Assembly (NCBI GenBank): GCA_965219385.1
Contig: CBDCNM010000002.1
Coordinates: 2,860,305-2,924,304, forward strand
Direction: 5' to 3'
Source: Candidatus Latescibacterota bacterium
GTDB taxonomy: Bacteria; Latescibacterota; UBA2968; UBA8231
Length of the DNA stretch: 64,000 bases
Part shown: in pieces, positions 1 through 64,000 of the stretch
Position numbering within the stretch: the first letter of the stretch is position 1
Layout of the letters: every line of letters starts with the position of its first letter
Program-made: the position numbers and the translations under genes
The notes under the pieces: generated by a model
Seen by the model: the letters and a program-made list of their open reading frames with translations, nothing else
Told to the model about the DNA's origin: nothing
Databases searched by the model: none

Positions 1-500
1 TCCACCTCGACCTCATTCCCCTCCGCATCTACACCAGTCCAGGTCTCCGGCGTGATCCGCGACCAAGCCATGGCCCGGGGCCGCCCCTGATCGAGAAAGG
101 CGGCTTCCCTGCGCTGGTGCAGCCAGACGGATTGTTGCCGCATCTCCTCCAGCCGGCCAAACGCCTTTTCCCAGCCGCTCTTGCGCAGGGCTTCAAAATC
201 CCCCCCGGCCAGAATCTCCACGGCCGCGTTTACGTCACCTGCGGCCTTTTCTTCCAGGCCTAGGTCCAGACAAACCATACACTGGCGGATGCCTTTCTCC
301 AGCCCCTCCTTATCCAGGCGGATGCCCTCGCGCCGGCGCCGGGCAAACTCCATGCCCCGGATCCGCAGATAGGCCATCAGCGCGTCCAGGAAGCGGGTGG
401 GCAGCTTCCCATAGTGCTGCCCCAAGGCGACGGCCCGTCCCAGCAAGCTGTCCATGTCGAGGCGGATCTGGTTCAGGTCGGGGCGCAGCAACTGGCTCAT
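1..500 (-). CDS. Hypothetical protein, partial (runs off window start). Its start codon overlaps the stop of the upstream gene by ATGA.
   Basis: Open frame on the minus strand from ATG at 500-498 to position 1 (MSQLLRPDLNQIRLDMDSLLGRAVALGQHYGKLPTRFLDALMAYLRIRGMEF...). The ATGA start/stop overlap with the gene at 497-1267 suggests translational coupling. I recognise no family. Confidence 0.4.
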   Translation of the reverse strand, partial: MSQLLRPDLNQIRLDMDSLLGRAVALGQHYGKLPTRFLDALMAYLRIRGMEFARRRREGIRLDKEGLEKGIRQCMVCLDLGLEEKAAGDVNAAVEILAGGDFEALRKSGWEKAFGRLEEMRQQSVWLHQRREAAFLDQGRPRAMAWSRITPETWTGVDAEGNEVEV

Positions 501-1267
501 GCGCCACCTCCTGCCCGCTCCCAGGCAGCGCGTATCACCCTGGCCAGCAACTCCGGCGCGGCGCGGTGCAGCTCCTGGATCACCTCGGCCACCTCCGGGT
601 CCTGGATCGGTGGCAGCATCAGGGCCTGGCCCGATTCGGAAAAAAGCTGGAAGGCGAAGACGGTGGCCTCGCCGACGGAAATGGTCGCATTCATATCAAA
701 GGTATCCACCTTGTCCAGGAACGCGTCCTCCAGCACGCTTGGGTCCACCTTGTAAAGCAACTGCGCTGCTTTGTTGTTGTCTTTGAGCGCGGCCACGGCT
801 TCCAGCCACTCCCACGATATTTTGCTGCGGTTGCCGTGGTAATAGACCGGGTCCAGGGTATCCTCTACTGCTCTTTCAAAGGCCTCGGGGGACATCTTCA
901 TCAGGGCTTCGGTGTTGAAGCGCAGGTACCGGGCATTCCGGGGCACCAGGATCTCGGCAAACACATCGGTGGGCAATTTGTCCACCACCTCGGGTTTGTA
1001 TCCCGGCCTGCCCTTTTCGTCCATGCCGGTCAGCGACAGCATCTCCTCCGGGTTTTCGTCCATGGCCACCAGGACCGCCTGCTCTTCCACCGACTGCGCC
1101 TGGACCAGGGCGCGCGCATCCGCATAGCGCCCGTCCCGCACCATTTCTCGCAGTTCGGCGTTTTTGGCCAGCAACTCCCCCAGATCCCCCGACCATTCCC
1201 CCAGCACCACCTGCTCGCCCTGCACTTGCAATGCATTGCCTTTCTCCGCGTCTGACTTCTGGTTCAT
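497..1267 (-). CDS. Hypothetical protein (256 aa), first gene of a two-gene coupled operon.
   Basis: ORF track; mixed non-repetitive composition unlike the GC-driven antisense artefacts. I recognise no family. Confidence 0.5.
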   Translation of the reverse strand: MNQKSDAEKGNALQVQGEQVVLGEWSGDLGELLAKNAELREMVRDGRYADARALVQAQSVEEQAVLVAMDENPEEMLSLTGMDEKGRPGYKPEVVDKLPTDVFAEILVPRNARYLRFNTEALMKMSPEAFERAVEDTLDPVYYHGNRSKISWEWLEAVAALKDNNKAAQLLYKVDPSVLEDAFLDKVDTFDMNATISVGEATVFAFQLFSESGQALMLPPIQDPEVAEVIQELHRAAPELLARVIRAAWERAGGGA

Positions 1268-1334
1268 GAGTCCTCCTCGTGCAAAAAGTGGACCGGGGGA
1301 ACCGCCCCGGGAAGGTGGGTAAGCGGCAGGCTAT

Positions 1335-1364
1335 AAAATAGTAAAAGGGGGTGCGCGTTGTCAA
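1335..1364 (-). promoter_or_regulatory. Candidate sigma70-type promoter for the minus-strand two-gene operon (TTGACA-N18-TATTTT on the minus strand).
   Basis: tgtcaa at 1359-1364 (reverse complement TTGACA) and reverse complement of 1335-1340 is TATTTT. This lies in an unusually AT-rich 250-bp island in a GC-rich genome. Confidence 0.25.
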
Positions 1365-1414
1365 TAAAAAAATATCATAACATATTATTAAAACTATATT
1401 TATGAAATTTTTAC

Positions 1415-1443
1415 TTGACATTTCGAAGGCTTTTTCGTAGATT
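1415..1443 (+). promoter_or_regulatory. Candidate sigma70-type promoter (TTGACA-N17-TAGATT) upstream of the M81 peptidase gene.
   Basis: ttgaca at 1415-1420, 17-nt spacer, tagatt at 1438-1443, followed by taatat. AT-rich island. Confidence 0.3.
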
Positions 1444-1458
1444 TAATATACGCTGGTA

Positions 1459-1496
1459 AGAGGGCTGCAAAATCACCTGCAGGCCCTCTTTTCTTT
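1459..1496 (+). terminator. Hairpin plus T-tract in the 5' leader of the peptidase gene; possible attenuator or leader terminator.
   Basis: agagggctgca / tgcag(g)ccctct stem (about 11 bp with a 1-nt bulge), 8-nt loop, then ttttcttt. It sits between the candidate promoter and the start codon at 1557. Confidence 0.3.
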
Positions 1497-1556
1497 AGGC
1501 CATTACTCGATAGAGGATTCTCGAAGGCAACGGCACGTTTTTCCCTGGAGCAACTT

Positions 1557-3032
1557 ATGCGAATCGGAATTCTGTCCCTCATACACGAATCAAACACCTT
1601 TGCCGTGACGCCGACGACGATCGATATGTTTCGGCGCGACGATCTGCTGATCGGCGAAGAGTTGCGCAGTAAATACGAGAGAGGACACCATCAGATCAGT
1701 GGATTCTTCGCGGGGCTGACAGAGGCTGGCATGGAGGCCGTCCCGCTTTTCCACGCCTCCACGCCGCCGTCCGGGACGATTGTGAAGGAGACTTGTGATG
1801 AGTTGATCCGGCTGATGTTCGAGGCGCTGGATCAGGCCGGACCGCTCGACGGTTTTCTGGTATCGCCGCATGGAGCAAATGCGGGAGAGGGAAGCGATTA
1901 TCGGGATCTGGATGGGTTCTGGCTGGCGAAACTGAGAGCGCACGTCGGGCGGGAACGACCCATCATCTGCGTCATCGATCCACACGCGAATCTGTCGCAG
2001 CGCATGGTCGAGGCGTGCGACGCGACCATCGCGTATCGATCCAACCCGCATCTGGATCAGAAGGAACGCGGACTGGAAGCGGTCGATCTGCTGGTGCGAG
2101 CCCTGCGCGGAGAGGTGAAGCCGGTCCAGCGGGCCTCCTTTCCGCCATTGGGGATCAACATCGAACGACAGGGGACGACGCTGTGGCCCTGTCTGCCGCT
2201 TTGCGAACTGGCGAACAGCCAGCTGGAGAAACCGGGTGTGTTGTCCAACAGCGTCGTGCTCGGATTTCCCTACGCCGACGTCGAGGAAATGGGGTCGTCG
2301 GCGATCGCGGTGACCGACGGCGACCCCGAGCTGGCGCAGCGGCTGGCCGACGAAATAACCGCCTACATGATCGCGCATCGAGATGAATTCATCGGAGAAT
2401 ACATTGCGGTCGAACAGGCGGTCGAACAGGCGGTCGGCCTGGAGGGGCCTGTCTGTCTGCTGGATATGGGGGACAACGTCGGTGGAGGATCGGCGGCCGA
2501 CAGCACCCTGATCGCCCACGAGATCCATCGGCGCGGCGATGCGACCGGGTTCGTATGTCTTTTCGATCCCGAGGCGCAGAAACAGGCCCGTGCGTCGGGC
2601 ATTGGGACGCGCTTGACGCTGAGGATGGGTGGGAAGACGGACGATCGCCACGGTGAGCCCCTGACGGCTGAAGTGACGGTCGCGAGCCTGCACGAAGGCC
2701 GTTTTGAGGAATCCGAGGTGCGGCACGGCGGTTTGACCCAATTCGACATGGGCCCGACGAGTGTGGTGACGACGGATACCGGTTTGACCATCAGCCTGAC
2801 CGATCGGCGCGTGGTTCCGGTCAGCCTTGGCGTGGTGACGAGCCTCGGCCTGGACCCGGCCGTTTTTCAAATTCTGATCGCCAAAGGGGTGCACGCTCCG
2901 GTGGCGGCGTACGAACCGGTGTGCACGCGGCTGATACGGGTCAACACGGCGGGTGCGACGGCGGCGGACATGCGCACCTTCGCCCATCAGTACCGGCGCA
3001 GACCGATGTATCCGTTCGAAGAAATCGCCTAA
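1557..3032 (+). CDS. M81-family metallopeptidase (MlrC / DUF1485-DUF1446 type), 491 aa.
   Basis: Length and sequence organisation typical of microcystinase-C-like M81 peptidases. The antisense ORF 1590-2987 is Arg-rich low-complexity and rejected. Confidence 0.65.
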   Translation: MRIGILSLIHESNTFAVTPTTIDMFRRDDLLIGEELRSKYERGHHQISGFFAGLTEAGMEAVPLFHASTPPSGTIVKETCDELIRLMFEALDQAGPLDGFLVSPHGANAGEGSDYRDLDGFWLAKLRAHVGRERPIICVIDPHANLSQRMVEACDATIAYRSNPHLDQKERGLEAVDLLVRALRGEVKPVQRASFPPLGINIERQGTTLWPCLPLCELANSQLEKPGVLSNSVVLGFPYADVEEMGSSAIAVTDGDPELAQRLADEITAYMIAHRDEFIGEYIAVEQAVEQAVGLEGPVCLLDMGDNVGGGSAADSTLIAHEIHRRGDATGFVCLFDPEAQKQARASGIGTRLTLRMGGKTDDRHGEPLTAEVTVASLHEGRFEESEVRHGGLTQFDMGPTSVVTTDTGLTISLTDRRVVPVSLGVVTSLGLDPAVFQILIAKGVHAPVAAYEPVCTRLIRVNTAGATAADMRTFAHQYRRRPMYPFEEIA

Positions 3033-3057
3033 CCACCCGGGCCCTGCGGATCCTGAG

Positions 3058-4504
3058 CTCGACTTTATCCATTTATGTAGCGTACGAGACGGTGTGTATC
3101 AAGCGGTTGAGTAGGCTTCGAGGGATTTTTATCAGGTCGTGTTGGTTGGGCAGGTTGGAAAAAGCCTGCCAGAGCCGTTGTCGGACCCAGGCCACGGCAT
3201 CGGAAAAGGTGGGTTTTCGTTTGCCATACCAGGCCGTGGCATGGCAGGGGGAGGCGCTTTTGGGGGCCAGCCGATTGGCGATGAGGGCGACCAGACTAAA
3301 CAAGGCCAAGATGACCGGCGTGGTCCGGGCAATGGCCCGCTCATTCCATTGGCGTTGGGTTTCCATGCCCAGATGGGCGCGGGCTTCCTCAAAGGTAGTT
3401 TCTACCGACCAGCGTTGGAGAAAATAGGTCAGCATTTGCCGAGGGGACAGACGCACATCGGTCGAGAGCAAGGCTTGGGGCGCGAAGCGGCCGGCCGGGT
3501 CTCGGATCAGCAGCCAGCGGAGGGGCACGGCGGGCAAGCCAGTGTGATACCACAGCGCCGTTTGGCTGTAGGTTTCCACTGTATAGGGGCCGGCGGCATA
3601 CCACCGGTCCAGGGTGAGGGGGTGCCAAGGGGTAGTCGGATCGTCCAGGTGCTGCTGGAGGGTGGGCTGCCGGGCGCCTTTGCCGCGGGGGCGTCCCCGC
3701 GTGTGCGGCGTGCGGGTTGGTGGTGGGTCATACAGGGCCGCATCCAACCGCAAGCGGGTAATCAGCCCCACGTGGGGCCGAACCGCGTCGAGAAAGGCCA
3801 AGGCGGAGAAGGTGCTATCGGCGACCACGACCAGCCGGCGGGTGGGCAGCCAGCGCGCTACCAGCTTGAGCATAGTCTGCCCCCGTTGCAACAGGGTGAG
3901 GGGGGTGCGCTGGCGCTGAGTATAGTAGCGGGCCGACGGACACAGCACACTCATAAAGGGTAAGGCCCAACTTCGATCCGCCCAAGGGATAGGCGCTACC
4001 AGCATCAACGACAGCCAGCGCAAGCCGCTAGCCTTGACCAGGTGGGGCCCACTCGAGCGGACGGGATCCCGGTAGATGCCTCGGGCCCCAATCTGGGCGC
4101 CCCGGCGCCGCTCGATGGTCTCATCCAGGCCCAGGACCAGGGGCCCGTGGGGGGCAAAGGCGGCCACCAACGCCTGGAGGAGTAGCTTACTGCCGGCCAG
4201 GGGCGACCACACACAGCGGTTGAGGATCCGGTGGTAGGTTTGAAAGGTAGGCTGTTGGCTCAAGCCCAACACCTCCAACACGGCGCTGACCGTGCGTTTA
4301 CCCGGGGCTAACAGCGCCCCGACCAACAGCGTCTGAGCCTGCGGCCAAACGCGGCTCGAAAAAAGGGGGGCAAAGGGCGACAAAATCGTTATTATATCCT
4401 TCGGCAGGGGGCTCATCGGTTTCTCCTGGGCTGTCGATGCTTGGATACCATCAACAGTACGGAGGATACCGGCCTCCTGCCATGCGCGTTTGGATAAAAT
4501 CGAG
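3058..4504 (-). mobile_element. IS701-family-like insertion sequence, copy 1 (1447 bp). Terminal inverted repeats CTCGACTTTATCC / GGATAAAATCGAG; 5-bp TSD CTGAG.
   Basis: Identical in length to the copy at 18168-19614 with a single base difference. Imperfect 13-bp TIRs. CTGAG present at 3053-3057 and 4505-4509. Confidence 0.8.
3073..4416 (-). CDS. DDE transposase, IS701/IS4-superfamily-like (447 aa).
   Basis: Contains the LGLDETIERRRG...IYRD block that corresponds to the DDT...KKG...YCG region of IS701-type transposases. Start MSPLPKDII at 4416 has an AGGAGA RBS. The longer ORF to 4614 is an upstream in-frame extension. Confidence 0.8.
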   Translation of the reverse strand: MSPLPKDIITILSPFAPLFSSRVWPQAQTLLVGALLAPGKRTVSAVLEVLGLSQQPTFQTYHRILNRCVWSPLAGSKLLLQALVAAFAPHGPLVLGLDETIERRRGAQIGARGIYRDPVRSSGPHLVKASGLRWLSLMLVAPIPWADRSWALPFMSVLCPSARYYTQRQRTPLTLLQRGQTMLKLVARWLPTRRLVVVADSTFSALAFLDAVRPHVGLITRLRLDAALYDPPPTRTPHTRGRPRGKGARQPTLQQHLDDPTTPWHPLTLDRWYAAGPYTVETYSQTALWYHTGLPAVPLRWLLIRDPAGRFAPQALLSTDVRLSPRQMLTYFLQRWSVETTFEEARAHLGMETQRQWNERAIARTTPVILALFSLVALIANRLAPKSASPCHATAWYGKRKPTFSDAVAWVRQRLWQAFSNLPNQHDLIKIPRSLLNRLIHTVSYAT

Positions 4505-4650
4505 CTGAGAAGCCGTCTGGAAATCTCCGCTGAGCCCCAAACGTGGCTGCCAGCGCCGTGGGGCACCGCTCCACCTGCTGCCGCGGGCACTCGCAGCCCA
4601 CCACTCTGCCTCATTCACCTGAAAGCAGTAAAGGAGCTGGTCATGAATGT

Positions 4651-5620
4651 TCCACCGGTGGACGGTACTCGAGTAGCCGCCACTGATCTGCGCACGCTGG
4701 TAGGCGATATCTTCAAAGAGGTGCCCATTCCCGAGGAACACGCCCTGCTGATCGCCGAGTTGCTGGTCGACACGGATTTGCGCGGTGTCGTCAGTCACGG
4801 GGTCCTGCAGGTCAACCGCTACGTGCGTTCCTACCAGGAGGGCAAGACCAATACCCACCCCCAGATCCGGGTTTTGCGGGAAGGGCCGGTAACCGCGGCC
4901 CTCAGTGGAGATGGAGGCCTGGGCATGCCCGTCGGGACCCGGTGCATGCAAATGGCCATCGAAAAGGCCCGGGAACTGGGGGTGGGGGTGGCGACCAGTA
5001 CCTACAACGGCCACATCGGCAGCGCGGGCAAGTACGTGCGTATGGCCCTGCGCGAGAACTTGATCGGAATCTGCTTTTCAGGTCGCAGTGCAGCGCCGAG
5101 CTACGATCCCAACAGCACCGTCCGGGGATCAATCCAGGGCAGCCCCCCCCTGGCCTTTGGCATGCCCTCCGGGCCTGACTACCCGCCCTTTCTACTGGAC
5201 TTCTCCAGCGGCTTGTCGATCAGTGAGGAGCACTTTGCAGAGATGCCGGAGATCTTCTTCAAGGCCATTGGCATCTCCCACGTGGGCAATATCATGAGCG
5301 GCACCCTGGGCGGGCAGATGCTGCCGGAGTTTGAGCGCGACAAAATCCACTACAGCAACGCCGATCAGTCCGGGTTTTACCTGGCCCTGAACATCGAATG
5401 CTTTGTGCCCCTCCAGTCCTTCTTGGGCGATATGGACCAGTTGATGGAAAAGACCAGCCGGATGAAGCCCTTCCCCGGGTATGCTGAGGCCGATCTTCCC
5501 GGGGGTCCCGAGTGGAGGAGAGAAAGGGAATTCCTGGACAACGGCATTCCGCTCATGGACCAGGCCGTGGAGTCGCTGGAGGTGCTGGCCGTGGAGTTCG
5601 GGCTCGAGGTGCCGTGGTAA
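4651..5620 (+). CDS. Malate/L-lactate dehydrogenase family (Ldh_2) oxidoreductase.
   Basis: MNVPPVDGTRVAATDLRTLVGDIFKEVPIPEEHALLIAELLVDTDLRGVVSHGV... matches the Ldh_2 family N-terminus. AAGGAG RBS before ATG 4651. The track ORF starts inside the IS. Confidence 0.7.
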
Positions 5621-5639
5621 CTACACCCCCACCCAGGCG

Positions 5640-5779
5640 GCCAGGGCCGTGGCCCACTCGATACTTTGCCTGGAATAATCAGGCGGGAAGGGAACCAGTC
5701 GTAGGTGACCAGCTCGACAAAGCCGGTATAGCCGACTTCTTTGAGGGCGCCAAACACGGCTTCCCAGTCCACGATATCC
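5640..5779 (-). pseudogene. Remnant C-terminal fragment of a sugar phosphate isomerase/epimerase (xylose-isomerase-like TIM barrel).
   Basis: Translation ...DIVDWEAVFGALKEVGYTGFVELVTYDWFP... is the typical C-terminal motif of that family. No N-terminal part exists; the fragment abuts a solo MITE end. Confidence 0.4.
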
Positions 5780-5829
5780 CCAGAGGCACAATCCCTGCAC
5801 GGCCAACCGCCGATTCCGTGAAGTACTGA
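5780..5829 (+). repeat. Solo right-end fragment (~50 bp) of the MITE-like repeat family.
   Basis: ccagaggcacaatccctgcacggccaaccgccgattccgtgaagtactga matches the right ends of the copies at 11501-11604 and 39540-39788. Confidence 0.6.
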
Positions 5830-6141
5830 ATATGTCTGGCGAGGATCTTGATTTTGTCGTACAATTCTCCACCTATTATTCTGGAATGCCATGCTCGAAA
5901 GCATAACCGACATGATAATCGGAGCGGGCGGTACGGTGGGGTACCTGTACGCGTGGAACCGGATCCTGGCGGCCAATAGGGTGGACGAAGAGGCCGGTCC
6001 CGAGGATGCCAGGCGAGCCCGGTGGAGGACGAGGTACTGGCAGGTGTTCTTTTTTGTTTTGCTCACTCCGTATGTACTGCTGTTGTACTATTTGATGGGA
6101 CAGGTGCCTTGAGGTGAGTTTTTGTAAACGAGGATAAAGAG

Positions 6142-7149
6142 ATGGCACCATCCCTTCCCGACGTATTGCCGCTGCGTCCTTATTTCAGGGAAGTGGTCTG
6201 GGGCGGCCGGCGCTTGCAGGAGTTCTACGGCAAGGACCTGCCGGAAGGCAAGTCCATCGGCGAGTCCTTTGAGGTATCCGCCTGCAAAGACCAGGAAAGC
6301 GTGGTGGCCGCCGGACCTCTGGTGGGTCGGAATCTACAGAGCCTGGTCGAAGAATACCAGGGGGAACTGGTAGGCCAGAGGGTTTGGGAACACCACGGCG
6401 GGCTGTTTCCACTGTTGATCAAGCTGATCGACGCCCGGGACGATCTTTCTATTCAAGTACACCCGGACGATGCCTATGCCCGCGAGAAGAGGCCGGGAGC
6501 ACAGGGCAAGATGGAGGCGTGGTACGTGCTGCACTCGGAGAGGGGTCGGATAGTGTACGGCCTGGGAGAGGGGGTGAGCGCCGCCGATCTGGCGGCGGCT
6601 GTGGACGCCGGGCGGGTGGAGGACGTGGTCCGGTCCTTTGAGGTCAAAAGGGGGGATGTGGTATTCTCGCCTCCGGGCACGGTGCACGCTCTGGGTCGGG
6701 GGGTGATGGCATACGAGGTACAGCAGTCCAGCGATCTGGTCTTTCGCCTCTACGACTACAACCGTCCAGGGTTGGACGGAAAGCCGCGGGAGTTGCACAT
6801 CGAAGCGGCTCTGGAGGTCATTCGTTTCGATGAAAGGATGCCGGAGCCGGCCTCCTGGCGGCACTGCCCGGGCGCCCGGGAGGGAGGGGCCACCCTGGTG
6901 GAGTCCGACCACTTCCGGCTGGATCTGCATTGCCCATCCGCCCCCCAGAGCAGGCACCAGACAGGCGAGTCCTTCCTGGCGCTCACCGCGATTCAGGGAG
7001 AGGCGATCATCAGGGGACGCCGGGAGCCCCATCGCTTGAGACCCGGCGCCACGGTCCTGATTCCGGCCCACCGGGAATTTTCAATCCAGCCCACCGGCGA
7101 GGCTGAGCTCGAGTACCTGATCGCGTCTCCATCTTTTCAGCAGGAGTAA
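6142..7149 (+). CDS. manA: Mannose-6-phosphate isomerase, class I (bacterial short type).
   Basis: Motifs VWGG, LSIQVHPDD, KMEAWYVL, GTVHALG, SDLVFRLYDYNR. Confidence 0.75.
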   Translation: MAPSLPDVLPLRPYFREVVWGGRRLQEFYGKDLPEGKSIGESFEVSACKDQESVVAAGPLVGRNLQSLVEEYQGELVGQRVWEHHGGLFPLLIKLIDARDDLSIQVHPDDAYAREKRPGAQGKMEAWYVLHSERGRIVYGLGEGVSAADLAAAVDAGRVEDVVRSFEVKRGDVVFSPPGTVHALGRGVMAYEVQQSSDLVFRLYDYNRPGLDGKPRELHIEAALEVIRFDERMPEPASWRHCPGAREGGATLVESDHFRLDLHCPSAPQSRHQTGESFLALTAIQGEAIIRGRREPHRLRPGATVLIPAHREFSIQPTGEAELEYLIASPSFQQE

Positions 7150-7152
7150 AAC

Positions 7153-8232
7153 ATGCAATTCGTCATCCGGGCAGGCGGTATCGGCACCCGTCTATGGCCC
7201 TATAGTCGCACGGGCCGTCCCAAGCAGTTCCACGCCATGGTGGGCCGGCGCACCATGATTCAAGATGCGGTGGAACGGCTTGGTGCGATTGCGGCTCCAG
7301 AGGATATCTACGTTTCTATCGGTTCCGCCATGGTCAATCTGGTCCTGGAGCAGCTTCCGGCTCTGCCCGAGGCACACCTCATTGTCGAACCGGCCCTGCG
7401 CAATACCGGTCCGGCCGTGGGCCTGGAGTGCGCCCTCCTCGAAGCCCGCTATCCCGGCTGCACCATCGCCAGCCTCGGTTCGGACCACTACATCGGCAAA
7501 CCCGAGGAATTCTGCCGCTTGCTGAGAGTGGCCGAGACCGCCCTGGAGGAACATCCCGACTACCTTTTCACCCTGGGCGTCAAGCCTACGCGGGTGGAGA
7601 CCGGATATGGATACATCCGCCAGGGCGGGATACTGTGGAGGGTCGCGGATGAACCGGTTTATGCGGTGGAGCAGCTCGCGGAAAAACCGGACGAGGAGCG
7701 CGCCCGGGCGTATACCGAGAGCGGCGACTACCTGTGGAACAGCAATGTATTCGTGTGGAAGGCGGCCGCCGTGCTGGATCTCTTCGCTCGCTTTGAACCC
7801 GAGATGCACGAAAGGCTGATGCGCGTCAAGGCGGCGGTGAGCACCTCCGAGGAAGAAGAGGTCATCGCCCGCGAATACCCCGAGTTGAAGGCCGTTGCCA
7901 TAGACAATGCCATCATCGAGCGGGCCGGGCAGGTGGCTACCCTGGAGGCGGATATCGACTGGGGGGATATCGGCAGTTGGGCGGCCCTGACCGATGTGCT
8001 GCCCGCGGACACCGAGGGCAATCTCTTGCCCGGCGAGGTGCTGGCCCTGGATGCTCGCGGGGTCACGGCCTACGGTCCGGAGGAGAAGCTGATCGTCCTG
8101 ATCGGGGTGGAGGATCTGGTGGTGGTAGACACGCCGGATGCGCTGCTGGTGTGCCGCAAGGATCAGGCGCAACGGGTCAAGGAGGTGCTGGAGCGGTTGC
8201 AGGGGGAAGAGAAATACCGAGGGTACACGTAG
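7153..8232 (+). CDS. Mannose-1-phosphate guanylyltransferase (nucleotidyltransferase plus left-handed helix C-terminal region).
   Basis: MQFVIRAGGIGTRLWPYSR... N-terminal G-rich NTP-binding loop; about 360 aa, typical of ManC/GMP. Confidence 0.75.
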   Translation: MQFVIRAGGIGTRLWPYSRTGRPKQFHAMVGRRTMIQDAVERLGAIAAPEDIYVSIGSAMVNLVLEQLPALPEAHLIVEPALRNTGPAVGLECALLEARYPGCTIASLGSDHYIGKPEEFCRLLRVAETALEEHPDYLFTLGVKPTRVETGYGYIRQGGILWRVADEPVYAVEQLAEKPDEERARAYTESGDYLWNSNVFVWKAAAVLDLFARFEPEMHERLMRVKAAVSTSEEEEVIAREYPELKAVAIDNAIIERAGQVATLEADIDWGDIGSWAALTDVLPADTEGNLLPGEVLALDARGVTAYGPEEKLIVLIGVEDLVVVDTPDALLVCRKDQAQRVKEVLERLQGEEKYRGYT

Positions 8233-8415
8233 AGCCTTCTTAATACTACATTTGTCAATTGGCGGATAACGTGCTCATTGGTCCACTATTTTTGCCCATT
8301 TTGGGCGCAATCTTTCGGCCAATACCGATCAGGATTTGTGCTGTAAGATCCGAAGAAACAGCGCATTACTCCAAACGGATCGCTTTCAAGCCTTTCGGTA
8401 ATCTGCTGAAAAATA

Positions 8416-8453
8416 GGGACTTATGGAACCAGCACTCCTAATCGACAAAGTAA
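8416..8453 (+). repeat. Left copy of a ~35-bp direct repeat flanking the PhyH-aminotransferase-aspartate DH-like unit.
   Basis: gggacTTATGGAACCAGCACTccTAATCGAcaaAGTAA versus ggggatTTATGGAACCAGCACTgtTAATCGAAGTAA at 11401-11436. A 16-nt exact core plus further matches. Confidence 0.5.
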
Positions 8454-8523
8454 TATTAAGGATAATGCCATGAAACCGTTGAGCCGTCGCCAGATCGCCG
8501 AGTGGGAGTGAGAGGAGCTACCC

Positions 8524-9321
8524 ATGCCAACACCTATGGAGGAATTTTTCTTTGACCTGAGGGGGTACGCGATCCTCCCGGGAGCACTTGCTGCCGATCA
8601 CGTGCACGCCATCAACGCATGGGTCGACGCCTTGCCGCCGTTGCAGGCGGGCGACTGGCTCGGGAATATCGAGGTCCACACCTACGGCGGAATTGACGGG
8701 ATGAACCTCCAGAACATCATCGAGGGCGGCGAAATCTTCGAACGTCTGATCGACCATCCTGCCTGGATCGGCCTGGTGCGCCACTACCTGGGTATAAACG
8801 AGCCGTTTATCAACGAGGATTTTCTCAACCTGCGCGGCAAGGGCGGGTACATCGGCATCCACTCCGGCGGCTGGAAGAGCGACGGGCGGGTCAGGAGCGG
8901 GGTGCAGAACGGGAATTGGTGTGTCCAGTACATGTCGTTGATCGTGGCCCTGAACGATATCGGTCCGGGGGACGGTGCGACCGTGGCCATTCCCGCGAGC
9001 CACAAATCGTCCTTTCAGCACCCCCAGCAGGTGGAAGGGGTCGGGATCACCAAAAGGCCGGGCCAGGAGGTGGAAGGCACGGTGGAGCTTTATTTGCGGG
9101 CGGGCGATGCGGTGTTGTTCAACGACATGCTGATTCACGGCTCGGCGGATCGAACCAATCCCGGGTATCGCCGCACCCTGGTATTCCGCTACCTTCCCAG
9201 TCTGTACGCCCATCGCTGGCGCACGGTGCCGTCCGACGAGTTGCTGGCGCGCCTTACCCCCGAGCGCAGAAAAATCGTACAACCAGTCGAGCCGCACCGA
9301 CGGCCCGTGGCGAAAATCTAA
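8524..9321 (+). CDS. Phytanoyl-CoA dioxygenase (PhyH) family Fe(II)/2-oxoglutarate oxygenase.
   Basis: Size and overall pattern of PhyH-family proteins. GAGGAG RBS before ATG 8524. Confidence 0.6.
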   Translation: MPTPMEEFFFDLRGYAILPGALAADHVHAINAWVDALPPLQAGDWLGNIEVHTYGGIDGMNLQNIIEGGEIFERLIDHPAWIGLVRHYLGINEPFINEDFLNLRGKGGYIGIHSGGWKSDGRVRSGVQNGNWCVQYMSLIVALNDIGPGDGATVAIPASHKSSFQHPQQVEGVGITKRPGQEVEGTVELYLRAGDAVLFNDMLIHGSADRTNPGYRRTLVFRYLPSLYAHRWRTVPSDELLARLTPERRKIVQPVEPHRRPVAKI

Positions 9322-9356
9322 GACGGCTTCTTAAAATTCCTGGTGCGCCCCGTTGC

Positions 9357-10514
9357 TCACTTCTGTCTCTTCTCCCGGATCATGGCGCAAATCCGGTGCA
9401 GGCCCTCGCGGATGTTTTCCGCGGGTGAGGCTATGGAGATGCGGATGTGGTCGCTGCACATCTTGCCGAAGGTATTGCCCGGCGCCACGGCGACCTTTTT
9501 CTCCTCGAGCAGCTGGAGGGCAAAATCGCGTGAGTCCATGGCGGTGACGGAGATGTCTACCAGCAGGTAGAAGGCCCCGCCCGGCGAGTAGCGGTACAGG
9601 TCGTATTCGCGCAGCACCTCCAGGGCCACGTCGCGTCGGGTTTTGTATTCATCCCGCATGTCCCGAACCGCGTTCTGGGGACCCTCCAGAGCATCGGCCG
9701 CGGCCAACTGGGCAAAGCCGACCCCGCACGAGACAAAAGGTTCCTGCAGCTTGGTGGCCAGGTCCACGTAGGCGGCGCTGGCCCGGGTAAGGCCGACGCG
9801 GAACCCGGTCATGGCGTAGGCCTTGGACATGCCGCTGACGATCAAGGCGCGTTCGTCGGTGTCGCCGGCCAGGGCGCTGACGTGGTCCTGGTCGAAGACG
9901 ATTTCTCCGTAAATCTCGTCCGAGAGCACGTAGAGATCGTATCTTCTGGCAAAGTCCATCAGGTTGTGCATCACGTCCGCGTCGTAGACCTGGCCGGTGG
10001 GATTGGAGGGGGTGCAGATCAACAGCAGCTTGGTCCTGGGGGTGACCAGGCTGTCCAGGTTGTCCAGGTCGGGCAGGAACTGGTTTTCCGGGCGCAGGTC
10101 GTAAAAGACCGGGGTGGCGTGCAGCAGGGAGGTGGCCATGTGGTAGTTGGGCCAGCCCGGATCCGGCAGCAGGACTTCGTCGCCCGGCTCCAGCAGGGCC
10201 ATGAGACAGGTGGCCACGCTCATGACCGCTCCGGGGGTGACGAGGATGTTTTCGGCGCGGGTTTCCACTCCGGTCCGGCGTTCAAAGTAGCGGGCCGCCG
10301 CGGCCCGCAATTCCTTGACGCCGGCATTGGCCACGTACTTGGTATGGCCCTGGCGCACGTAGCGACAAGTGGCCTCGACGATGGGGGCCGGAGTGGGGAA
10401 GTCGGGTTGGCCGACCTCCAGGTGGATCACCCCTTCGAGCTCGGCCGACAGAGCCATGATTTCGCGGATGCCGGAACGGGGAATCTGCATGGGTACGCGG
10501 GCAAAAGGTTTCAT
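9357..10514 (-). CDS. Class I/II pyridoxal-phosphate aminotransferase (aspartate/aromatic type).
   Basis: SGMSKAYAMTGFRVG lysine motif. Canonical fold length (385 aa). Confidence 0.8.
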   Translation of the reverse strand: MKPFARVPMQIPRSGIREIMALSAELEGVIHLEVGQPDFPTPAPIVEATCRYVRQGHTKYVANAGVKELRAAAARYFERRTGVETRAENILVTPGAVMSVATCLMALLEPGDEVLLPDPGWPNYHMATSLLHATPVFYDLRPENQFLPDLDNLDSLVTPRTKLLLICTPSNPTGQVYDADVMHNLMDFARRYDLYVLSDEIYGEIVFDQDHVSALAGDTDERALIVSGMSKAYAMTGFRVGLTRASAAYVDLATKLQEPFVSCGVGFAQLAAADALEGPQNAVRDMRDEYKTRRDVALEVLREYDLYRYSPGGAFYLLVDISVTAMDSRDFALQLLEEKKVAVAPGNTFGKMCSDHIRISIASPAENIREGLHRICAMIREKRQK

Positions 10515-10522
10515 CGGCCCTC

Positions 10523-11320
10523 TCAGCGCAGGTGGATGCCCGGTCCGGTGGAACCGATCATCTGCACGGTGTTGTAGATCGAAGCCGGGGTGCTGGCTCC
10601 GGTGACGCCGGTGATGCCTTCAATGCGTTCGACCTCGAGCTCGAGGCCCGGTCCGGTGGCGTGGACCGCCACGCTGGCCTTGTCCCACTCGGGATTGACG
10701 ATCAGGAGGGAATGGGTCCGATCGAAGCCGATGCCGGCATAGGCGATGGCCGCGTGGGTATTGACGTTGCGGGGAAATATCGGACAGATGCCGCGGGTCG
10801 GACCGTCGTAGAGCACCTTTTCTCCGGTGATGCTGTCCGGATCAATGCCGGCGCGCTCGCAGTCCACGTTCTTGGGGGGTTTCTTCATGACCACGTGGAC
10901 CTCTTCCCAGACATCGCGGTTTTCCAGCAGCGCGTCCATGCCCACGACGCCGCCGTGGGGCACAAAGACGCGGGTGCCGTGCTGGTGGGTAACCTCCTTG
11001 AGCTTTTCCTCCATCCCCTCGTCGGCCAGGGCCGTCACCGAAATGAACATGTAGTTGGTTTTTTCCAGAATGGTGGTCCCCCACTGGCGGGTTACGTCCG
11101 GGTGGGCCATTTCGACCATCAGGTCGGGGCTTTTTTCCTCGAACCAGGCCAGATCCGCCAGGACCAATTCAGGGGGCAGACCAGCGAGACGCTCGGCTAT
11201 CTGGTCGTGGACGAAGACGACTTCCATGCCGTTGTCCGGGTCCTTGTCGATCATCTGATGGACGGCACCGCCGATCTGGCCGTAGCCGATCAGGCCGATG
11301 CGGGTGGTTTCCTGTGCCAT
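10523..11320 (-). CDS. Aspartate dehydrogenase-domain (NadX-like, DUF108) NAD(P) oxidoreductase.
   Basis: N-terminal Rossmann GLIGYGQIGG. KKPPKN and FPRNVNTHAAIAYAG blocks resemble Thermotoga NadX. GAGGAG RBS before the start. Confidence 0.6.
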   Translation of the reverse strand: MAQETTRIGLIGYGQIGGAVHQMIDKDPDNGMEVVFVHDQIAERLAGLPPELVLADLAWFEEKSPDLMVEMAHPDVTRQWGTTILEKTNYMFISVTALADEGMEEKLKEVTHQHGTRVFVPHGGVVGMDALLENRDVWEEVHVVMKKPPKNVDCERAGIDPDSITGEKVLYDGPTRGICPIFPRNVNTHAAIAYAGIGFDRTHSLLIVNPEWDKASVAVHATGPGLELEVERIEGITGVTGASTPASIYNTVQMIGSTGPGIHLR

Positions 11321-11400
11321 GGTGATACTCCTCGGATAGGGTGAATTTCGGAGAGGGAAATATAGGAAAAAACTCGCCGGATCCCAAGGCCCGGTAGTGC

Positions 11401-11436
11401 GGGGATTTATGGAACCAGCACTGTTAATCGAAGTAA
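11401..11436 (+). repeat. Right copy of the ~35-bp direct repeat (see 8416-8453).
   Basis: Same orientation as the left copy. Lies 80 bp upstream of the nadX-like start on the opposite strand. Confidence 0.5.
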
Positions 11437-11500
11437 CCTAGGCCAACAAAGCGGAACGGCTGTTGGTCTTGGAGCGTCCGCAGATCCTGCTCCATGACAA

Positions 11501-11604
11501 TCGGTACTTCACGAAATACCCGTATTTGGCCCTCAAGGCCGTGCGGGGATGTTGCCAGAGGCACAATCCCCGCACGGCCAACCGCCGATTCCGTGAAGTA
11601 CTGA
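11501..11604 (+). repeat. Short (104-bp) member of the MITE-like repeat family with both TIRs.
   Basis: tcggtacttcacgaaat ... atttccgtgaagtactga. Internal sequence matches both ends of the 245-bp copies. Confidence 0.65.
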
Positions 11605-11701
11605 CAATCTCAGTGAGCAAGATATCCGCGAACATGTCAAACGACGCAAAGCGCGGTGAACAGGGACGACGAGCGCGGGCGGGCTTTGACCGCCGGTAAA
11701 A

Positions 11702-12661
11702 TCAGTCGGCTTTTTTTGTTTGGTCCCGGTTCCCAGGGCTGGATACTTTGCACACCCAGATGCTGATTTCGTAGAGCACCAGAAGAGGCAGGGCCATCAT
11801 GATCTGGGAGATGGGGTCAGGTGGGGTGAAGACAGCGGCCAGGACAAAGACGGCGACCAGGGCATAGCGCCGGACGCGGCGCAGGTAATCTGCGGTCAGC
11901 ACGCCGATGCGGGAGAGGAAGAAGGTCAGCACCGGCATCTCGAAGACCAGGCCAAACCCCAGGATGAGCCGGAGCACAAAGCTGACGTACTCACCCAGGG
12001 CCCAGCGCGCGGCGGTGTTCGGCGGCTCGAGAGCCAGAAAAAAGTGCAGACCCAAAGGCAAGACGATCGAATAGGCGACCAGGGCGCCCACCGCAAAACA
12101 CAGCACACTCAGACCCACAATCGGTAACATCAGGCGCTTCTCCCGGGACAGCAGGCCCGGGGCCACAAACTGCCAGAGCTGATAGAAGATCACGGGCAGG
12201 GCCAGGACCAGACCGCCCAGCAGAGCGATCTGCAAGGGGACGAAGAAGGTCGTCATCACCTTGAGCGCCTGGAGCTGGCGCCCCTCGGGCAGAGATTCAG
12301 TCTGGATCGGAGCGCTCTTTTCGACCTCTCCGATCAAGGCCCCGACCGACCTCTGGATAGCCCCCAAAACCCCCGAAGAGTGGGTGGTATCCAGACGCCG
12401 GACCGCGTCTTCATAGGGGACGGTCAGTAGCTTCACCAGCTCGTCGGAGTAAATATAGCAGATCGCGGCGCCGACGAGGACGGCGGCCAGGGATTTGAGG
12501 AGGCGCCAGCGCAATTCTTCGAGGTGGTCGAGAAAAGACATGCGGGTCCCCTCTTCTTCCAGGGCCTCTTCCGGGGATGAGGAGGTTTGCTCTTCCCGGC
12601 GCGGTTCCGGCGGCAGGATCTGGGGATCTGCGGGTGGGTTCTGTGAGGATTCGTCTGTCAT
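11702..12661 (-). CDS. tatC: Twin-arginine translocase subunit TatC (with a ~40-aa acidic/Pro-rich N-terminal extension).
   Basis: MSFLDHLEELRWRLLKSL... is the canonical TatC N-terminus; multiple TM segments. ATG at 12661 directly follows the lnt stop. Confidence 0.8.
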   Translation of the reverse strand: MTDESSQNPPADPQILPPEPRREEQTSSSPEEALEEEGTRMSFLDHLEELRWRLLKSLAAVLVGAAICYIYSDELVKLLTVPYEDAVRRLDTTHSSGVLGAIQRSVGALIGEVEKSAPIQTESLPEGRQLQALKVMTTFFVPLQIALLGGLVLALPVIFYQLWQFVAPGLLSREKRLMLPIVGLSVLCFAVGALVAYSIVLPLGLHFFLALEPPNTAARWALGEYVSFVLRLILGFGLVFEMPVLTFFLSRIGVLTADYLRRVRRYALVAVFVLAAVFTPPDPISQIMMALPLLVLYEISIWVCKVSSPGNRDQTKKAD

Positions 12662-14268
12662 GGGCTCAACTTTTTGGTTCGGGCGCCCCAAAGAGCAACC
12701 CCGGTCAGACACAGGGCGGCCAGCAGGGCGACCCGGGCGAAGATATCGCCGTGGCGGGTGTAGAAGGTGCGGTCCGGCCCGACCGGCAACTCGTGGACGC
12801 GCACCGCCGGCTCGAAGATATCCGTGGCCTGAAAGGTGCGTCCAAAGGGATCTATGAATACGGAAATTCCGCTGGTGGCGCAACGGGCTATGGAGATGCG
12901 GTTTTCGACCGCGCGCAGGATGGCCAGCTGGGCATGCTGATACGGACCGGCGGTCTCGCCGAACCAGGAATCGTTGGTGATATTGACCAGTAATTGCGCT
13001 CCGGTTTCGACGCTGTGCCGCACCAGATCCGGAAAGACGGATTCAAAGCATATCAGCGCGGCAAAATCCGCCTGTGGATGCGCGAAGAGGGTGTGCTCCG
13101 TGCCCGGGGCGAATTCGGCTGGTCCCAGATCGCCGGTGAGGGCCTTCCAGTCGATGTCGCGCAACAGCGGGATGCTGTCTCGGTAAGGGGTGCGTTCGCC
13201 AAAGGGAACCAGATGCATTTTGGCATAGGATTGCGGTTCCGGGTGATGGGGCCTGAAGAAGAAGGCGGAATTGTAGGGTTCGCCCCGGGCCTGGTCGTAG
13301 TCCGAAGCGCCGGTGAGGAGGGGGACCTGCAGGTCTTCCACCAGTTGCTCGACTCGACTCCTGCAGGCAGGGCGCAAGCGCAAGTAACAGGGTAGGGCGG
13401 TCTCGGGCCAGACCAGGAGGGCCGGTTCCTGGTCCACGGCCCGGCGCGAAAGCTCTTCGAGGGTGGTGAAGCTGCGTTCAAGCCCCCTGGCCCCCCACTT
13501 TTCTCGCAGGCTCAGGTTGGGCTGAACCACGGCTACGCGAATGCTTGCGCCGCTGTCCGCCGTGGCTGGAATGGTCGCGCGGCCGTAGAGATAAGGAACC
13601 AGCAGTCCCAGGCCCAGCAAGCCCAAGGCGGCCAGCCGCTGCCGCTGCTCAGAGGCCGTCAGCACCCATAGAGCCAGTACATTCAGCAACACAATCCAGC
13701 ACGAAATGCCGTACACGCCGGTAAATGCCGCGTATTGAATCAGCGCCGGGAAAGCGGCCTGGCTATGTCCCAGCAGCAGCCATGGGAAACCCAGTTCGCC
13801 CAGGGACAGCAGGTATTCCTGGGCGGTCCACAGGATGGGTGCGGCCCCCACGGCCCCCTGCCCCCACTGGCCTTGAAGCAGGTTCTGGACTCCGGCGAAG
13901 ACGCCGATAAAAAGGCCCAGATAGGCCGCCATCAGAAAAGCGCCGCCTACCACGGCCGGCCCGCCACCCTGAGTGTGCGCCACCCAGTATAAACTCGATA
14001 GGTTGAAAACAAAGCCCGCGAGCCAGCCGCGGTGGAACCCCTCCTTGAAGGAGCCTCCCGGCAAGGCCAGCAACAAAGGGATCAGCGCCACGCAGGTCCA
14101 GCCGCCGTGGAAGAGAAAGGCCAGTGGATGGTGGGGGTGGCAGGGAAAGGCAAGCGCCAGCAGGGCGCCCGAAATAAGGGGGAGAGTCCAGTGATACAGT
14201 CTGGTCTGAACCGAAGACAGAGGGGGCATGACGCGGGGGAATATAGTCCAGGCCGGGGGGCCGGGCAA
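12658..14268 (-). CDS. lnt: Apolipoprotein N-acyltransferase (Lnt). N-terminal polytopic membrane region plus CN-hydrolase domain.
   Basis: Hydrophobic N-terminal half, then RVAVVQPN...WPE...LICFE nitrilase-superfamily signature. Exact start uncertain. Confidence 0.8.
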   Translation of the reverse strand: MPGPPAWTIFPRVMPPLSSVQTRLYHWTLPLISGALLALAFPCHPHHPLAFLFHGGWTCVALIPLLLALPGGSFKEGFHRGWLAGFVFNLSSLYWVAHTQGGGPAVVGGAFLMAAYLGLFIGVFAGVQNLLQGQWGQGAVGAAPILWTAQEYLLSLGELGFPWLLLGHSQAAFPALIQYAAFTGVYGISCWIVLLNVLALWVLTASEQRQRLAALGLLGLGLLVPYLYGRATIPATADSGASIRVAVVQPNLSLREKWGARGLERSFTTLEELSRRAVDQEPALLVWPETALPCYLRLRPACRSRVEQLVEDLQVPLLTGASDYDQARGEPYNSAFFFRPHHPEPQSYAKMHLVPFGERTPYRDSIPLLRDIDWKALTGDLGPAEFAPGTEHTLFAHPQADFAALICFESVFPDLVRHSVETGAQLLVNITNDSWFGETAGPYQHAQLAILRAVENRISIARCATSGISVFIDPFGRTFQATDIFEPAVRVHELPVGPDRTFYTRHGDIFARVALLAALCLTGVALWGARTKKLSP

Positions 14269-14421
14269 GAAGGGGTGGTACGGAATATGCTGTCAATGGG
14301 GCGATGCTGCGGCGTAAGACAGCTTCTAAGGGAGAGATTATACAGGAGTGCGTCTGTGCTGTTCGGCACGAAAAGGTGACAGGTATGTTTCGCTTACTAC
14401 ACACTCGGAGGTTATGTCGTT

Positions 14422-15162
14422 GTGCATAGGCACTTAAAATTGAAAGGAGACGGCCGCCCGCGAATCGCCGGACCTATTTTGCGTGAACAAATCTCCCCCA
14501 TGGAGGGGATCGCTCCAATAGACTTGCCGCGTGAGCGCCTGGCACGCCATGGAGTCGAGGCCTTGAAGGATTTCGAGTTGCTGGCTATCGTGCTGGGGAC
14601 CGGGTACCGGGGTCGCAATGTCCTGGAGGTTGCACAGGCTATTCTCAAGGACCACCCCAAAGAGGAGTTGATGGAGATGGGCCTGGAACGCTTGAGCCAC
14701 CTCAAGGGCCTGGGGAAGGCCAAGGCCAGCGTACTGGTGGCGGCCTTCGAACTGACCCGGCGTGGCCTGCAGCAGGGAATGGGTGTTTTGCCGACCATCT
14801 CCACTCCGGCAGAGGCCGTGGCCTTGCTGACCGAGATCAAGGACCAGCGCAAGGAGTACTTTCTCTGTCTGTATCTGAATGCGCGCAATCAGGTGATCCA
14901 CAAAGAGGTGATTTCGATCGGCAGCCTGTCGGCGTCGATCGTGCATCCGCGCGAGGTCTTTCAGGTAGCTGTACATCATTCTGCCGCCGGTATCATTCTG
15001 GCGCACAACCACCCTTCGGGGGATGTATCGCCGAGCAAGGACGATATTGAATTGAGCGGCCGTCTGGTAAAGGCCGGAGAGATAATGGGCATTGAGGTGC
15101 TGGACCACATCATCATCAGCACAGTGGAATTCCTGAGTTTGAAGGAACGGGGTCTGATGTAA
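14422..15162 (+). CDS. radC: RadC-family JAB/MPN-domain protein (UPF0758).
   Basis: HNHPSGDVSPSKDD JAMM motif; helix-hairpin-helix N-terminal part. GTG start at 14422; an alternative ATG at 14500. Confidence 0.75.
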   Translation: MHRHLKLKGDGRPRIAGPILREQISPMEGIAPIDLPRERLARHGVEALKDFELLAIVLGTGYRGRNVLEVAQAILKDHPKEELMEMGLERLSHLKGLGKAKASVLVAAFELTRRGLQQGMGVLPTISTPAEAVALLTEIKDQRKEYFLCLYLNARNQVIHKEVISIGSLSASIVHPREVFQVAVHHSAAGIILAHNHPSGDVSPSKDDIELSGRLVKAGEIMGIEVLDHIIISTVEFLSLKERGLM

Positions 15163-15322
15163 AAGTAAAGGGGGGCGGCGGATTTTACAGATTGATAAAA
15201 TTGTATGTTGAGCTTGATTATTGTCTGAGAAGAAGTATATTTGAGGGGTAAGTGATGCTCGCTCTTCCAATTTGTTGGTCGTGGTCGACCATGGCCAATG
15301 GTTAGATGTGTGGGGGACGTTT

Positions 15323-15997
15323 ATGGAACTTGATAATGAAAATCTTAAAAATGAAGATTTGATTCCGGTTCGGATCCTCGGCATCTATCCTTATGGAGAC
15401 CCAAACGATCCCAGACAGCTCCTCGAGGGTTTTCTGGTGTTTCTGAAGGGGCGGGAGGACAAGGTCGTACCCATTTCTATCGGACGTTTTGAGGGGCAGG
15501 CCCTGGCCCTGGCCCTGCGCAAGGTGCCTTCGTCCAGACCTTTGCCTTACGATCTGCTCAAGGACTTGCTGGAAAAGATGAACGGCGAAGTAAAGCAGCT
15601 TGTGATTCACACCTTGAAGAAGAGGGTCTTCCACGCCTATTTACTCATACAGGCTCAGGAGCGGGAGTTGATGCTGGATTGTCGTCCCAGCGATGGCATG
15701 ATCCTGGCGACCCTGACGGGGGTGTCCATCTACATAAGTCCACAAATCGTGGAAGAAGCTGGTCGGGAGCTGAACGGGCTGCTCGAAAATTCCGATTTAT
15801 CCGAAGAGTCCCTGCTGCTCGAAAGCGATGATGACCCGCTGGCCGGGTTGCGAGAAGCCGAGCCCCAGGAAGAGGAGGAGATGAGCGAACTGGACAAGCT
15901 CAAGGCCCAGCTCAACCAGCTCGTCGCCGAAGAAGCCTACGAAGAGGCGGCCAAGGTCAGGGATTTGATCAGCCGGATGGTGAGGCAAAGTACTTAG
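15323..15997 (+). CDS. Bifunctional nuclease (DUF151) domain protein with C-terminal UVR motif.
   Basis: LIPVRILGI...HTLKKRVFHAYL BFN core. C-terminal ELDKLKAQLNQLVAEEAYEEAAKVRDLI UvrB/C-type motif. Start ATG 15323 chosen over the track's upstream extension. Confidence 0.7.
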   Translation: MELDNENLKNEDLIPVRILGIYPYGDPNDPRQLLEGFLVFLKGREDKVVPISIGRFEGQALALALRKVPSSRPLPYDLLKDLLEKMNGEVKQLVIHTLKKRVFHAYLLIQAQERELMLDCRPSDGMILATLTGVSIYISPQIVEEAGRELNGLLENSDLSEESLLLESDDDPLAGLREAEPQEEEEMSELDKLKAQLNQLVAEEAYEEAAKVRDLISRMVRQST

Positions 15998-16924
15998 AAG
16001 CCGTTTTAAAACCCCTGTGGTTATGCGAGTCGTTTGAGCAACAGATGGGTCATCGCAATGTAAATGAGGGCTTCGCTATTCCGTGTCAAGACTTCATAAT
16101 CCTTCGAGAGACGGCGAAAATTCAACAACCAAGCAAAGGTGCGTTCAACCACCCATCGCCATTTCATCACCTGAAATCCCGGGCCTTCTCGTTCGACCAC
16201 TTCCAAGTCAATTTTGTGGGTTCGCTTCAAACGGGCAACCCACTCTTTCAAGGTCTCACCCGAGTAGCCGCCGTCGCCCCACAGCTTGCCAAGCCGCGTC
16301 CAGCCAGCGGCCCAATAGCGTTTGAGTAACTCCATCAGCCCGTCCCGATCCGCCAAGTCGCCTGCCGATACAAACGCAGAGAGGATCAACCCCAGCGTAT
16401 CGACAAGGAGATGGCGCTTGCGGCCATTGACCTTCTTGCCAGCATCGTACCCTTTTACTTTACCTTGTGTTGCGGTCTTGATGCTTTGAGCGTCTATACT
16501 GCCTGCTGAAGCGGCGGGCTTGCGACCTTGACGACGTCGCTCCCTTCTTGAGAGGGCCTGATGGATCTGCTGGAAGAGGCCTTCTTCGCTCCAGGTGTTG
16601 AAATACCTCTACACGGTTTGCCAGCATCCATACTCTTTGGGCCGCATCCGCCATGGGCATCCCGTCTTGGTCAGATACACAATGCCGTTGAACACTTGGC
16701 GCAGATTGACGGGTGGGCGACCCGGACCGCCCGGATGCCATTTGCGTTTGGGCCGCAGCGTCAGGAGAAGTTGCCATTGCGCTTCGATCAAATCTGTCGG
16801 ATATTGCCTTTGCGTATTCATCCTTATCCTTTCGTTTCAGGTGGTTTTGGACAACCTGAATTTGGATAGATGAATACGCACTTTCCACTTTTTTCTCTAC
16901 TCCTCTACCTTTTTAAAACAGCTT
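15998..16924 (-). mobile_element. IS5-family (IS1031/IS427-group-like) element, 927 bp. TIR AAGC(C/T)GTTTTAAAA, flanked by CTTAG.
   Basis: aagccgttttaaaa at 15998-16011 and ttttaaaacagctt at 16911-16924. CTTAG at 15993-15997 (includes the BFN gene stop codon TAG) and at 16925-16929. Confidence 0.7.
16021..16821 (-). pseudogene. IS5-family transposase (267 codons) interrupted by one in-frame amber codon.
   Basis: A single frame encodes MNTQRQYPTDLIEAQWQ...GCPWRMRPKEYGCWQTV-TAG-RYFNTWSEEGLFQQIHQAL...GYDAGKKVNGRKRHLLVDTLGLILSAFV...FAWLLNFRRLSKDYE. The TAG at 16609-16611 sits where family members have Tyr (WQTVYRYF). No frameshift is needed. Confidence 0.7.
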
Positions 16925-16952
16925 CTTAGGCCGTTTTTGGTCGCAACGCGAT

Positions 16953-16990
16953 GAGCCCCTTCGAAGTAACTCGAAGGGGCTCATTTTTTA
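16953..16990 (+). terminator. Rho-independent terminator (12-bp perfect stem GAGCCCCTTCGA / TCGAAGGGGCTC, loop AGTAAC, then ATTTTTTA).
   Basis: Seen directly in sequence. It lies immediately downstream of the IS5-like insertion and was probably the original terminator of the BFN gene (and/or the convergent sodC). Confidence 0.7.
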
Positions 16991-17000
16991 TGGGCTGGAG

Positions 17001-18167
17001 CTAAGTACACGACAGTAAGCTAAGTGGTGGTACGGCCCTGATTTAGGTTTATTTGTAATCGGTCCAACTACCAATAAAGTGGCTAAACCCAGGAGCCGCA
17101 CCATGCTTATTCATACGCTCAAAAAAGCACTTACGCAAGGGCGCGTCCCCCTTACGCGCCACCGTATCGAACTCGTCAGTCGGTTCGTGTGTGCGCTGAT
17201 GCAAGTGCGTTCGGTCAATATGAAAAAACTCGCGTGTAGTCTGTCGGGGCTGGCTAACGTTGAAAGTCAGTATCGTCGCCTTCAGCGTTTTTTTAGCAGC
17301 GCGGTCTCCCCGGCGGTGTTTACCGAGTTGATCGTCTCCAAGTTGGTTGGCCCCGGCCAGCCCCAGGTGTTAGTCATGGATCGTACCCATTGGAAGTTGG
17401 GTCGCACCGATCTGAATGTGTTGTGTGTAGGCTTGGTTGATCAAGGCGGGTCTATTCCGTTGGTCTATCAGTCGTTGCAAAAGCCGGGCAATTCCAACAC
17501 CGACGAACGCAAGGCGCTGCGGACCAAGGTGTGGTCCTACCTCGATCCGGGCGCGTGCTGTCTGGTCGCCGAGCGCGAATTTATCGGTCGAGACGGGTTT
17601 GCTTTTCGGTTGAAGCAGCCGGTCGATTTTGTCCTCCGCCGGCGCGGTAATACATCGCTTACCCTCGACGATGGTCGGCGGCGCTATGCGGCCACCTTCA
17701 ATGCACGCATGCCCCGAGGCACCACCCGATACGATCCACACACGACACTTGATGACGGGCTGAGCTTGAATGTGGTGGGTCACCGTCCCACCCACGGCCA
17801 ACGCATCCTGCGGATCACCCATCGAACCGACCTCCAACAGGTGCTTGATTTATATGGCCAGCGCGGGGCTATCGAGACGGCATTTGCTTGTTTGAAATCG
17901 AGGGGCTTTACCCTCGAAGATACCCATTTGACCCCTCCCCAACGCTTGCACTTGCTGCTGGGATTACTGGCGTGGACGCTCCTGGGGGCACTACTGGTAG
18001 GACCGCAGCTACATCAAAGAAAACCCATCCTCCTAAAAAAACATGGACGAAGAGCCATAAGCCTCTTTCGAAAAGGATTAGACCCACTCACACAGATCAT
18101 ACACCAAGCACGAGACCAACCTAAAATCACCCGACAATATCAACCCATTTTACTGTCGTGTACTTAG
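17001..18167 (+). mobile_element. IS4-family-like element, 1167 bp. Perfect 18-bp TIRs CTAAGTACACGACAGTAA / TTACTGTCGTGTACTTAG; inferred 9-bp TSD GGGCTGGAG.
   Basis: TIRs at 17001-17018 and 18150-18167. GGGCTGGAG at 16992-17000 and again at 21148-21156, beyond the later nested insertions. Confidence 0.7.
17103..18167 (+). CDS. IS4-family DDE transposase (354 aa). Its stop codon TAG is the last 3 nt of the right TIR.
   Basis: MLIHTLKKALTQGRVPL...LVMDRTHWKLGRTDLNVL...LVDQGGSIPL, typical of IS4-type (DDE_Tnp_1) transposases. AGGAG RBS before ATG 17103. Confidence 0.65.
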   Translation: MLIHTLKKALTQGRVPLTRHRIELVSRFVCALMQVRSVNMKKLACSLSGLANVESQYRRLQRFFSSAVSPAVFTELIVSKLVGPGQPQVLVMDRTHWKLGRTDLNVLCVGLVDQGGSIPLVYQSLQKPGNSNTDERKALRTKVWSYLDPGACCLVAEREFIGRDGFAFRLKQPVDFVLRRRGNTSLTLDDGRRRYAATFNARMPRGTTRYDPHTTLDDGLSLNVVGHRPTHGQRILRITHRTDLQQVLDLYGQRGAIETAFACLKSRGFTLEDTHLTPPQRLHLLLGLLAWTLLGALLVGPQLHQRKPILLKKHGRRAISLFRKGLDPLTQIIHQARDQPKITRQYQPILLSCT

Positions 18168-19614
18168 CTCGACTTTATCCATTTATGTAGCGTACGAGAC
18201 GGTGTGTATCAAGCGGTTGAGTAGGCTTCGAGGGATTTTTATCAGGTCGTGTTGGTTGGGCAGGTTGGAAAAAGCCTGCCAGAGCCGTTGTCGGACCCAG
18301 GCCACGGCATCGGAAAAGGTGGGTTTTCGTTTGCCATACCAGGCCGTGGCATGGCAGGGGGAGGCGCTTTTGGGGGCCAGCCGATTGGCGATGAGGGCGA
18401 CCAGACTAAACAAGGCCAAGATGACCGGCGTGGTCCGGGCAATGGCCCGCTCATTCCATTGGCGTTGGGTTTCCATGCCCAGATGGGCGCGGGCTTCCTC
18501 AAAGGTAGTTTCTACCGACCAGCGTTGGAGAAAATAGGTCAGCATTTGCCGAGGGGACAGACGCACATCGGTCGAGAGCAAGGCTTGGGGCGCGAAGCGG
18601 CCGGCCGGGTCTCGGATCAGCAGCCAGCGGAGGGGCACGGCGGGCAAGCCAGTGTGATACCACAGCGCCGTTTGGCTGTAGGTTTCCACTGTATAGGGGC
18701 CGGCGGCATACCACCGGTCCAGGGTGAGGGGGTGCCAAGGGGTAGTCGGATCGTTCAGGTGCTGCTGGAGGGTGGGCTGCCGGGCGCCTTTGCCGCGGGG
18801 GCGTCCCCGCGTGTGCGGCGTGCGGGTTGGTGGTGGGTCATACAGGGCCGCATCCAACCGCAAGCGGGTAATCAGCCCCACGTGGGGCCGAACCGCGTCG
18901 AGAAAGGCCAAGGCGGAGAAGGTGCTATCGGCGACCACGACCAGCCGGCGGGTGGGCAGCCAGCGCGCTACCAGCTTGAGCATAGTCTGCCCCCGTTGCA
19001 ACAGGGTGAGGGGGGTGCGCTGGCGCTGAGTATAGTAGCGGGCCGACGGACACAGCACACTCATAAAGGGTAAGGCCCAACTTCGATCCGCCCAAGGGAT
19101 AGGCGCTACCAGCATCAACGACAGCCAGCGCAAGCCGCTAGCCTTGACCAGGTGGGGCCCACTCGAGCGGACGGGATCCCGGTAGATGCCTCGGGCCCCA
19201 ATCTGGGCGCCCCGGCGCCGCTCGATGGTCTCATCCAGGCCCAGGACCAGGGGCCCGTGGGGGGCAAAGGCGGCCACCAACGCCTGGAGGAGTAGCTTAC
19301 TGCCGGCCAGGGGCGACCACACACAGCGGTTGAGGATCCGGTGGTAGGTTTGAAAGGTAGGCTGTTGGCTCAAGCCCAACACCTCCAACACGGCGCTGAC
19401 CGTGCGTTTACCCGGGGCTAACAGCGCCCCGACCAACAGCGTCTGAGCCTGCGGCCAAACGCGGCTCGAAAAAAGGGGGGCAAAGGGCGACAAAATCGTT
19501 ATTATATCCTTCGGCAGGGGGCTCATCGGTTTCTCCTGGGCTGTCGATGCTTGGATACCATCAACAGTACGGAGGATACCGGCCTCCTGCCATGCGCGTT
19601 TGGATAAAATCGAG
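18168..19614 (-). mobile_element. IS701-family-like insertion sequence, copy 2 (1447 bp), inserted at CTTAG at the tip of the IS4-like right TIR.
   Basis: Identical to 3058-4504 except for one substitution (c at 3667 versus t at 18777). CTTAG at 18163-18167 and 19615-19619. Confidence 0.85.
18183..19526 (-). CDS. DDE transposase, IS701/IS4-superfamily-like (447 aa); a D-to-N variant of copy 1.
   Basis: Protein identical to the 3073-4416 product apart from HLDDPTT becoming HLNDPTT. Confidence 0.85.
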   Translation of the reverse strand: MSPLPKDIITILSPFAPLFSSRVWPQAQTLLVGALLAPGKRTVSAVLEVLGLSQQPTFQTYHRILNRCVWSPLAGSKLLLQALVAAFAPHGPLVLGLDETIERRRGAQIGARGIYRDPVRSSGPHLVKASGLRWLSLMLVAPIPWADRSWALPFMSVLCPSARYYTQRQRTPLTLLQRGQTMLKLVARWLPTRRLVVVADSTFSALAFLDAVRPHVGLITRLRLDAALYDPPPTRTPHTRGRPRGKGARQPTLQQHLNDPTTPWHPLTLDRWYAAGPYTVETYSQTALWYHTGLPAVPLRWLLIRDPAGRFAPQALLSTDVRLSPRQMLTYFLQRWSVETTFEEARAHLGMETQRQWNERAIARTTPVILALFSLVALIANRLAPKSASPCHATAWYGKRKPTFSDAVAWVRQRLWQAFSNLPNQHDLIKIPRSLLNRLIHTVSYAT

Positions 19615-19619
19615 CTTAG

Positions 19620-21143
19620 CAGGCCGTTGAAAAAGGCTGAAAAGTTCTGCTATATCAAAAATAGGCGACTTGGCATACAAGTCTATTCTTTCTATTCTAG
19701 ATTAGTAATAGCTGAAGGAGGTTGTTGTATGTCGATGAGCAAGCGTCGAGAAAGTCAGCAGCAGGAGATGTGGGTACAGACCCATGACCTGCCCGAGGCG
19801 CCGGGGCATCCGTTTTATGCCCAACTCAATAAGCTGCTGGCATCGCATGGATTTGATGCCTTCGTGGAAGCGCGCTGCGCCCCCTATTATGCGGAGACCT
19901 TGGGACGACCCAGTATTGCCCCCGGGGTCTATTTCCGCATGCTCATGATCGGCTATTTCGAGGGCTTGGGCTCGGAGCGCGGCATGGACGGGCGGGTCGC
20001 CGATTCGCTGGCCTTGCGCCACTTTCTGGGCTACGCCTTGACCGAGACCACACCGGACCATTCGAGCCGGTCGCGCATTCGTCAGCGCCTGCCGCTGGAG
20101 GTGCATCAGGAGGTCTTCAACTGGGTGCTGAAGGTGCTGGCCCAGGAAGGCCTGCTCAAGGGGAAGACAGTGGCGGTGGACGCCACCACGCTGGAGGCCA
20201 ACGCCGCCCTGCGCCGCATCGTGCGGCGCGACAGTGGGGAAAGCTACCACACCTATCTGGAGGGGCTGGCCCAGGCCGAAGGCATCGAGACGCCGACGCG
20301 GCAGGATCTGGCCCAGCTCGACCAGAAGCGTGCGCACAAAGGCTCCAACCAGGACTGGCAACACCCCCATGACCCGGAGGCGCGCATTACCAAGATGAAA
20401 GACGGGCGTACCCACTTGGCGCACAAGGCGGAGCATACGATCGATCTGGACACCCAGGCCCTGGTAGCGATTCAGGTGTGCGGCGCTGACGAGGGCGATA
20501 CGGCGTCTCTGCCCTGGAGTCTGCTGCAGGCCTCCATGAATCTGGAGGCGAGCCTGGTCGCCGAGGCGGCTCACAAAGGACGGCCGCCGCCGCCCGTGCT
20601 CACCGAAGTGGTAACGGACAAGGGCTATCACAGCAATTACACCGCCAAGACGTTGAAGCGCGCTCAGATCCGCAGCTACCTTTCCGAACCCGGTCGCGGG
20701 CGCCGCCAGTGGAAGAATGATCCCCAGGCCAAGGCGGCCGTGTATGCCAATCGGCGTCGCATACGAGGGGTCCGTGGCCACGCCCTGCAACGGCTTCGCG
20801 CTGAGTACGCGGAACGCAGTTTCGCCCACGCTTATGAAACGGGGGGCCTGCGACGCACGTACCTGCGCAGTCAGGACAAGATCTATAAACGCCGGTGTAT
20901 TCATGGCGGCGCTTTTAATCTGGGGTTGGTGATGCGCAAAATCACCGGGAAGGGGACTCCGAGGGGTCTCCATGGCCTGATATCGGGCTTTTTCGTCGTT
21001 ACTAACCGGCTCAAACGGGCTTGGGATCGCATTAGCAAAGGTCTGGGTGCTTTCGAGACCTTTGCTTGCAAATGGAGGTTCAAGATCGGTGCCGTCCTAT
21101 CCCACAGTGCATTGTGCAAAAACCCTGGTTTTTCAACGGCCTG
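19620..21143 (+). mobile_element. IS1182-family-like element, 1524 bp. 15-bp perfect TIRs CAGGCCGTTGAAAAA / TTTTTCAACGGCCTG; 4-bp TSD TTAG.
   Basis: TIRs at 19620-19634 and 21129-21143. TTAG at 19616-19619 and 21144-21147. Confidence 0.75.
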
Positions 21144-21147
21144 TTAG
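19729..21147 (+). CDS. IS1182-family (IS5-superfamily) transposase with DUF772-like N-terminal domain (472 aa). Its stop codon lies in the TSD.
   Basis: GRPSIAPGVYFRMLMIGYFEGLGSERGM... is the hallmark N-terminal domain. GAAGGAGG RBS before ATG 19729. The ORF reads through the right TIR and stops at TAG 21145-21147. Confidence 0.8.
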   Translation: MSMSKRRESQQQEMWVQTHDLPEAPGHPFYAQLNKLLASHGFDAFVEARCAPYYAETLGRPSIAPGVYFRMLMIGYFEGLGSERGMDGRVADSLALRHFLGYALTETTPDHSSRSRIRQRLPLEVHQEVFNWVLKVLAQEGLLKGKTVAVDATTLEANAALRRIVRRDSGESYHTYLEGLAQAEGIETPTRQDLAQLDQKRAHKGSNQDWQHPHDPEARITKMKDGRTHLAHKAEHTIDLDTQALVAIQVCGADEGDTASLPWSLLQASMNLEASLVAEAAHKGRPPPPVLTEVVTDKGYHSNYTAKTLKRAQIRSYLSEPGRGRRQWKNDPQAKAAVYANRRRIRGVRGHALQRLRAEYAERSFAHAYETGGLRRTYLRSQDKIYKRRCIHGGAFNLGLVMRKITGKGTPRGLHGLISGFFVVTNRLKRAWDRISKGLGAFETFACKWRFKIGAVLSHSALCKNPGFSTAC

Positions 21148-21167
21148 GGGCTGGAGTCTTGTTCCGC

Positions 21168-21713
21168 TTACTGGAGCATCTCGATTACGCCGCAGGCGAC
21201 TCGCGCGCCGGCGTTGCCCGCCTTGTTCTGCGGATCGTCTCCCGGGTTGTTGTCGTCCGGACCGGCATGGATGACAAGGGCCGAACCATCCTCGTCGAAC
21301 AGCCCGTTCACGCCTTCACCCAGGGTGACCAGTGAGGCCAGCATTACCGTTGTCCCGACGCCATCCGGTCCCACCTGCAGATTGGGCAAATCGCCGGCGT
21401 GGCGACCGTTGGGATTTTTCAGGCCGTGGGCTTTGCCATAGGGGTTGAAGTGGCCGCCGGATGATTTGAAACTCGGTGCTTCGGCCTTGCCCACGGAGTG
21501 GATGTGGAAGGCGTGAGGTCCCGGGGTGAGGCTGTGGACATGGGCCACGATCGTCACTCCTTCCGGCCCTTCCGTGAGGGTGGCAATGCCTATCTTTTTA
21601 CCCTCGGGGTTGAGCAGATGAGTTATGGCCATTTTGCCGCCTTCGGCGCGGGCGGTTGCACTCAACGCAACCCACAGGCCCAGGGCGCAAGCCATGGATT
21701 TCAGATATTTCAT
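21168..21713 (-). CDS. sodC: Periplasmic Cu/Zn superoxide dismutase with signal peptide.
   Basis: Signal peptide MKYLKSMACALGLWVALSATARA, then HAFHIHSVGKAE, GGHFNP, HAGDLPN, IHAGPDD copper/zinc ligand motifs. Confidence 0.85.
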   Translation of the reverse strand: MKYLKSMACALGLWVALSATARAEGGKMAITHLLNPEGKKIGIATLTEGPEGVTIVAHVHSLTPGPHAFHIHSVGKAEAPSFKSSGGHFNPYGKAHGLKNPNGRHAGDLPNLQVGPDGVGTTVMLASLVTLGEGVNGLFDEDGSALVIHAGPDDNNPGDDPQNKAGNAGARVACGVIEMLQ

Positions 21714-21977
21714 GAAAACATCCTCCCAGGTAAAACGTCCGATTCGAAATCAGGCCTCTTCCTTGCGATCGAGAGACTTACCCTCCTGTAGTAAAACTTC
21801 CACTAGATACTAAAGATACCTTACTCCAGCATAAATACCAACAAAAATATCCTGGTAGAACGGGAATACGGAAACCTTTGTTTTTTTGTCGAAATACATA
21901 TATTCACTCCGGGATTCGCGCCGTTCGGACTGGGGAGGCGCACGCGAATCGACTCCATGGTGCTGTTGAGGTGAGCT

Positions 21978-22781
21978 ATGAGGACTAGTCTTAAAAACCG
22001 ACCCCCCGCTCGGGGCACACCGGGAACTTTAAAAAGAATTCTAAAAAGGATTCTTGGGCGCAAATCGGTCATTCTGTTGGGGGGGCTCGGCGTGCTGGCA
22101 GGATGTCGGCAGGAGCCCCGGCAAATGGAGCCGAACCGGGATCCTTTTACCGCCCGGAGGACGCGCATGGTGGAGGAACAGCTGGCGGCGAGGGATATCA
22201 TTGATCCGGTGGTTTTGCGCGTCATGCGGCGAGTGCCCCGGCACCTGTTCGTGTCCGAGCGGGAGCGGAAATACGCCTATGAGGATCACCCCCTGCCCAT
22301 CGGCGAGGAGCAGACGATTTCACAGCCTTATATCGTTGCTTTTATGACCCAAGCCCTGCTTTTGCAGCAGACCGACAAGGTCCTCGAAATCGGCACGGGA
22401 TCGGGCTACCAGGCAGCGGTGCTGGCCGAGATCGCAAAAGAGGTCTACACCATCGAGATCATCCCGGCGCTGGCCCAACGTGCAGCCGCACTGCTGGCCG
22501 AGTTGCACTACGACAATGTGACGGTGCGCACGGGCGACGGCTATCTGGGCTGGCCCGAACAGGCCCCTTTTGACGCCATCGTGGTAACCGCCGCCCCCGA
22601 CCACATTCCCCCGGCCCTGGTCGAACAGCTGAAGGAGGGAGGTCGGCTGGTCCTGCCGGTGGGGGACCACTATGATTACCAGGAGTTGACGAGGGTCGTC
22701 CGGCGCGGCCGGGAAAGGGTGGTGGAAACCCTGCTGCCGATGGTGCGTTTTGTGCCGATGACCGGCAAGGCGCAAGAATAA
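21978..22781 (+). CDS. pcm: Protein-L-isoaspartate O-methyltransferase with N-terminal lipoprotein signal (lipobox LAGC).
   Basis: ISQPYIVAFMTQAL...LEIGTGSGYQAAVLAE SAM-methyltransferase motifs. N-terminus MRTSLKNRPP...VILLGGLGVLAGCRQ. Confidence 0.8.
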   Translation: MRTSLKNRPPARGTPGTLKRILKRILGRKSVILLGGLGVLAGCRQEPRQMEPNRDPFTARRTRMVEEQLAARDIIDPVVLRVMRRVPRHLFVSERERKYAYEDHPLPIGEEQTISQPYIVAFMTQALLLQQTDKVLEIGTGSGYQAAVLAEIAKEVYTIEIIPALAQRAAALLAELHYDNVTVRTGDGYLGWPEQAPFDAIVVTAAPDHIPPALVEQLKEGGRLVLPVGDHYDYQELTRVVRRGRERVVETLLPMVRFVPMTGKAQE

Positions 22782-22785
22782 ACGA

Positions 22786-23712
22786 TTAGAAACTACCGCT
22801 CAGCGAGATCCGGTGGACGTGGTCCAGGTCCGGGTGGGAACTGAAGGCGTAGTCGAGGCGGTAGGTCTGCATGGCGAGACCGGCCCCGGCCGTAAGGCCG
22901 AGGGGATCTTCGTTCTGCCCGATTGGCTGGGTATTGTACCCGGGGCGCAGATAGAGACCATTGCCAACGCGGATCTCGAGCCCGAAGGCCAGGTAGGGAT
23001 CGCCGTCGTTGGGCAGGTTGAGATCCGCCAGAATCATCATGGGCAGGGGAGCGTGAGCCGGGCGGTGGGAGAGCCCGAGGCGGAGATTGACCGGCAGGGA
23101 GTCGGTGAAATTGTCGGTATAACCGCTGCGGACCGAACCCATATTGGCAATCGAAGCGCCCAGCTTCATGCCTTTGAGTGGGCCGGAAACCAGCAAACCA
23201 GCATCGATCACGTAGGCATCCGAAGAAAATTCGTCGATATTGGAATAGACGGCCTTCAGATTGATTCCGACTGCCAGCCGGTCGTGCCAGAGGCGCTGGG
23301 CCATGGTGAGGTAGGCGGCTATATCAGAGGCGCTGAAACTGCCCAGATTCTGGCCTTCTTCGTCGGTGCGGCGCATATCCCCGGAGTTGAAATAGTTCAG
23401 GCTCAGGCCCCAGACGCGATGCTCCCCGGGAAAGGCCACGCTGAGAAAGCCGATTTGAGTGTCGAACAGGTAGCGGGTCAGCGACACCGTGGCGGCGCGG
23501 TTTTTCAACCCCAGAAGACCGGCCGGGTTCCAGGGGGTGGACTCGAGGTCGCCGGCGACCCCGGCGTAGGCGCCACCCAGGGCGGTGGGGCGGGCGCCGA
23601 CTCCGACCTTGAGAAAATTGAAACCCGTGGTGCCGGCATTATCGTTGATGCCAAAGGCAGGGCGCAGGGCGGCCGCCAGAAAAACCGCCAGGAGTACAGA
23701 TGATCTGAGCAT
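22786..23712 (-). CDS. PorV/PorQ-family outer-membrane beta-barrel protein (type IX secretion associated).
   Basis: Signal peptide MLRSSVLLAVFLAAALRPAFG, then GFNFLKVGVGARPTALGGAYAGVAGD, the characteristic PorV/PorQ N-terminal motif. The track ORF is over-extended into gatA. Confidence 0.6.
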   Translation of the reverse strand: MLRSSVLLAVFLAAALRPAFGINDNAGTTGFNFLKVGVGARPTALGGAYAGVAGDLESTPWNPAGLLGLKNRAATVSLTRYLFDTQIGFLSVAFPGEHRVWGLSLNYFNSGDMRRTDEEGQNLGSFSASDIAAYLTMAQRLWHDRLAVGINLKAVYSNIDEFSSDAYVIDAGLLVSGPLKGMKLGASIANMGSVRSGYTDNFTDSLPVNLRLGLSHRPAHAPLPMMILADLNLPNDGDPYLAFGLEIRVGNGLYLRPGYNTQPIGQNEDPLGLTAGAGLAMQTYRLDYAFSSHPDLDHVHRISLSGSF

Positions 23713-23725
23713 ACCTAATCTCCCC

Positions 23726-25171
23726 CTAACAAATCTTTTGTTCCAGGGTGTAGGCCGCGCGCAGGAGGGTTTCTTCCTGGAAGGGCGGCCCCAGTAGCTG
23801 AAGGCCGATCGGCAATCCGTTGCTGGCCGTGGCAAAGGGGATCGAGATCCCCGGGATGCCGGCCAGGTTGACCGAAGCCGTATAGATATCGTTGAGGTAC
23901 ATCTGCAAAGGATCTTCGAGGTTTTCACCCAGACGGAAAGCCGTGGTCGGCGCCACCGGCGCCAGCAGCACATCGCACTCCTCGAAGGCCCGTTCGAAGT
24001 CCTGTCGAATCAGGGTGCGCACCTTCTGGGCCTTGAGGTAGTAGGCGTCGTAGTACCCGGCGCTGAGGGCATACGTGCCCAGCATGATCCGCCTTTTCAC
24101 TTCGGTGCCAAAGCCCTGGCTGCGGGTTTTGCGATAGAGTTCCCGCAGGTCTTGCGCCCCGTCGGCGCGGTAGCCATACCTGATTCCATCGTAGCGCGCC
24201 AGATTGGCCGAAGCCTCGCCCATGGCAATCAGGTAATACGCGCCTATGCAGTACTCCGGATGCCCGGCCACGGGCAGCGAGATCTCGATCCGCTCGGCGC
24301 CGGCCTCCTGCAAAACCTCGGCCGCCGCCAGGCTGGCCTGGTGGATCTCCCGGTCCAGTCCCGAGCCGAAATGTTCTTGGGCCATACCTACCTTCAGGCC
24401 TTTCACTCCACCAGAGAAGCTGGAGGTATAGTCGGGGACCGGGGTGTCCACGGAGGTGGAGTCCTGGGGGTCATAGCCTGCTATGACCTGGAGGAGCAGG
24501 GCCATATCCTCCACGTCCTTGGTGACGGGACCGATCTGGTCGAGGGAAGAAGCATAGGCCACCAGGCCATAGCGCGAGACCCGCCCATAGGTGGGTTTGA
24601 GTCCGAAGACCCCGCAGTAGCCCGCTGGCTGACGCACCGATCCTCCGGTGTCGGATCCCAGCGCAAAAATGGTCTCGTGGGCGGCCACGGCCGCGGCGGA
24701 CCCTCCACTGGATCCGCCGGGGACGCGGTCGGGGTCGTGCGGATTGCGCGTAGGGCCGAAGTAGGAACTCTCGGTGGACGACCCCATGGCGAATTCGTCC
24801 ATATTGGTCTTGCCGATCAGCACGGCATCGGCCCGGCGTACCTTTTCTACTACCGTGGCGTCGTAGGGTGCAACAAAATTTTCCAGGATGCGGGAACCGC
24901 AGGTAGTGCGCCCCCCCCTGACACAGATGACGTCTTTGAGGGCCAGGGGGATACCGGCCAAAGGCCCGAGCGGGGCACCGCTGGCCCGCCGCCTGTCCAC
25001 CTCCTCCGCCTGTTTCAGGGCCTGTTCGGCATCAACGCTGATGAAGGCATTGATGGTCGGCTCCCGGGTCTGGATTTCCTGCAGGACCGCCTGGGTGATT
25101 TCCGCGGAGGTGAGTTCCCCCCGACCCATTCTGGCGCTCAATTCATGCGCGGTTGATTGGTTCAGCGCCAT
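23726..25171 (-). CDS. gatA: Glutamyl-tRNA(Gln)/aspartyl-tRNA(Asn) amidotransferase subunit A.
   Basis: Amidase-signature family; [12 protein letters not shown]...[27 protein letters not shown]...[12 protein letters not shown]. Confidence 0.85.
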
Positions 25172-25174
25172 CGC

Positions 25175-25468
25175 CTAATTCCGTGGAGCCTCCTTCTTTT
25201 CCGGCGCTTGCTCGCCGGCCGGTTCAGCGTCGGTGGCGGGTTTGTGGCTCACGCTCTGTTCGGGTGTCGAGGTCTCTATCTTGTTGCCCGAACGGGCGGG
25301 CGGCGAGGCGTTGATATCGATCTCTTCCTGCACATCGTGCATGGCTTTTCTGAACTCTTTGATGCCCTTGCCCAGACCCTGGGCCATGTCTGGAATGCGC
25401 TTGGCGCCAAAGATGAGCAGGATGAGAAGAAAAATGATGAGCAGTTCCCAGTGTCCCATGCCGAACAT
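25175..25468 (-). CDS. tatA: Sec-independent translocase component TatA/E.
   Basis: MFGMGHWELLIIFLLILLIFGAKRIPDMAQGLGKGIKEFRKA is the canonical TatA TM-plus-amphipathic-helix N-terminus. Confidence 0.8.
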   Translation of the reverse strand: MFGMGHWELLIIFLLILLIFGAKRIPDMAQGLGKGIKEFRKAMHDVQEEIDINASPPARSGNKIETSTPEQSVSHKPATDAEPAGEQAPEKKEAPRN

Positions 25469-25516
25469 GGTCTCACCTCCGTAGTGTGTCCCTGCCGCTG
25501 TGCTCGTCACCGTGGA

Positions 25517-25798
25517 TCAGTAGGAGTACTTGAAGTAGTACCAGCCGACGAGGATGCCCAGCAGGGTGATAACATTAAAGTGCAACAAAAGTTCGAATTC
25601 AAACAAGAGAATCCACAGGTTGATCTTATGAGGCCCGATGCCGTAGCTCGTGTAGCGCAGGAGAGCCTGTTCGACGATGGTATCAAGACCAAAGACAAAA
25701 TGCAGGAAACTGCGCAGGGCCTCGCCGATGATATTGGCGCCCATCATGCTGGTAAAGAGTATGACGATCAGGTGGCTTACAGGTTTATCTCTCAACAT
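25517..25798 (-). CDS. Small hypothetical membrane protein (93 aa).
   Basis: Two or three hydrophobic segments. Sits between pssA and tatA on the same strand. No recognised family. Confidence 0.3.
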   Translation of the reverse strand: MLRDKPVSHLIVILFTSMMGANIIGEALRSFLHFVFGLDTIVEQALLRYTSYGIGPHKINLWILLFEFELLLHFNVITLLGILVGWYYFKYSY

Positions 25799-25806
25799 CG
25801 GACGAC

Positions 25807-26520
25807 TCAGGCGTGCTGCGTGACTTCGTCGCTGAAGAGGCCGACGATCCAGCGGTATACACCCGACAGGATATAGATCATTAACAGAAGGAAAAAGATG
25901 TCATGGGTGCTTGGATGGAGCATCAGGATCACGGAAACCAGGAAGTAGACCTGCTTGAAGCGGTCCCGAAGTCCGGTGGCCCGAAAGTTGGGTATGGAAT
26001 CGTATTCGAAGCGGCTGACCATGAGCAGGGACAACAGCAGGACGAGAGATACGGCCAGGGCCCCGGTGTGGGTGGCGGCCCAGGCGTTTTCGGCGGAAGC
26101 CACGTACTGCGTCAGGCAGATGGCCGCCATGGGGATAGGCAGCCCGAGGTAATAATCTCCTTTTTCATCTTCGAGACTCATGGAGTTGAAGCGCGCCAGG
26201 CGCAGGGCGCCGCACAGCAGGTACAAAAAGGCGAGCCCCAGGCCCCAGGCCGAGTGCGGATAGCTGAGATTGAGATAGATCATCAGCGCCGGGGTTACCC
26301 CGAAGCTGCAGATATCGACAAGGGAATCGAATTCGATGCCGAAGCGCGAGTCCTTGCCCATGAAACGGGCGATCAGGCCGTCCATTTTGTCGAGCACGGC
26401 TCCCAGAAGGATCAGCCAGGCAGCAGGCCCGAAATTGTCCTGGAGGATATAGTGGATAGCCAGAAAGCCACAGAAGAGATTGCCGATGGTAAACAGGTTA
26501 GGAAGGATTGCCCGGTACAT
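25807..26520 (-). CDS. pssA: CDP-diacylglycerol--serine O-phosphatidyltransferase (CDP-alcohol phosphatidyltransferase family).
   Basis: PNLFTIGNLFCGF...DKMDGLIARF...GIEFDSLVD matches the CDP-OH_P_transf motif D-G-x2-A-R-x8-G-x3-D-x3-D. Confidence 0.8.
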   Translation of the reverse strand: MYRAILPNLFTIGNLFCGFLAIHYILQDNFGPAAWLILLGAVLDKMDGLIARFMGKDSRFGIEFDSLVDICSFGVTPALMIYLNLSYPHSAWGLGLAFLYLLCGALRLARFNSMSLEDEKGDYYLGLPIPMAAICLTQYVASAENAWAATHTGALAVSLVLLLSLLMVSRFEYDSIPNFRATGLRDRFKQVYFLVSVILMLHPSTHDIFFLLLMIYILSGVYRWIVGLFSDEVTQHA

Positions 26521-27154
26521 CGTCGATTACTCCGATTATGGTTTCTCCCGCCCGCACGCGGTCCCCTACCTTGACGCGGAGTTGAGCGCGGGCCGGGAGG
26601 ATGAGATCAACCCGGGATCCAAAGCGGATCAGGCCGAATTTTTCACCTTTGTTTATGGCATCACCGGCGTTCAGATAGCAGACGATGCGGCGGGCGAGAA
26701 TGCCGACGATCTGCTTGACGACGATTCTGGTCTCGCCGTTGCGAATACCTATGATGCTCTGTTCGTTCTCCGTGGACGCGGCGGCCACAAAAGCTGCGTA
26801 AAAGCGACCGCGGTGCCACTTTACAAAGTCCACCACCCCGGAAAAGGGGATGCGGTTTACGTGGACATCGAAGGGCGAAAGGAAGGTACTGACCTGCACG
26901 GCCGCACCCTTTAGGTGTTCCTCGCGCTCGATGTCTTCGATGTGGACTACTTTGCCGTCCGCGGCGGAGAGGACCAGGTTGTCGCCCGCCGGCGGGGTGC
27001 GGTTCGGGTCGCGAAAGAAAAAGACCATGAACAGGCTCAGCACCCCGAAGAGTCCGACGCCCAAGGCCAGAGACGGATAAAACTGTGAAGCCAGCCAGGA
27101 CAGCAGGGCCAGAGCCAATCCGACGCCCACAAAGGGAAGGCCCTCGCGCGCCAT
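26498..27154 (-). CDS. psd: Phosphatidylserine decarboxylase (archaeal/short type).
   Basis: FGSRVDL (GST-type self-cleavage motif region). Operon partner of pssA. Start ATG overlaps the degP stop as ATGA at 27152-27156. Confidence 0.7.
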   Translation of the reverse strand: MAREGLPFVGVGLALALLSWLASQFYPSLALGVGLFGVLSLFMVFFFRDPNRTPPAGDNLVLSAADGKVVHIEDIEREEHLKGAAVQVSTFLSPFDVHVNRIPFSGVVDFVKWHRGRFYAAFVAAASTENEQSIIGIRNGETRIVVKQIVGILARRIVCYLNAGDAINKGEKFGLIRFGSRVDLILPARAQLRVKVGDRVRAGETIIGVIDDVPGNPS

Positions 27155-28260
27155 CAGAACCGCCTTTGCTGCGCCGGAGGCTGTTCGGTAAAGTGCAGCG
27201 GCAGGTACTGGGTCTTTCCCCCCCGGACGATTTTCAGGTTGCACTGATCGTCCACTCTGAAACCCTGCAAAGCGGCGATGGCCTCCTGGCGATTGCTGAT
27301 CTTTTCTCCACTTATTTCTATGATCACATCTCCTTTTTCGAGACCTGCCACGTAGGCCGGGCTTTCCGCTTGAACCTTTACGACCATAACTCCGTCCGTG
27401 GTAGGGAGTTCCAGGTACTCGGCCAGCGGTCTGGTGATGTCTTGCAGCGAAAGGCCGATCCAGGGCATCCGGATCTTGCCGTGCTGCCGGATCTCTTCCA
27501 GGAAGCGGTGGGCAGTGTTGATGGGAATGGCAAAGCCAATCCCGATCGAGCCAATGCTCTGGGCACTTTCGGTATAGATAACACTGTTGATGCCAATGAT
27601 TTCACCCAGGGCGTTTACCAGGGGCCCGCCGCTGTTGCCCTGGTTGATGGAGGCATCCGTCTGGATCATGTCGCGGTACAGGTAGTCCTCTCGGGACGCG
27701 GGAATCTCCCGGTTCACCGCGCTGATCACGCCGGCGCTGACCGTGCCGCCCAGCCCAAAGGGATTGCCGATGGCAACAGCCCATTCTCCTACGAGAATAT
27801 CATCCGAATTTCCCAGCGGCGCAACCGGAAGATCTGTGGTCTCGATCTTTAGAATGGCCAGGTCGAAGGCCAGATCGGAACCGATATAATCGGCTTCAAA
27901 GCTCTGGTCGTCCGGCAGCAAAACCGCGATTCTGTAGGGACCTTGGGGGGTGCGGATGACGTGGTCGTTGGTCAGGATATAACCATCGGCGGAAACGATC
28001 AGGCCGGAGCCGCCGAAGGTGCGCTCTCTTTCTCCTGGCACGGCAACGTAAGGGGAGAAAAAATGCAGGAAGGGATCGCCGCGATAGTAGCGCGTTACCC
28101 TCTCCCGGTAGGTGACGTAGATGCTGACCACCGAGGGCTGCACCTGCTCGACCGCCCGCACCACGGCGGTGCGGCGGGAGGTAGTGAACTCCTCGGCCTT
28201 TCCGTCTATACCCAAAGCAAGAATAAACAACAAGATAGTACTGATAAAGGTAGGTTGCAA
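27154..28260 (-). CDS. Periplasmic serine endoprotease DegP/HtrA (trypsin-like plus PDZ).
   Basis: Signal peptide; GNSGGPLVN catalytic serine motif; C-terminal PDZ. Confidence 0.85.
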   Translation of the reverse strand: MQPTFISTILLFILALGIDGKAEEFTTSRRTAVVRAVEQVQPSVVSIYVTYRERVTRYYRGDPFLHFFSPYVAVPGERERTFGGSGLIVSADGYILTNDHVIRTPQGPYRIAVLLPDDQSFEADYIGSDLAFDLAILKIETTDLPVAPLGNSDDILVGEWAVAIGNPFGLGGTVSAGVISAVNREIPASREDYLYRDMIQTDASINQGNSGGPLVNALGEIIGINSVIYTESAQSIGSIGIGFAIPINTAHRFLEEIRQHGKIRMPWIGLSLQDITRPLAEYLELPTTDGVMVVKVQAESPAYVAGLEKGDVIIEISGEKISNRQEAIAALQGFRVDDQCNLKIVRGGKTQYLPLHFTEQPPAQQRRF

Positions 28261-28370
28261 GATGCTTGTTCTCCATCCTGTCGGGAAAGGCGGTAAATTG
28301 ATATTAACCCATTAAAAAAACTAAAGATAATATCATAATAATGTATATGCAAATGAGCGGGAGGAGAGAT

Positions 28371-29111
28371 TCAGCAGCCCTCCGGGTAGGAGACGTGGAG
28401 CAAACACAGACCCTGGGCCGGGGCCGTGGGGCCGGCCTGGGCGCGGTCCCCGGCTTTGAGCAGGGTAGCCATGTCGGCCGGGAGGCGCCGTCCCCTGCCG
28501 ATCTCGACCAGGGTGCCGACGATGATGCGCACCATGTGGCGCAGAAAGCGGTCGGCCTCGATTTCGAAGATCCACTCGCGGTCCCGAACCTGCCAGGCGC
28601 AGTGGAGGACGTGACAACAGAGATTGTCCGGAACCGGGTCCTGCTTGCAAAAGGCCCCGAATGAATGGATGCCCGGCAGGGAGCGGGAGGCTACCATCAT
28701 GGCGTCGAGGTCGAGGGACCCGTAAAAACTCCAGACCTGCCGGCGGTAGAGGGCGGGTTTGGCCGCGCAAATGCGGTAGCGGTAGCGCTTGCTGACTGCG
28801 CTGTAGCGGGCATGGAAGTCAGGGGCGGCTTCTTCGACCTTGAGCACGGCGATATCCGCAGGCAGCAAGCCGTTGAGAGCCTGCTGGATGCGGTAGAGCG
28901 AATGGTCGGAAAGGGTACGGAAATGCGCTACCTGGCCCAGGGCGTGGGCCCCGGTGTCGGTGCGTCCCGAACCAGTGGGGCACACAGGTTCCCGCAGAAA
29001 GGTCTGGAGGGCGCGGGTCAGTTCTCCCTGTACGGTGCGGCCCGTGGCCTGGATCTGCCAGCCGAGAAAGTCGGTGCCGTCGTACTCGAGGACCAGGCGG
29101 ATGGTGCGTCT
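28371..29111 (-). CDS. truA: tRNA pseudouridine(38-40) synthase TruA.
   Basis: RTIRLVLEYDGTDFLGWQIQ...GRTDTGAHALGQVAHF...FLRHMVRIIVG. The 457-aa track ORF is over-extended upstream; the start lies near 29111-29120. Confidence 0.75.
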   Translation of the reverse strand, partial: RRTIRLVLEYDGTDFLGWQIQATGRTVQGELTRALQTFLREPVCPTGSGRTDTGAHALGQVAHFRTLSDHSLYRIQQALNGLLPADIAVLKVEEAAPDFHARYSAVSKRYRYRICAAKPALYRRQVWSFYGSLDLDAMMVASRSLPGIHSFGAFCKQDPVPDNLCCHVLHCAWQVRDREWIFEIEADRFLRHMVRIIVGTLVEIGRGRRLPADMATLLKAGDRAQAGPTAPAQGLCLLHVSYPEGC

Positions 29112-29173
29112 TTGACCGCGTGCTCCGGATGTAGGGGATGCCGGATGTTGTTGTGGAGGACTCGGTTCCAAGG

Positions 29174-30025
29174 CTAAACAGGCAGCAGGAAGGGAAGCGA
29201 GATAACCACGGCGATGGCGGCGAGTACCGTCAAACCGGTGTAGAGATCGGACATCCCGAACTTCAACTCGCGGAAATGGGTGCGCTCTGTGCCGCCCCGA
29301 TAGCAGCGGCTTTCCATGGCCAGGGCAAGGCGGTCGGCCCGGGCAAAAGCTGAAATGAACAGGGGTACCAGCAAGGGGATCAGGTTTCTGGCGCGGCGGA
29401 TCGGACCTCCGGTGAAATCCGCTCCCCGTGCCAGCTGGGCCTTGTGCAGGCGTTCGGCCTCTTCGACCAGCACCGGGACAAAGCGCAGCGAAATGCTCAC
29501 CAGCATGGCCAGCTCGTGGGCGGGGAAACCGATGCGGCGCAAGGGGGAAAGCAGCCTTTCCAGTCCGTGGGTCAACTCCATGGGCGCCGTGGTCAGGGTC
29601 AGCAGAGAAGCGGTGATGATGATCAGGTAGAGCCGCAGTGAGAAGAAGGCGCCTCTCTGTAGACCCTCCAGGGTGACAAAAAGGTCCACAGCGGGCAGAT
29701 GCCACAAAACCTTGTAGGGTTGCGGAGGAGGCCACAGAGCCCATATCACCATGGTGAATAAAAACAACCAGATGAAGGGGCGCAGGTTTTTCACGACTAC
29801 CCCTACCGGGACTCGGGCCAGGGGAACCACCAGGACCAGGAAGAGACCAAAAAACAACAGGGGGGCAAACAGGTACTTGCGGCCGGGGGGGGCAAATACC
29901 TGGGCTGTGAAGAGGGCGGTCATCAGCAGCATGACGGAGACGAACTTGGTCCTGGGATCGAGGCGGTGGAGCGGGGAATCGGCGGCAATGTATTTGCCCA
30001 GGGTGATGTCTTGCAGAAAGGCCAC
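29174..30025 (-). CDS. ecfT: Energy-coupling-factor transporter transmembrane component EcfT (CbiQ family).
   Basis: MAFLQDITLGKYIAADSPLHRLDPRTKFV... is the typical EcfT N-terminus; polytopic. Confidence 0.7.
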   Translation of the reverse strand: MAFLQDITLGKYIAADSPLHRLDPRTKFVSVMLLMTALFTAQVFAPPGRKYLFAPLLFFGLFLVLVVPLARVPVGVVVKNLRPFIWLFLFTMVIWALWPPPQPYKVLWHLPAVDLFVTLEGLQRGAFFSLRLYLIIITASLLTLTTAPMELTHGLERLLSPLRRIGFPAHELAMLVSISLRFVPVLVEEAERLHKAQLARGADFTGGPIRRARNLIPLLVPLFISAFARADRLALAMESRCYRGGTERTHFRELKFGMSDLYTGLTVLAAIAVVISLPFLLPV

Positions 30026-30034
30026 GGCAAAGAG

Positions 30035-31033
30035 TCAGGGCAAAAAGCGGGTGGTGAAGGCCTTGCTCGCCTGGAGGGCGCCGGCCTCGATCAGGTGGGC
30101 CTCGACCAACTGCTGGAGCAGGGTCTCCCAGCGGGCAGAGGACATGTGGCCCAGGCCCTGTTGACGGGCTGTAGCATCCAGGACCAGGGGCTGCGATTCC
30201 CGGGCGCCATAGGCCAGGATTTCCAGGCCCATCTCCGGGTTGAGCTGGTGGATGTGGCGGTTGGTTTCCTCGGGCGCCCGCAGGTAGTGGGCCCAGCCCT
30301 GCACAGAGGCCCGGACCATGGCGGCGACCACCTCCGGACGCGTGGCCACGACCTCTTCGGTGGCAATCAGAACGCTGGCATAAGGGTTAAAGCCGATATC
30401 GGCGACCAGCAAGGAACGAGGCTGTCCGCCCTTGCTGCGCGCCACAAAGGGCTCGCTGAAGATGTAAGCCTGCTGGGCAAAGTTCGGGTCCATGAGAAAC
30501 TGGGTGACATTGCCCGGGTAGGGTACGATTTTCACGCCTTCAAAGGGGAACTTCGCGCGCAGGTAATGGGAAAAGGCCGGCCGCTGCGACAGGGCCAGGG
30601 TGATGTTGCGAATGTCCTGGATGCGGTCAATGCCCGCGTCGGCGTGGACCATGATACAGCGCGGATTGACCTGGTAGGGGGCCATGAGGGCCACCACGGG
30701 CGCTTCCTGGACCCGGGTGACCAGGACATCGTCCGCATTGGTGACGCCGAATTCCACCGCTCCGGTGGCGACGCGCTGGATGACCGGAGCATCCGGACCG
30801 CCGCCGAGTATCTCCACCTCCAGCCCCCCTTTCTGGTAGTAGCCGTGGACCAGGGCGGCGTAAAAACCGCCGTGCTCGGCCTCCGGGAACCAGTTGAGGG
30901 CGAGTTTGACCCGGGCGGGTCCAGGGGGCAATTGTGGGTCGGGTTTGTCGGAGGGGGCCTCCTGGCTGCACCTCGTCAGGGCAGTGCAAAAAAGGAAGCA
31001 TAAGCATGTAAGAAGGCTTCTAAGATTTTTCAT
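30035..31033 (-). CDS. ABC transporter substrate-binding protein, NMT1/THI5-like (NitT/TauT family).
   Basis: Signal peptide or lipoprotein (LTRCSQ). LALNWFPEAEHGGFYAAL... typical of NMT1/ThiY-type substrate-binding proteins. Confidence 0.7.
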   Translation of the reverse strand: MKNLRSLLTCLCFLFCTALTRCSQEAPSDKPDPQLPPGPARVKLALNWFPEAEHGGFYAALVHGYYQKGGLEVEILGGGPDAPVIQRVATGAVEFGVTNADDVLVTRVQEAPVVALMAPYQVNPRCIMVHADAGIDRIQDIRNITLALSQRPAFSHYLRAKFPFEGVKIVPYPGNVTQFLMDPNFAQQAYIFSEPFVARSKGGQPRSLLVADIGFNPYASVLIATEEVVATRPEVVAAMVRASVQGWAHYLRAPEETNRHIHQLNPEMGLEILAYGARESQPLVLDATARQQGLGHMSSARWETLLQQLVEAHLIEAGALQASKAFTTRFLP

Positions 31034-31059
31034 CTCTTGCTGCTTTTAAATAAGGACCA

Positions 31060-31302
31060 TCAGTACTTGACGAAATGAGCGAACGGCCGTGCGGGGCTTG
31101 TGCCTCTGGCGTTTTATGAGGCCCAGGGCGCTCTTGCCCCTCGCCACACCCCCAGGTAGGCCTGAATCCCAGAGCCTCCTTTTCCCCGCTCCAGCCCCTA
31201 CCCCCTCCCTGCTGCTGCGCCTGCTCGCAGTCCCCACCGCCCTGCCGGCACCCCTCCCGGCCTTGAGGTCCAAATAGGTACGGGTATTTCGTGAAGTACT
31301 GA
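31060..31302 (-). repeat. Full-length (243-bp) MITE-like element with 17-bp TIRs.
   Basis: tcagtacttgacgaaat ... atttcgtgaagtactga. Reverse complement of the copy at 39540-39788. Confidence 0.7.
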
Positions 31303-31305
31303 CTA

Positions 31306-31340
31306 TCAGTACTTGACGAAATGAGCGAACGGCCGCAAGG
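31306..31340 (-). repeat. Partial tandem second copy of one MITE end.
   Basis: tcagtacttgacgaaatgagcgaacggccg repeated directly after the full copy. Confidence 0.5.
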
Positions 31341-31349
31341 GGACCTCGA

Positions 31350-32140
31350 CTAGGGCTCTTTGACGCGGCCCCAGCGGACTAGGAAGAAATTACTCAAAAT
31401 GTTGACGCTCGTAAAGATGGTCAGCCCCAGCAGGGTACAGAATAGAATACAGGCGAAGAGGTAATCGGTCTTGGCCTGACCATTGGTCAGGATGATCAGG
31501 TAGCCCAGACCGAAATCCTCGGTGCCGTAGCCGGCGAAGAACTCGCCGACGATGGCCCCGATCACCGACAGCCCGCTGGAGATCCGGGCGCCGGTGAGCA
31601 TGTTGGGGACGGCATTGGGAATCCGCAGCTTGAGCAGGATTTGCCAGCGACTGGCGTTGTTCAGGGTAAAAAAATCCAGTTGGTCGGGATGGACCGTGGT
31701 CAGGCCCGTGGTGGTATTGGCGATGATGGGGAAGAGGGAGATGATGAACGAGACGGCCACCACGCCGTAGAATCCGTGGCCGATCCACAGGATGATGAGC
31801 GGGGCGATAGCCACGATGGGCACGGTCTGGAGAAAGATGGCATAGGGGTAGAGACTGCGCTCGATGATTCTGGACTGGGAAAACAGCAAGGCGAGCGAGA
31901 ATCCGACCGCGAAACTCAGGACAAATCCGACCAGCGCGCCCATGGCCGTGAGCCAGACCGCGTTGAGCAGAGCCGGTAGATGGGCCTCGATGGCGCCCAG
32001 GACCCGCAGGGGGCCGGGCAGCAGGAAGGGCTTGATATCGCCCAGTTCCACTCCCAGGTGCCAGAGGGCGATGATCAGGGCAAAGAACAGCAGGGGCGGA
32101 GCGCAGGATTTCAGCAACCAGGAAAGGAGTCGGGCTTTCA
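31350..32140 (-). CDS. ABC transporter permease (NitT/TauT family).
   Basis: MKARLLSWLL...; six TM segments with the EAA-like loop. The 512-aa track ORF is an over-extension through the upstream ATPase gene. Confidence 0.75.
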
Positions 32141-32920
32141 TGCGCGGACCGTTGCGAGCTGGCGAGAAGCCTCCGCGGCGATGCGGGCGAATTCGGGCGC
32201 GGCGCGCAGAGCAGGATCGCGAGGATGGGCAAAGGGCACGGCAATATCCGCCAGCAGACGGCCGGGACGGGGACTCATGACCAGGACGCGCTGGCTCAAA
32301 AACACGGCTTCGTAGACATTGTGGGTGACAAAGATCCCGGTCCAGCGGTCCTGTTCCCACAGCCGCAGGATTTCCTCGTTGAGCCGTTGCCGGGTGATTT
32401 CGTCCAGGGCGCCGAAGGGCTCGTCCAGCAGCAAAAGACCGGGACGGGTCACCAGGGCGCGGGCGAGGGAAACCCGCATCCGCATGCCGCCGGAAAGCTG
32501 CCAGGGATAGGAACGGGCAAAGTCCTGGAGCCCGACCAGTTCCAGGACCTGGGCAACCAGTGGGGGCACTTGCGCGCGGGATTGGCGGCGGAGTTCGAGG
32601 GGCAGGGCCACGTTTTTTTCCACCGTGCGCCAGGGCAGCAAGGTGGCGTCCTGAAAGACATAGGACAGATTCTGGCGGCGGCGGCGGGCCTCCACTGGCG
32701 AGCGCCCGGCTACGGTGAGGGTGCCCGAGGTGAGGGGGAGCAGGCCGGCGATGAGGCGCAACAGGGTGGACTTGCCACAGCCCGAGGGACCTACTATGGA
32801 CACGAATTCGCCGTTTTCTACCTCCAGATCGATGTTGTCCAGGGCCTGGAGCCCGCTGGCGAAGCACTTTCCCAGCTGGTGGGCGCAAACCAGGTGTTCA
32901 GGTTGGTTTTCCACGGTCAT
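32138..32920 (-). CDS. ABC transporter ATP-binding protein (NitT/TauT family).
   Basis: Walker A GPSGCGKST, signature LSGGMRMRVSLARAL, Walker B LLLDEP. ATGA overlap with the permease gene. Confidence 0.8.
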   Translation of the reverse strand: MTVENQPEHLVCAHQLGKCFASGLQALDNIDLEVENGEFVSIVGPSGCGKSTLLRLIAGLLPLTSGTLTVAGRSPVEARRRRQNLSYVFQDATLLPWRTVEKNVALPLELRRQSRAQVPPLVAQVLELVGLQDFARSYPWQLSGGMRMRVSLARALVTRPGLLLLDEPFGALDEITRQRLNEEILRLWEQDRWTGIFVTHNVYEAVFLSQRVLVMSPRPGRLLADIAVPFAHPRDPALRAAPEFARIAAEASRQLATVRA

Positions 32921-32949
32921 GAATCCGTATCATGGCAGGAAGGCACGGC

Positions 32950-33894
32950 TCATCCCCGGGGATGGTAGGTCCGGTGGACCTCCTTCAGGTACCTGGTGTC
33001 GATGTGGGCGTAGATCTGGGTGGTGGAGATAGCCGCATGGCCCAGCAATTCCTGGATATCGCGCAAATTGGCACCGCCTTCGAGCAGATGGGTGGCAAAG
33101 GAGTGGCGCAGGGTGTGGGGACTGATGTGTTTTTCCAGACCGGCTTTGTCCGCTGCGGACTGAATGATTTTCCAGATACTCATGCGCGAGAGGCCCCGGC
33201 CCTGGAAGCTGAGAAAGACGGTCTCGTCGGAATGGGGACCGGCCAGAGTGGGCCGGGCTTGGCGCAGGTAGACCTCCATGCAGGAGATGGCCTGCCGACC
33301 GATGGGCACCAGGCGTTCGCGCGCCCCTTTGCCCAGAATCCGCAGGAGGCCGGCGCCGAGCACCAGGTGGGCGCGTTGCAGACGGGTCAGCTCCGAAACC
33401 CGCAGCCCGGAGGCGTAGAGGAGTTCGAGAATGGCGCGATCCCTTATCCCCAGGGGGGCGTCCGTGCTGGGGCCTTGCATGAGTTGGGCAATTTCCTCTA
33501 CCGTGAGAAAGTCGGGCAGCCGGCGTTCGAGTTTGGGCGGCTCCAGGCTTTCGGCCGGGTTGTAGCGCGTTGTGCCCTGGAGCAGGAGGAAGCTGTGGAA
33601 CCGCTTTATCGAACTGAGGTTGCGAGCCAGAGTGGCGGGGCTGAGGCCGGCGTCGCTGAGACGGTGGAGGAGTTGGGTGATGTGTTGTGACTGGGCCTGG
33701 TCCGGAGACTCCACTTCCTGTTCCGCCAGCGCGCGCAAATAGCGACTCAGGTCGCGGCGATAGGCCTCGACGGTATTGGGCGAAAGCTCTTTTTCCCGCA
33801 GCATGGATTGGAGAAACTGGTTGAGAGGGGTCTCCAGCCCTGCCGGCAGGATGGTCTCAGTGGAGGGCTTTTTAGGGGATGTGGACTCGTCCAT
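32950..33894 (-). CDS. Tyrosine site-specific recombinase XerC/XerD.
   Basis: LSPNTVEAYRRDL...HTLRHSFATHLLEGGANLRDIQELLGHAAISTTQIYAHI contains the catalytic R-H-R-Y residues. Start MDESTSP chosen. Confidence 0.8.
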   Translation of the reverse strand: MDESTSPKKPSTETILPAGLETPLNQFLQSMLREKELSPNTVEAYRRDLSRYLRALAEQEVESPDQAQSQHITQLLHRLSDAGLSPATLARNLSSIKRFHSFLLLQGTTRYNPAESLEPPKLERRLPDFLTVEEIAQLMQGPSTDAPLGIRDRAILELLYASGLRVSELTRLQRAHLVLGAGLLRILGKGARERLVPIGRQAISCMEVYLRQARPTLAGPHSDETVFLSFQGRGLSRMSIWKIIQSAADKAGLEKHISPHTLRHSFATHLLEGGANLRDIQELLGHAAISTTQIYAHIDTRYLKEVHRTYHPRG

Positions 33895-34417
33895 GTCGAA
33901 TGGATACCCCTTCCAGTTCCAGCAGGGCTTTTTTCCAGGGAATGCCGGCAGAGTACCCGGTGAGGAGGCCGGTAGAGGCCACCACCCGGTGGCAGGGAAT
34001 GAGGAGGAGCAGGGGGTTGTGGCCACAGGCATTGGCCACGGCGCGCGCATTGTCGGCGGGGACGCCGATCAGCTGGGCCAGATCCCCATAGCTGAGGCAC
34101 TTGCCATAGGGGATTTTGGCGATGTCCTGCCACACCTGGACCTGAAATTCGGTGCCCAACCGGTCGAAGACAGGCTGATCGAAGTCGACTTTCTCGCCCT
34201 GAAAATAAGCCAGGATCTGGGTGAGCAGGCGCTGGCCTTGCGGATGCGGCGGCATGAAGCGCCGGACCGCGGCCCGGCGGTCTTCCGGCTCAAAGGCGCC
34301 AATGCTCACCCTGAATACGGCTTGTTCGAACCAGTTCAGCTGGATGGTGCCGTACTTGGTGATGATGTCGGTCGCGCTTATGAGGTGCGCCGGAGGTTCA
34401 AACCTGTACTGGTTCAT
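33872..34417 (-). CDS. ogt: Methylated-DNA--protein-cysteine methyltransferase.
   Basis: IPCHRVV active-site motif; FQ..VW..L..IPYG. Confidence 0.85.
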   Translation of the reverse strand: MNQYRFEPPAHLISATDIITKYGTIQLNWFEQAVFRVSIGAFEPEDRRAAVRRFMPPHPQGQRLLTQILAYFQGEKVDFDQPVFDRLGTEFQVQVWQDIAKIPYGKCLSYGDLAQLIGVPADNARAVANACGHNPLLLLIPCHRVVASTGLLTGYSAGIPWKKALLELEGVSIRHGRVHIP

Positions 34418-36242
34418 TTTCGCGTTCGAGATAGGTCTTGAGTTCCTCGGCCAGCTTCAAGCTGAACCCCTTGACCGCGGCAATGTCTTCCAGGGTTGCC
34501 TCTTTGAGGCGCTGGACCGAGTGAAATTCCCGCAAAAGAGCAGCCCGTCTGCGGGGGCCGATGCCGGGGATATCGTCCAGATCCGATTTCAGGGTGCGCT
34601 GCTGGCGCAATTTTCGGTGGAAACTCAGGGCAAAGCGGTGCGCCTCGTCGCGCAGGGTCTGCAAAAGCCGCAGACTCGCCGAGGTTTTGGGCAGGAGCAA
34701 GGCTTGGCTGTGGCCGGGCAGAAATACCTCTTCCAGGCGCTTGGCCAGGCCGATGATCGGCTGTGCCTCTACGCCGAGTTCGACCAGGGCCTGCAGGGCG
34801 CTCGACAACTGCCCCTTGCCCCCGTCGATCAAAAGCAGGTCGGGGAAGGCCTCGTCGCGCTCGCGCAGCCCCCTGAAACGCCGCAGCACCACCTGGTGGA
34901 TCGAGGCGAAGTCATCCGGCCCCTCGAGGTCTTTGATTTTGAAGTGCCGGTACTCGCTGCGGCGAGGTTTTCCATCCACGAAACAAACCAGCGAGCCCAC
35001 TGAATCCGCGCCCTGAAAGTTGGAGATGTCAATCCCCTCCAGGCGGCGAGGCGGATTGGCCAGACGCAGGTCGCGCTGCAGGGCAAAGACGGATTGGGGA
35101 ATGCGATCTTTCTGGCGCTCGCGCTTGAGTTGGCGTTCCAGCAGGAGATGTTCGGCGTTGCTCTGGGCCATGTCCAGCATCTTGGCCTTGTCGCCGCGCT
35201 GAGGGGCTTTAAACTCCACTCTGGCATTGTTTTTTGTAGATAGCCAGGCACTGATTTCACCTTCGTCCGCCAGGGATACGGGCAGGTGGATCTGGGCGGG
35301 CGTGAAATCGGTCTGCAAATAGAACTGGCGCGCAAAAGCAGAGACGATATCTGCATCGGTGGATTCCATTATGCCGCTGAGAAAGTGGTGCTTTTTGCCG
35401 AGCAGGCGTCCCTCGCGGATCTCCAGTACGCTGCAACAGGCGTCGTCGTCGTTGCGGGCCAGGCCGATCACATCGCGGTCGATCTCTTCATCGAGCACGA
35501 CTTTCTGGCGGGCGCGCATGGATTCCAGGGCGTTTATCTGGTCGCGGTACTTGGCGGCTTCTTCAAAGCGTAGCGCCCCGGCGGCCCTTTCCATGCGCCG
35601 GTTCAACTCCGCGATAACTTCGGCATTCCTGCCCCGGAGAAAGCGTATGGCCCCGTTGATGGTTTCGCAGTACTGCTCGCTGCTGACCAGACCCTCACAG
35701 GGCCCCTCGCAACGGTGGATGTGGTATTCGAGACAGACCTTGACCTTGTCGCTGGGCAGTTTATAGTCGCAGTTCCTGATCGGGAAGACCTTCCGCAGCA
35801 TGTCCAGGGTGGTGTACATGGCGTGGACATTGCTGAAGGGCCCCAGGTAGCGCGAGCCGTCGTGGACAATGTCCCGGGTGGCGAAGATGCGCGGGAAAGG
35901 TTCGCTGGTTATTCTGATATAGGGGTACTTCTTGTCGTCTTTTAAGAGAATGTTATATCTGGGCTTATGAGCTTTTATCTGGGTGGCTTCGAGGATCAGG
36001 GCTTCCCGTTCGGTGGCGGTGACGATGCAATCGATGTCAACGACGTTTCTGACCAGGGCCTTGAACTGGCGGCGTCCATCGCGTGCGGATGCCTGGAAGT
36101 AGGAACGCACCCGGCTGCGCAGCCTCTTGGCTTTGCCAACATAAATGATGTGGTCCTCGCGGTTCTTCATGAGGTAGACCCCGGGCTCGGCGGGCAGGGC
36201 ATCGAGTTTAAGGCGCAGGTGCTCGGAGACGGATTGTTTCAT
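34398..36242 (-). CDS. uvrC: Excinuclease ABC subunit C.
   Basis: GIY-YIG (EPGVYLMKNREDHIIYVGKAKRLRSRVRSYF), UVR domain, RNase-H-like domain and HhH C-terminus. 614 aa. Confidence 0.9.
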   Translation of the reverse strand: MKQSVSEHLRLKLDALPAEPGVYLMKNREDHIIYVGKAKRLRSRVRSYFQASARDGRRQFKALVRNVVDIDCIVTATEREALILEATQIKAHKPRYNILLKDDKKYPYIRITSEPFPRIFATRDIVHDGSRYLGPFSNVHAMYTTLDMLRKVFPIRNCDYKLPSDKVKVCLEYHIHRCEGPCEGLVSSEQYCETINGAIRFLRGRNAEVIAELNRRMERAAGALRFEEAAKYRDQINALESMRARQKVVLDEEIDRDVIGLARNDDDACCSVLEIREGRLLGKKHHFLSGIMESTDADIVSAFARQFYLQTDFTPAQIHLPVSLADEGEISAWLSTKNNARVEFKAPQRGDKAKMLDMAQSNAEHLLLERQLKRERQKDRIPQSVFALQRDLRLANPPRRLEGIDISNFQGADSVGSLVCFVDGKPRRSEYRHFKIKDLEGPDDFASIHQVVLRRFRGLRERDEAFPDLLLIDGGKGQLSSALQALVELGVEAQPIIGLAKRLEEVFLPGHSQALLLPKTSASLRLLQTLRDEAHRFALSFHRKLRQQRTLKSDLDDIPGIGPRRRAALLREFHSVQRLKEATLEDIAAVKGFSLKLAEELKTYLERENEPVQV

Positions 36243-36319
36243 CGCGGGTCGGTTCGAGAGTATTCAGGTAATCGAGAATAACCGTTTTGTCATAGGGTGT
36301 CAAGCCGTATCAAAAACCT

Positions 36320-37582
36320 CTATTTTGCCGGCCTGGAGGAAGCATAGTGGCGAGGACCTGCGGGGCCTCCAGGTAGTACCCGGGCGAAGATGCACTTGAG
36401 GTAGCGGCCTTCGGGGAAGGCGGGATTTACCGGGTGGTCGAGGGGGTGCAGGTTGTAGGCCAGAACGCGGAGATCTACCCGGGCGCTGGTGGCGGCGCGT
36501 TGCAGGACGTGGAAAAAATCCTCCTGGGCAATGCGACTGGAGCAGGAGGCGGTAACCAGCAGTCCTCCCGGACGGACGAGTTTGAGGGCGTTGCGGTTGA
36601 GTTTGATATAGACCCCCATGGCCTTCTTGAAGTCACTGCGCTTGCGCAACAGGGCAGGCGGGTCCAGGACGACAATATCAAAACGCGGTCCGCGGGCGGC
36701 CAGTTCGTCGAGGAATGGAAAAACATCGGCGACGATGTAAGCGCTCTTGCCATCGGCAGAGCGGTTGGCGCACAGGTTTTGTCGAGCTGCGGGCAGGGCC
36801 GATGAGGCAATGTCCACGTCCAGGGTGCGGCCGGCGCCCCCTTTGAGCGCGTGGGCCGAAAATCCGCTGGTATAGGCAAAGGTGTTGAGCAGGCTCTGAC
36901 CCTGGGATAGGGACTGCAGGAGGGCGCGGTTGTCGCGCTGATCGAGGAAAAACCCCGTCTTCTGGCCTTTGTACAGATCCACGACCAGGGGTATTCCGCA
37001 TTCCTCGATCTGGATGAACTCGGGCGGTTCTTCCCCTCTCAGAGGTCCGGTGGGACGGTCCGGGAGCCCCTCGGCGCGGCGCGTGCCCACGTCGCTGCGT
37101 TCGTAAATGCCGAGCGGTTGCAAAACAGCGGAGAGCACATCGAGGATATCCTCGCGCAAGCGCTCCATGCCGAGGGTGTGGAACTGGACCACTAGAAACC
37201 CATTGTACAGATCCGCGATCAGGCCGGGCAGTCCATCGTTTTCGCCGTGGATGATGCGGTAGGCATTGGTGCGGGCGGGCAGGGGACTTTGCTGGCGCAG
37301 CTGGTAGGCCCGCACAACGGCGGCGCGAAAAAAGGCCTGGTCGATAAGGCGGTCCTGGGCACGGGTGAGGATGCGGATCCTGATGGCGGCGTGAGGATTG
37401 TAGGAACCGCGGCCGACAAAGCGGTTTTTGTGGTCGAATACATCGACGATATCACCCGGAGGGATGCTGTCTGGAGGCCGGGTTATGGCGCCGCTGTAAA
37501 CCCAGGGATGGCCGTTGAGCAGGGGGCGCTCACTGCCCTTCCGCAGAGTCAGTTCGGGGTAGGTCGCGATTTTGGGCTTCAT
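36320..37582 (-). CDS. PUA-domain class I SAM-dependent 23S rRNA (m5C) methyltransferase, RlmI-like.
   Basis: N-terminal PUA-like region plus SAM-MTase core; about 420 aa. Confidence 0.7.
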   Translation of the reverse strand: MKPKIATYPELTLRKGSERPLLNGHPWVYSGAITRPPDSIPPGDIVDVFDHKNRFVGRGSYNPHAAIRIRILTRAQDRLIDQAFFRAAVVRAYQLRQQSPLPARTNAYRIIHGENDGLPGLIADLYNGFLVVQFHTLGMERLREDILDVLSAVLQPLGIYERSDVGTRRAEGLPDRPTGPLRGEEPPEFIQIEECGIPLVVDLYKGQKTGFFLDQRDNRALLQSLSQGQSLLNTFAYTSGFSAHALKGGAGRTLDVDIASSALPAARQNLCANRSADGKSAYIVADVFPFLDELAARGPRFDIVVLDPPALLRKRSDFKKAMGVYIKLNRNALKLVRPGGLLVTASCSSRIAQEDFFHVLQRAATSARVDLRVLAYNLHPLDHPVNPAFPEGRYLKCIFARVLPGGPAGPRHYASSRPAK

Positions 37583-38004
37583 GTCTTTCCATGTGATTTA
37601 GCAAATGACTCAACTGGCGGGTGAGGTGTAGCACATCAGCTTCACTGGCATCCTCTGCCCGGGTGTCGAAACTGCGAGCGGCTTTGTAGTACTCCTCCAG
37701 CAACCTGGTGTAGAGCCGGCGCACGTGATCGGGCCCCAGCGATGAGACTAGGTCGCCTTGCAGTAAGGTCTTGACCAGATGGATGGCTCTGAGTTCGTCG
37801 GGGGACGGCTGCAAGGCGAACAGGAGGCCGCACTCGGCAAAGCTGTAGACCGGGGGCGTCAAAACCCCGATCAACGCAGCTGGGAGGGACCAGCCAGATA
37901 GCTGTATTCAGGGTGCGGCTGTGGATTTTCAAGGGCTGTTTCAACCGGTGGAGAGGGAGGGGAAGAAGCTGGCTCACGAGGAGATAAAAGGCTCAACGCC
38001 GAGG

Positions 38005-39348
38005 CTAGCGCAGGTAGCGTTTCACCTGTTTGCGCACCAGGGGGCGCAAATCGGGATCGTCAATGCAAAAGATGCGGAAGATCTTGGCCTGGTCTTCAAA
38101 GTTGTGCAGCAAAGAGTCGCGCAAGCGCGTAACTTCCGGATCGTCAAAGGTCAGCGGATCGGACTTGTCGCCGGGCACTTCTTTGCCGTAGAAGACCTTG
38201 AGATCGACTTCGGGGCTTTTGTTGAAGCTGGGGATATCGATGAGGATCTCGTGGCCCTTGAAATCGCGCCCCAGGCGCTCGCCGAAGATCCGGCACAGTT
38301 CGATTTCCTTGGCGCGCCGCATGTCGGGATTCTGGTAAAGATCGTAAAAGTAATGCATCAGTTCCTGTTTGCGCTCTCCAGGATGGATGAAACTACCGAC
38401 TTTGTGGAGGCGTCTGTTTATGGTACCTTCGAGCAGCTGGGAAGACCCTTCCAATCCAAGCCGCTGCTGCTCCTGGCGCAGCAACAAAATCAATTCCCCC
38501 TCGGTGATGCGGTCGAAATGGGCGATTTCTAGGCTGCAGTCTGGATGCAGCAGGATATCCTGGACAGCGCGCTTGAACATGGCCGAGGCCGAGCGCACTC
38601 CGTGGTGCCAGTACACATTGCGATACATCAAATAGTTGGTAAAGATCAGCGCTTCGACTGCGGACACGCCCTTGCTGGTGATGGAGAGACGCTTGCGCCC
38701 AGGATCGAATTTGATGGAGGCGGTGAGGCGGTCGCGATTGACGCTCTCGCCAAAGGGCACCCCACAGAACAGCGAGTCCCGCAGGAGGTAGTCGATCTTG
38801 TCGGGGTCGAGGGTACCGCTGAGGATATTGGCCAGCAACAAGTCGCGGGGGGGGATGTCCTGATCCTTGTTCTCGTAGTCTATGACATTGGCCACGCGCA
38901 CAGGATTGACGTCCAGTTGGTCCCTGAGGATCCGATGTATGCTGCCTTTTTCGTCCTGGATGATGCGGCGTGCCCGCGCTTCGTGGAGGACAAAAAATGG
39001 GGTCAGCTCTTCGAGGGTGTGGGAGAAGGGGTAATGGCCGATATCGTGGAGCAAGGTAGCCGCCAGGAAGACCCGGATGTCCTCATCGTCCAGTTCGAGG
39101 GGGGGGGCGGAACCAAGCAGCTGCACCAGGAATTGCTTGGCCAGGTGGTACACCCCCAGGGAGTGCTCGAAACGCGAGTGCCGGGCCCCTGGATAGACCA
39201 GGTGGACATAGCCCAGTTGAGTGATGTTGCGCAGGCGCTGGAAGTCTTTGGTGTCTACAAGGGCGAGGAGGGGATCGGGTATGCCTATGTAGCCCCACAC
39301 CGGATCCCTTATGACCTTGCCTTGATTTTCTAAGAGGGGATGAGTCAT
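38005..39348 (-). CDS. HD-domain phosphohydrolase, dGTP triphosphohydrolase-like.
   Basis: RSRFEHSLGVYHLA...LLHDIGHYPFSH HD motif; about 447 aa, typical of the dGTPase-like family. Confidence 0.7.
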   Translation of the reverse strand: MTHPLLENQGKVIRDPVWGYIGIPDPLLALVDTKDFQRLRNITQLGYVHLVYPGARHSRFEHSLGVYHLAKQFLVQLLGSAPPLELDDEDIRVFLAATLLHDIGHYPFSHTLEELTPFFVLHEARARRIIQDEKGSIHRILRDQLDVNPVRVANVIDYENKDQDIPPRDLLLANILSGTLDPDKIDYLLRDSLFCGVPFGESVNRDRLTASIKFDPGRKRLSITSKGVSAVEALIFTNYLMYRNVYWHHGVRSASAMFKRAVQDILLHPDCSLEIAHFDRITEGELILLLRQEQQRLGLEGSSQLLEGTINRRLHKVGSFIHPGERKQELMHYFYDLYQNPDMRRAKEIELCRIFGERLGRDFKGHEILIDIPSFNKSPEVDLKVFYGKEVPGDKSDPLTFDDPEVTRLRDSLLHNFEDQAKIFRIFCIDDPDLRPLVRKQVKRYLR

Positions 39349-39539
39349 GATGAGGCGAATTTACTCCGGGGACAAAACCCTGTCAAGAGTTGCTGACTAG
39401 GCGCGGGCGCGGCAGGGGAGATCGAAGCAGTTTTTGCAATCTCTTCGGTATTGGGTATTGCGCAATGCCCTTCAAAGCGGGGTGAGGAGTGGTTGACAGC
39501 AAAGATAATATTCCATATTTTAAAAGGCTTATCTAAAAT

Positions 39540-39788
39540 AGCTCACGAAATACCCGTACCTATTTGGACCGCAAGGCCGGAAGGCCGGGAGGGGATGTTG
39601 CCGGCGGCGTTTTATGGGGGGTGGAGCGAGGAAAAGGGAGCTCTGGGACTCAGGCCTGCCTGGGAGGGTGGGCTGCGAGCCGGCGTAGCAGTGGGAAGGA
39701 GGAGCGGGGCAAGAGCGCCTTGGGCATCATAAAACGCCAGAGGCACAAGCTCTGCACGGCCCCGCCCGCCGATTTCGTGAAGTACTGA
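39540..39788 (+). repeat. Full-length (~249-bp) MITE-like element, inverted relative to the copy at 31060-31302.
   Basis: Left end agctcacgaaatacccgtacctatttggacc (tip slightly degenerate); right end ccgatttcgtgaagtactga. Confidence 0.7.
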
Positions 39789-39804
39789 AAATTTAAGGAT
39801 GGGT

Positions 39805-40206
39805 ATGAAACGCACACTGATGATGATCAAACCCGATGCCGTCGGCAAAAATGCGATCGGTGAGATTGTGCAACGAGTCGAAGCCGAAGGATTTGTGCTG
39901 CGCGAACTGCACATGACAAAACTCTCCGCGGAGCAGGGCCGGGCTTTCTACCAAGTTCACAAGGAACGGCCCTTCTTCGCCGAACTGGTAGAGTTCGTGA
40001 CTTCCGGTCCGGTCGTCCCCATGGTGCTGGAGCGCGACAATGCGGTGGCGCACTTGCGCCGGTTCATCGGAGAAACGGACAGCACCAAAGCGGCGGTTGG
40101 CACGATTCGTGGAGATTTCGGTACTGATGTGCAGTGCAATGCAGTGCACGCCTCTGATTCTCTTGAAAACGCCGCCCGAGAAATCGACTTCTTCTTTGGA
40201 GAGTGA
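39805..40206 (+). CDS. ndk: Nucleoside diphosphate kinase.
   Basis: MKRTLMMIKPDAV...NAVHASDS motifs. Confidence 0.85.
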   Translation: MKRTLMMIKPDAVGKNAIGEIVQRVEAEGFVLRELHMTKLSAEQGRAFYQVHKERPFFAELVEFVTSGPVVPMVLERDNAVAHLRRFIGETDSTKAAVGTIRGDFGTDVQCNAVHASDSLENAAREIDFFFGE

Positions 40207-40211
40207 GACGG

Positions 40212-40760
40212 ATGCAGGTCCACGGTGAGATGGCAAGATCCACAATCTTGATGCTCGACGAGTGCCAGGAAGGAACCTCCTGGCTCGACTTTGAGGTTGC
40301 GCCGGAAGATCTGGAACTGAGCGACGAGTCCCTGGGCTTCGAGCGACCGATAGAGGTCTCCCTCCGCATCAGCCGCAGCCTTGAGACCTTTGCGGTAGAC
40401 GGGGCCATCCGCTGCCCCGTAAAGGGAGAGTGCTGTCGCTGTCTGGCGCCCGTCGAACATTCCGCGCAGGCCTCTACGCGCCTGCTCATTCAACGCAAGC
40501 GGGCCAGCCAGGAGGAATTGGAGGCCGTGGAGGACCAGGAGTTCGAGATCCTCGATCCCGGAACTCGCGAAATGGATTTGAAGGATTTCATGCGCGCGGA
40601 AATCATCCTCGAACTTCCCCAGCAGGTATACTGCAAGGAGGACTGCAAGGGACTCTGTCCCCAATGTGGTTGCGACCTGAACAAGGGGCTATGTTCCTGT
40701 GGCGAGGCGGCGGTGGATCCGCGCTGGGCAGCACTTGGTAAAATCAGGTCTCCCCAATAA
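40212..40760 (+). CDS. yceD: YceD/DUF177-family protein (23S rRNA accumulation protein) preceding rpmF.
   Basis: Conserved position upstream of rpmF. C-terminal CxxC...CxxC pair (CPQCGCDLNKGLCSC). Confidence 0.6.
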   Translation: MQVHGEMARSTILMLDECQEGTSWLDFEVAPEDLELSDESLGFERPIEVSLRISRSLETFAVDGAIRCPVKGECCRCLAPVEHSAQASTRLLIQRKRASQEELEAVEDQEFEILDPGTREMDLKDFMRAEIILELPQQVYCKEDCKGLCPQCGCDLNKGLCSCGEAAVDPRWAALGKIRSPQ

Positions 40761-40801
40761 TTTGCACAGAGTAGATAGATTGCCGAGAGGAGTATAGCGA
40801 T

Positions 40802-40984
40802 ATGGCTTCAGTACCCAAGAGACGGATTTCGCGGACCCGCAGGGACAAGCGGCGCACGCACTGGAAACTAAGCCCTCCGGGGCTCAGCATCTGTGCCCAT
40901 TGTGGACAGCCCGCTCTGCCCCACCAGGTGTGCCGTAGCTGTGGATTCTATCGAGGACGCGAGTACATGGAGCCGGAAGTATAG
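40802..40984 (+). CDS. rpmF: 50S ribosomal protein L32.
   Basis: MASVPKRRISRTRRDKRRTHWKL... Confidence 0.85.
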   Translation: MASVPKRRISRTRRDKRRTHWKLSPPGLSICAHCGQPALPHQVCRSCGFYRGREYMEPEV

Positions 40985-41025
40985 CTCCGTTTCAGGTGAC
41001 GACCATCCACTGAACGAGGGGTTGA

Positions 41026-42030
41026 GTGGCTGCACCCGAGAAAAATTACAGCGCTATTATAACAGCTACGGAACACTACCTGCCCGAAAAAGTCCTGACT
41101 AATTTCGACCTGGAAAAAATTGTCGATACCGACGATGCCTGGATTCGCGCCCGCACGGGCATCGCCGAACGGCGTTTTCTCGATGGTCAGCCGACCTCGT
41201 TTATGGCGGTTGAAGTCGCGCGCCAGATCCTCCAGAGCAGGCAGTTAGACCCCGCGGAAATCGACCTGATCATCGTTGCAACCATCACTCCGGACATGCT
41301 CTTCCCGGCTACGGCCTGTCTGGTGCAGGACCGCATTGGCGCCAGCCGGGCCTGGGCCTACGATCTATCGGCCGCCTGTTCGGGTTTTGCCTTCGCGCTG
41401 GCGGCCGGGGCGCAGTTCATCGAATCCGGGACGCACCGCAAGGTGATGGTAATCGGCGCAGACAAAATGAGTGCCATCCTCGATTTTCAGGATCGCTCTA
41501 CCTGTATTTTATTCGGCGATGGCGCCGGCGGCGTCCTGCTCGAGCGCTCGGAAGACCCCGAATTGGGATTGATCGATTTCGAAATGCACTCCGATGGTTC
41601 CGGGGGCGGGTGCCTGAACTTTAAAGGCGGCGGCAGCCTGTACCCGGCCTCGCACGAATCGGTGGACAAGCGCCTGCACTACATCTATCAGGAAGGCAGG
41701 ACCGTCTTCAAATTTGCCGTCGTCAAAATGGCGGAGGTATCGGCGAGCCTGATGGAAAAGAACAGCCTGCAGGCAGAAGACCTGAAACTATTCGTGCCAC
41801 ATCAGGCGAATTTGCGTATTATTAATGCCGCCGCCGAGCGCATGAAACTGCCGCCGGAGAAGGTGATGGTCAACATAGACCGATTCGCCAATACCACGGC
41901 CGGCACCATCCCGATCGCCCTGTCCGAGGCCCACAAAGAGGGGAAGCTGGAACGCGGCGACCTGGTGTTGATGGCTGCCGTGGGAGGCGGATTGACCTGG
42001 GGTAGTGTCCTGTACCGGTGGGCCTACTGA
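41026..42030 (+). CDS. fabH: 3-oxoacyl-ACP synthase III.
   Basis: YLPEKVLTNFDLEKIVDTDDAWIRARTGIAERR, active-site C (AACSGF), HQANLRII. GTG start with GAGGGG RBS. Confidence 0.85.
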   Translation: MAAPEKNYSAIITATEHYLPEKVLTNFDLEKIVDTDDAWIRARTGIAERRFLDGQPTSFMAVEVARQILQSRQLDPAEIDLIIVATITPDMLFPATACLVQDRIGASRAWAYDLSAACSGFAFALAAGAQFIESGTHRKVMVIGADKMSAILDFQDRSTCILFGDGAGGVLLERSEDPELGLIDFEMHSDGSGGGCLNFKGGGSLYPASHESVDKRLHYIYQEGRTVFKFAVVKMAEVSASLMEKNSLQAEDLKLFVPHQANLRIINAAAERMKLPPEKVMVNIDRFANTTAGTIPIALSEAHKEGKLERGDLVLMAAVGGGLTWGSVLYRWAY

Positions 42031-42031
42031 A

Positions 42032-42973
42032 ATGAGCCGTTGCGCCTTTTTGTTTCCCGGCCAGGCGTCTCAGGCCGTCGGCATGGCCCAGGACCTCTAC
42101 GAAGAGCATTCCGCGGTGCGAGCAATCTTCGATCGCGCCGACGAGGTGCTGGGTTTCTCGCTGAAGCGGCTCTGCTTTTCCGGACCGGAAGAGGAACTGC
42201 GGCAAACGGTTTGTACCCAGCCGGCTGTTTTTGTCCACAGTGTGGCGGCTTGGCGTTTGCTGGTGGCCGCGGGGGTGGAGCCCACTTGCACCGCCGGACA
42301 CAGCCTGGGCGAGTACTCCGCCTTGGTCGCGGCCCGGGTCCTGGAGTTCGACGAAGGTTTGAAACTGGTCGAGCGCCGCAGCCAGCTGATGCAGCAGGCT
42401 GGTGAAGAGCAGCCGGGCACCATGGCAGCCGTCCTCGGCCTGGACGATGAGAAGGCAGTAGAGCTTTGCAGCCGGGCCAGCGACGGCGGGATTGTGGTCG
42501 CGGCCAATTTCAACGCGCCCGGCCAGGTGGCCGTCTCCGGAGATGCGGCGGCCGTGGAGCGGCTCGGCGAAATGGCCCGGGAAGCAGGGGCCCGGCGCGT
42601 TGTTCCACTGGCGGTCGGCGGGGCGTTTCACTCACCGCTGATGGAGCCGGCTGCGCGGGAGATGGCTTCCCTGTTGGGGGAAGCGGGGCTGCAATCCCCC
42701 CGGGTGCCGGTGATCACCAATGTGGCTGCCCGTCCAGTGGAGGATGTGGAGGAACTGCGGCAGCATTTGATCGATCAGATAACCCATCCGGTGCGCTGGA
42801 CCGAGTCCATAAGCCGCCTGCGGCAGATGGAAGTCGAACGCGCCGTAGAAGTGGGACCGGGGGCTGTGTTGAAGGGGCTGGCGCGCCGCATCGAGCCTGG
42901 CCTGCAGGTGCTTGAGGCCGGTAGTGCAGAGGGCCTTGCAAACGCCCTTGCAGCGCTGCAAGGAGAAGGTTAG
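42032..42973 (+). CDS. fabD: Malonyl-CoA:ACP transacylase.
   Basis: MSRCAFLFPGQASQ...GHSLGEYSAL. Confidence 0.85.
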   Translation: MSRCAFLFPGQASQAVGMAQDLYEEHSAVRAIFDRADEVLGFSLKRLCFSGPEEELRQTVCTQPAVFVHSVAAWRLLVAAGVEPTCTAGHSLGEYSALVAARVLEFDEGLKLVERRSQLMQQAGEEQPGTMAAVLGLDDEKAVELCSRASDGGIVVAANFNAPGQVAVSGDAAAVERLGEMAREAGARRVVPLAVGGAFHSPLMEPAAREMASLLGEAGLQSPRVPVITNVAARPVEDVEELRQHLIDQITHPVRWTESISRLRQMEVERAVEVGPGAVLKGLARRIEPGLQVLEAGSAEGLANALAALQGEG

Positions 42974-42974
42974 A

Positions 42975-43721
42975 ATGGGGCAAAGTGCAGGGAAAGTAGC
43001 CCTAGTGACCGGGGGATCGCGGGGGATCGGCCGGTCCATCGCCCTGCGCCTGGCAGAGGAGGGAACCAGCGTGGCCATCTGCGCCCGCAATCTGGAAGCC
43101 GTTCGCCAAGTTGGCGACGAACTCGACGCCATGGGCGTGAAAAGCCTGGTGCGGCAAACCGATGTTGTAGATGGGGCCCAGGTCGACGAACTGATCCGGG
43201 CGACCCTCAAAGAGCTGGGGGGGCTGGATATTCTGGTCAACAACGCCGGTGTCACGCGCGACAATCTGCTGATGCGCATGAGCGAAGAAGATTGGGATGT
43301 GGTCGTCGATATCAACTTGAAGGGGGCCTTTAACTGCTGCAAGAGCGTGGTCCGCCCCATGCTGAAGGCGCGCCGGGGCCGCATCGTCAACGTCTCTTCG
43401 GTGGTGGGGCTCACCGGCAATCCGGGCCAGGCCAACTACGTGGCTTCCAAGGCGGGGTTGATCGGCCTTACCAAAACCCTGGCGAGGGAACTGGCCCCCA
43501 GGAATATCACGGTCAATGCCGTGGCGCCGGGACTGATTCCGGAAACCGGCATGACCGCCCAACTATCCGGAGAGGCAAAGGGGCACATGCTGGACCAGGT
43601 GCCCCTGGGGCGGCCCGGCACGCCCGCGGAGGTTGCGGATGCAGTCGCCTTTCTGGCCTCGGACCAGGCTGCCTATATTACGGGACAGGTACTTCGGGTC
43701 GACGGCGGTATGGCGATGTAG
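42975..43721 (+). CDS. fabG: 3-oxoacyl-ACP reductase (SDR).
   Basis: KVALVTGGSRGIGRSIA...NNAG...YVASKAG. Confidence 0.85.
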   Translation: MGQSAGKVALVTGGSRGIGRSIALRLAEEGTSVAICARNLEAVRQVGDELDAMGVKSLVRQTDVVDGAQVDELIRATLKELGGLDILVNNAGVTRDNLLMRMSEEDWDVVVDINLKGAFNCCKSVVRPMLKARRGRIVNVSSVVGLTGNPGQANYVASKAGLIGLTKTLARELAPRNITVNAVAPGLIPETGMTAQLSGEAKGHMLDQVPLGRPGTPAEVADAVAFLASDQAAYITGQVLRVDGGMAM

Positions 43722-43793
43722 CATGCCGTCGTCCGGTTTTTTGCGATTGGGCAATTCAACTTCTACCAAAATTGTTTACCGAGGAGGATGAAC

Positions 43794-44036
43794 ATGGCTT
43801 CTATCGAGGAACGCGTAACCGATCTGATTGTCGAGCAGCTGGGCGTGAGCCAGGAACAGGTGACTACCGGAGCTTCGTTTGTCGATGATCTGGGCGCTGA
43901 TTCGCTGGATACGGTCGAACTGGTCATGGCTTTCGAAGAAGAGTTCAGTATCGATATTCCGGACGAGGATGCGGAAAAGATGTCCAACGTCTCCGATGCC
44001 GTCAAGTATCTGGAGGAAAACGCCAGCAAGGATTAG
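43794..44036 (+). CDS. acpP: Acyl carrier protein.
   Basis: [19 protein letters not shown] phosphopantetheine-attachment motif. GAGGAGG RBS. Confidence 0.9.
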
Positions 44037-44076
44037 GCTCGCCTGTTCTGCACTGCTGGCCCTCAGGAGAAATATC

Positions 44077-45321
44077 GTGTCCAGGCGCAGAGTGGTAGTA
44101 ACGGGAATGGGGGCGCTGGCACCCAACGGCAACGATGTCGAAACCTTCTGGGACGCCCTTGTCAACGGTCGCTCCGGCATCGGTTCGATCACCCGTTTTG
44201 ATACCGCCAATCACGAGGTCAAGATAGCCGGCGAGGTCGTGGATTTCGATCCGACCAGTGCCCTCGACCGCAAAGAAGTTCGGCGCAACGATCCCTTTGT
44301 GCACTACGGGGTCTACGTCTCCTCCCAGGCGGTCGAAAACGCCGGCCTCGATATCTCCAGGGTCGATTCCGAGCGGGTCGGGGTTATCTTCGGGTCGGGC
44401 ATAGGCGGGATCGGCACCCTGGAGGATCAGCATACGGTTCTCATGGAGAAAGGACCCGGGCGGGTCAGCCCGTTCTTCGTGCCCATGATGATCAGCGATA
44501 TGTCGGCGGGCATGATTTCCATGAAGCTGGGGGCCAAGGGCCCCAATTACACCACGGTTTCGGCCTGTTCCTCGGCGGCGCATGCCATTGGCGAGGCGGC
44601 CCGCAAGATCCAGTACGACGAAGCCGACGCCATGATCACCGGGGGCTGCGAAGCAGCGGTCACCCCTATTTCCATAGCGGGCTTCACCTCTGCCAAAGCC
44701 CTGGCCCATCGCAATGAGGAACCCGAGCGCGCCAGTCGGCCTTTTGATGCGCAGCGCAACGGTTTTGTCCTGGGCGAAGGCGGCGGGGCCATGGTACTCG
44801 AAGAACTGGAACACGCGCGCCGGCGCGGCGCCCGGATCTGGGGCGAGTTCATGGGGCTGGGGTTCACCGGCGATGCCTACCATCAGACGGCCATGGCCCC
44901 GGAAGGCGAGGGCGGTGCCCGGGCCATGAGGATAGCCCTGCAGGATGCCAGCCTTGGCCTCGAAGATGTGGATTACGTGAATGCGCATGGGACTTCTACG
45001 CCCCTGGGCGATGTGCAGGAGACGGCGGCCATCAAAGCGGTGTTCGGCGGCCATGCAGGGTCGCTGGCCGTCAGTTCGACCAAGTCCATGACCGGCCATT
45101 TGCTGGGAGCGGCAGGGGCCGTCGAGAGCATTGTCTGTATCCTGGCGCTCTCCCACGGCATCCTGCCTCCGACCATCAACTACGAAAACCCGGATCCGGA
45201 GTGCGACCTCGATTGCGTGCCCAACCAGGCGCGAGCCCACGATCTGCGCTATGCCCTGAATAATTCCTTTGGCTTTGGAGGGCATAATGTGGCCCTTATC
45301 TTTGGACGTTTCGATGATTAA
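44077..45321 (+). CDS. fabF: 3-oxoacyl-ACP synthase II.
   Basis: RRVVVTGMGALAPNG..., Cys-His-His ketosynthase catalytic residues (SACSS, NAHGTSTP, GHLLGAAG). GTG start with AGGAGA RBS. Confidence 0.85.
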   Translation: MSRRRVVVTGMGALAPNGNDVETFWDALVNGRSGIGSITRFDTANHEVKIAGEVVDFDPTSALDRKEVRRNDPFVHYGVYVSSQAVENAGLDISRVDSERVGVIFGSGIGGIGTLEDQHTVLMEKGPGRVSPFFVPMMISDMSAGMISMKLGAKGPNYTTVSACSSAAHAIGEAARKIQYDEADAMITGGCEAAVTPISIAGFTSAKALAHRNEEPERASRPFDAQRNGFVLGEGGGAMVLEELEHARRRGARIWGEFMGLGFTGDAYHQTAMAPEGEGGARAMRIALQDASLGLEDVDYVNAHGTSTPLGDVQETAAIKAVFGGHAGSLAVSSTKSMTGHLLGAAGAVESIVCILALSHGILPPTINYENPDPECDLDCVPNQARAHDLRYALNNSFGFGGHNVALIFGRFDD

Positions 45322-45382
45322 TTCGCCTCCCTGCAGGTCTCCCCATTCGCCGTTACCCAATCCACCTTGAGGATTGCGCAAT

Positions 45383-46138
45383 ATGGCATGGATTGCAGCT
45401 CTCATCCAACGCCTTCGCAAACCAGCCATTGAGTTCGAGGTGCCGAAAGCAGCATTGCGCGAACTCGAAAAGAGGATCGGCCATCGCTTTCGGGATCCGG
45501 CCTTGTTGATCAATGCCCTCAAACATCGCTCGTACGTCTATGCGCAGCAGGGCAAAGGCACCGAGTCGAACGAACGGCTCGAGTACCTGGGGGATGCTGT
45601 TCTCGACATCCTGGTCGCGGATTTTCTCTTCACCAGGTTCGTGGACAAACGCGAGGGCGACCTCACGCAGATGAAGTCTCTGGTCGTCAGCCGCACGGTC
45701 CTTTCCAGGAAGGCGCAGGCCATAGACCTCGGGCGGTTTGTCCTGCTGAGCCGGGAAGAGCGCGGTGCGAGAGGGCACGAGCAGCCTTCTATCCTCAGCG
45801 ATACCTTTGAAGCTTTGATCGGCGCCATCTACCTGGACGGCGGCCTGGCCGCCGGTCGCCGTTTTGTAGAGCAGATCGTCCTGAACGACTTTCACGAGCT
45901 GGTCGAGCGTCAGGATTACGTCAACTTCAAAAGCAAGCTGCTGGAACTCACCCAGAGCAAGGGCTGCGGCCATCCCAAGTACATGGTTCACGCCGAGGAA
46001 GGACCAGAGCACAACAAGGTATTCAGTGTCGAAGTGAGTATGACCGGCGAAAGCCTCGGTCGCGGCCAGGGACGCAGCAAGAAAGAGGCCCAGCAGATGG
46101 CGGCCAAAAACGCGCTGGAGCGCCTGGGGGCTTTGTAA
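45383..46138 (+). CDS. rnc: Ribonuclease III.
   Basis: [12 protein letters not shown] signature and C-terminal dsRBD. Confidence 0.85.
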
Positions 46139-46983
46139 TGCCGGTCTGGCGTTTCCTTGCTACAGGGCACGGCAACGGCGCCTTCAACATGGCCGTAGAC
46201 GAAGTCTTGTTGGGGGGCGTGAACAAGGGGAGGACAGAACCGGTTTTCCGGGTTTTCGGCTGGGATCCGCCCGCCCTCTCGCTGGGCTATGGCCAGGAGG
46301 TCTGCAGGGAATTGGACCTGGAAAAATGCCGGCGGGCGGGCATCGATATAGTCCGGCGCCCGAGCGGCGGGCGGGCGGTTTTGCACTGGGAGGAATTGAC
46401 CTACAGCGCCATCTGGCCCGCAGGGGATCCCGTGCTCGGGGGCAATATCTCGGAGACCTTCCACCGCATTGGTCAATGCCTGGTGGAAGGGTTGCGGATC
46501 TTCGGGGTAGAGGCGGTGCTGGAAAAGTCGAATCCCCGATCCGGGGGGGCGCGGAGAGCGGCCTCGACGGCGCCGTGTTTTTCGAGCATATCGCGCTGGG
46601 AAGTAAAGTGCAAAGGGCGCAAGTTGATCGGCAGTGCCCAGCGCCGCGTGCGCCAGGCGGTCCTGCAGCACGGGTCGCTGCTGATCGGCGAACAACACAA
46701 GAAGCTGCTGGATTTGCTGCCGTTGACCATGGATTCCGTGCGCCAGGCCCTGGTCCGGCAGCTGGATCGCGGCAGCATCCACCTCAGGGGCTGTACTCCC
46801 CGCCAGATCAACTTCGACGAACTGGCTGCCTGTCTGGTGCAGGGGTTCAGCCACTGCCTGAAGGTGGAAATGCGACCTGGGGTCCTGAGTGCAGAAGAAC
46901 GGCAACAGGTCGAAGCACTGATGAAAGAAAAATACGGGAATCCAGTCTGGAACCATGCCGTTGGTGTCGCCATGGAGGCTTGA
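46138..46983 (+). CDS. Lipoate-protein ligase / octanoyltransferase family (BPL/LPL catalytic domain) protein.
   Basis: [17 protein letters not shown]...[11 protein letters not shown]...KLIGSAQRR resembles LplA/LipM-type catalytic domains. TAATG overlap with rnc. Confidence 0.55.
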
Positions 46984-48014
46984 TGTCTACGTCCGATCTA
47001 CAGAAGCCCCTCCTCCAGGTCCGCGACTTGAGGACCTATTTTTATACTGAAGAGGGTCTGGCCCGTGCCGTAGACGGGGTTTCCTTCGAGTTGGACCAAG
47101 GCGAGACCCTGGGGCTGGTGGGAGAGAGTGGCTGCGGCAAGAGCGTGAGCGCCCTGTCGATTATGCGGCTGATCTCCGATCCGCCCGGGAAGATCGAGTC
47201 CGGACAGATCCTGCTCAAGGGGCGGGATCTGCTGCAGCTGATGGACGAGGAAATGTGCCGGATCCGGGGAGACGATATCGCCATGGTCTTCCAGGAACCC
47301 ATGACCAGTCTGAATCCGGTGCTGACCTGTGGCTATCAGATCATGGAAGCGGTAATCCTGCACCAGAAGGTATCCAGGCAGGAAGCGCGCAATCGGGCCA
47401 TCGAGATGTTGAGAAGGGTGGGCATCCCGGCGCCGGAGCAGCGCATTGACGAGTATCCGCACCAGATGAGCGGCGGCATGCGCCAGCGGGTCATGATCGC
47501 CATGGCGCTTTCGTGCAATCCGGACCTGCTGATTGCCGACGAACCCACTACCGCCTTGGACGTGACCATTCAGGCGCAGGTCCTGGAGTTGTTACAGCGC
47601 CTGCAGGACGAGTTGCACATGGCCATTCTCTTGATCAGTCACGATCTGGGGGTCGTCGCCGAAATGGTCGACCGGGTAGCCGTGATGTACGCCGGCAAAA
47701 TCGTCGAACACGCCCGGGTCGAACAACTCTTCAGGAGTCCTGAACATCCTTATACGAGGGGCTTGCTGCAGTCGATTCCCCGCCTGGACGAGCGCGTGGA
47801 GCGGCTGGAGATCATTCCTGGCATGGTGCCCGATGTCCGCGGTTTTCCCTCCGGATGTCGGTTCAATCCGCGCTGTCCCGTGGCAGTGGCGGCTTGTCGG
47901 GAAGAGGAGCCTGTCCTGGAAGAACGGGAAGAGGGGCACTGGGTGAGTTGCTGGAGAACGGATAGCGCGGAGGCCGACAAGACAGACCCCAATGCGGCGA
48001 TGGGTCATGCTTGA
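46983..48014 (+). CDS. Oligopeptide/dipeptide ABC transporter ATP-binding protein (OppD/DppD-like).
   Basis: Walker A GESGCGKS, signature [16 protein letters not shown]-terminal oligopeptide-ABC extension. The track ORF from 46326 is an over-extension. Confidence 0.8.
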
Positions 48015-49062
48015 GTCCCGGCCTTTGCTGAGGGCGCGCAATCTGAAGAAGTACTTCCCCGTCCGCGCGGGGTTGTGGAGCCGGAGACGGGCCTGGGTCA
48101 AAGCGGTCGACGGGGTCTCCCTGGAGATCTGGCCGGGAGAGACCCTGGGAGTGGTGGGAGAAAGCGGCTGCGGCAAGACCACCCTTGGGCGTTTGCTGCT
48201 GCGCCTGATCGAGGCCACCGAGGGCGAGGTCTATTTCGATAGTGCCAATTTGTCGCGGCTTGACCACAAGGAGATGCGCGCCTGGCGCCGCCAGATGCAG
48301 ATCATTTTTCAGGATCCCTACGGCTCGCTCAATCCGCGCATACGCGTGGGCCATATCGTCGGGGAGGCGCTGAAGATCCACCGCCTGGCCGCCCGGCACG
48401 AACTGTCCGGCCGCGTGGAGCGGCTGCTGGAAATGGTCGGACTGTCCGCGGCGCATGCGGGCCGTTACCCGCACGAGTTCAGCGGGGGGCAACGCCAGCG
48501 CATCGGCATTGCCCGGGCCCTGGCGGTGAATCCACGGTTCATCGTGGCCGATGAGCCGGTATCGGCGCTCGATGTGTCGATCCAGGCCCAGATCATTAAT
48601 TTATTGCAGGATCTGCAGCGCGATATGGGGCTGACCTATCTCTTCATTGCCCATGATCTGAGCGTGGTGCGACACATTTCCGACCGGGTGGCGGTGATGT
48701 ACCTGGGGCGGATCGTGGAAGTGGCAAAGCGCGATCAGTTCTATCGGTCTCCTTCCCACCCCTACACCCGGGCCTTGCTGTCCGCGGTACCTGTGCCCGA
48801 TCCACAAGCGCAGCGCCGGCGCACCATCCTGGAGGGGGATGTCCCCGATCCGGCGGCGACGCCTTCGGGCTGTCCTTTTCACCCGCGCTGTCCGGAACGG
48901 CGGGATATATGCGGCCGCATGGTTCCCGAACTGGTGGATCTGGGCGAGGACCACAAGGTAGCGTGTTTGTTGCGCTATCCCGAGGTGGTAAAGCTCGAGA
49001 TGGGGATTCCAGTAGATGCTACAAGCAGAGAGTCCACGGCGGACTCCAACACAGGAGAATAA
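48007..49062 (+). CDS. Oligopeptide/dipeptide ABC transporter ATP-binding protein (OppF/DppF-like).
   Basis: [35 protein letters not shown]. Confidence 0.8.
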
Positions 49063-49068
49063 AAGCGT

Positions 49069-50889
49069 ATGATGACGAAACTGCGGGAAAAAACCGCGGT
49101 CATTCTATGGATTGTGATATTCGCCTTTATCGGCTTGATCGTGGTCGAATGGGGCGCCGATTATTCCGGCACCTCGCAGACCTCGGCGGGCAACACCGTG
49201 GGGGTGGTCAACGGCAGGAAGATATCGCACCAGGAATTCCGCGACAGACTGAGCTTTGCGGCTCAACAGCAGCGCCAGCAGCCCCGTGGCGATGCCGACC
49301 AGGAAGGCCGTCTGGTGCGCGAGATCTGGGACAGCTTCGTCAGCAATATACTGGTCAACCAGGAGATAGAGCGCCTGGGCATCGAGGTCACGGACCAGGA
49401 ATTGGCGCACTACGCCCGGACCCGTCCTCCGGCCGATGTGCAGAATCTGGAATTCTTTCAGACCGATGGCGAGTTCGACCTGGTCAAGTACAGCCAGTTC
49501 ATCACCGATCCCGCCACCTACAGCGATCCCACCGGCAAGAGCATCGTCCGCTATATCGAGGAAACCTTGAGACGGCAGGTGCGGGTCAACAGGCTCCAGC
49601 GGCTGGTCATGGAGACCACGCAGGTGAGTCCGTCCGCGGTCCGGGAGCACTATGTCGAGCAGAACGAAAAAGTCGAAGTGGAATACCTGTTCGCACCCGC
49701 CAGTGCGGTGCAAGACGACGAGGTGACCGTCTCCGAGGCGGATCTGGAGGCCTATTACCAGGAGCACCTCGACCAGTATCACCACCACGAGCAGATCAAG
49801 GTTGCCCACGTGTTCTGGCCCAGGGCGCCTACGACCGAGGATTCGTTGAAGATCCTTGAAAAAATCGAAGGGTATCGTCGGGAAATCCTCGATGGTACGG
49901 ACTTTGCCGAGCTGGCCGAGGAGGTATCCGAAGATGCGGGAACGGCAGCCAGTGGAGGCGACCTGGGGGAATTCGGCCGGGGGCGCATGGTCCCGGCCTT
50001 TGAGGAGGCGGCTTTTGGTCTGCCCGCAGGAGAAATCTCCGAGCCTGTGCTGACGCGCTTTGGCTGGCACCTCATCAAGGTCGAGGAGCGGCTCGAGAAA
50101 GAGGGGGAGGAGAAGGTCCGGGCCCGCCACATCCTCCTCGAGGTCAAGGCTTCGCGCCAGACCGAAGAGGCCCTGCGCACCCGGGTGGAAGACTTTCTCG
50201 CCCTGGCCGAAACGAGGGGCTTCAAAACCGCGGCCCAGATCGACAGCCTGCAGGTGCAGGAGAGCCCCTACCTGAACAAGGGGACCGTGGTGCCCGGCCT
50301 GGGGACGGGCACGGCCTGGCTGGTCAATCTGTTTTTCAACAGCGAGGTGGGCACCATCAGCAGGTGGGCCAGCAACGAGCGAGGGTACTGGGTCGCCGAG
50401 CTGGTCGAACGCCGTCCCGAGGGCGTGGCCTCTCTCGAAGAGGTCCGCCAGCAACTCGAACGAAGAGTACTGAACCAGAAAAAAAGCGAGTATGCCGGCC
50501 AGCAGCTGGAGCAGATCCGCCAGCAGGTGATAGACGGCGCCAGCCTGGCCCAGACCGCCACCGCGGCCGCTCTGGAACTGCGCCAACCCGAGCCCTTTTC
50601 CCGCTCTGAAAGCGTTGACAGGGTCGGCCGCAAGAACGCCTTTGTCGGCGCGGCATTTTGCCTGGAGTCGGGCGAGTTGAGCGCGGTTATCACCCTGCCC
50701 CAGGGGAGTTATCTGATCCATCTGGTCAATAAAATCCCGATCGACGAAGAACAATTCGAAGCAGAGCGCGAACAGGTGAGGCAGACCCTGCTGCGCCAGC
50801 GTCAGAGCGAAGTGTGGCAGACCTGGTCGGCGAAGGTTTACGAATCGGCGGAGATCGAAGACAATCGACATCTTTTCTATACTTTTTGA
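49069..50889 (+). CDS. Periplasmic chaperone / parvulin-type peptidylprolyl isomerase (PpiD/SurA-like).
   Basis: N-terminal TM anchor; PpiC-type rotamase domain (ARHILLEVK...). Confidence 0.7.
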
Positions 50890-50905
50890 GCGAGGAGGGA
50901 AAGGC

Positions 50906-51817
50906 ATGCCAGCGGAACCAGGAAATACCAGAGTTGGTTTTGTCGGGTTGGGGATCATGGGAGCCCCCATGGCCCTGAACCTGATGAAGGCGGGATACGC
51001 CCTGAAGGTGTACAATCGCAGCGACCGTCCGCGCGTCCAGGCGGTGGTGGATGCTGGAGCGGAGCGCGTGGCGACCCCCAGGGAAGCCGCGGAGGGCTGC
51101 ACCGTGATCATCACCATGGTCACCGATACCCCGGATGTAGAGGCCGTCGTCCTCGGAGAGGACGGAGTGGTGCACGGAGCCGCCCCCGGGACCTCGGTGA
51201 TCGATATGAGCACGGTCTCGCCGCGGGTGACCCGGGAAATTGCCGCTGAACTTGAGAGCAAGGGCATCGACATGCTCGATGCGCCGGTGAGCGGTGGCGA
51301 TGTTGGGGCGCGGAACGCCACCCTTTCCATCATGGTCGGTGGAAAAGAGGAGGTATTCAACGAGTGCCTGCCCGTTTTCGAGGCCATGGGCAAAAGCATC
51401 AACCTGATCGGCGGCAACGGCGCCGGCCAGACCACCAAGCTGTGCAACCAGATCGCCGTTTCCGTGAACAACCTGGCCATGGCCGAAGCCCTGATGCTGG
51501 CGGCGGGTTCAGATCTGGATGTGAAAAAGGTGCTCGACGCCATCAGCGGTGGGGCCGCGGGTTCCTGGCAGCTGAGCAATCTGGGACCGCGGATCCTCGA
51601 CGACGATTTCGCCCCGGGTTTCATGGTCAAGTTGCAGCAGAAAGACCTGAAACTGGTGCTCCAGGCAGCCAACGATGTCAAACTGGCCCTGCCGGGCGCG
51701 GGTCTGGCGCACCAGTTTTTCAATATCGTCGAGCGGGCCGGCGGTGCCGAAGAGGGCACCCAGGCCCTGATCAAGGCCTATGAGATGCAGGCGGACAAGC
51801 AAGCCCGGTCCGGGTGA
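50906..51817 (+). CDS. NAD(P)-dependent 3-hydroxyisobutyrate / 2-hydroxy-3-oxopropionate reductase family dehydrogenase.
   Basis: GFVGLGIMGAPMALNL Rossmann motif; 6PGDH-like C-terminal domain. Confidence 0.75.
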   Translation: MPAEPGNTRVGFVGLGIMGAPMALNLMKAGYALKVYNRSDRPRVQAVVDAGAERVATPREAAEGCTVIITMVTDTPDVEAVVLGEDGVVHGAAPGTSVIDMSTVSPRVTREIAAELESKGIDMLDAPVSGGDVGARNATLSIMVGGKEEVFNECLPVFEAMGKSINLIGGNGAGQTTKLCNQIAVSVNNLAMAEALMLAAGSDLDVKKVLDAISGGAAGSWQLSNLGPRILDDDFAPGFMVKLQQKDLKLVLQAANDVKLALPGAGLAHQFFNIVERAGGAEEGTQALIKAYEMQADKQARSG

Positions 51818-51859
51818 GGGGCCTTGCTCACTCTTGCGGTAGGAACGAGAATTCGCCAT

Positions 51860-52651
51860 ATGCTGGAACTCAAAAAAGTTGGGCTCCTGGTGCGCGATGC
51901 GGACCAGGACTATCCCCTCGAGGAGATGCTGGGAATCTTCGACAAGCAGGGGATAGACCTGGTCTTGCTGAATGAGATAAAGGTTGCGCCCGACGAGATG
52001 GACCTGGTGATGGCCCTGGGAGGAGACGGCACGGCGCTGCAGGCGCTGGATCGTTTTCCCCAATGTCCGGTTCTGGCCATCAACTTCGGCACGGTCGGAT
52101 TCCTGACGGCTGGTGACCGGGCCGATCTCGAGCACATCGTCTCATTGCTGGTCGAAGGCAAGTTCCTCATCAGTGAGCGGTTGGTGCTGGACTGCCAGTA
52201 CCCGGGCGGAACTCGCCGCGCGATCAACGAGGTGATGGTGCGCACCAGCAATCGCCTGATCTTCACGGATGTTTTTGTGGACGACACCAAAATCCGCACC
52301 ATCCGTGCGGACGGGGTAGTGGTGGGCACGCCCACGGGCAGCACCGCGCACTTGCTGGCCATGGGCGCGCCCATTGTAATGCCGGATGTGCGCTGCATGG
52401 TTCTGGACGGCATAAACGAATACAACTTTTCCTCGCGCGCCCTGATTCTGCCGCCGGAGTCCCGCATCTGCCTGCACATCAGTCCGGAGACCCGCGACCC
52501 CCACGTGTACCTGACCATGGACGGCCACCAGCTGGGTTCGCTCAGCCCGGGACAGGATGTGCACATTTGCCAGTCCCGCCACACCGCCAAGCTGATTTAC
52601 TTCGAGTCGAATTACTTCTTTCACAACCTTTCATCCAAGCTCTCCTGGTGA
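51860..52651 (+). CDS. nadK: NAD+ kinase.
   Basis: GGDGT motif (MALGGDGTALQA), NE/DGIVV-type motif. Confidence 0.8.
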   Translation: MLELKKVGLLVRDADQDYPLEEMLGIFDKQGIDLVLLNEIKVAPDEMDLVMALGGDGTALQALDRFPQCPVLAINFGTVGFLTAGDRADLEHIVSLLVEGKFLISERLVLDCQYPGGTRRAINEVMVRTSNRLIFTDVFVDDTKIRTIRADGVVVGTPTGSTAHLLAMGAPIVMPDVRCMVLDGINEYNFSSRALILPPESRICLHISPETRDPHVYLTMDGHQLGSLSPGQDVHICQSRHTAKLIYFESNYFFHNLSSKLSW

Positions 52652-52666
52652 GAAGAAAGGATTGAC

Positions 52667-52960
52667 GTGAAGTTCATTGTAACAGGAGCGGACCGTCCCC
52701 TGGGCGGGTTGCTGTGCCGCGACCTGGGCCGGGAATACGAGATTGTAGGAGTGGGCCTGGCCGCGGCGTCCTCCGAGGATCTGGGCGAATGGGCCTACCA
52801 GTGCGTGGACGCGGCCATCAATCTGACGGCGGTGCGGCCTCATCCCGTCCTGGCCTTCAGGGTCAAGGTACAGGACGGACAAAGCCAAACGACTTCTGGG
52901 TTGGGAGGCCCGAGATACCTTTGAAGAACTCTACCGGGTGCGGGGGTGAAAAGAGCGGCT
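52667..52960 (+). pseudogene. Internally deleted, frameshifted remnant of an NAD-dependent epimerase/dehydratase.
   Basis: N-terminal Rossmann MKFIVTGADRPLGGLL in one frame and a C-terminal-type KAKRLLGWEARDTFEELYRV in another frame only ~70 codons later. The central ~200 aa are absent. Confidence 0.45.
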
Positions 52961-52994
52961 CGCCGATTTGCGTCCGGTACTGATTTTCATCCAC

Positions 52995-54275
52995 TCACGT
53001 AGCGCGGGGTGTGCCGAAACCATCGTTGGTCACGTGGCTGCGCGCCGGGATTTCCGCCTTTTCCGGGATGACCAGGTCCAGTTCGGAGACGTTCTCGATG
53101 ATGGTGCCGTCACCCACCCGCACGTCCTGGCCCAGGCGTATCCTGCCGGGTCTTCGATCCCCGCTCTTGATGGTGCCGATGACCACCGAGGAGCCGATGT
53201 AGCAATTGGAAGCGATTTCTACCAGGCCGTTGACCTCTGCATTGGGACCGATGACCGCGTGATCGCCGATGTGTACCGGACCGAAGAGGTCGGCGTCCGT
53301 ACCAATGAACACATAGTCCCCGATCGTGGGATGGCGTTGCTGCACCTTCTCGCTCAGACCGCCCAGAGTACAGGGCAGGAGGTGGCACCCGGAGCCGATG
53401 GTCCCGGTCTGTCCGGTGGTGATTCCACGGTGGGGATGATCCAGGAAATTGGCATCGCCGATCTTGGTTTCGGGATGCAGGTCGGCCTGGTAGTAACGGC
53501 CTCCCAGTTCGGAGATGGCGCGCGGCAACAAGGGTACGGGCATGCGCTGCAGTTCGTCGTTGCCCGCGGCGCGGCCCGAGCGCGTCAGGGCATGGGCGAT
53601 GTCGTGATAGAAAAGCACCCGCCAGCCAGGATACGTACTCATCACCAGCTGCATCTGGTAGGCAAAGATGAACTCGCCCCCCAGGCCTTGCAGAAAGTCG
53701 CGATAGGATTCGAAATCCCTTTGCACAATCGCTTCTTCGATGCGGCGGCTGAAGTCGAAGGCGGCCAGCTTCTCCTGGGACAAGCCGTCGTAGGCGTGCA
53801 GCAAGTAGGCATCCCAGACCGCCGGATCGGTCAGAGAGGCAAAACGGTTCCACAGGGCGCGCTCCTTGAAAACGGGTAGTTCCCACAGCAGCGCAAAGGT
53901 GGCCATAAGCGCCTTGTCTTCCAGGTTGTCGTCCTCTCCCGCGGCCAGCAGGGACTGGGCGATCATGGCATAGAGCTGATCGGCCAGTTCCTCTACTATT
54001 TCTTCCAGGTCGTGCTTGAGGGATCGCGGATCCAGGGCGTTGTGCGACCCTGGGGCCACGCACTCGAGCAGATTTCCCAGCACGGTCTCAAGGATGTCCC
54101 GATTGACAAAACCGCGGCCCGAGCGCTGGGAGAGGATCGCCTTGTTGACCGGGTCGATGCACAGGGCTTCCAGCTCCTCGGCCGAGTAGACCGGGCGCAG
54201 GATCTCCAGAACCTGGTTCAGCAGGGTCTGTTTGCGTTGCGCGTAGGTAGTGTCAAAGAGGGTCGTCGTGCTCAT
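52995..54275 (-). CDS. Serine O-acetyltransferase-like hexapeptide-repeat protein with ~150-aa N-terminal extension.
   Basis: C-terminal DLHPETKIGDANFLDHPHRGITTGQTGTIGSGCHLLPCTLGG is very CysE-like. N-terminal region of unknown function. Confidence 0.55.
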   Translation of the reverse strand: MSTTTLFDTTYAQRKQTLLNQVLEILRPVYSAEELEALCIDPVNKAILSQRSGRGFVNRDILETVLGNLLECVAPGSHNALDPRSLKHDLEEIVEELADQLYAMIAQSLLAAGEDDNLEDKALMATFALLWELPVFKERALWNRFASLTDPAVWDAYLLHAYDGLSQEKLAAFDFSRRIEEAIVQRDFESYRDFLQGLGGEFIFAYQMQLVMSTYPGWRVLFYHDIAHALTRSGRAAGNDELQRMPVPLLPRAISELGGRYYQADLHPETKIGDANFLDHPHRGITTGQTGTIGSGCHLLPCTLGGLSEKVQQRHPTIGDYVFIGTDADLFGPVHIGDHAVIGPNAEVNGLVEIASNCYIGSSVVIGTIKSGDRRPGRIRLGQDVRVGDGTIIENVSELDLVIPEKAEIPARSHVTNDGFGTPRAT

Positions 54276-54449
54276 CTATTAGGCCATGTGGAATACTTCA
54301 TAAAAATCTACGGATAAAGACAATTCCCACCACCTTTGCGCCGGGAACAACGGCGGTTTTTTTCTTGCACCCAGTGGGGAAGCACGTATTTTAACCTGGA
54401 AGAATATAGAGACTCAACGATAAACATCCAATACAGAGGAGATTTTCCC

Positions 54450-55247
54450 ATGCACCCATTCGAAGATCTCGTCGTCCCGGAAAACGCGGTCGGCCTTCAC
54501 TGGTTCGGCCAGAGTAGCTTTGCGCTCAAGGATTCCGCCGGTAGCATCGTTCAGGTCGACCCCTATTACCCCAGGGAGCGCCCCTCCGATCGTTTTATCC
54601 ATGCCCGGCCGCCCTTGCACGAGGACTCGCTGCGCACCGACTACGCCCTGCTGACCCACAATCACGGGGACCACACCTGCATAGAGTCCATTGACCGCAT
54701 TCGCGGGGCCTATCCCCAGGTGCGCTACGTCGGCCCCCCGGAAAGCGTGCAGAACCTGCGGGAGGCCGGCATCCCCGCGGCCCACTGCACCACGGTGACC
54801 GCCGGCGACGAGGCCGGCCTGGGGAGCATGAAGGCGCACGCGGTCTGGGCCAAACCTCCGGACGGGCTGCCAGAGGACGAGATCGAGCCGCCCGATGTCC
54901 AGCACCTGGGATATGTGGTGGCTGCCGGCGGGGTGCGGGTCTACTTTTCCGGGGACCCGGTCAATACCTTTGCCGATCACGAGCCCCTGCTGCAGCCCAT
55001 CCGCGCTCTCCGTCCGGATGTCGGCTTCCTTACCAACCACCCGGACGAAGGGGAGTTCCCCTTCTTCGGGGGATCGGCTAAAATGGCGGTCGAGCTAGGC
55101 CTCAAGGCCGCGGTACCGGCCCATTACGCCTGCTTTATAAGCCGCAACTACGATCCGCAGGAGTGGGCTTCCCACCTGCCGGCGAACGGGCCTGAGCCGC
55201 TGATCATTCCCTACAATCAGTCCTTGGTCTACAGCCCGCCGGCCTGA
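54450..55247 (+). CDS. MBL-fold metallo-hydrolase.
   Basis: THNHGDH motif. AGAGGA RBS before ATG 54450. Confidence 0.65.
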   Translation: MHPFEDLVVPENAVGLHWFGQSSFALKDSAGSIVQVDPYYPRERPSDRFIHARPPLHEDSLRTDYALLTHNHGDHTCIESIDRIRGAYPQVRYVGPPESVQNLREAGIPAAHCTTVTAGDEAGLGSMKAHAVWAKPPDGLPEDEIEPPDVQHLGYVVAAGGVRVYFSGDPVNTFADHEPLLQPIRALRPDVGFLTNHPDEGEFPFFGGSAKMAVELGLKAAVPAHYACFISRNYDPQEWASHLPANGPEPLIIPYNQSLVYSPPA

Positions 55248-55249
55248 GC

Positions 55250-56764
55250 ATGCAGTATCTGAAGGTCAAGACCCACCCAGAAGGCGCGCTACTGCCCAGA
55301 GGAGAGCAGCTGGCCTGGAAAATCGCCGCCATGGCGGCCCGCAACAAGGAAGCCGACGAAGATGTGGTCGAGATGATCGGCAACCGCCTCATCGACAACG
55401 CCGCCGTGGCCCTGGCCGCCATCAACCGGCCGCCAGTGCGCCATGCCCGGCTTCTCGCCCTGGGCTACCCACATCCGGACAACGCGGGCGCGCGGCTCTT
55501 CGGGGTGACCAACCAGCGCACCTTTCACTGCGAATGGGCGGCCCTGGCCAATGGCGTGGCCGTGCGCGAGCTGGACATGCACGACTGCTACCTGGCGGCG
55601 GATTACTCGCACCCCGGGGACACCATCCCCGGGCTCCTGGCCACGGCGCAGCAGGCCGGCTGCACGGGCCGGGATTTTTTGCTGGGAGTGCTGACCGCGT
55701 ACGAAGCCCAGATGGCCTTGGTCACCGGCATCTGCTTGCACCAACACAAGATCGACCACGTAGCCCACCTGGCGCCGGCCGTGGCCGCGGGCCTGGGCAC
55801 CCTGCTCCACCTGTCCGTCGAGGAGATCTTCCAGGCCGTCAACCAGAGCGTCCACCTGTCCTGCTCCACCCGCCAGGCCCGCAAGGGCGATATCACCAGC
55901 TGGAAGGCCTATGCCCCGGCCCAGGCCAACAAGATCGCCATCGAAGCCGTGGGCCGGGCGCGTCTGGGCGAGCGCGCTCCCTCGCCGATCTACGAGGGTG
56001 AAGACGCAGTCATCGCCTGGCTGCTCGGTGGCCCGGAGACCGAGTACACCGTGCCCCTGCCCGAGCCTGGGGAGCGGCTGCGCGCCATCATGCAATCCTA
56101 CACCAAGGAGCACTCGGCCGAGTACCAGGCCCAGGCCCTGATCGATATAGGCTTCAATCTGCACGCCCGCCCAATCGACCTGGACCAGGTGGAGGTGGTG
56201 GTGGTCCGCACCAGCCACCACACCCACCACGTTATCGGCACTGGCTCCAACGATCCCCAGAAGATGGACCCGGACGCTTCGCGCGAGACCCTGGACCACA
56301 GCGCCATGTACATCCTGGCCGTGGCCTGGGAGGACGGCGCCTGGCACCACGTGCACAGCTATACCTCTGAACGGGCGCACCGGCCCTCCACGGTAAGGCT
56401 GTGGCAAACCATACGCACCAAGGAGGTGGAGGAATGGACCCGGGCCTACCACGACCCGAATCCGCGTCACAAGAAGTTCGGCGCCGAGGTGGTGGTCCGT
56501 CTCCGGGATGGCGCGGAGATCGTCGAGCGCCTGGACAATCCCAATGCCCATTCCCTGGGCGCCCGGCCCTTCCAGCGGCCGGACTACGTGGCCAAGTTGT
56601 GCACCCTCACCGAGGGGTTGGTGGAGGAGGGCGAGGTAGGGCGTTTCCTGGGGCTGGTGGAGGATCTGCCCGCACTTGATCCGGGGCAGGTAAGGGCGTT
56701 CAATCTGGTGGTGCCGGAAGAGCGGCTGGAGGATGGTTTCAGCGACAGGGTGGGGATTATTTGA
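55250..56764 (+). CDS. MmgE/PrpD-family protein (2-methylcitrate dehydratase-like).
   Basis: 504 aa; N-terminal region typical of PrpD. Confidence 0.7.
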   Translation: MQYLKVKTHPEGALLPRGEQLAWKIAAMAARNKEADEDVVEMIGNRLIDNAAVALAAINRPPVRHARLLALGYPHPDNAGARLFGVTNQRTFHCEWAALANGVAVRELDMHDCYLAADYSHPGDTIPGLLATAQQAGCTGRDFLLGVLTAYEAQMALVTGICLHQHKIDHVAHLAPAVAAGLGTLLHLSVEEIFQAVNQSVHLSCSTRQARKGDITSWKAYAPAQANKIAIEAVGRARLGERAPSPIYEGEDAVIAWLLGGPETEYTVPLPEPGERLRAIMQSYTKEHSAEYQAQALIDIGFNLHARPIDLDQVEVVVVRTSHHTHHVIGTGSNDPQKMDPDASRETLDHSAMYILAVAWEDGAWHHVHSYTSERAHRPSTVRLWQTIRTKEVEEWTRAYHDPNPRHKKFGAEVVVRLRDGAEIVERLDNPNAHSLGARPFQRPDYVAKLCTLTEGLVEEGEVGRFLGLVEDLPALDPGQVRAFNLVVPEERLEDGFSDRVGII

Positions 56765-56968
56765 AATCGAACGTCGCGCGGCCTGCGCGAGCTGCCGTAC
56801 CCAGCGGCGGCCGGTCTTCCTCGTCAATGGCTTCGCGGACGACGTGGACGACCTCGACATAGTCGGTCGCGCATGAGATCGTAGGTCTTCTCCCAGTTCA
56901 GTCACGGCGCCGTGCAGTGATTCGCCTCTAAGGGTCACCCCGGCGCCCCTCCGTTACCAGAGAACTCG

Positions 56969-57919
56969 TCAAAATCCGCAGCGCTTGGCCGCCCGGAAGA
57001 AGGGATCGGCCACCGCCGCGCCGCCGCGGTAGACCATATCGCTGGTCATGGGGTGGGCGCAGATCAGGCGGGCGCCGTTTTCCATGGCCTTGACCATGCC
57101 GTCTTCGATGTCTTTAGGATCCTCCATGGAGCCGGAACCCACGACCCGGCCGGTGTGCACCCCGCGTTCGGCCGCGGCCCTGAACAGGGCGTGGATGGCG
57201 TCCTCTACCTGGGGCAGTTCGCCCTCCCGAAGGATGGCGTCGAAGGGGCCGACAAAACCGCAGGCCTTGTTCGGCCCCTGGGCGGACATCAAGCCCAGGA
57301 CCTGGTCGCGGATTTCTTCGTCGATGATGTACTCGGCGGTTTCGAACTGGATCCAGCCCTGGGTTTCGGTCTCGGAATTGCGCAGTTCACGGGGGGTGAA
57401 CATCATGGTGCGCTCGCCGTCGCGCACCGGGTAGCCGCCTCTGTCGTCGGGCGTGGCCTGGCCAGGGACGGGGAAGTTGATGGAACTGTAGTAGCGCTCG
57501 GCCTCTTGGTAGGTGGTGCCGTAGGGCCGCATGGTGGCCCGTGCTCCCATCTGGAAGGCATCCCCGTGTTCGCTGCGGGCTTCGCGGTGCAGCCGCTGGA
57601 TTCCCAGCATCCCCAGACGGTTCTGGATGGCGTGTTGTTCCCTGCCGTAGCGTCCGTCCACCTGGCAGTGCTCGCCGTCGTTGACGATCCAGGAAAAGCC
57701 GGCCTTGGCCCAGGCAAAGGCTTCGTTCTCGCGGAACTGGTGCCAGGGAATGTCGTTGAACACGCCGAGCAGGGGCGGGGTTTTTTCGACGGATTCGGCC
57801 TGGTCTAGGATCGCCTTGAGGGGATTGCGAGTGGGGTTCAGGGTGTAGTCGTAAGCCCGGCGGGCAAACGCCTCTGCTTTGAGGGGGCGGTTTCCTCCGA
57901 TGGCTTCTAGGGCATCCAT
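56969..57919 (-). CDS. Hypothetical protein; possibly HpcH/HpaI-aldolase / CitE-like lyase fold.
   Basis: Composition looks real versus the antisense frame. Family assignment is tentative. Confidence 0.3.
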   Translation of the reverse strand: MDALEAIGGNRPLKAEAFARRAYDYTLNPTRNPLKAILDQAESVEKTPPLLGVFNDIPWHQFRENEAFAWAKAGFSWIVNDGEHCQVDGRYGREQHAIQNRLGMLGIQRLHREARSEHGDAFQMGARATMRPYGTTYQEAERYYSSINFPVPGQATPDDRGGYPVRDGERTMMFTPRELRNSETETQGWIQFETAEYIIDEEIRDQVLGLMSAQGPNKACGFVGPFDAILREGELPQVEDAIHALFRAAAERGVHTGRVVGSGSMEDPKDIEDGMVKAMENGARLICAHPMTSDMVYRGGAAVADPFFRAAKRCGF

Positions 57920-57937
57920 GTCTTTCTCCTGATAATT

Positions 57938-58693
57938 TTAATCACTCCGCGCGTACTGGCAGCGCCTTCGCAAGCAGCAGGAGGCGCACAGCGGTTTTAC
58001 TTTGCAGTAGGTGACGGCGTGTCGCACCAGCAGGGCGTGGTACTCGTTAAAAAGATCGGTATTCGCCGGTAGTTTGTCCATGAACAGGGCCTGCAATTCG
58101 GCATAGGTGGCGCTCTCGTCGGCCAGGCCCAGGCGGCTGCAGATCCGCCGGGTGTAGGCATCCACCACAAAAAAGGGATAGCGGGCGGCGTAGAGCAGAA
58201 TGCAGTCGGCGGTTTCGGGTCCGATGCCTTTCAGGGAGAGCAACTCGCAGCGCAGGGCGAGTCCCGGACGTTGGAGCAGAGCGGCGGTGCTGCCGCGGTA
58301 GTTGTCGGCGATATAGGAGGCAATGTCCCGGAGCCGGCGGGCTTTCTGGTTGTAGTAGAGCGCCGGTCGGATGAGCGCGGCCAGCTGGTCCACCTCCAGG
58401 GCGCGCAGCGCCGGCAGGTCCAGGGCCTGGTGCGCGGACAGGGCCTCGAGGGCCTGCTCCACGTTGCGCCAGGCCGCGTTCTGGGTCAGAACGGCGCCGA
58501 CGATGATTTCCCATTGCTCGCGCTCGTCCAGGTGGCGCCGGACAGCGCCGGGGTAGTAGCGGGGACGAGTCTCACCAGAGGGCGTGGTCGGCCACCATCC
58601 CTGCGGGCCGAATTGTCTGTAGAGTTGCTGGTATATCCTGCGGAGGGGGTTGTGCATCTGTGAGAAGATGGGATATACGAAGTCGATTGGCAA
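57938..58693 (-). CDS. HhH-GPD base-excision repair glycosylase (endonuclease III-like) with C-terminal Fe-S Cys cluster.
   Basis: LKGIGPETADCILLYA HhH-GPD motif; C-terminal CKVKPLCASCCLRRRC. Confidence 0.7.
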   Translation of the reverse strand: MPIDFVYPIFSQMHNPLRRIYQQLYRQFGPQGWWPTTPSGETRPRYYPGAVRRHLDEREQWEIIVGAVLTQNAAWRNVEQALEALSAHQALDLPALRALEVDQLAALIRPALYYNQKARRLRDIASYIADNYRGSTAALLQRPGLALRCELLSLKGIGPETADCILLYAARYPFFVVDAYTRRICSRLGLADESATYAELQALFMDKLPANTDLFNEYHALLVRHAVTYCKVKPLCASCCLRRRCQYARSD

Positions 58694-58791
58694 GAATTCG
58701 GGGACTGAGGTTGTTGCTCCGTCTCTTGATGGGCGCTGGTCTATCCACTATCTTCCTGAGAATACTGAATATCACAAAAGGAGGGATCAAG

Positions 58792-59895
58792 ATGGCTTCT
58801 GAGAAAACCTACCGGGCCGCGGCCATCGGCCGCACCGGCGGTGGCGGATACGGGCACGGGCTGCACACGGCCTACAAAGGGCTGGACAACGTCGAGTTTG
58901 TAGGAGTGGCGGATGCGGACGAAGAGGGCCGCCGCAAAGGCCAGGAGGAGACCGGAGCTCCGCAGGCCTATGCCGATTATCAGGAGATGCTGCACAAGGA
59001 GCAGCCCGATATCGTCAGCGTCTGTCCGCGCTGGACCGACTGCCATTTGGAGATGGTCCTGGCCTGTCTGGAAGCCGGCGCTCACTTGTACTGCGAAAAA
59101 CCCATGACCTGGAACCTGGAGGAGGGCGACCAGATCGTCAGCATGGCCTCGGTATCCGGCAAGAAGGTGGCGGTCGCACACCAGGCCGTGTACCTGCCCG
59201 TCCTCCAGGGGGTGAAGAAGCTACTGGAGGACGGTCGCATCGGCCAGGTGCAATCCATGTACGCCCACGGCAAGCAGGACAGGCGCGGGGGCGGGGAGGA
59301 CATGATCGTTCTGGGCACCCACCTTTTTAATATGATGCGGTTCTTTGCCGGGGATGTGGCCTGGATATCGGCTCACGTCACCAACGGGGGCCGCGAACTG
59401 GAAATAGGGGATATCCGCGAACCCACCGAGCCGGTGGGGCCGGTGGCCGGAGACTGCATCAACACCTACTTTGCCTTTGCCGGCGGCGTGGTCGGATTTT
59501 TCGACTCGCGCAGGTACGAGCAGGGCGGCGGCCAGCGTTTCGGCCTGGAGATCGTGGGTAGCGAAGGGCGCATCTTCCTGCAGGGCGGCGCCGGCGACAA
59601 TCCGATGATCTATCCCTATCCCATCTTTCAGCCGTCCGCTTCCGAGCAGCAGTGGCAGGCGCTCGCCGAGTTGTCCCAACAGCCCCTGCAGACCGGCAAC
59701 CAGCTGGCCATCATTGACCTGATCGCCGCCATCGAAGAAGGCCGCAAACCCCTTTCGAGCGATCGCGATGCCGTGGCGGCCCTGGAGATGATTCTGGGTA
59801 CCTACGAGTCGCAGATCACCGGGGCGCGCGTGACCCTGCCCATGCAGCGCCGCCATCCCCTGATTGCCTGGCAGGAGGGGACGTATGGCAACTGA
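58792..59895 (+). CDS. Gfo/Idh/MocA-family NAD(P)-dependent oxidoreductase.
   Basis: N-terminal Rossmann AAIGRTGGGGYG; EKP motif (CEKPMT). AAGGAGGG RBS. Confidence 0.75.
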   Translation: MASEKTYRAAAIGRTGGGGYGHGLHTAYKGLDNVEFVGVADADEEGRRKGQEETGAPQAYADYQEMLHKEQPDIVSVCPRWTDCHLEMVLACLEAGAHLYCEKPMTWNLEEGDQIVSMASVSGKKVAVAHQAVYLPVLQGVKKLLEDGRIGQVQSMYAHGKQDRRGGGEDMIVLGTHLFNMMRFFAGDVAWISAHVTNGGRELEIGDIREPTEPVGPVAGDCINTYFAFAGGVVGFFDSRRYEQGGGQRFGLEIVGSEGRIFLQGGAGDNPMIYPYPIFQPSASEQQWQALAELSQQPLQTGNQLAIIDLIAAIEEGRKPLSSDRDAVAALEMILGTYESQITGARVTLPMQRRHPLIAWQEGTYGN

Positions 59896-61342
59896 AAAGG
59901 TCCCGCACGAAGTCATTCCCTGCAATCATCTACCTCCGGCCGAGTACCGGGATCTGCCCGAGCCCTCTGCCTGGAAGAGTCTGGTCGGCCCCAGCGTCCT
60001 GCTCCTGGGGCTTTCCCTGGGCAGCGGCGAGTTCGTGCTGTGGCCCTACATCACCTACAAGTTCGGATTTGTGGTGTTCTGGGCTTGTATGATCGGGGTT
60101 ACCACCCAGTACTTCCTCAACATGGAGATCGAACGCTGGACCCTGGCCACCGGGGAGACCGCCTTGACCGGATTCTGCCGGCTGTGGAAGCACTGGGCCT
60201 GGATTTTTTTGCTCTGCAATGTGATTCCCTGGGTGTGGCCGGGCTGGGCCTCGGGCGCGGCGACCCTGCTCACCTGGGAACTGGGCGGTGAGGGAAATGA
60301 AAATATCCGCGTGCTCTTTTCCATCATCAGTCTGATCGGGGTGGGGCTGGCCCTGAGTCTGGGGCCGGTGGTCTACAACACGGTGGAGCGCATCCAGACG
60401 GTCCTGGTCACCCTGACCCTGCTGTTTTTGCTGCTCATCTTCTTTCTGGTGGTGAAGCCGGCCCACATCGTGGACATGTTTAAGGGCATGGTCAATATCG
60501 GCCACATCCCCGAGGGGATGGAGCTGCCGCTGTTGCTGGGGGCCATCGCCTTTGCCGGAGCCGGGGGGACCATGAACCTGGCCCAGAGCAACTTTGTGCG
60601 CGACAAGGGGTATGCCATGGGGCGTTATATCGGCCGGTTGACCAGCCCGCTGACCGGCAAGGAGGAGGTGGTGGCGGATATCGGCTATCACTTCGAGTAC
60701 AACCAGGAGAATCTGGGGCGCTGGAAGGGATGGTGGAAGACGGCCAACCGCGAGCACTTCATTACCTTCTATTTGCTGGCGGCCTTTTCCCTGATCCTGC
60801 TCTCGCTGATTTCCTACAGCACCACCCGGCACCTGCCGGAGCTCGAAAAGGGCATGGAGTTCATTCGTGCCGAAGGGGATTTCCTCGGCCGGGAATACGG
60901 GGTTCTGCTGCGCCACATTTTCAACTGGATGGGCATTGCCATCCTGCTGACCACGGAGCTGGGGCTGCTGGATGCGTGCGCCCGTATTTCCACGGATGTC
61001 ATCAAGGTGAACTGGCTGCGGGATAATGAAAGATGGACCGATAGTCGGCTCTACTTCCTGCTGCTGTGGGTCCAGATCCTTCTGGGCTGCCTGATCATGC
61101 TTTCGGGCCTGGTTTTTCCGGGTTTCAATCAGCCGCTGGTACTGCTGGTGTTGAGTGCTTCCATGAACGGCGGGGTGATGTTGCTCTATTCGGTGCTGCT
61201 GTTGTGGATGAACAACCGGGTCCTGCGCGGTGCGCTGGCCATGCACCCGGTGCGCTTTGTGGCCCTTATCTGGTCCTGCGCTTTTTTCGGGTACTTTACC
61301 ATCGTCACTTTGCAGAACGAGTTGCCCCGGCTGTGGAAGTGA
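59885..61342 (+). CDS. Polytopic membrane transporter, distantly Nramp-like.
   Basis: GPSVLLLGLSLGSGEFVLWPY...TTQYFLNMEIERWTLATGETALTGFCRLW parallels the Nramp N-terminal GPG...G.E...QY...RLG..TG.....C pattern. About 11-12 TM segments. Confidence 0.45.
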   Translation: MATEKVPHEVIPCNHLPPAEYRDLPEPSAWKSLVGPSVLLLGLSLGSGEFVLWPYITYKFGFVVFWACMIGVTTQYFLNMEIERWTLATGETALTGFCRLWKHWAWIFLLCNVIPWVWPGWASGAATLLTWELGGEGNENIRVLFSIISLIGVGLALSLGPVVYNTVERIQTVLVTLTLLFLLLIFFLVVKPAHIVDMFKGMVNIGHIPEGMELPLLLGAIAFAGAGGTMNLAQSNFVRDKGYAMGRYIGRLTSPLTGKEEVVADIGYHFEYNQENLGRWKGWWKTANREHFITFYLLAAFSLILLSLISYSTTRHLPELEKGMEFIRAEGDFLGREYGVLLRHIFNWMGIAILLTTELGLLDACARISTDVIKVNWLRDNERWTDSRLYFLLLWVQILLGCLIMLSGLVFPGFNQPLVLLVLSASMNGGVMLLYSVLLLWMNNRVLRGALAMHPVRFVALIWSCAFFGYFTIVTLQNELPRLWK

Positions 61343-61460
61343 GGGGCTCTCCTCAATCCCCGCGGGCTTGGGAGTCCCTTCGGATGCGGGTGCCTTGTCT
61401 ACGCCGCTCACGCTCGGGGCACACCGGGAAATTCCAGACGGCTTCCGAGAACAATTTCGC

Positions 61461-62567
61461 TCACTTCCCCAGCCATTGCCGCAGCGCTTTCTTTCCGGCT
61501 GCGGCGGTTCTGACCAGGGCGTTTTTGTAGCCTTCCACCACAAAGTAGGGCACCAGGTCGCCACCGAAGCCGCGTTTGAAGAAGGCGACGGTCGGGATAT
61601 TGGCGCCGACGAAGTCGAATTTTTTCAACGGGGTCCGGGCGAAAAACTTCCAGTAGAGCAAGGAGAGGGCGCCGCTGCTGTTGAAGGCCGGATCGGCGCC
61701 GGCCAGCCAGGCGTAGACCGTGTTGAAACCATGGACGAATACCACCATGGAGGCCACGGCCCCGGCGGGCGACTCCACCAGAAAGGTGTGGGCCAGGCCG
61801 GCCTGCGAGGTCCGCTCGACAAAGCGCTGGACCAGGTCCGAGTCCACCGGCGCCTTGTTGTCCTGGCGGGTGTAGATCAGTTCGTACTGGCGGCGGAACA
61901 ACTCCAGGTCGTCGGTGGGGCGCATGCGAAAGCCGCTCTTTTCGGCCTTGCGGATCACCGTGCGGGTGCGGCGTTCCACCCGTTCCCACAGGGCATCCAG
62001 GTCGCTCAAGTCCATCTGGTAGGTGTAGCGCACCCGTTCCTCCCAGCCGGCCCAGATGAATTCGCGCACGTCCTTTATGGCCGGCGTGTGGGCGAGCTGG
62101 ACATGGTCGTAGAGGCCATTCAGGTGCTGCACGAGCAAGCCGGCGGCCCGGTTCCACTCGGCCTCCAGCTTGGCCGGTCCCTTGCTTGGAATGGGGGCGC
62201 AGATCAGGCCGCCGTGGGGGGTGAGGAGGGGGGTTTTCAGTTGCTTCAGACCCTTGCGGTTCTGGGCCAGGCCCGAGACGCCGGCCAGCAGGTGGCCATT
62301 CTTGTAGCACCCGTAGCAGTGGACTTCGCCGCCGGCCGTGTGGCGGGCGCAGTCCAGCCAGGTGTGGGTGGCAAAGATCGAGCCGCCCACGGCCTGACGC
62401 ACAAATTCATCCCAGGCGTCTGGGTTTTCTACTTCGAGGATTTCGTAGGCATCGGGCATGGTGTCCGGCGGGAGGCGCTGTCGGGATACGGGGTGGCATG
62501 AAGGATGCATTGCCGTCCTCCACGCCTCGAATATATGGGAAGAAGCTACCAGGTTCAAACCCCTCAC
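61461..62567 (-). CDS. FemAB-like / GNAT-fold acyltransferase family protein (BioF2/FemX-like). Start uncertain.
   Basis: Real-protein composition; size and C-terminal pattern of Acetyltransf_6 / FemAB-family proteins. The opposite-strand ORF 61230-62501 is rejected as an artefact. Confidence 0.45.
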   Translation of the reverse strand: MRGLNLVASSHIFEAWRTAMHPSCHPVSRQRLPPDTMPDAYEILEVENPDAWDEFVRQAVGGSIFATHTWLDCARHTAGGEVHCYGCYKNGHLLAGVSGLAQNRKGLKQLKTPLLTPHGGLICAPIPSKGPAKLEAEWNRAAGLLVQHLNGLYDHVQLAHTPAIKDVREFIWAGWEERVRYTYQMDLSDLDALWERVERRTRTVIRKAEKSGFRMRPTDDLELFRRQYELIYTRQDNKAPVDSDLVQRFVERTSQAGLAHTFLVESPAGAVASMVVFVHGFNTVYAWLAGADPAFNSSGALSLLYWKFFARTPLKKFDFVGANIPTVAFFKRGFGGDLVPYFVVEGYKNALVRTAAAGKKALRQWLGK

Positions 62568-62654
62568 AGCAAGGATCGGCCCGGCACCAGCCCTTGCAAA
62601 AAATCGTCGCAGGGCAGACAGAGAATTTCCTTTATCTTGATCCTCTCATCCCCT

Positions 62655-63038
62655 CTATAAAGCAAATACACCTGGGCTTCGGGATAGTCTTGCCAGCAGG
62701 TCGATCCCGGTGCGCTTCAGTTTTCTCGCGCTGGAGCCGGTGAGGACGAACCTGAGGGATCTGTGCTGCTCGATGAGCTGGTGGATCACGCCCAGCAACT
62801 CGGGGATCTTTTGCACCTCGTCAATGATGATGGTCTCTTTGGCGGGATTGCCGGCGATGAGTCCCCGCAGTCGTTCGGGACGGGCAGCGTAGAGACGATA
62901 CGTCTCTGGAGAAAGCAGATCCACGAGCAAGGCGTCCTGCAAGTGGGCATGAAGCCAGGTCGACTTGCCTGTGCCACGGGGGCCGAAAAGAAAAAAACCG
63001 GCTCTTGGTTCCTGGAAAAATCGCTTCTTAATTTCCAT
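62655..63038 (-). pseudogene. Truncated AAA-type ATPase (AAA_14/DUF4143 family); only the N-terminal ~120 aa remain.
   Basis: Walker A GPRGTGKST and Walker B IIIDEVQ present; the reading frame ends after ~127 aa. The usual ~400-aa C-terminal part is missing. Confidence 0.5.
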
Positions 63039-63241
63039 CTTTTTTTCTTTTTTAGAATTATTAATTCCAAAATACCATTTAATATTTGTTTGTCAAGACG
63101 GCGGTAGCACCGCGGAATAGCGTGGAGTAGAGGTGACACCGACTATTCGCCTATTTGCTCTTGCTGCTTCTTTGCCCACTCGCTGCACACGGGCCCTGTG
63201 GGGTTGCGCCGGACATTCCGCCGAGGGCTCTATTTTCTTTC

Positions 63242-63270
63242 TTGACATCTTACCAGCTCGATTCTATATT
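63242..63270 (+). promoter_or_regulatory. Candidate sigma70 promoter TTGACA-N17-TATATT in the long AT-rich leader upstream of ilvC.
   Basis: ttgaca at 63242-63247, 17-nt spacer, tatatt at 63265-63270. Confidence 0.35.
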
Positions 63271-63602
63271 AACATTTCTATATCTTTACATGCAGTTAAA
63301 TCTCTGAATTTTTGAGCTTGGTCATCATGCGCTCTCAGGTATTGCCCATATCCCGCTCCATTCTCCCGACCAGGGCCCCGGGGACAGGTCTTGCCCTTTT
63401 GCCTGGCGCACTCCTTCTCATCAGCCGAATTCTCCTACTTAAAAGCCTTATTGTCCGCTAGGGCTTCGTTTCTTTTTCTTTATTTAATTTTCCACAACCC
63501 AGAAAACGGACGGAGCCTCTGAAAAACTTCAAAGGTAGTCATCAAATTACGTCTGAACACCAGATTCCATCCCATCACCTACATTTTCAGGAGAGGTCCA
63601 CG

Positions 63603-64000
63603 ATGCAAATGTACTATGACAACGACGCCAACCTCGAGCTCCTCAGCGCCAAGACCGTGGCCGTCATCGGCTACGGCAGCCAGGGGCACGCCCATGCCCT
63701 CAACTTGAAAGAAAGCGGCGTCAAGGTCGTCGTGGGCCTGCGCGCCGGCAGCGCCCGGCGTGCCGAGGCCGAGAAGGATGGCCTAGAGGTGCAAACCGTG
63801 CCCGAGGCGGCCAGGCGCGGCGACATCATCATGATCCTCATCAACGACGAAATCCAGGGCCGGGTCTACGAGGCGGATATCGAGCCCAACCTCGAAGCTG
63901 GCAATGCCCTGGCCTTTGCCCACGGCTTCAACATCCACTTCCAGCAGATAGTGCCGCCGGCCGATGTGGACGTGTTCATGGTGGCGCCCAAAGGACCGGG
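63603..64000 (+). CDS. ilvC: Ketol-acid reductoisomerase, 5' part (continues beyond the window).
   Basis: [40 protein letters not shown]... canonical IlvC N-terminus. CAGGAGAGG RBS. Confidence 0.85.

Follow-up and report, generated by a model that had tools for sequence, protein, structure and literature searches.

Members of the IS701 family are 1400-1550 bp long, and almost all of them duplicate exactly 4 bp of their target on insertion (De Palmenaer et al., 2008; PMC2266710); a later summary of the family, as far as it is cited in PMC8024623, allows 4 or 5 bp. The window (the whole 64-kb stretch of DNA analysed here, from an uncultured bacterium whose genome is crowded with insertion sequences) contains two copies of an element that resembles this family in its single DDE transposase, its length, its short terminal inverted repeats and its short duplication, about half a helical turn, at a conserved target. 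It departs from the 2008 description in duplicating 5 bp at CTNAG instead of 4 bp. This length falls within the 4-or-5-bp range, the classical figure being 4 bp. The two copies and their flanks are as follows:

3058-4504, minus strand: copy 1 of the IS701-family element, 1447 bp, with 14-bp inverted repeats CTCGACTTTATCCA and CTCGATTTTATCCA
3073-4416, minus strand: copy 1 transposase, 447 aa, D258 allele, with the DDE triad D98, D200 and E339
3053-3057: left flank of copy 1, CTGAG, 5-bp duplication
4505-4509: right flank of copy 1, CTGAG, 5-bp duplication
18168-19614, minus strand: copy 2 of the IS701-family element, 1447 bp, an insertion specific to the window lineage
18183-19526, minus strand: copy 2 transposase, 447 aa, N258 allele
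18163-18167: left flank of copy 2, CTTAG, which is also the right tip of IS-B and holds the IS-B stop codon
19615-19619: right flank of copy 2, CTTAG, ending in TTAG, the four bases that form the left target duplication of IS-C

The copies lie 13,663 bp apart in direct orientation, with both transposase ORFs on the minus strand. Their sole difference, C at 3645 against T at 18755, makes residue 258, which is not catalytic, D in one copy and N in the other. An earlier sequence-only reading had described the equal length of 1447 bp, the single D-versus-N base difference, the direct orientation and the CTNAG repeats (CTGAG on both sides of copy 1, CTTAG on both sides of copy 2), and sequence comparison agrees on each point. 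Its assignment to IS701 also holds, as the transposase scores 308.5 bits against NCBIfam NF049999 (IS701; cut-off 170). The Pfam DDE_5 match has an E-value of 2.7e-28, and the triad D98, D200 and E339, carried by both window copies, is invariant across 14 aligned relatives. Each element is 1447 bp long with one ORF, and its 14-bp inverted repeats pair at 13 of 14 positions. The tip CTCGAYTTTATCCA occurs in the window at these four IS ends only, apart from one chance match with two mismatches, where 0.47 matches would be expected by chance. Outside the source lineage's own assemblies, the best relatives in genome, metagenome and plasmid searches share at most 76% amino acid identity. Relatives at 45-76% identity keep the inverted-repeat tip and are mostly about 1446-1460 bp long, with a few longer. 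Judged by these comparisons, and relative to the genome, metagenome and plasmid collections searched, the pair are copies of an apparently unnamed element of the IS701 family. Its transposition would follow the chemistry of that family, with one 447-aa DDE transposase moving a 1447-bp element and duplicating the 5 bp of CTNAG.

Two sister assemblies provide a history for the two insertions. Copy 1 is found at the same site in both (L003, L157, L158), and its insertion is therefore older than the split between the strains. Copy 2 is missing from both (L041/L157 and L158), where the exact empty site GTGTA-CTTAG-CAGGCC is preserved within flanks that share 99.9% identity with the window. Relative to this empty site, the window contains exactly one extra CTTAG and 1447 bp, with no other disruption. 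On this alignment, copy 2 is an insertion of the window lineage with a true 5-bp duplication, and the exact empty site fixes the duplication at 5 bp of CTNAG for this IS701 subgroup. The bracketed host genes in L157 and L158 follow the same order as in the window. A further element, IS-D, is present in one sister assembly and absent from the other.

The count of differences between copies is a poor guide to their age. At the copy 1 site, the three assemblies carry three different alleles, made up of variants at positions where copies in other parts of the genome also differ. Gene conversion or assembly consensus effects blur the count. Copy 2 is recent, but copy 1 predates the strain split, and the one-base difference, from which very recent transposition had been proposed, does not itself date the events. 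One position does mark the window lineage, as copy 1 carries a C at 4399 and copy 2 the equivalent base, while the same position is T in both sister alleles of copy 1 and in 13/13 copies of sister genome ERZ25072670 (4.2 Mb, 99.9% identical). With at least 13 full copies in that genome, the window pair is nothing special, being two of many. The sequence-only reading correctly saw two copies but not this wider multiplicity, and it missed the nest of four elements to which copy 2 belongs:

15997-16925, minus strand: IS-A, IS5 family, decayed, 929 bp, with TTA inside CTTAG on its flanks
16021-16389 and 16609-16821: IS-A transposase ORF fragments
16992-17000: IS-B 9-bp target duplication GGGCTGGAG, left
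17001-18167, plus strand: IS-B, IS4 family, 1167 bp, bounded by perfect 18-bp inverted repeats CTAAGTACACGACAGTAA
17079-18167: IS-B transposase, 362 aa (NF033591, 160.8 bits, cut-off 152)
19620-21143, plus strand: IS-C, IS1182/IS5-like, 1524 bp, bounded by inverted repeats CAGGCCGTTGAAAAA and a TTAG duplication and encoding a DUF772 transposase of 472 aa
21148-21156: IS-B 9-bp target duplication GGGCTGGAG, right, parted from IS-B by copy 2 and IS-C

Copy 2 is placed at the junction between IS-B (IS4-family) and IS-C (IS1182/IS5-like). The 9-bp repeat GGGCTGGAG stands on either side of the block made up of IS-B, copy 2 and IS-C, the TTAG duplication of IS-C falls inside the tip of IS-B, and the CTTAG of copy 2 is the IS-B/IS-C junction itself. 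The elements have thus been inserted into each other's ends, and their order can be reconstructed: IS-B was followed by IS-C, and IS-C by copy 2.

Host genes separate this nest from copy 1, and the features of the interval and its left edge are as follows:

4509-4545, plus strand: IS5-type inverted-repeat-like remnant (GAAGCCGTCTGGAAATCTCC...), abutting copy 1
4643-15997: bracketed host genes, namely Ldh_2, mannose-6-P isomerase-like, GDP-mannose pyrophosphorylase-like, PhyH, aminotransferase, aspartate dehydrogenase-like, tatC, lnt, radC and a bifunctional-nuclease/UVR gene

The identities of tatC and lnt given by the sequence-only reading are confirmed by scores that exceed the curated cut-offs of TIGR00945 and TIGR00546, respectively. 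By analogy with other bacteria they would be essential, and recombination between copies 1 and 2 could carry a fitness cost. The M81 peptidase stop codon does lie 25 bp before copy 1. The Ldh_2 start, previously placed 146 bp after copy 1, is instead 138 bp away, at the ATG at 4643 called in a sister assembly. The suggestion that copy 1 supplies an outward promoter gained no support from a sigma-70 consensus scan of positions 2900-4800, although this consensus may not be of the host's promoter type. Rfam searches at gathering thresholds returned no RNA matches in the window, and no tRNAs were found there. In L004 and L006, intact IS5-like elements carry the tip GAAGCCGTCTGAAAACTC, to which the remnant beside copy 1 corresponds; the remnant's repeat GAAGCCGTCTGGAAATCTCC recurs at 61409-61457 and in part at 22007-22052.

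Since two intact copies in direct orientation bracket a block of genes, and their outer ends form a valid inverted-repeat pair, both copies and the intervening 13.7 kb could be taken for a composite transposon, acquired as a whole or able to transpose as a whole. This origin is scarcely credible, because the outer flanks are unlike (CTGAG to the left of copy 1, CTTAG to the right of copy 2), a separate duplication accompanies each copy, and both sister assemblies have copy 1 and the complete interval at this position yet lack copy 2. The interval also contains housekeeping genes and has a GC content within the range of the flanking DNA. The two insertions are therefore independent, as had been proposed; future mobilisation of the bracketed structure is possible in principle, but does not account for its origin. 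That copy 2, or the whole pair, is a misplaced or duplicated repeat is a concern raised by the window arrangement being read from one assembly (look-ups of its M81 peptidase and Ldh_2 proteins and of the IS-B cluster returned nothing from the collection searched), and by the sister contigs being metagenome assemblies, in which assemblers fail at repeats. Such an artefact is highly improbable given the exact junctions, at which the window exceeds the empty site by a CTTAG and 1447 bp and nothing else, and given that copy 2 carries both the lineage-private base and a second allele that sets it apart from copy 1. The sister assemblies also appear from their contig names to be long-read, and long reads would span a 1.45-kb repeat.

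Presence and absence are not polarised without a strain tree, and the clean single CTTAG in both sisters would also be left if copy 2 were ancestral and had been lost from them by precise excision. Exact restoration of the target after excision is, however, generally rare among DDE insertion sequences. The sisters differ from each other, as IS-D is present in only one of them, yet copy 2 is absent from both, and copy 2 shares the window-private base with copy 1; ancestral presence followed by excision is accordingly very unlikely. With the observed anatomy, family membership, copy number, empty site and order of insertion, the pair are very probably two of many copies of an active IS701-family insertion sequence, copy 1 having inserted before the strains diverged and copy 2 later in the window lineage, within a nest that target regeneration would have built. 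Copy 1 would have entered a CTGAG that lies beside the IS5-type remnant and separates the M81 peptidase gene from Ldh_2, before the divergence of the sampled strains. Copy 2 probably came later and in the window lineage only, its target being the one CTTAG at which the right tip of IS-B met the left tip of IS-C. The donor would have held the window-private allele; copy 1, at a distance of 13.7 kb, is a candidate. The flagged pair is an ordinary multi-copy insertion sequence and not a special structure, and the window and its two sister assemblies together offer a natural before-and-after view of a single transposition, down to the exact empty site. In annotating this lineage, a one-base difference between copies is not a reliable clock, nor are matching 5-mers a reliable signature.

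The nest coincides with a scarcity of targets. The 64-kb window contains 85 CTNAG sites, against 227 expected, and only 12 sites of the form CTWAG (W = A or T), nine of which are at the tips of mobile elements. In the sister genome, 11/13 copies directly adjoin a further insertion sequence or the tip of an IS5-like element, on our reading of the flanks. IS5-family elements of the IS-A/IS-D type share the palindromic target core with the IS701-family element but differ in belonging to the NF033580 transposase family, in their length of about 930 bp and in their 3-bp duplication (TNA within CTNAG). Because the core is common to both, elements of each kind would regenerate and reuse the other's junctions. 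The pile-up in the nest is thus probably due to the scarcity of CTWAG in a GC-rich genome combined with the recreation of the target at both new junctions, whereby later insertions of IS701 and IS5-like elements would come to lie beside earlier ones. Purifying selection against insertions elsewhere, as distinct from target choice, could account for part of the preference for IS tips. A scarce palindromic target that is renewed by each insertion would funnel several IS families into few junctions, and would explain ‘IS graveyards’ without any special recognition.

In long-read metagenome genomes, the 5-mers flanking many copies of the element are not identical. Both copies in the window have matched 5-mers, as the sequence-only reading noted, but as a signature of insertion they are undependable in this lineage: only 4/13 copies in the sister genome are matched, so that a simple insert-and-duplicate account does not cover all copies of the lineage. 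Among metagenome flank pairs, 22/77 are identical. One copy (L029) interrupts a gene whose intact orthologue, representing the empty site, has CTAAG, yet its flanks are CTTAT and ATAAG. At L006 the right flank is ATAAG, where the adjoining IS5-like element's own duplication predicts CTCAG, and non-target flanks also occur at L004 and L010. Within a genome, rare 5-mers recur on one side only, and at one orthologous site two assemblies differ only in its two 5-mers. Intact duplications were found in 2/21 IS5-like neighbours and 8/9 controls, a comparison that is confounded, as the adjacent cases are mostly on short-read soil contigs that are possibly chimeric across repeats.

It is tentatively suggested, as a rather unlikely reading, that in the lineage of this element found in IS-rich uncultured bacteria the flanking 5-mers often do not derive from the target, and arise instead by donor-flank carry-over or gene conversion. 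In the former case, staggered excision in the manner of piggyBac would take donor bases along; in the latter, conversion among the many copies would extend through the shared CTNAG into the flanks. If either were true, the ‘target site duplications’ of this lineage would belong to the repeat and could be inherited or converted along with it, and the anomaly, if it is real biology, would bear on how this transposase family cuts donor DNA. Several other accounts of the flanks were rejected. Blunt insertion of a 1452-bp unit was reasoned to fail on several copies, as was a 4-bp duplication around an element extended by one base. The alleles at L132 and L135 do not represent two daughters of one insertion, since the TTA duplication of the neighbouring IS5-like element misfits the CTAAG that this would require.

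Unnamed relatives on finished plasmids of isolates provide a close comparison. These were found on pNOS3756_1 of Nostoc sp. NIES-3756, on pREB3 of Acaryochloris marina, in Roseomonas mucosa and Microvirga ossetica, and on plasmids of Rhizobium and Sinorhizobium. They share the tip CTCGAC... and a CTNAG-type duplication of 5 bp, are mostly of similar length, reaching about 1.7 kb, and often adjoin IS5-family elements, but their protein identity to the window element is only 45-57%. Unlike many copies in metagenome-derived genomes, all 16 plasmid copies for which both ends were found (16/16) have identical flanking 5-mers. Matched 5-mers among relatives of the element include the non-palindromic CCTAG, GTAAT, TTCAG, CTTAC, CTAAT, ATTAG and TTGAG, and those used against longer element boundaries (GTAAT, CTTAC, CTAAT, TTCAG, ATTAG and TTGAG) exclude an element extending 2 bp further into CTNAG at each end with a 1- or 3-bp duplication. 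Donor-flap carry-over as a general mechanism fitted the metagenome data, but these finished copies are canonical, and it is retained only as the improbable, lineage-specific reading given above.

Literature searches turned up no relevant work on a CTNAG target of IS701 or on a connection between IS701 and piggyBac. The eukaryotic piggyBac element has a fixed short palindromic target, and after excision it keeps bases of the donor flank. Such retention would explain 5-mers foreign to the target, and the likeness, offered as an analogy only, concerns target and mechanism. The matched flanks of all 16 isolate copies argue against a piggyBac-like mechanism as the norm of the family.

Two copies of an IS701-family element, copy 1 and copy 2, lie in the window as direct repeats with a spacing of 13,663 bp:

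3058-4504, copy 1, 1447 bp; intact ORF of 447 aa at 3073-4416, minus strand
18168-19614, copy 2, 1447 bp; intact ORF of 447 aa at 18183-19526, minus strand

The sequence-only reading had correctly described two 1447-bp direct copies one base apart (D versus N), each with its own CTNAG flanks. The sole mismatch is C at 3645 versus T at 18755 and changes residue 258 of the transposase from D to N, while the 5-bp flanks on both sides are CTGAG for copy 1 and CTTAG for copy 2. The elements end in 14-bp imperfect inverted repeats, CTCGACTTTATCCA and CTCGATTTTATCCA, a motif present in the window only at the four element ends, plus one chance match with two mismatches. In an alignment with 12 relatives (46-73% identity), D98, D200 and E339 are invariant and are present in both copies. 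Since position 258 is variable among these relatives, with D in the nearest ones, the D/N difference is not catalytic.

The history of the pair was read from two metagenome-derived sister assemblies, ERZ25072670 and ERZ25067264. In both, copy 1 sits at the window's site between the same CTGAG repeats (in ERZ25067264, on a 5.73-Mb contig), and is therefore older than the split between these strains. Neither has copy 2; there, the neighbouring element's right tip directly joins the next element (...TTTTACTGTCGTGTA CTTAG CAGGCCGTTGAAAAAGG...), and the window differs solely by an additional 1447 bp and a second CTTAG. The sisters show a textbook empty site of copy 2, whose 5-bp duplication is a true one. 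The copy-1 locus has a different allele in each of the three assemblies, composed of the same variable positions that separate copies elsewhere in the genome.

Copy-1 alleles at three variable window positions
Window: 3645 C, 4077 T, 4399 C
ERZ25072670: 3645 T, 4077 T, 4399 T
ERZ25067264: 3645 C, 4077 G, 4399 T

These alleles suggest that copies have undergone gene conversion, or that the assembly consensus has affected them, and because they mix positions that vary genome-wide, the one-base difference between the window copies is no clock. The C at 4399, and its equivalent in copy 2, is shared by both window copies and found in none of 13 sister copies, suggesting that the donor of copy 2 came from the window's own lineage and was possibly copy 1. 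A reading of the pair as an assembly artefact is argued against by the exact junctions and the allele pattern. The pair itself is nothing special: one old and one recent insertion chance to be 13.7 kb apart.

Copy 2 forms part of a nest of four mobile elements, missed in the earlier reading, between the convergent genes for a bifunctional nuclease/UVR protein (end 15997) and sodC (21168-21713):

15997-16925, IS-A, a decayed IS5-family element; its flanks are TTA within CTTAG
16951-16984, terminator-like hairpin, followed by a T-run
17001-18167, IS-B, an IS4-family element (NF033591) with perfect 18-bp inverted repeats starting CTAAG
18168-19614, copy 2, the IS701-family element
19620-21143, IS-C, an IS1182/IS5-like element with a DUF772 transposase and a TTAG duplication

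The 9-bp sequence GGGCTGGAG lies directly left of IS-B (16992-17000) and directly right of IS-C (21148-21156), so IS-B arrived first, with a 9-bp duplication. IS-C then entered the TTAG of the IS-B tip, and copy 2 the resulting junction CTTAG. The transposase ORF of IS-B takes its stop codon from the TAG in the element's terminal CTTAG (18165-18167). That of IS-C continues beyond the element and is terminated by the TAG in the adjacent TTAG duplication (21145-21147), its stop codon thus being supplied by the target. In one sister (L041/L157), IS-B is itself interrupted, at the equivalent of 18121-18123, by IS-D, a 905-bp IS5-like element flanked by a TAA duplication. This site, 43 bp from that of copy 2, is empty in the window and in the third assembly; the lineages have thus acquired independent recent insertions in the same nest. 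The other sister (L158) gives a split BLAST alignment against 19681-19734 inside IS-C, which indicates a duplication difference of ~54 bp near its left end.

Both tatC and lnt lie between the copies, as had been claimed, and match equivalog models above cut-off. Recombination between the direct copies would delete both genes, whose essentiality in this host is presumed by analogy; paralogues may exist elsewhere in the genome. The claim that the pair did not arrive as a composite transposon also holds, given that its two outer flanks are not the same and that both sisters carry the interval but lack copy 2. The start of Ldh_2 had been placed 146 bp past copy 1; the sister-assembly gene call puts it at 138 bp (ATG at 4643). 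An outward promoter from copy 1 into this gene has no support but is not refuted either: scanning 2900-4800 with a sigma-70 consensus gave no promoter-like site, and that consensus may not be the host's.

Targets for the element are scarce in the window, with 85 CTNAG sites against 227 expected from base composition (2.7-fold under-representation). The A/T-centred forms dominate the element's flanks, and CTWAG (W = A or T) occurs only 12 times in the 64 kb. Nine of the 12 coincide with the tip of a mobile element or of a remnant of one; CTTAG is found only at insertion-sequence junctions (4/4). Codon usage, a DdeI-like restriction system or selection against insertion targets could account for the shortage. 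Each insertion of the IS701-family element duplicates CTNAG, and each IS5-like insertion TNA, the bordering C and G coming from the latter's own ends; every insertion would therefore recreate the target at both junctions. From this anatomy we infer that target regeneration produces the pile-up, to which selection against insertions elsewhere probably also contributes. On our reading of their flanks and of the genes beside them, 11/13 copies in ERZ25072670 adjoin either a different insertion sequence or the tip of an IS5-type inverted repeat. Copy 1 itself adjoins an IS5-type inverted-repeat remnant (4509-4545, GAAGCCGTCTGGAAAT...), with relatives at 61409-61457, partly at 22007-22052, and in the right flank of locus L002. 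Together they make up a family of short intergenic repeats of the form GAAGCCKTCT..AA.TTCCCGGTGTGCCCCGAGCG. Since their initial 18 bp are similar to the tip of the IS5-like inverted repeats, they are probably solo inverted repeats or miniature elements; two IS701-family copies sit exactly at tips of such repeats. Other intergenic repeats (5773-5836, 11548-11611, 31048-31342 and 39543-39761; 42-70 nt, 86-95% identity) share the core ...CCGCACGGCC...GTGAAGTACTGA, and two are direct repeats inside the interval; no Rfam match was found for them. On pSymB of Sinorhizobium medicae (CP140907.1; L156), two copies of a relative stand head to tail, separated solely by a shared CTGAG (...GTCGAG CTGAG CTCGAC...). 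Here one copy inserted into the other's duplication, the same target-regeneration pile-up in a cultured isolate.

Identical flanking 5-mers occur at only 4/13 copies in ERZ25072670 and 20/33 in the first genome set. Mismatches are frequent in long-read metagenome genomes, as seen among L001-L006, L131-L140 (ERZ25072670, ERZ25067264), L010, L012 and L029 (OZ244790). Recombination between loci cannot explain the flanks of L029, L010, L006 and L004. The copy at L029 interrupts a 569-aa ORF between CTTAT and ATAAG; an uninterrupted orthologue from a different sample shows that the target was CTAAG, and 11 further homologues read Y-L-S/R-A at this position. At L010, within an LRR-protein gene, the left-flank T gives Tyr where orthologues have Asp, and the flanks of L006 and L004 conflict with the 3-bp duplication of the adjoining IS5-like element. 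The odd 5-mers recur within a genome and are side-specific in genome-derived sets (CTTAT left, ATAAG right); outside these sets the sides are only rarely exchanged, with ATAAG on the left in two short-read contigs and CTTAT on the right of one isolate copy. At one orthologous site, two assemblies differ in the two 5-mers only. Donor-flank carry-over was initially favoured with support from short-read soil contigs, where 22/77 flank pairs are identical, although such contigs may be chimeric across repeats. It was set back by finished isolate plasmids, in which each of the 16 copies whose two ends were identified carries matching 5-mers, and each of the four bases appears at the central position; within the family, canonical duplication is therefore the rule. 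Only population-derived genomes rich in insertion sequences show the anomaly. Our tentative explanation is gene conversion between the many copies, in tracts that extend across the shared CTNAG. The frequent T next to the tip is explained by neither gene conversion nor donor-flank carry-over. The main gains are the exact empty site of copy 2 and the reconstruction of the nest; for this lineage, single-base differences and matching 5-mers are a poor guide to age or independence.

The transposase matches Pfam DDE_5 and scores 308 bits against the NCBIfam IS701-family model NF049999 (cut-off 170). A 4.2-Mb contig of ENA analysis ERZ25072670 encodes identical proteins. Over the 7344 bp of overlap with the window it shows 8 differences (~99.9% identity), and it carries at least 13 full copies with three protein variants. 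Relatives with 54-76% identity occur in MAGs labelled Latescibacterota, Entotheonella and Blastocatellia, and in Massilia; those with 45-57% are on finished plasmids of Nostoc, Acaryochloris, Roseomonas, Microvirga, Azospirillum, Rhizobium and Sinorhizobium. Every one of these relatives retains the CTCGAC... tip, and most are of similar length, with some plasmid copies reaching ~1.7 kb. The host is uncultured; a housekeeping aminotransferase in the interval shares 86% identity with a protein of a Gemmatimonadetes-labelled MAG and 76% with a Latescibacteria-labelled one. The element is a new, unnamed IS701-family member present in many copies, a real but ordinary finding. Its size, single ORF and short inverted repeats agree with the published description of the family, which gives a 4-bp duplication in most members (PMC2266710); a later summary, as cited in PMC8024623, allows 4 or 5 bp.

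Follow-up and report, generated by a model that had tools for sequence, protein, structure and literature searches.

In an uncultured Candidatus Latescibacterota bacterium, a convergent intergenic gap that formerly spanned ~82 bp, between the genes for a bifunctional nuclease (BFN) and a Cu/Zn superoxide dismutase (SodC), now holds an array of four insertion sequences (IS). The locus raises the question of how these elements came to adjoin one another, and in which order they arrived. Here we address it using the window (the whole 64,000-nt stretch of DNA under analysis, to which all coordinates refer) together with related genomes and contigs. The account that we put forward, and regard as quite probable, is that of a tandem, end-to-end array accumulated in this gap through a series of insertion steps and a shared mode of targeting.

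Results

A domain scan of the open reading frames in the window identified transposase domains encoded by all four elements. Families were assigned with HMM scans (Pfam and NCBIfam, with their curated cut-offs), using the NCBIfam models as a proxy for ISfinder, and correspond to IS5, IS4, IS701 and, below its curated cut-off, IS1182. The locus comprises the following features:

15323..15997, + strand: BFN gene (BFN_dom and UVR domains, Pfam PF02577 and PF02151; gene calls in related contigs give 224 aa)
15994..15996: left TTA target-site duplication (TSD) of IS5a, from the flanks of relatives in L009 and L028
15997..16925, - strand: IS5a, IS5 family, 929 bp, inverted repeats GAAGCCGTTTTAAAA / GAAGCTGTTTTAAAA
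16926..16928: right TTA TSD of IS5a, from the sequence and the relatives' flanks
16950..16989, + strand: intrinsic-terminator-like hairpin and T-run, 15-bp stem (15 pairs), between the IS5-like and IS4-like elements
16992..17000: left 9-bp TSD GGGCTGGAG of the IS4-like element, exact match to the right copy
17001..18167, + strand: IS4-family element, 1167 bp (NF033591 160.8 bits, cut-off 152), perfect 18-nt terminal inverted repeats (TIRs) starting CTAAG
17103-18167: IS4-like transposase, 354 aa, PF01609; the TAG stop of this frame forms the element's final 3 nt
18163..18167: left CTTAG TSD of IS701-like copy 2, coinciding with the last 5 nt of the right inverted repeat of the IS4-like element
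18168..19614, - strand: IS701-family copy 2, 1447 bp (NF049999 308.5 bits, cut-off 170; PF13546 DDE_5 99.7 bits)
18183-19526: transposase of IS701-like copy 2, 447 aa
19615..19619: right CTTAG TSD of IS701-like copy 2, whose last 4 nt, TTAG, are the left IS1182-like TSD
19620..21143, + strand: IS1182-like (IS5-superfamily) element, 1524 bp (PF05598; NF033551 the best family, below cut-off)
19729-21147: IS1182-like transposase frame, 472 aa; its stop TAG (21145-21147) lies outside the element, within the duplicated target
21144..21147: right TTAG TSD of the IS1182-like element, from the sequence and junction comparison
21148..21156: right 9-bp TSD GGGCTGGAG of the IS4-like element, exact match to the left copy
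21168..21713, - strand: Cu/Zn superoxide dismutase gene (PF00080; same neighbourhood in related contigs), convergent with the BFN gene and forming the right edge of the original ~82-bp gap

Inverted repeats, direct repeats and transposase domains were all found, confirming the initial annotation of four different IS elements in 5 kb: these are four real insertion sequences in tandem, end to end. Of the bounds first given, those of the IS5-like element alone had to be moved. The outer junctions, BFN/IS5a and IS1182/SodC, are reproduced in short-read contigs from several other samples.

The IS5-like element, IS5a, had been placed at 15998-16924, between the BFN stop codon and its terminator. It does lie between the two, with each bound shifted by 1 bp (15997-16925) and an insertion point that overlaps the stop codon TAG at 15995-15997; the inverted-repeat arms were measured at 15993-16011 and 16911-16929. 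The hairpin at 16950-16989 is the original BFN-gene terminator, now displaced by 932 bp. The element had also been described as flanked by CTTAG, a reading that its relatives overturn: their flanks, T-TTA...TTA-G in L009 and T-TGA...TGA-G in L028, exclude a 5-bp duplication and fit a 3-bp TNA or a 4-bp TNAG. The IS5a duplication is best read as the 3-bp TTA, with a 4-bp TTAG also compatible with these flanks. The base after TNA is G in 13/13 IS5a-type right ends, so that such an end always reads CTNAG. IS5a is a decayed, single-copy element present in every related contig recovered. Its single transposase frame shares 62% identity across 261 aa with a 268-aa relative that is intact and carries DUF4096 and DDE_Tnp_1, and is broken by one in-frame TAG (16609-16611); the fragments retain both domains and score 85.4 and 60.9 bits against NF033580 (cut-off 110), each alone below the cut-off in a gene split by the stop. 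Given this stop, the copy is probably non-autonomous.

The IS4-like element is bounded by the perfect 18-nt TIR CTAAGTACACGACAGTAA at 17001-17018 and 18150-18167, for which the repeat tool gave 21 nt, the outer 3 nt being chance agreement with the flanks. Its translated transposase carries the complete YREK motif YGQRGAIETAFACLK (Y-2-R-3-E-6-K). The attribution of a 9-bp duplication to this element, at 16992-17000 and 21148-21156, held up, and its insertion came before those of the IS1182-like and IS701-like elements; the probability of a chance 9-nt match at two predefined positions is ~4e-6. The duplication falls within the ~7-13 bp range for such elements and is the sole instance at hand, the element being single-copy per genome (the cluster has three members, one per large contig); no duplication was seen around the diverged IS4-like relative in L030. 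CTAAG and CTTAG are the element's own terminal bases, not its TSD. The proposal that all four elements are flanked by (C)TTAG thus conflates three distinct things.

The IS1182-like element has a perfect 15-nt inverted repeat, CAGGCCGTTGAAAAA, at 19620-19634 and 21129-21143. As originally proposed, it inserted at the terminal TTAG of the IS4-like right end, leaving TTAG at 19616-19619 and 21144-21147. The duplications of its four copies are of 4 bp (TTAG, CTAG, CTAG and CTAT), and these short duplications and its 1524 bp agree with the family (~1.3-1.95 kb, the duplication being short and often of 4 bp). The transposase reaches 142.4 bits against NF033551, below the cut-off of 270, and 71 bits against IS5_4 (cut-off 140); DUF772 is clear (56.8 bits) and DDE_Tnp_1_6 falls under its gathering score (15.9 bits, E = 0.017). 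Its closest plasmid homologues, at 47-50% identity, are annotated merely as 'transposase' or 'IS5 family'.

The IS701-like copy in the array (copy 2) has inverted repeats CTCGACTTTATCCA / CTCGATTTTATCCA, with the 14-nt terminus CTCGA(C/T)TTTATCCA at 18168-18181 and 19601-19614 matching in 13/14 positions. It is 99.9-100% identical to other copies and differs by one mismatch from a second copy in the window:

3058-4504 (3053..4509 with its TSD), - strand: IS701-family copy 1, with CTGAG at 3053-3057 and 4505-4509

The right flank of copy 1 continues directly into the IS5-terminus-like motif GAAGCCGTCTGGAAA. The boundaries are reproduced in 39 copies. Identical 5-mers flank 20/39 copies, and 14 of those 20 are CTNAG; the others are GTAAT, CCTAG, TTCAG, CTTAC, CTAAT and ACTAG. 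From these flanks we conclude that the duplication of the IS701-like clade is truly of 5 bp, CTNAG being its consensus. In the remaining 19/39 copies the flanks are non-identical, including a recurrent unexplained class with CTTAT on one side and ATAAG on the other, and post-insertion recombination or a less regular mechanism is therefore also at work. A reading of AG/CT (AGCT) as part of the IS701-like ends was rejected, given the copies with identical non-CTNAG flanks.

The order of insertion was resolved through close relatives, the comparison that the initial annotation had suggested as a check. Two sister genomes, 99.9% identical to the window, differ from it at this locus only by IS content. 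The first (L014/L051) reads BFN-IS5a-terminator-IS4-IS1182-SodC; the second (L001/L050) adds to this arrangement an element, IS5b, inside IS4; and the window adds IS701. IS5b is a 905-bp IS5-family element with inverted repeat GAGTCTCTAACAAAAC and a TAA duplication (IS5b-type duplications read TAA twice and TTA once), and its target is unoccupied in the window:

18122..18124: TAA site in the IS4-like element, empty in the window; L001 carries IS5b there

Both genomes preserve the IS4/IS1182 junction without the IS701-like copy, GTGTACTTAG followed by CAGGCC. This is exactly the IS701-free junction predicted by the claim that copy 2 inserted at the CTTAG where IS4 meets IS1182. As read from these junctions, the empty-site genomes show the order IS4, IS1182, IS701. 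The further claim that nested duplications suffice to place IS1182 before IS701 does not stand: IS701 could have entered CTTAG first, followed by IS1182 into the right-hand TTAG, with an identical end sequence. Since both orders give the same final sequence, only the empty-site genomes decide. All sampled strains carry the IS5-like, IS4-like and IS1182-like insertions, with no empty site for any of them among these strains, so that these three steps are drawn from duplication and inverted-repeat logic only.

The suggestion of a shared target preference or local hotspot can be upheld and made specific, as CTNAG/YTAG at IS ends. IS701-like copies touch an IS5-, IS4- or IS1182-type terminus in 11/14 cases in this species and in 7/25 in other genomes, in a biased sample, most loci having been retrieved for carrying IS701. 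The comparison rate, estimated from the single 64-kb window, is of 3/85 CTNAG sites at IS termini. Selection against genic insertions could account for part of this enrichment. One locus (L023) reads IS701-CTTA-[IS5]-TTAG-IS701, and in another Latescibacterota genome (L030) a diverged IS4-like element (about 80% aa) has at its terminal CTTAG an IS701-like element that is itself diverged (67% aa identity with the query transposase). Abutment in itself does not tell the order of arrival, and the empty site is known solely for the window junction. We know of no description of frequent abutment to other IS termini in the IS701 family.

Discussion

The abutment pattern lends itself to more than one explanation. 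It is conceivable, although we hold the idea only tentatively, that the IS701-like transposase homes actively, reading an extended target (~GGCTTC-TNA-G) that includes an IS5-, IS1182- or IS4-type terminal inverted repeat, with IS termini and solo IS-end-like motifs as landing pads. Beside the 5-mer, the folded outer flanks show a preference for A-C-G-G-C-T-T; both window copies occupy IS-terminus-like CTNAG sites, one of them a solo motif without an IS body that recurs beside IS701-like copies in L010 and L026, two different genomes; and the proportion of copies abutting IS termini in this species points the same way. The clade, widespread in Latescibacterota, might then home preferentially to such termini and solo motifs, which is a possibility rather than an expectation. 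Against it, 21/39 copies have no recognisable IS terminus alongside, and some copies with identical flanks lie at unrelated sequences (L017, L020, L022, L027, L032, L033, L036). Moreover, abutment would equally result if IS5-type elements entered the TNAG that flanks IS701; three IS5 copies adjoining IS701 show perfect TSDs, and the flanks of the IS701 copies there mismatch.

We consider it unlikely that mere accumulation at a permissive site, with insertions occurring everywhere and selection sparing the harmless ones, first in the gap and then in neutral IS DNA, can explain the array with no preference beyond a short core. Such a process would agree with the location of all elements in a former ~82-bp convergent intergenic region, with a fifth IS that landed inside IS4 and not at its tip in a sister genome, and with the fact that in all three genomes no element has yet entered the CTTAG on either side of IS5a or the CTAAG with which IS4 opens on the left. 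It fits poorly with two different ISs having taken the same terminal (C)TTAG among the 7 YTAG and 8 CTNAG sites of the prior array, with the junction of IS4 tip and IS701 having arisen again from diverged elements in another genome, with the ...ACGGCTT profile of the folded flanks outside the 5-mer, and with an abutment frequency in this species far above any plausible neutral share of CTNAG sites.

It is highly improbable that IS701 preceded IS1182 and was later excised from the IS701-free genomes, or that the array is an assembly artefact or a one-block acquisition: nested duplications do fit either order and repeats may come out collapsed or shuffled in long-read metagenome assemblies, but two independent assemblies carry a clean IS701-free junction, each differing from the window by a discrete element with its own duplication, excision would have to be precise in both, copy 2 is nearly or fully identical to other IS701 copies, in contrast to IS4 and IS5a, which occur once each, the latter in decayed form, and short-read contigs from several samples recover the outer junctions.

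In the stepwise accumulation that we favor, a 929-bp IS5-family element entered TTA on the BFN stop, parting the gene from its terminator, and later suffered one nonsense mutation. A 1167-bp IS4-family element landed downstream of that terminator and duplicated 9 bp, and a 1524-bp IS1182-like element entered the TTAG that closes IS4 on the right, duplicating 4 bp. In the window lineage only, a 1447-bp IS701-family element then inserted into CTTAG at the IS4/IS1182 junction, with a 5-bp duplication, a sister lineage instead acquiring a 905-bp IS5-family element at TAA within IS4. We infer that these related DDE transposases may all choose short T-N-A-centred near-palindromes (TNA(G), YTAG, CTNAG), and that small IS5-type ends (...GGCTTC + TNA + G) and the IS4-like tip (CTTAG) would themselves constitute such sites. 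Because the site is duplicated at every insertion, the junction would be regenerated and multiplied, allowing newcomers to adjoin residents without disrupting them. The permissive gap between convergent genes presumably contributes as well, since insertions there would be harmless and the array could persist.

The array involves known families with known behaviour: it is ordinary transposon biology, unusually well documented. IS5a resembles small IS5 elements (IS427/IS1031-type; NF033580, DUF4096 and DDE_Tnp_1) in its ~0.9 kb, its G(A)/GAG ends (GAAGCC.../...GCTTC, with TTA) and its TA/TNA-centred duplication, these being of 2-4 bp in such elements and of 2 or 4 bp in the Paracoccus IS427 group (PMC3281130, Table 2). 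Unlike many IS427-group members, which use a two-ORF frameshift, the window copy has only one ORF, cut short by a premature stop. The IS4-like element resembles the IS10/IS50-type subgroups of the IS4 family (PMC2266710, Table) in its HMM score over the cut-off, complete YREK, 5'-CT ends and 9-bp duplication, yet at 1167 bp and 354 aa it lies slightly under the listed 1200-1350 bp (PMC2266710) and, unlike them, has termini (CTAAG/CTTAG) that happen to serve as targets for neighbouring ISs. The IS1182-like element shares with its family a length of ~1.5 kb, a single long ORF, an N-terminal DUF772, ~15-bp inverted repeats and a 4-bp duplication (ISPse1 has 1653 bp, 16-bp inverted repeats and a 4-bp duplication; PMC3281130), and departs from it in its score of 142 bits and insignificant DDE_Tnp_1_6.

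As in the IS701 family (PMC2266710; NF049999), the IS701-like element combines a DDE transposase well over the cut-off, 1447 bp within 1400-1550 bp, short TIRs and a short target duplication strongly conserved in sequence with the absence of Y-2-R-3-E-6-K; in the corresponding stretch, TYFLQRWSVETTFEEAR, Y precedes R by 3 residues and R takes the place of K at the last position. It differs from the family of 2008, for which De Palmenaer et al. surveyed 27 elements and gave a duplication of 'exactly four' bp (PMC2266710), in its 5-bp CTNAG (20 identical-flank copies, one true empty site). Membership in IS701 today rests on the transposase, and the 5-bp duplication therefore marks a subgroup, not an exclusion. 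ISfinder also has an ISAba11-type group with 5 bp. DEDD, RNA-guided elements likewise recur at a set place within the end of another mobile element, but they use one exact position in one orientation with no duplication, whereas the element studied here, with its DDE transposase, enters a short palindrome in either orientation and duplicates 5 bp, and many of its copies lie off IS ends.

Conclusions

The locus provides a clean, dated case of IS turnover in an uncultured phylum. Three 99.9%-identical genomes differ here only in the latest IS to have joined, and at least two elements are therefore currently active. For five IS types of Latescibacterota, our analysis supplies checked boundaries, inverted repeats and rules of duplication that are of use for annotation, and it cautions that nested duplications alone do not always settle insertion order. 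A short palindromic target preference coupled to target duplication would create self-renewing insertion sites at IS junctions, explaining IS 'islands' without nesting or disruption. Should homing prove true, IS ends would act as landing pads, and the resulting IS arrays would extend themselves without disrupting either host genes or the elements already in place.

Composition of the insertion sequence array

The 5.2 kb between the genes for a bifunctional nuclease (BFN) and a superoxide dismutase (SodC) contain four transposase-coding units, each with its own terminal inverted repeats.

Features of the array (window positions)
15323-15997, forward strand: bifunctional-nuclease gene (BFN_dom and UVR domains)
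15997-16925, reverse strand: IS5-like element IS5a, with DUF4096 and DDE_Tnp_1/DDE_Tnp_1_2 in two ORF fragments (NF033580, 60.9 and 85.4 bits)
16950-16989: hairpin with a 15-bp stem and T-run, separating the IS5-like from the IS4-like element
17001-18167, forward strand: IS4-like element (NF033591, 160.8 bits; cut-off 152)
18168-19614, reverse strand: IS701-like copy 2 (NF049999, 308.5 bits; cut-off 170)
19620-21143, forward strand: IS1182-like element (DUF772; best family NF033551, 142 bits, well under the 270-bit cut-off)
21168-21713, reverse strand: Cu/Zn superoxide dismutase gene, convergent with the BFN gene

For the fourth element, IS1182-like or IS5-superfamily is the most suitable name; its nearest plasmid homologues (47-50% identity) are annotated simply as 'transposase' or 'IS5 family'. 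The IS4-like transposase carries a complete Y-2-R-3-E-6-K motif, and its stop codon is formed by the last three bases of the right inverted repeat (18165-18167). The IS1182-like transposase ORF has no stop within the element: TAG is supplied by the duplicated YTAG target (21142-21147 in the window), and all copies end in Cys-stop from TGT/TGC+TAG. The terminal TAG thus doubles as coding signal and target core. A single in-frame TAG (16609-16611), at a position where relatives encode Tyr, interrupts the otherwise intact IS5a transposase frame, which shares 62% identity with a 268-aa relative. Gene calls in two sister genomes give the same two fragments, of 70 and 104 aa, and the same stop is expected there; on these grounds IS5a is an old, probably non-autonomous resident. 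IS5a and the IS4-like element are present in one copy each. An Rfam scan of positions 14000-23000 returned no family match, and base composition gave no foreign-island signal beyond the IS elements themselves.

Target-site duplications

The direct repeats listed in the initial annotation were all recovered where it had placed them. To delimit the IS701-like element, ends were mapped in 39 distinct copies, 14 from this species and 25 from other genomes (other Latescibacterota, Entotheonella, Massilia, Blastocatellia and others). Identical 5-mers flank 20 of the 39 on both sides; 14 of these pairs are CTNAG, and the remaining six are CCTAG, GTAAT, TTCAG, CTTAC, CTAAT and ACTAG, one each. These pairs establish a real 5-bp duplication outside an element with ends CTCGAC.../...GTCGAG. 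The alternative delimitation, in which AG...CT belongs to the element and the duplication is 1 bp or absent, is ruled out by the six non-CTNAG pairs, and one copy with AT for AG before CTCGAC also argues against it. The 5 bp found here differ from the 'exactly four bp' given for IS701-family elements in 2008 (PMC2266710). A literature search for an IS known to target CTNAG turned up no relevant description.

Four IS1182-like copies are flanked by TTAG, CTAG, CTAG and CTAT, a 4-bp duplication like that of ISPse1 (PMC3281130). For the IS4-like element there is one instance of a 9-bp duplication, GGGCTGGAG, whose chance probability is about 4e-6. It fits the IS10/IS50-type IS4 subgroups, characterised by CT ends and repeats of 8-9 bp (PMC2266710).

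The 5-bp CTTAG duplication proposed for the IS5-like element is excluded by the flanks of two IS5a-type relatives, T-TTA...TTA-G (locus L009) and T-TGA...TGA-G (locus L028), which place IS5a at 15997-16925 with TTA at 15994-15996 and 16926-16928; the predicted uninterrupted site is ACTTAGGCC. A 4-bp TNAG duplication with asymmetric ends is a possible alternative, inseparable from 3 bp because the base following the right TNA is always G (13/13 right ends examined). The duplication of IS5b, a related 905-bp IS5-family element in a sister genome, is unambiguously 3 bp.

Unmatched flanks of IS701-like copies

Nearly half of the 39 IS701-like copies have non-identical flanks. Some are centre-base swaps, CTTAG/CTAAG and the reciprocal, the outcome expected of recombination between copies; recombination often accounts for missing duplications (PMC11708052). 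Two loci from one sample but different contigs, L009 and L015, carry reciprocal flanks (CTTAG/CTAAG versus CTAAG/CTTAG), as expected if two copies had recombined by inversion or translocation. In a further recurrent class T adjoins the element, so that the left flank is CTTAT or the right flank ATAAG (L010, L019, L021, L024, L026, L028, L038, L060 and L062). CTTAT lies on the transposase-start side in five copies and ATAAG on the stop side in six, never as an identical pair, and in three copies this is the sole flank difference.

Related loci and order of insertion

Exact-protein look-ups traced the genes on either side of the array, together with three of its transposases, to long contigs in two metagenome assemblies. 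The IS4-like transposase had no exact match in the contig index, and an identical protein occurs on a third contig (4.48 Mb), probably the window's own. The three long contigs measure 4.48, 4.20 and 5.73 Mb and include ERZ25072670 ctg256800 and ERZ25067264 ctg836676. Complete Candidatus Latescibacterota chromosomes encode relatives of the IS701-like transposase with about 72% identity. The related loci align to the window at 99.9% identity with discrete differences, which define three states.

States of the locus
State A (L014/L051, sister genome): BFN-IS5a-terminator-IS4-IS1182-SodC, with the IS4 right end directly joined to IS1182, GTGTACTTAG followed by CAGGCCGTTG
State B (L001/L050, sister genome): state A plus the 905-bp IS5b within IS4, at TAA (window 18122-18124)
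State C (window): state A plus IS701-like copy 2

The empty-site comparison that the initial annotation had called for is thereby available: states A and B provide the IS701-free junction, and the window in turn is the empty site for the state-B insertion, in which IS5b has the inverted repeat GAGTCTCTAACAAAAC and the duplication TAA. The BFN-IS5a and IS1182-SodC junctions were also recovered in short-read contigs from several further samples; the array is no assembly artefact. Starting from the proteins BFN and SodC, a search for strains without IS5a, IS4 or IS1182 found none: in every contig retrieved with those proteins, IS5a lies beside BFN and IS1182 beside SodC. Metagenome scans with the terminator, aimed at IS-free states, and with the IS701 end, aimed at further flanks, each gave 0 matches. 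In L014 (2392-2505), the IS1182-like copy carries a 53-bp tandem duplication over the transposase ribosome-binding site and start codon that is missing from the window and from other IS1182-like copies.

The insertion order read from nested duplications in the initial annotation stands in its first step. The IS4-like element must predate IS1182: the IS4 right inverted repeat ends in the four bases that serve as left TTAG copy in the IS1182 duplication, and the chromosomal GGGCTGGAG outside contains no TTAG. The second step, IS1182 and then IS701, does not follow from the window alone. Starting from ...GTGTACTTAG-GGGCTGGAG, insertion of IS1182 at TTAG and then of IS701 at the left CTTAG yields the same final string as insertion of IS701 at CTTAG followed by IS1182 at the right TTAG. 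It is states A and B, which carry IS1182 without IS701, that show IS1182 to have been resident when IS701 arrived. The IS701-like copies are mutually 99.9-100% identical, so the family moved recently, and this near-identity supports the same order. After three corrections, the proposed reconstruction is largely right.

Why the elements stack

All four elements had been described as flanked by (C)TTAG. The motif is indeed present, as three different things and not as a single shared duplication: the tips of the IS4-like element itself (CTAAG...CTTAG); the final base of an IS5-type end together with the TNA duplication and the G after it; and target sites genuinely duplicated by the IS1182-like and IS701-like elements. 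The motif is central to the proposed mechanism all the same. In small IS5-type elements the right end is always ...GGCTT-CTNAG, and the IS4 tip is CTTAG. Each insertion would duplicate its site, so that junctions would renew targets for transposases preferring TNA(G), YTAG or CTNAG. The pre-existing array offered 7 YTAG and 8 CTNAG sites, and the IS4 tip was taken by both newcomers; CTTAG at 15993 and 16925 and CTAAG at 17001 are still unoccupied.

The suggestion of a shared target or hotspot is supported by abutment counts and other loci, in that stacking is general and not confined to this locus. An IS701-like copy touches an IS5-, IS1182- or IS4-type terminus in 11/14 cases in this species and 7/25 elsewhere, against 3/85 CTNAG sites in the window, a background drawn from one window and compared with loci mostly retrieved through IS701. 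The folded profile just outside the IS701-like 5-mer reads A-C-G-G-C-T-T. In a different Latescibacterota genome (L030), an IS701-like element that has diverged to 67% aa identity with the query transposase lies at the terminal CTTAG of a diverged IS4-like element (about 80% aa), tail-to-tail as in the window. L015 and L061 have IS701 between two IS5-type ends, and L023 reads IS701-CTTA-[IS5]-TTAG-IS701 (a sandwich at 533-4359), the order expected if IS5 at C-TTA-G had made two CTTAG sites that were both then hit. Another pile-up, L013 (2392-6156), holds two IS1182-like elements that share 84% identity and are separated by 700 bp; their duplications are CTAG and CTAT. One 180-kb contig (ctg832394) carries four or more of the retrieved IS loci.

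A 930-bp IS5-type element with a 267-aa transposase, present in copies that are 100% identical, abuts IS701 at five loci (L012, L061, L062, L064 and L065), always by its transposase-stop end and with IS701 in either orientation. Movement of the pair as a composite was rejected, as the outer flanks share no common duplication and IS701 occurs in both orientations at the same IS5 end. Abutment is silent on which element came first, since an IS5-type element that enters the TNAG beside IS701 leaves an identical arrangement. For three IS5 copies next to IS701, the IS5 duplication is perfect while the two flanks of IS701 differ.

Selection certainly contributes: the array occupies a convergent intergenic gap, and the fifth element of state B sits harmlessly inside IS4. 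The best-supported account combines a shared short target, site regeneration and a permissive location. Beyond this, an active recognition that reads more of the IS terminus than CTNAG is plausible but unproven.

Other repeats in the window

The window has several occurrences of a short intergenic motif in which GGGGCACACCGGGAA(A)TT is followed by AGACGGCTTC, a sequence resembling an IS5 terminus, or by its complement.

Occurrences of the GGGGCACACCGGGAA/AGACGGCTTC motif
4505-4545
9320-9351, reverse strand
22007-22052
61409-61457
Flanks of L010 and L026

IS701-like copies have the motif immediately alongside, both in this species and in another Latescibacterota genome. With at most 2 mismatches, the pattern CTNAGARGCCGTYTG is found 11 times where 1.5 are expected. 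The motif may represent a solo IS end, the remnant of a MITE or a regulatory site. Repeats unrelated to the array, direct and inverted, pair 5773-5836 with 11548-11611, 31048-31096 with 31294-31342, 31085-31154 with 39692-39761 and 31253-31294 with 39543-39584; the inverted pairs, which lie some 8.5 kb from each other, may delimit a further mobile or invertible segment.

Comparison with known systems

Tandem and nested IS clusters are common. All elements of the array belong, or are close, to long-known DDE IS families, and the find adds members to these families, not a new kind of system. IS4321/IS5075 likewise target the ends of other mobile elements, the inverted repeats of the Tn21 family; these elements, cited in PMC11187229, use an RNA-guided DEDD mechanism, unlike the DDE elements described here. 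The natural polymorphism among states A, B and C illustrates well that transposition is ongoing in an uncultured phylum.

Follow-up and report, generated by a model that had tools for sequence, protein, structure and literature searches.

Insertion sequences (IS) of the ISH3 family were defined by De Palmenaer, Siguier and Mahillon (2008, PMC2266710) as elements of 1225-1500 bp with CRGT ends and with 4-5-bp direct repeats bounded by A and T. In the ISH3 transposases the motif Y-(2)-R-(3)-E-(3)-(R) replaces the full YREK, and in 2008 the family was considered "so far restricted to archaea" (PMC2266710). In a 2022 survey, ISH3 was still strongly biased towards archaea and present in fewer than nine phyla. 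The ISH3-class element ISHsal1 is associated with the 5-bp duplications AGTAT and AGTTT (Pfeiffer et al., PMC7002104), while the Halobacterium catalogue in the same publication assigns no MITE to the ISH3 class.

The subject of this study is a family of short repeats in a 64-kb stretch of bacterial DNA, referred to here as the window. We conclude, with high confidence, that these repeats are non-autonomous MITEs of the ISH3 family, probably mobilised in trans. An earlier note had called them MITE-like, and this reading is borne out. The elements are short and lack an ORF, they have terminal inverted repeats (TIRs) and a polar interior in common, they are flanked by 5-bp target-site duplications (TSDs), and the orthologous sites in a syntenic relative, L185, are empty.

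Repeat copies and their target-site duplications

The window was searched for the 17-nt tip TCAGTACTTCACGAAAT, allowing up to 3 mismatches. Seven sites were found, each with no more than one mismatch: 5813-5829 (-), 11501-11517 (+), 11588-11604 (-), 31060-31076 (+), 31286-31302 (-), 31306-31322 (+) and 39772-39788 (-). Chance expectation is a mean of 0.05 sites, and 0/100 dinucleotide-preserving shuffles reached 7. BLAST and nhmmer profiles of both end types recovered five L ends, one each in A, B, C, D and E, and three R ends (A, B and C), with no further end of either type in the window. The family consists of three two-ended elements, A, B and C, plus two one-ended fragments, D and E (Table 1). 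All five loci reported in the earlier note were recovered at their positions by the tip search and by reading the sequence. That they arose from chance similarity or from an assembly artefact has next to no probability, given the shuffling result and the presence of the same sequence in three independent long-read assemblies as well as in short-read contigs.

Table 1. Repeat copies, flanking 5-mers, neighbouring sequence features and transposase genes in the 64-kb window.
Feature	Position	Strand	Size	Sequence or remark
IS701 gene	3073-4614			
Gene remnant	~5680-5779	-		(GDIVDWEAVFGALKEVGYTGFVEL...), in frame
Fragment D	5780..5828	-	49 bp	one-ended, L end; inner edge fused to gene remnant
Left TSD of C	11497..11501			ACAAT
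MITE copy C	11502..11603	-	102 bp	tips CGGTACTTCACGAAAT ... ATTCCGTGAAGTACTG
Right TSD of C	11604..11608			ACAAT
IS5 fragment	16021-16389	-		
IS4-family gene	17079-18167	+		
IS701-family gene	18183-19526	-		
IS1182-like gene	19600-21147	+		
Left flank 5-mer of A	31056..31060			ACCAT
MITE copy A	31061..31301	+	241 bp	L end left; tips intact, CAGTACTTGACGAAAT ... ATTTCGTGAAGTACTG
Right flank 5-mer of A	31302..31306			ACTAT
Fragment E	31307..31345	+	~35-40 bp	one-ended, L end; ends ~5 nt before permease stop codon
Promoter-like site	39493-39521			TTGACA-17-TATTTT, upstream of ndk
Left TSD of B	39535..39539			AAAAT
MITE copy B	39540..39787	-	248 bp	L end right; R tip degraded
Right TSD of B	39788..39792			AAAAT

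Alignment of the copies revealed a fixed polarity, with an L-end architecture of ~50 nt and an R-end architecture of ~45 nt in common. The L end consists of the tip followed by CGGCGG..GGCCGTGCGGGGATTGTGCCTCTGGC, and the R end of the tip followed by ACCCGTA(CC)TATTTGG.CC.CAAGGCCGG. Between the ends, a central segment of ~140 bp is homologous in A and B and absent from C, which otherwise has the A/B architecture and folds as a near-perfect hairpin. Overall identity between copies A and B is ~68%; it reaches 98% between C and D over 50 nt and 100% between E and A over 30 nt. The TIRs are 16-17 bp long, with 1-2 mismatches between both tips within A and within C. One tip of B is degraded: the R tip on its left side (39540) reads AGCTCACGAAAT and was missed by the mismatch search because it is 4 bases shorter than CAGTACTTCACGAAAT. 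The terminal bases read CGGT, which CRGT allows, at the R tip of C and CAGT at its other end as well as at A, B, D and E. All three two-ended elements are free of ORFs and fall within the rough 50-500 bp size range of MITEs.

These results refine the earlier description. A and B had been described as full copies of ~245 bp in opposite orientations, which holds for their sizes and orientations, but the left tip of B is degraded. The partial tandem end reported beside A (fragment E) exists, and its end type is L. Copy C had been taken for a 104-bp deletion derivative with both TIRs, in keeping with its two ends and missing central segment. Fragment D had been called a solo right end; it carries an L end, the same end type as E. 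The termini, whose inconsistency would have spoken against a mobile-element family, are consistent and are also present on complete ISH3-type elements (see below).

For the analysis of duplications, element boundaries were taken as CRGT...ACYG and the flanking 5-mers were read outside these. The two-ended copies are flanked by 5-bp direct repeats of the form A-N-N-N-T. The earlier note had named TSDs as something to look for, and they are perfect at B and C, whereas the flanks of A agree at 4/5 positions. At B, the duplication presupposes that the tip has lost 4 nt. Nothing but the right 5-mer of A separates A from fragment E, and E has the private L-end variants of A. From this we infer that A was either duplicated locally or joined by a further insertion at its own duplicated target, with a deletion afterwards.

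Two other readings of the flanks were considered and rejected. A 3-bp duplication, with T...A counted as part of the element, describes the same sequence in most copies, but a small element from another genome (L040) is flanked by TCAAT/TCAAT, which favours a duplication of 5 bp rather than 3 bp. An origin from IS630/Tc1-like elements, which have TA duplications and CAGT ends, does not fit flanks that are not TA and an associated transposase of the ISH3 type.

Insertion sites and the host genome

Copy A occupies the spacer that separates an ABC-transporter permease gene (stop 31350) from a gene for an NMT1-type binding protein (start 31033), both on the minus strand. A and E lie inside one ABC-transporter operon, with A 27 nt upstream of the NMT1-type start codon. 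Copy C is flanked by the tatC stop (11702) and the start of an aspartate-dehydrogenase-like gene (11320), again both on the minus strand. Copy B is located between the promoter-like site listed in Table 1 and the ndk RBS and start codon (39805), 17 nt from the ndk start. The copies had been placed mostly between convergent or divergent genes in the earlier note. This has to be corrected, since A and C are between co-directional genes and only B is between divergent genes.

If the site at 39493-39521 is a promoter, copy B is probably within the ndk 5' leader as an insert of ~250 nt. Copy A and fragment E would likewise split the ABC-transporter operon. The longer ndk leader and the split operon could alter expression of those genes.

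The inner edge of D adjoins the gene remnant of Table 1. The remnant, the 3' part of a gene, weakly matches the C-terminal portion of a xylose-isomerase-like TIM barrel (AP_endonuc_2, E 0.023). The junction suggests a deletion that may have extended from inside MITE D into the remnant gene. A separate 30-nt motif, GGGAYTTATGGAACCAGCACTNNTAATCGA, occurs at 8416-8445 and 11402-11431 with 90% identity, both times in intergenic DNA; one copy is 70 nt from MITE C and is not part of it.

Two of the sites could be compared with L185, in which UvrC is 73% identical. The distance from the HD-domain gene to ndk is 237 bp in L185 and 457 bp in the window, and the distance from the permease gene to the NMT1-type gene is 8 bp and 317 bp, respectively. 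No tip sequence was found within 21.8 kb of L185. Judging from the shorter spacers and the lack of a tip, both comparable sites (A and B) are empty in this relative. L185 has CAAAT at the position aligned to the left AAAAT of copy B, and TTGACG...TATGTT in place of the promoter-like site upstream of ndk.

The host of the family is probably a Latescibacterota bacterium, since the best organism-labelled UvrC relatives (68-74% identity) are all Candidatus Latescibacteria/Latescibacterota except for one labelled Gemmatimonadota. The window is 99.97% identical over 20.4 kb to a 4.2-Mb long-read metagenome contig (ENA ERZ25072670) and 99.95% identical over 21.8 kb to a 5.7-Mb contig from another sample, on which A and B are both present. 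An empty site was sought in the near-identical strain L184, where both MITEs (A and B) are present. Among three near-identical host assemblies (99.95-99.97%) there was no presence/absence polymorphism, and hence no sign of recent movement. Short-read Logan contigs break inside B (L102 and L103, at 39721) and inside D (L193, at 5800), as expected at a multi-copy repeat. These breaks are indirect evidence that the sequences of B and D may be repeated elsewhere in the host genome.

A rival reading is that the copies are host-selected structured repeats, either REP/BIME-like or cis-regulatory RNA hairpins, whose likeness to IS ends is secondary. Such repeats would affect transcription termination, mRNA stability or translation of adjacent genes. 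Consistent with this, the hairpin of C is strong (-60 kcal/mol, z = -8.7), the copies occupy intergenic DNA near gene starts (the NMT1-type gene for A, ndk for B), and B is downstream of a promoter-like site that is kept in L185. We nevertheless consider it extremely improbable. The folds of A (z = -2.5) and B (z = -1.0) are hardly, if at all, more stable than those of shuffled sequences, and mismatches in the extended arms of A and B come without compensatory changes. L185 does without the elements at both sites, and the copies have TSDs and transposon ends. No copy matches Rfam 15, either at the gathering score or at E values up to 5. REPs are 20-40-nt palindromes without TIRs or TSDs and are tied to RAYT (IS200/IS605-type) proteins. 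Membership of a riboswitch or REP/BIME family had been raised in the earlier note as the finding that would overturn the MITE reading; there is no Rfam match, and the copies differ from REPs or BIMEs in size, TIRs and TSDs. An intrinsic terminator was also considered and rejected. There is only a weak 5-bp stem followed by a T-run in the L end, and it points away from the neighbours in A and B.

Elements with the same ends in other genomes

A 596-Gb genome collection was scanned with the degenerate tip TCRGTACTTSACGRAAT, for which ~500 chance matches were estimated. The scan returned at least 100 matches, most of them chance. Among 100 matches listed, 12 have a second, inverted tip 58-1292 bp away. 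Ten of these loci belong to Chloroflexota (Anaerolineae, Caldilinea or others), a further one to a Latescibacterota chromosome, and the last is the complete element L094 described below. The other 11/12 are small elements of 75-242 bp, distributed, among the matches listed, over Chloroflexota and one Latescibacterota genome. Perfect 5-bp duplications, described by A-N-N-N-T, flank 9/11 small elements; the flanks of L014 and L033 are unmatched. The interiors of the small elements are unrelated to those of the window copies and mostly unrelated between genomes, which suggests that MITE families may have been born repeatedly and independently from an ISH3-like IS clade.

The genome-specific interiors found between ISH3-type tips fall into L014/L033, L021/L038, L027, L040, L044, L056, L067, L088 and L020. 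L014 resembles an L033-type element that has undergone deletion.

L094 (Anaerolineae bin.56) is a complete element of 1309 bp with the same tips, flanks ATACT/ATACT and a 404-aa ORF. The ORF matches NCBIfam NF033541, "ISH3 family transposase" (E 3.3e-58, profile positions 4-298 of 298), and also Pfam DDE_Tnp_1. Its score of 197.2 bits is below the curated NF033541 equivalog cut-off of 225, so we regard the clade as a divergent bacterial branch of the ISH3 family, below the equivalog level. In tblastn searches the L094 transposase is 34-36% identical to cyanobacterial relatives and 28-30% identical to haloarchaeal ones. Relatives on annotated plasmids bear the label "ISH3 family transposase", and PGAP already gives cyanobacterial members this name. 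At least 1178 proteins match the L094 transposase at E <= 1e-20, most of them on ~1.3-kb contigs that are typical of collapsed IS copies.

An alignment of 21 relatives of the L094 transposase (A2), in which Y308, R311, E315 and R319 are invariant, was used to retrieve 80 metagenome loci. A complete element of 1245-1341 bp was present at 69/80 loci (transposase relatives, 41-66% identity). These elements have a single transposase ORF, coding for a protein of ~372-421 aa, and are bounded by CAGTA[GC][AT]TCACGAAA ... TTTCGTGA[AT][GC]TACTG. Among the retrieved loci (L104-L183), elements of the commonest bacterial ISH3-like subgroup are 1245-1246 bp long, with CAGTAGTTCACGAAA(A/G)GGCTTG ends and AT-rich insertion sites (ATTAT or ATAAT). 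On short contigs the left and right flanks are often unequal, probably through chimeric assembly.

Statistics were pooled over the 62 elements whose contigs include both flanks (61 of the 69 plus L094). Conservation is 97-100% at end positions 1-5 and 8-13 and 93% at positions 14-15, with CAGT at positions 1-4 in at least 98% of elements. In the flanks, A occupies -5 in 99% of cases and T occupies -1 in 100%, with T or G at -4 and A or C at -2. The favoured target is thus a near-palindrome, A(T/G)N(A/C)T. On metagenome contigs, these full-length elements have equal 5-mers on both sides in 12/62 cases, which is not clearly more often than in shuffled pairs (mean 6.6, maximum 16). The unequal 5-mers probably stem from short-read assemblies that are chimeric across a 1.2-kb repeat, given that the small elements on genome contigs have matching flanks.

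The tips in the window match the consensus of the complete elements apart from isolated differences: position 9 is G in the L tips of A and E, position 13 is G in the L tips of C and D, and the R tip of C has CGGT. The earlier note had proposed looking for a parent element with the same termini. Complete ISH3-type elements with such termini do occur in other bacteria, while neither the window nor ~18.5 kb of flanking sequence holds one. Since the termini are those of ISH3-family IS, the kind of parent is identified.

One might suppose that each locus is the wreck of a separate full-length ISH3-type IS, internally deleted in situ, that never moved as a small unit. D and E are clearly truncated, the tip substitutions affect positions that are 97-99% conserved in complete elements, and the host assemblies show no polymorphism, all of which would agree with decay in place. 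This explanation appears very unlikely, though, because A, B and C share a non-coding interior (~50 nt at L, ~45 nt at R, and the central segment in A and B) and are at different sites with different duplications. The same junctions are not expected from independent deletions, and the internal sequence resembles no transposase coding sequence. MITEs that moved as small units remain our preferred reading.

The transposase that would mobilise these MITEs was sought in several places. The earlier note had held that it is not encoded in the window, and we agree. Four transposase types are present there, IS701 (two copies), IS4, an IS5 fragment and IS1182-like, and none is ISH3. A tblastn search of the window with the L094-type transposase gave only matches with E > 3. 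No further repeat copy and no ISH3 gene were found in ~18.5 kb adjoining the window (9 kb on the right, 9.5 kb on the left). None of the best 120 of at least 1178 relatives of the L094 transposase (at least 51% identity) is on a megabase contig, so the host probably lacks a close homologue of this transposase. As for the resident IS, those at 16021-21147 form a nest, and the two IS701 copies share a repeat that starts at 3053 and 18163, with the first 300 nt identical.

The window elements were also compared with all retrieved loci by BLAST, and nothing matched beyond the tips. Since only the tips are in common with the recovered complete elements, the MITEs are not simple deletion derivatives of those elements. 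A 25-nt internal signature of the window family had 0 matches in JGI metagenome contigs.

Proposed mobilisation and relation to known systems

The following mechanism is proposed from the sequence comparisons. The MITE termini of 16-17 bp (CRGTACTTCACGAAAT) are the ends recognised in a bacterial ISH3-family IS clade. An ISH3-family DDE transposase encoded elsewhere would bind both inverted ends and excise or copy the element. Insertion at a 5-bp A-N-N-N-T target by staggered cuts would then create the 5-bp direct duplication. The transposase may be supplied by another region of the genome, by a past resident element or by an incoming mobile element. We infer mobilisation in trans. The family now appears to be largely decaying, because two copies are truncated, one tip is degraded, conserved end positions carry substitutions and A and B are only 68% identical.

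A broader picture can be assembled from these observations, and we consider it rather unlikely to hold as a whole. There may be a large and mostly uncharacterised bacterial ISH3 branch with a near-invariant 15-nt end, CAGTA-S-W-TCACGAAA, and transposases that are only ~42% identical. This branch would have repeatedly spawned unrelated MITE families in Chloroflexota and Latescibacterota. Copy B, as a leader insert of ~250 nt, would now be part of the ndk expression signal, and the host lineage may have no resident parent. In that last case, mobilisation by transposases on transient incoming mobile DNA would be implied.

In kind there is nothing surprising about the family, which is mechanistically ordinary selfish DNA. 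Its practical importance is that such repeats break short-read assemblies and could pass for regulatory RNAs or yield spurious ORFs. It adds MITEs to the ISH3 family; no paper with these terminal sequences, or describing ISH3-derived MITEs, was found in the literature searched, which did not cover ISfinder, and it is plausible that the family is undescribed. The at least 1178 matching proteins also document an abundant bacterial ISH3-like clade in a family long seen as essentially archaeal.

The relation to known systems can be summarised as follows. The window elements resemble ISH3 IS (ISH3/ISH27, ISHsal1, ISHvo21) in their CRGT ends and in the 5-bp duplication bounded by A and T. The complete elements with window-type ends fit the ISH3 family in length (1245-1341 bp), in the single DDE transposase of ~400 aa with the Y-2-R-3-E-3-R motif, and in the NF033541 match. 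Unlike ISH3 IS, the window elements have no transposase gene and are only 102-248 bp long. The associated transposase clade is bacterial, the available organism labels being Chloroflexota, in contrast to the mainly archaeal ISH3 family, and the small elements are also found in Latescibacterota. REPs and BIMEs are similarly intergenic, repeated and able to form hairpins, but the window elements differ from them in their size, their 16-17-bp TIRs, their 5-bp TSDs and their DDE-transposase IS ends. The closest parallels are MITEHsal of Halobacterium (PMC7002104) and SM/SMN1 of Sulfolobus (PMC3718332), which are likewise short and ORF-less, with TIRs homologous to those of an IS and TSDs typical of the partner IS, and which are also multi-copy and often hairpin-forming. 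Unlike these, the window family has an internal sequence of its own, and its parent is not among the elements recovered.
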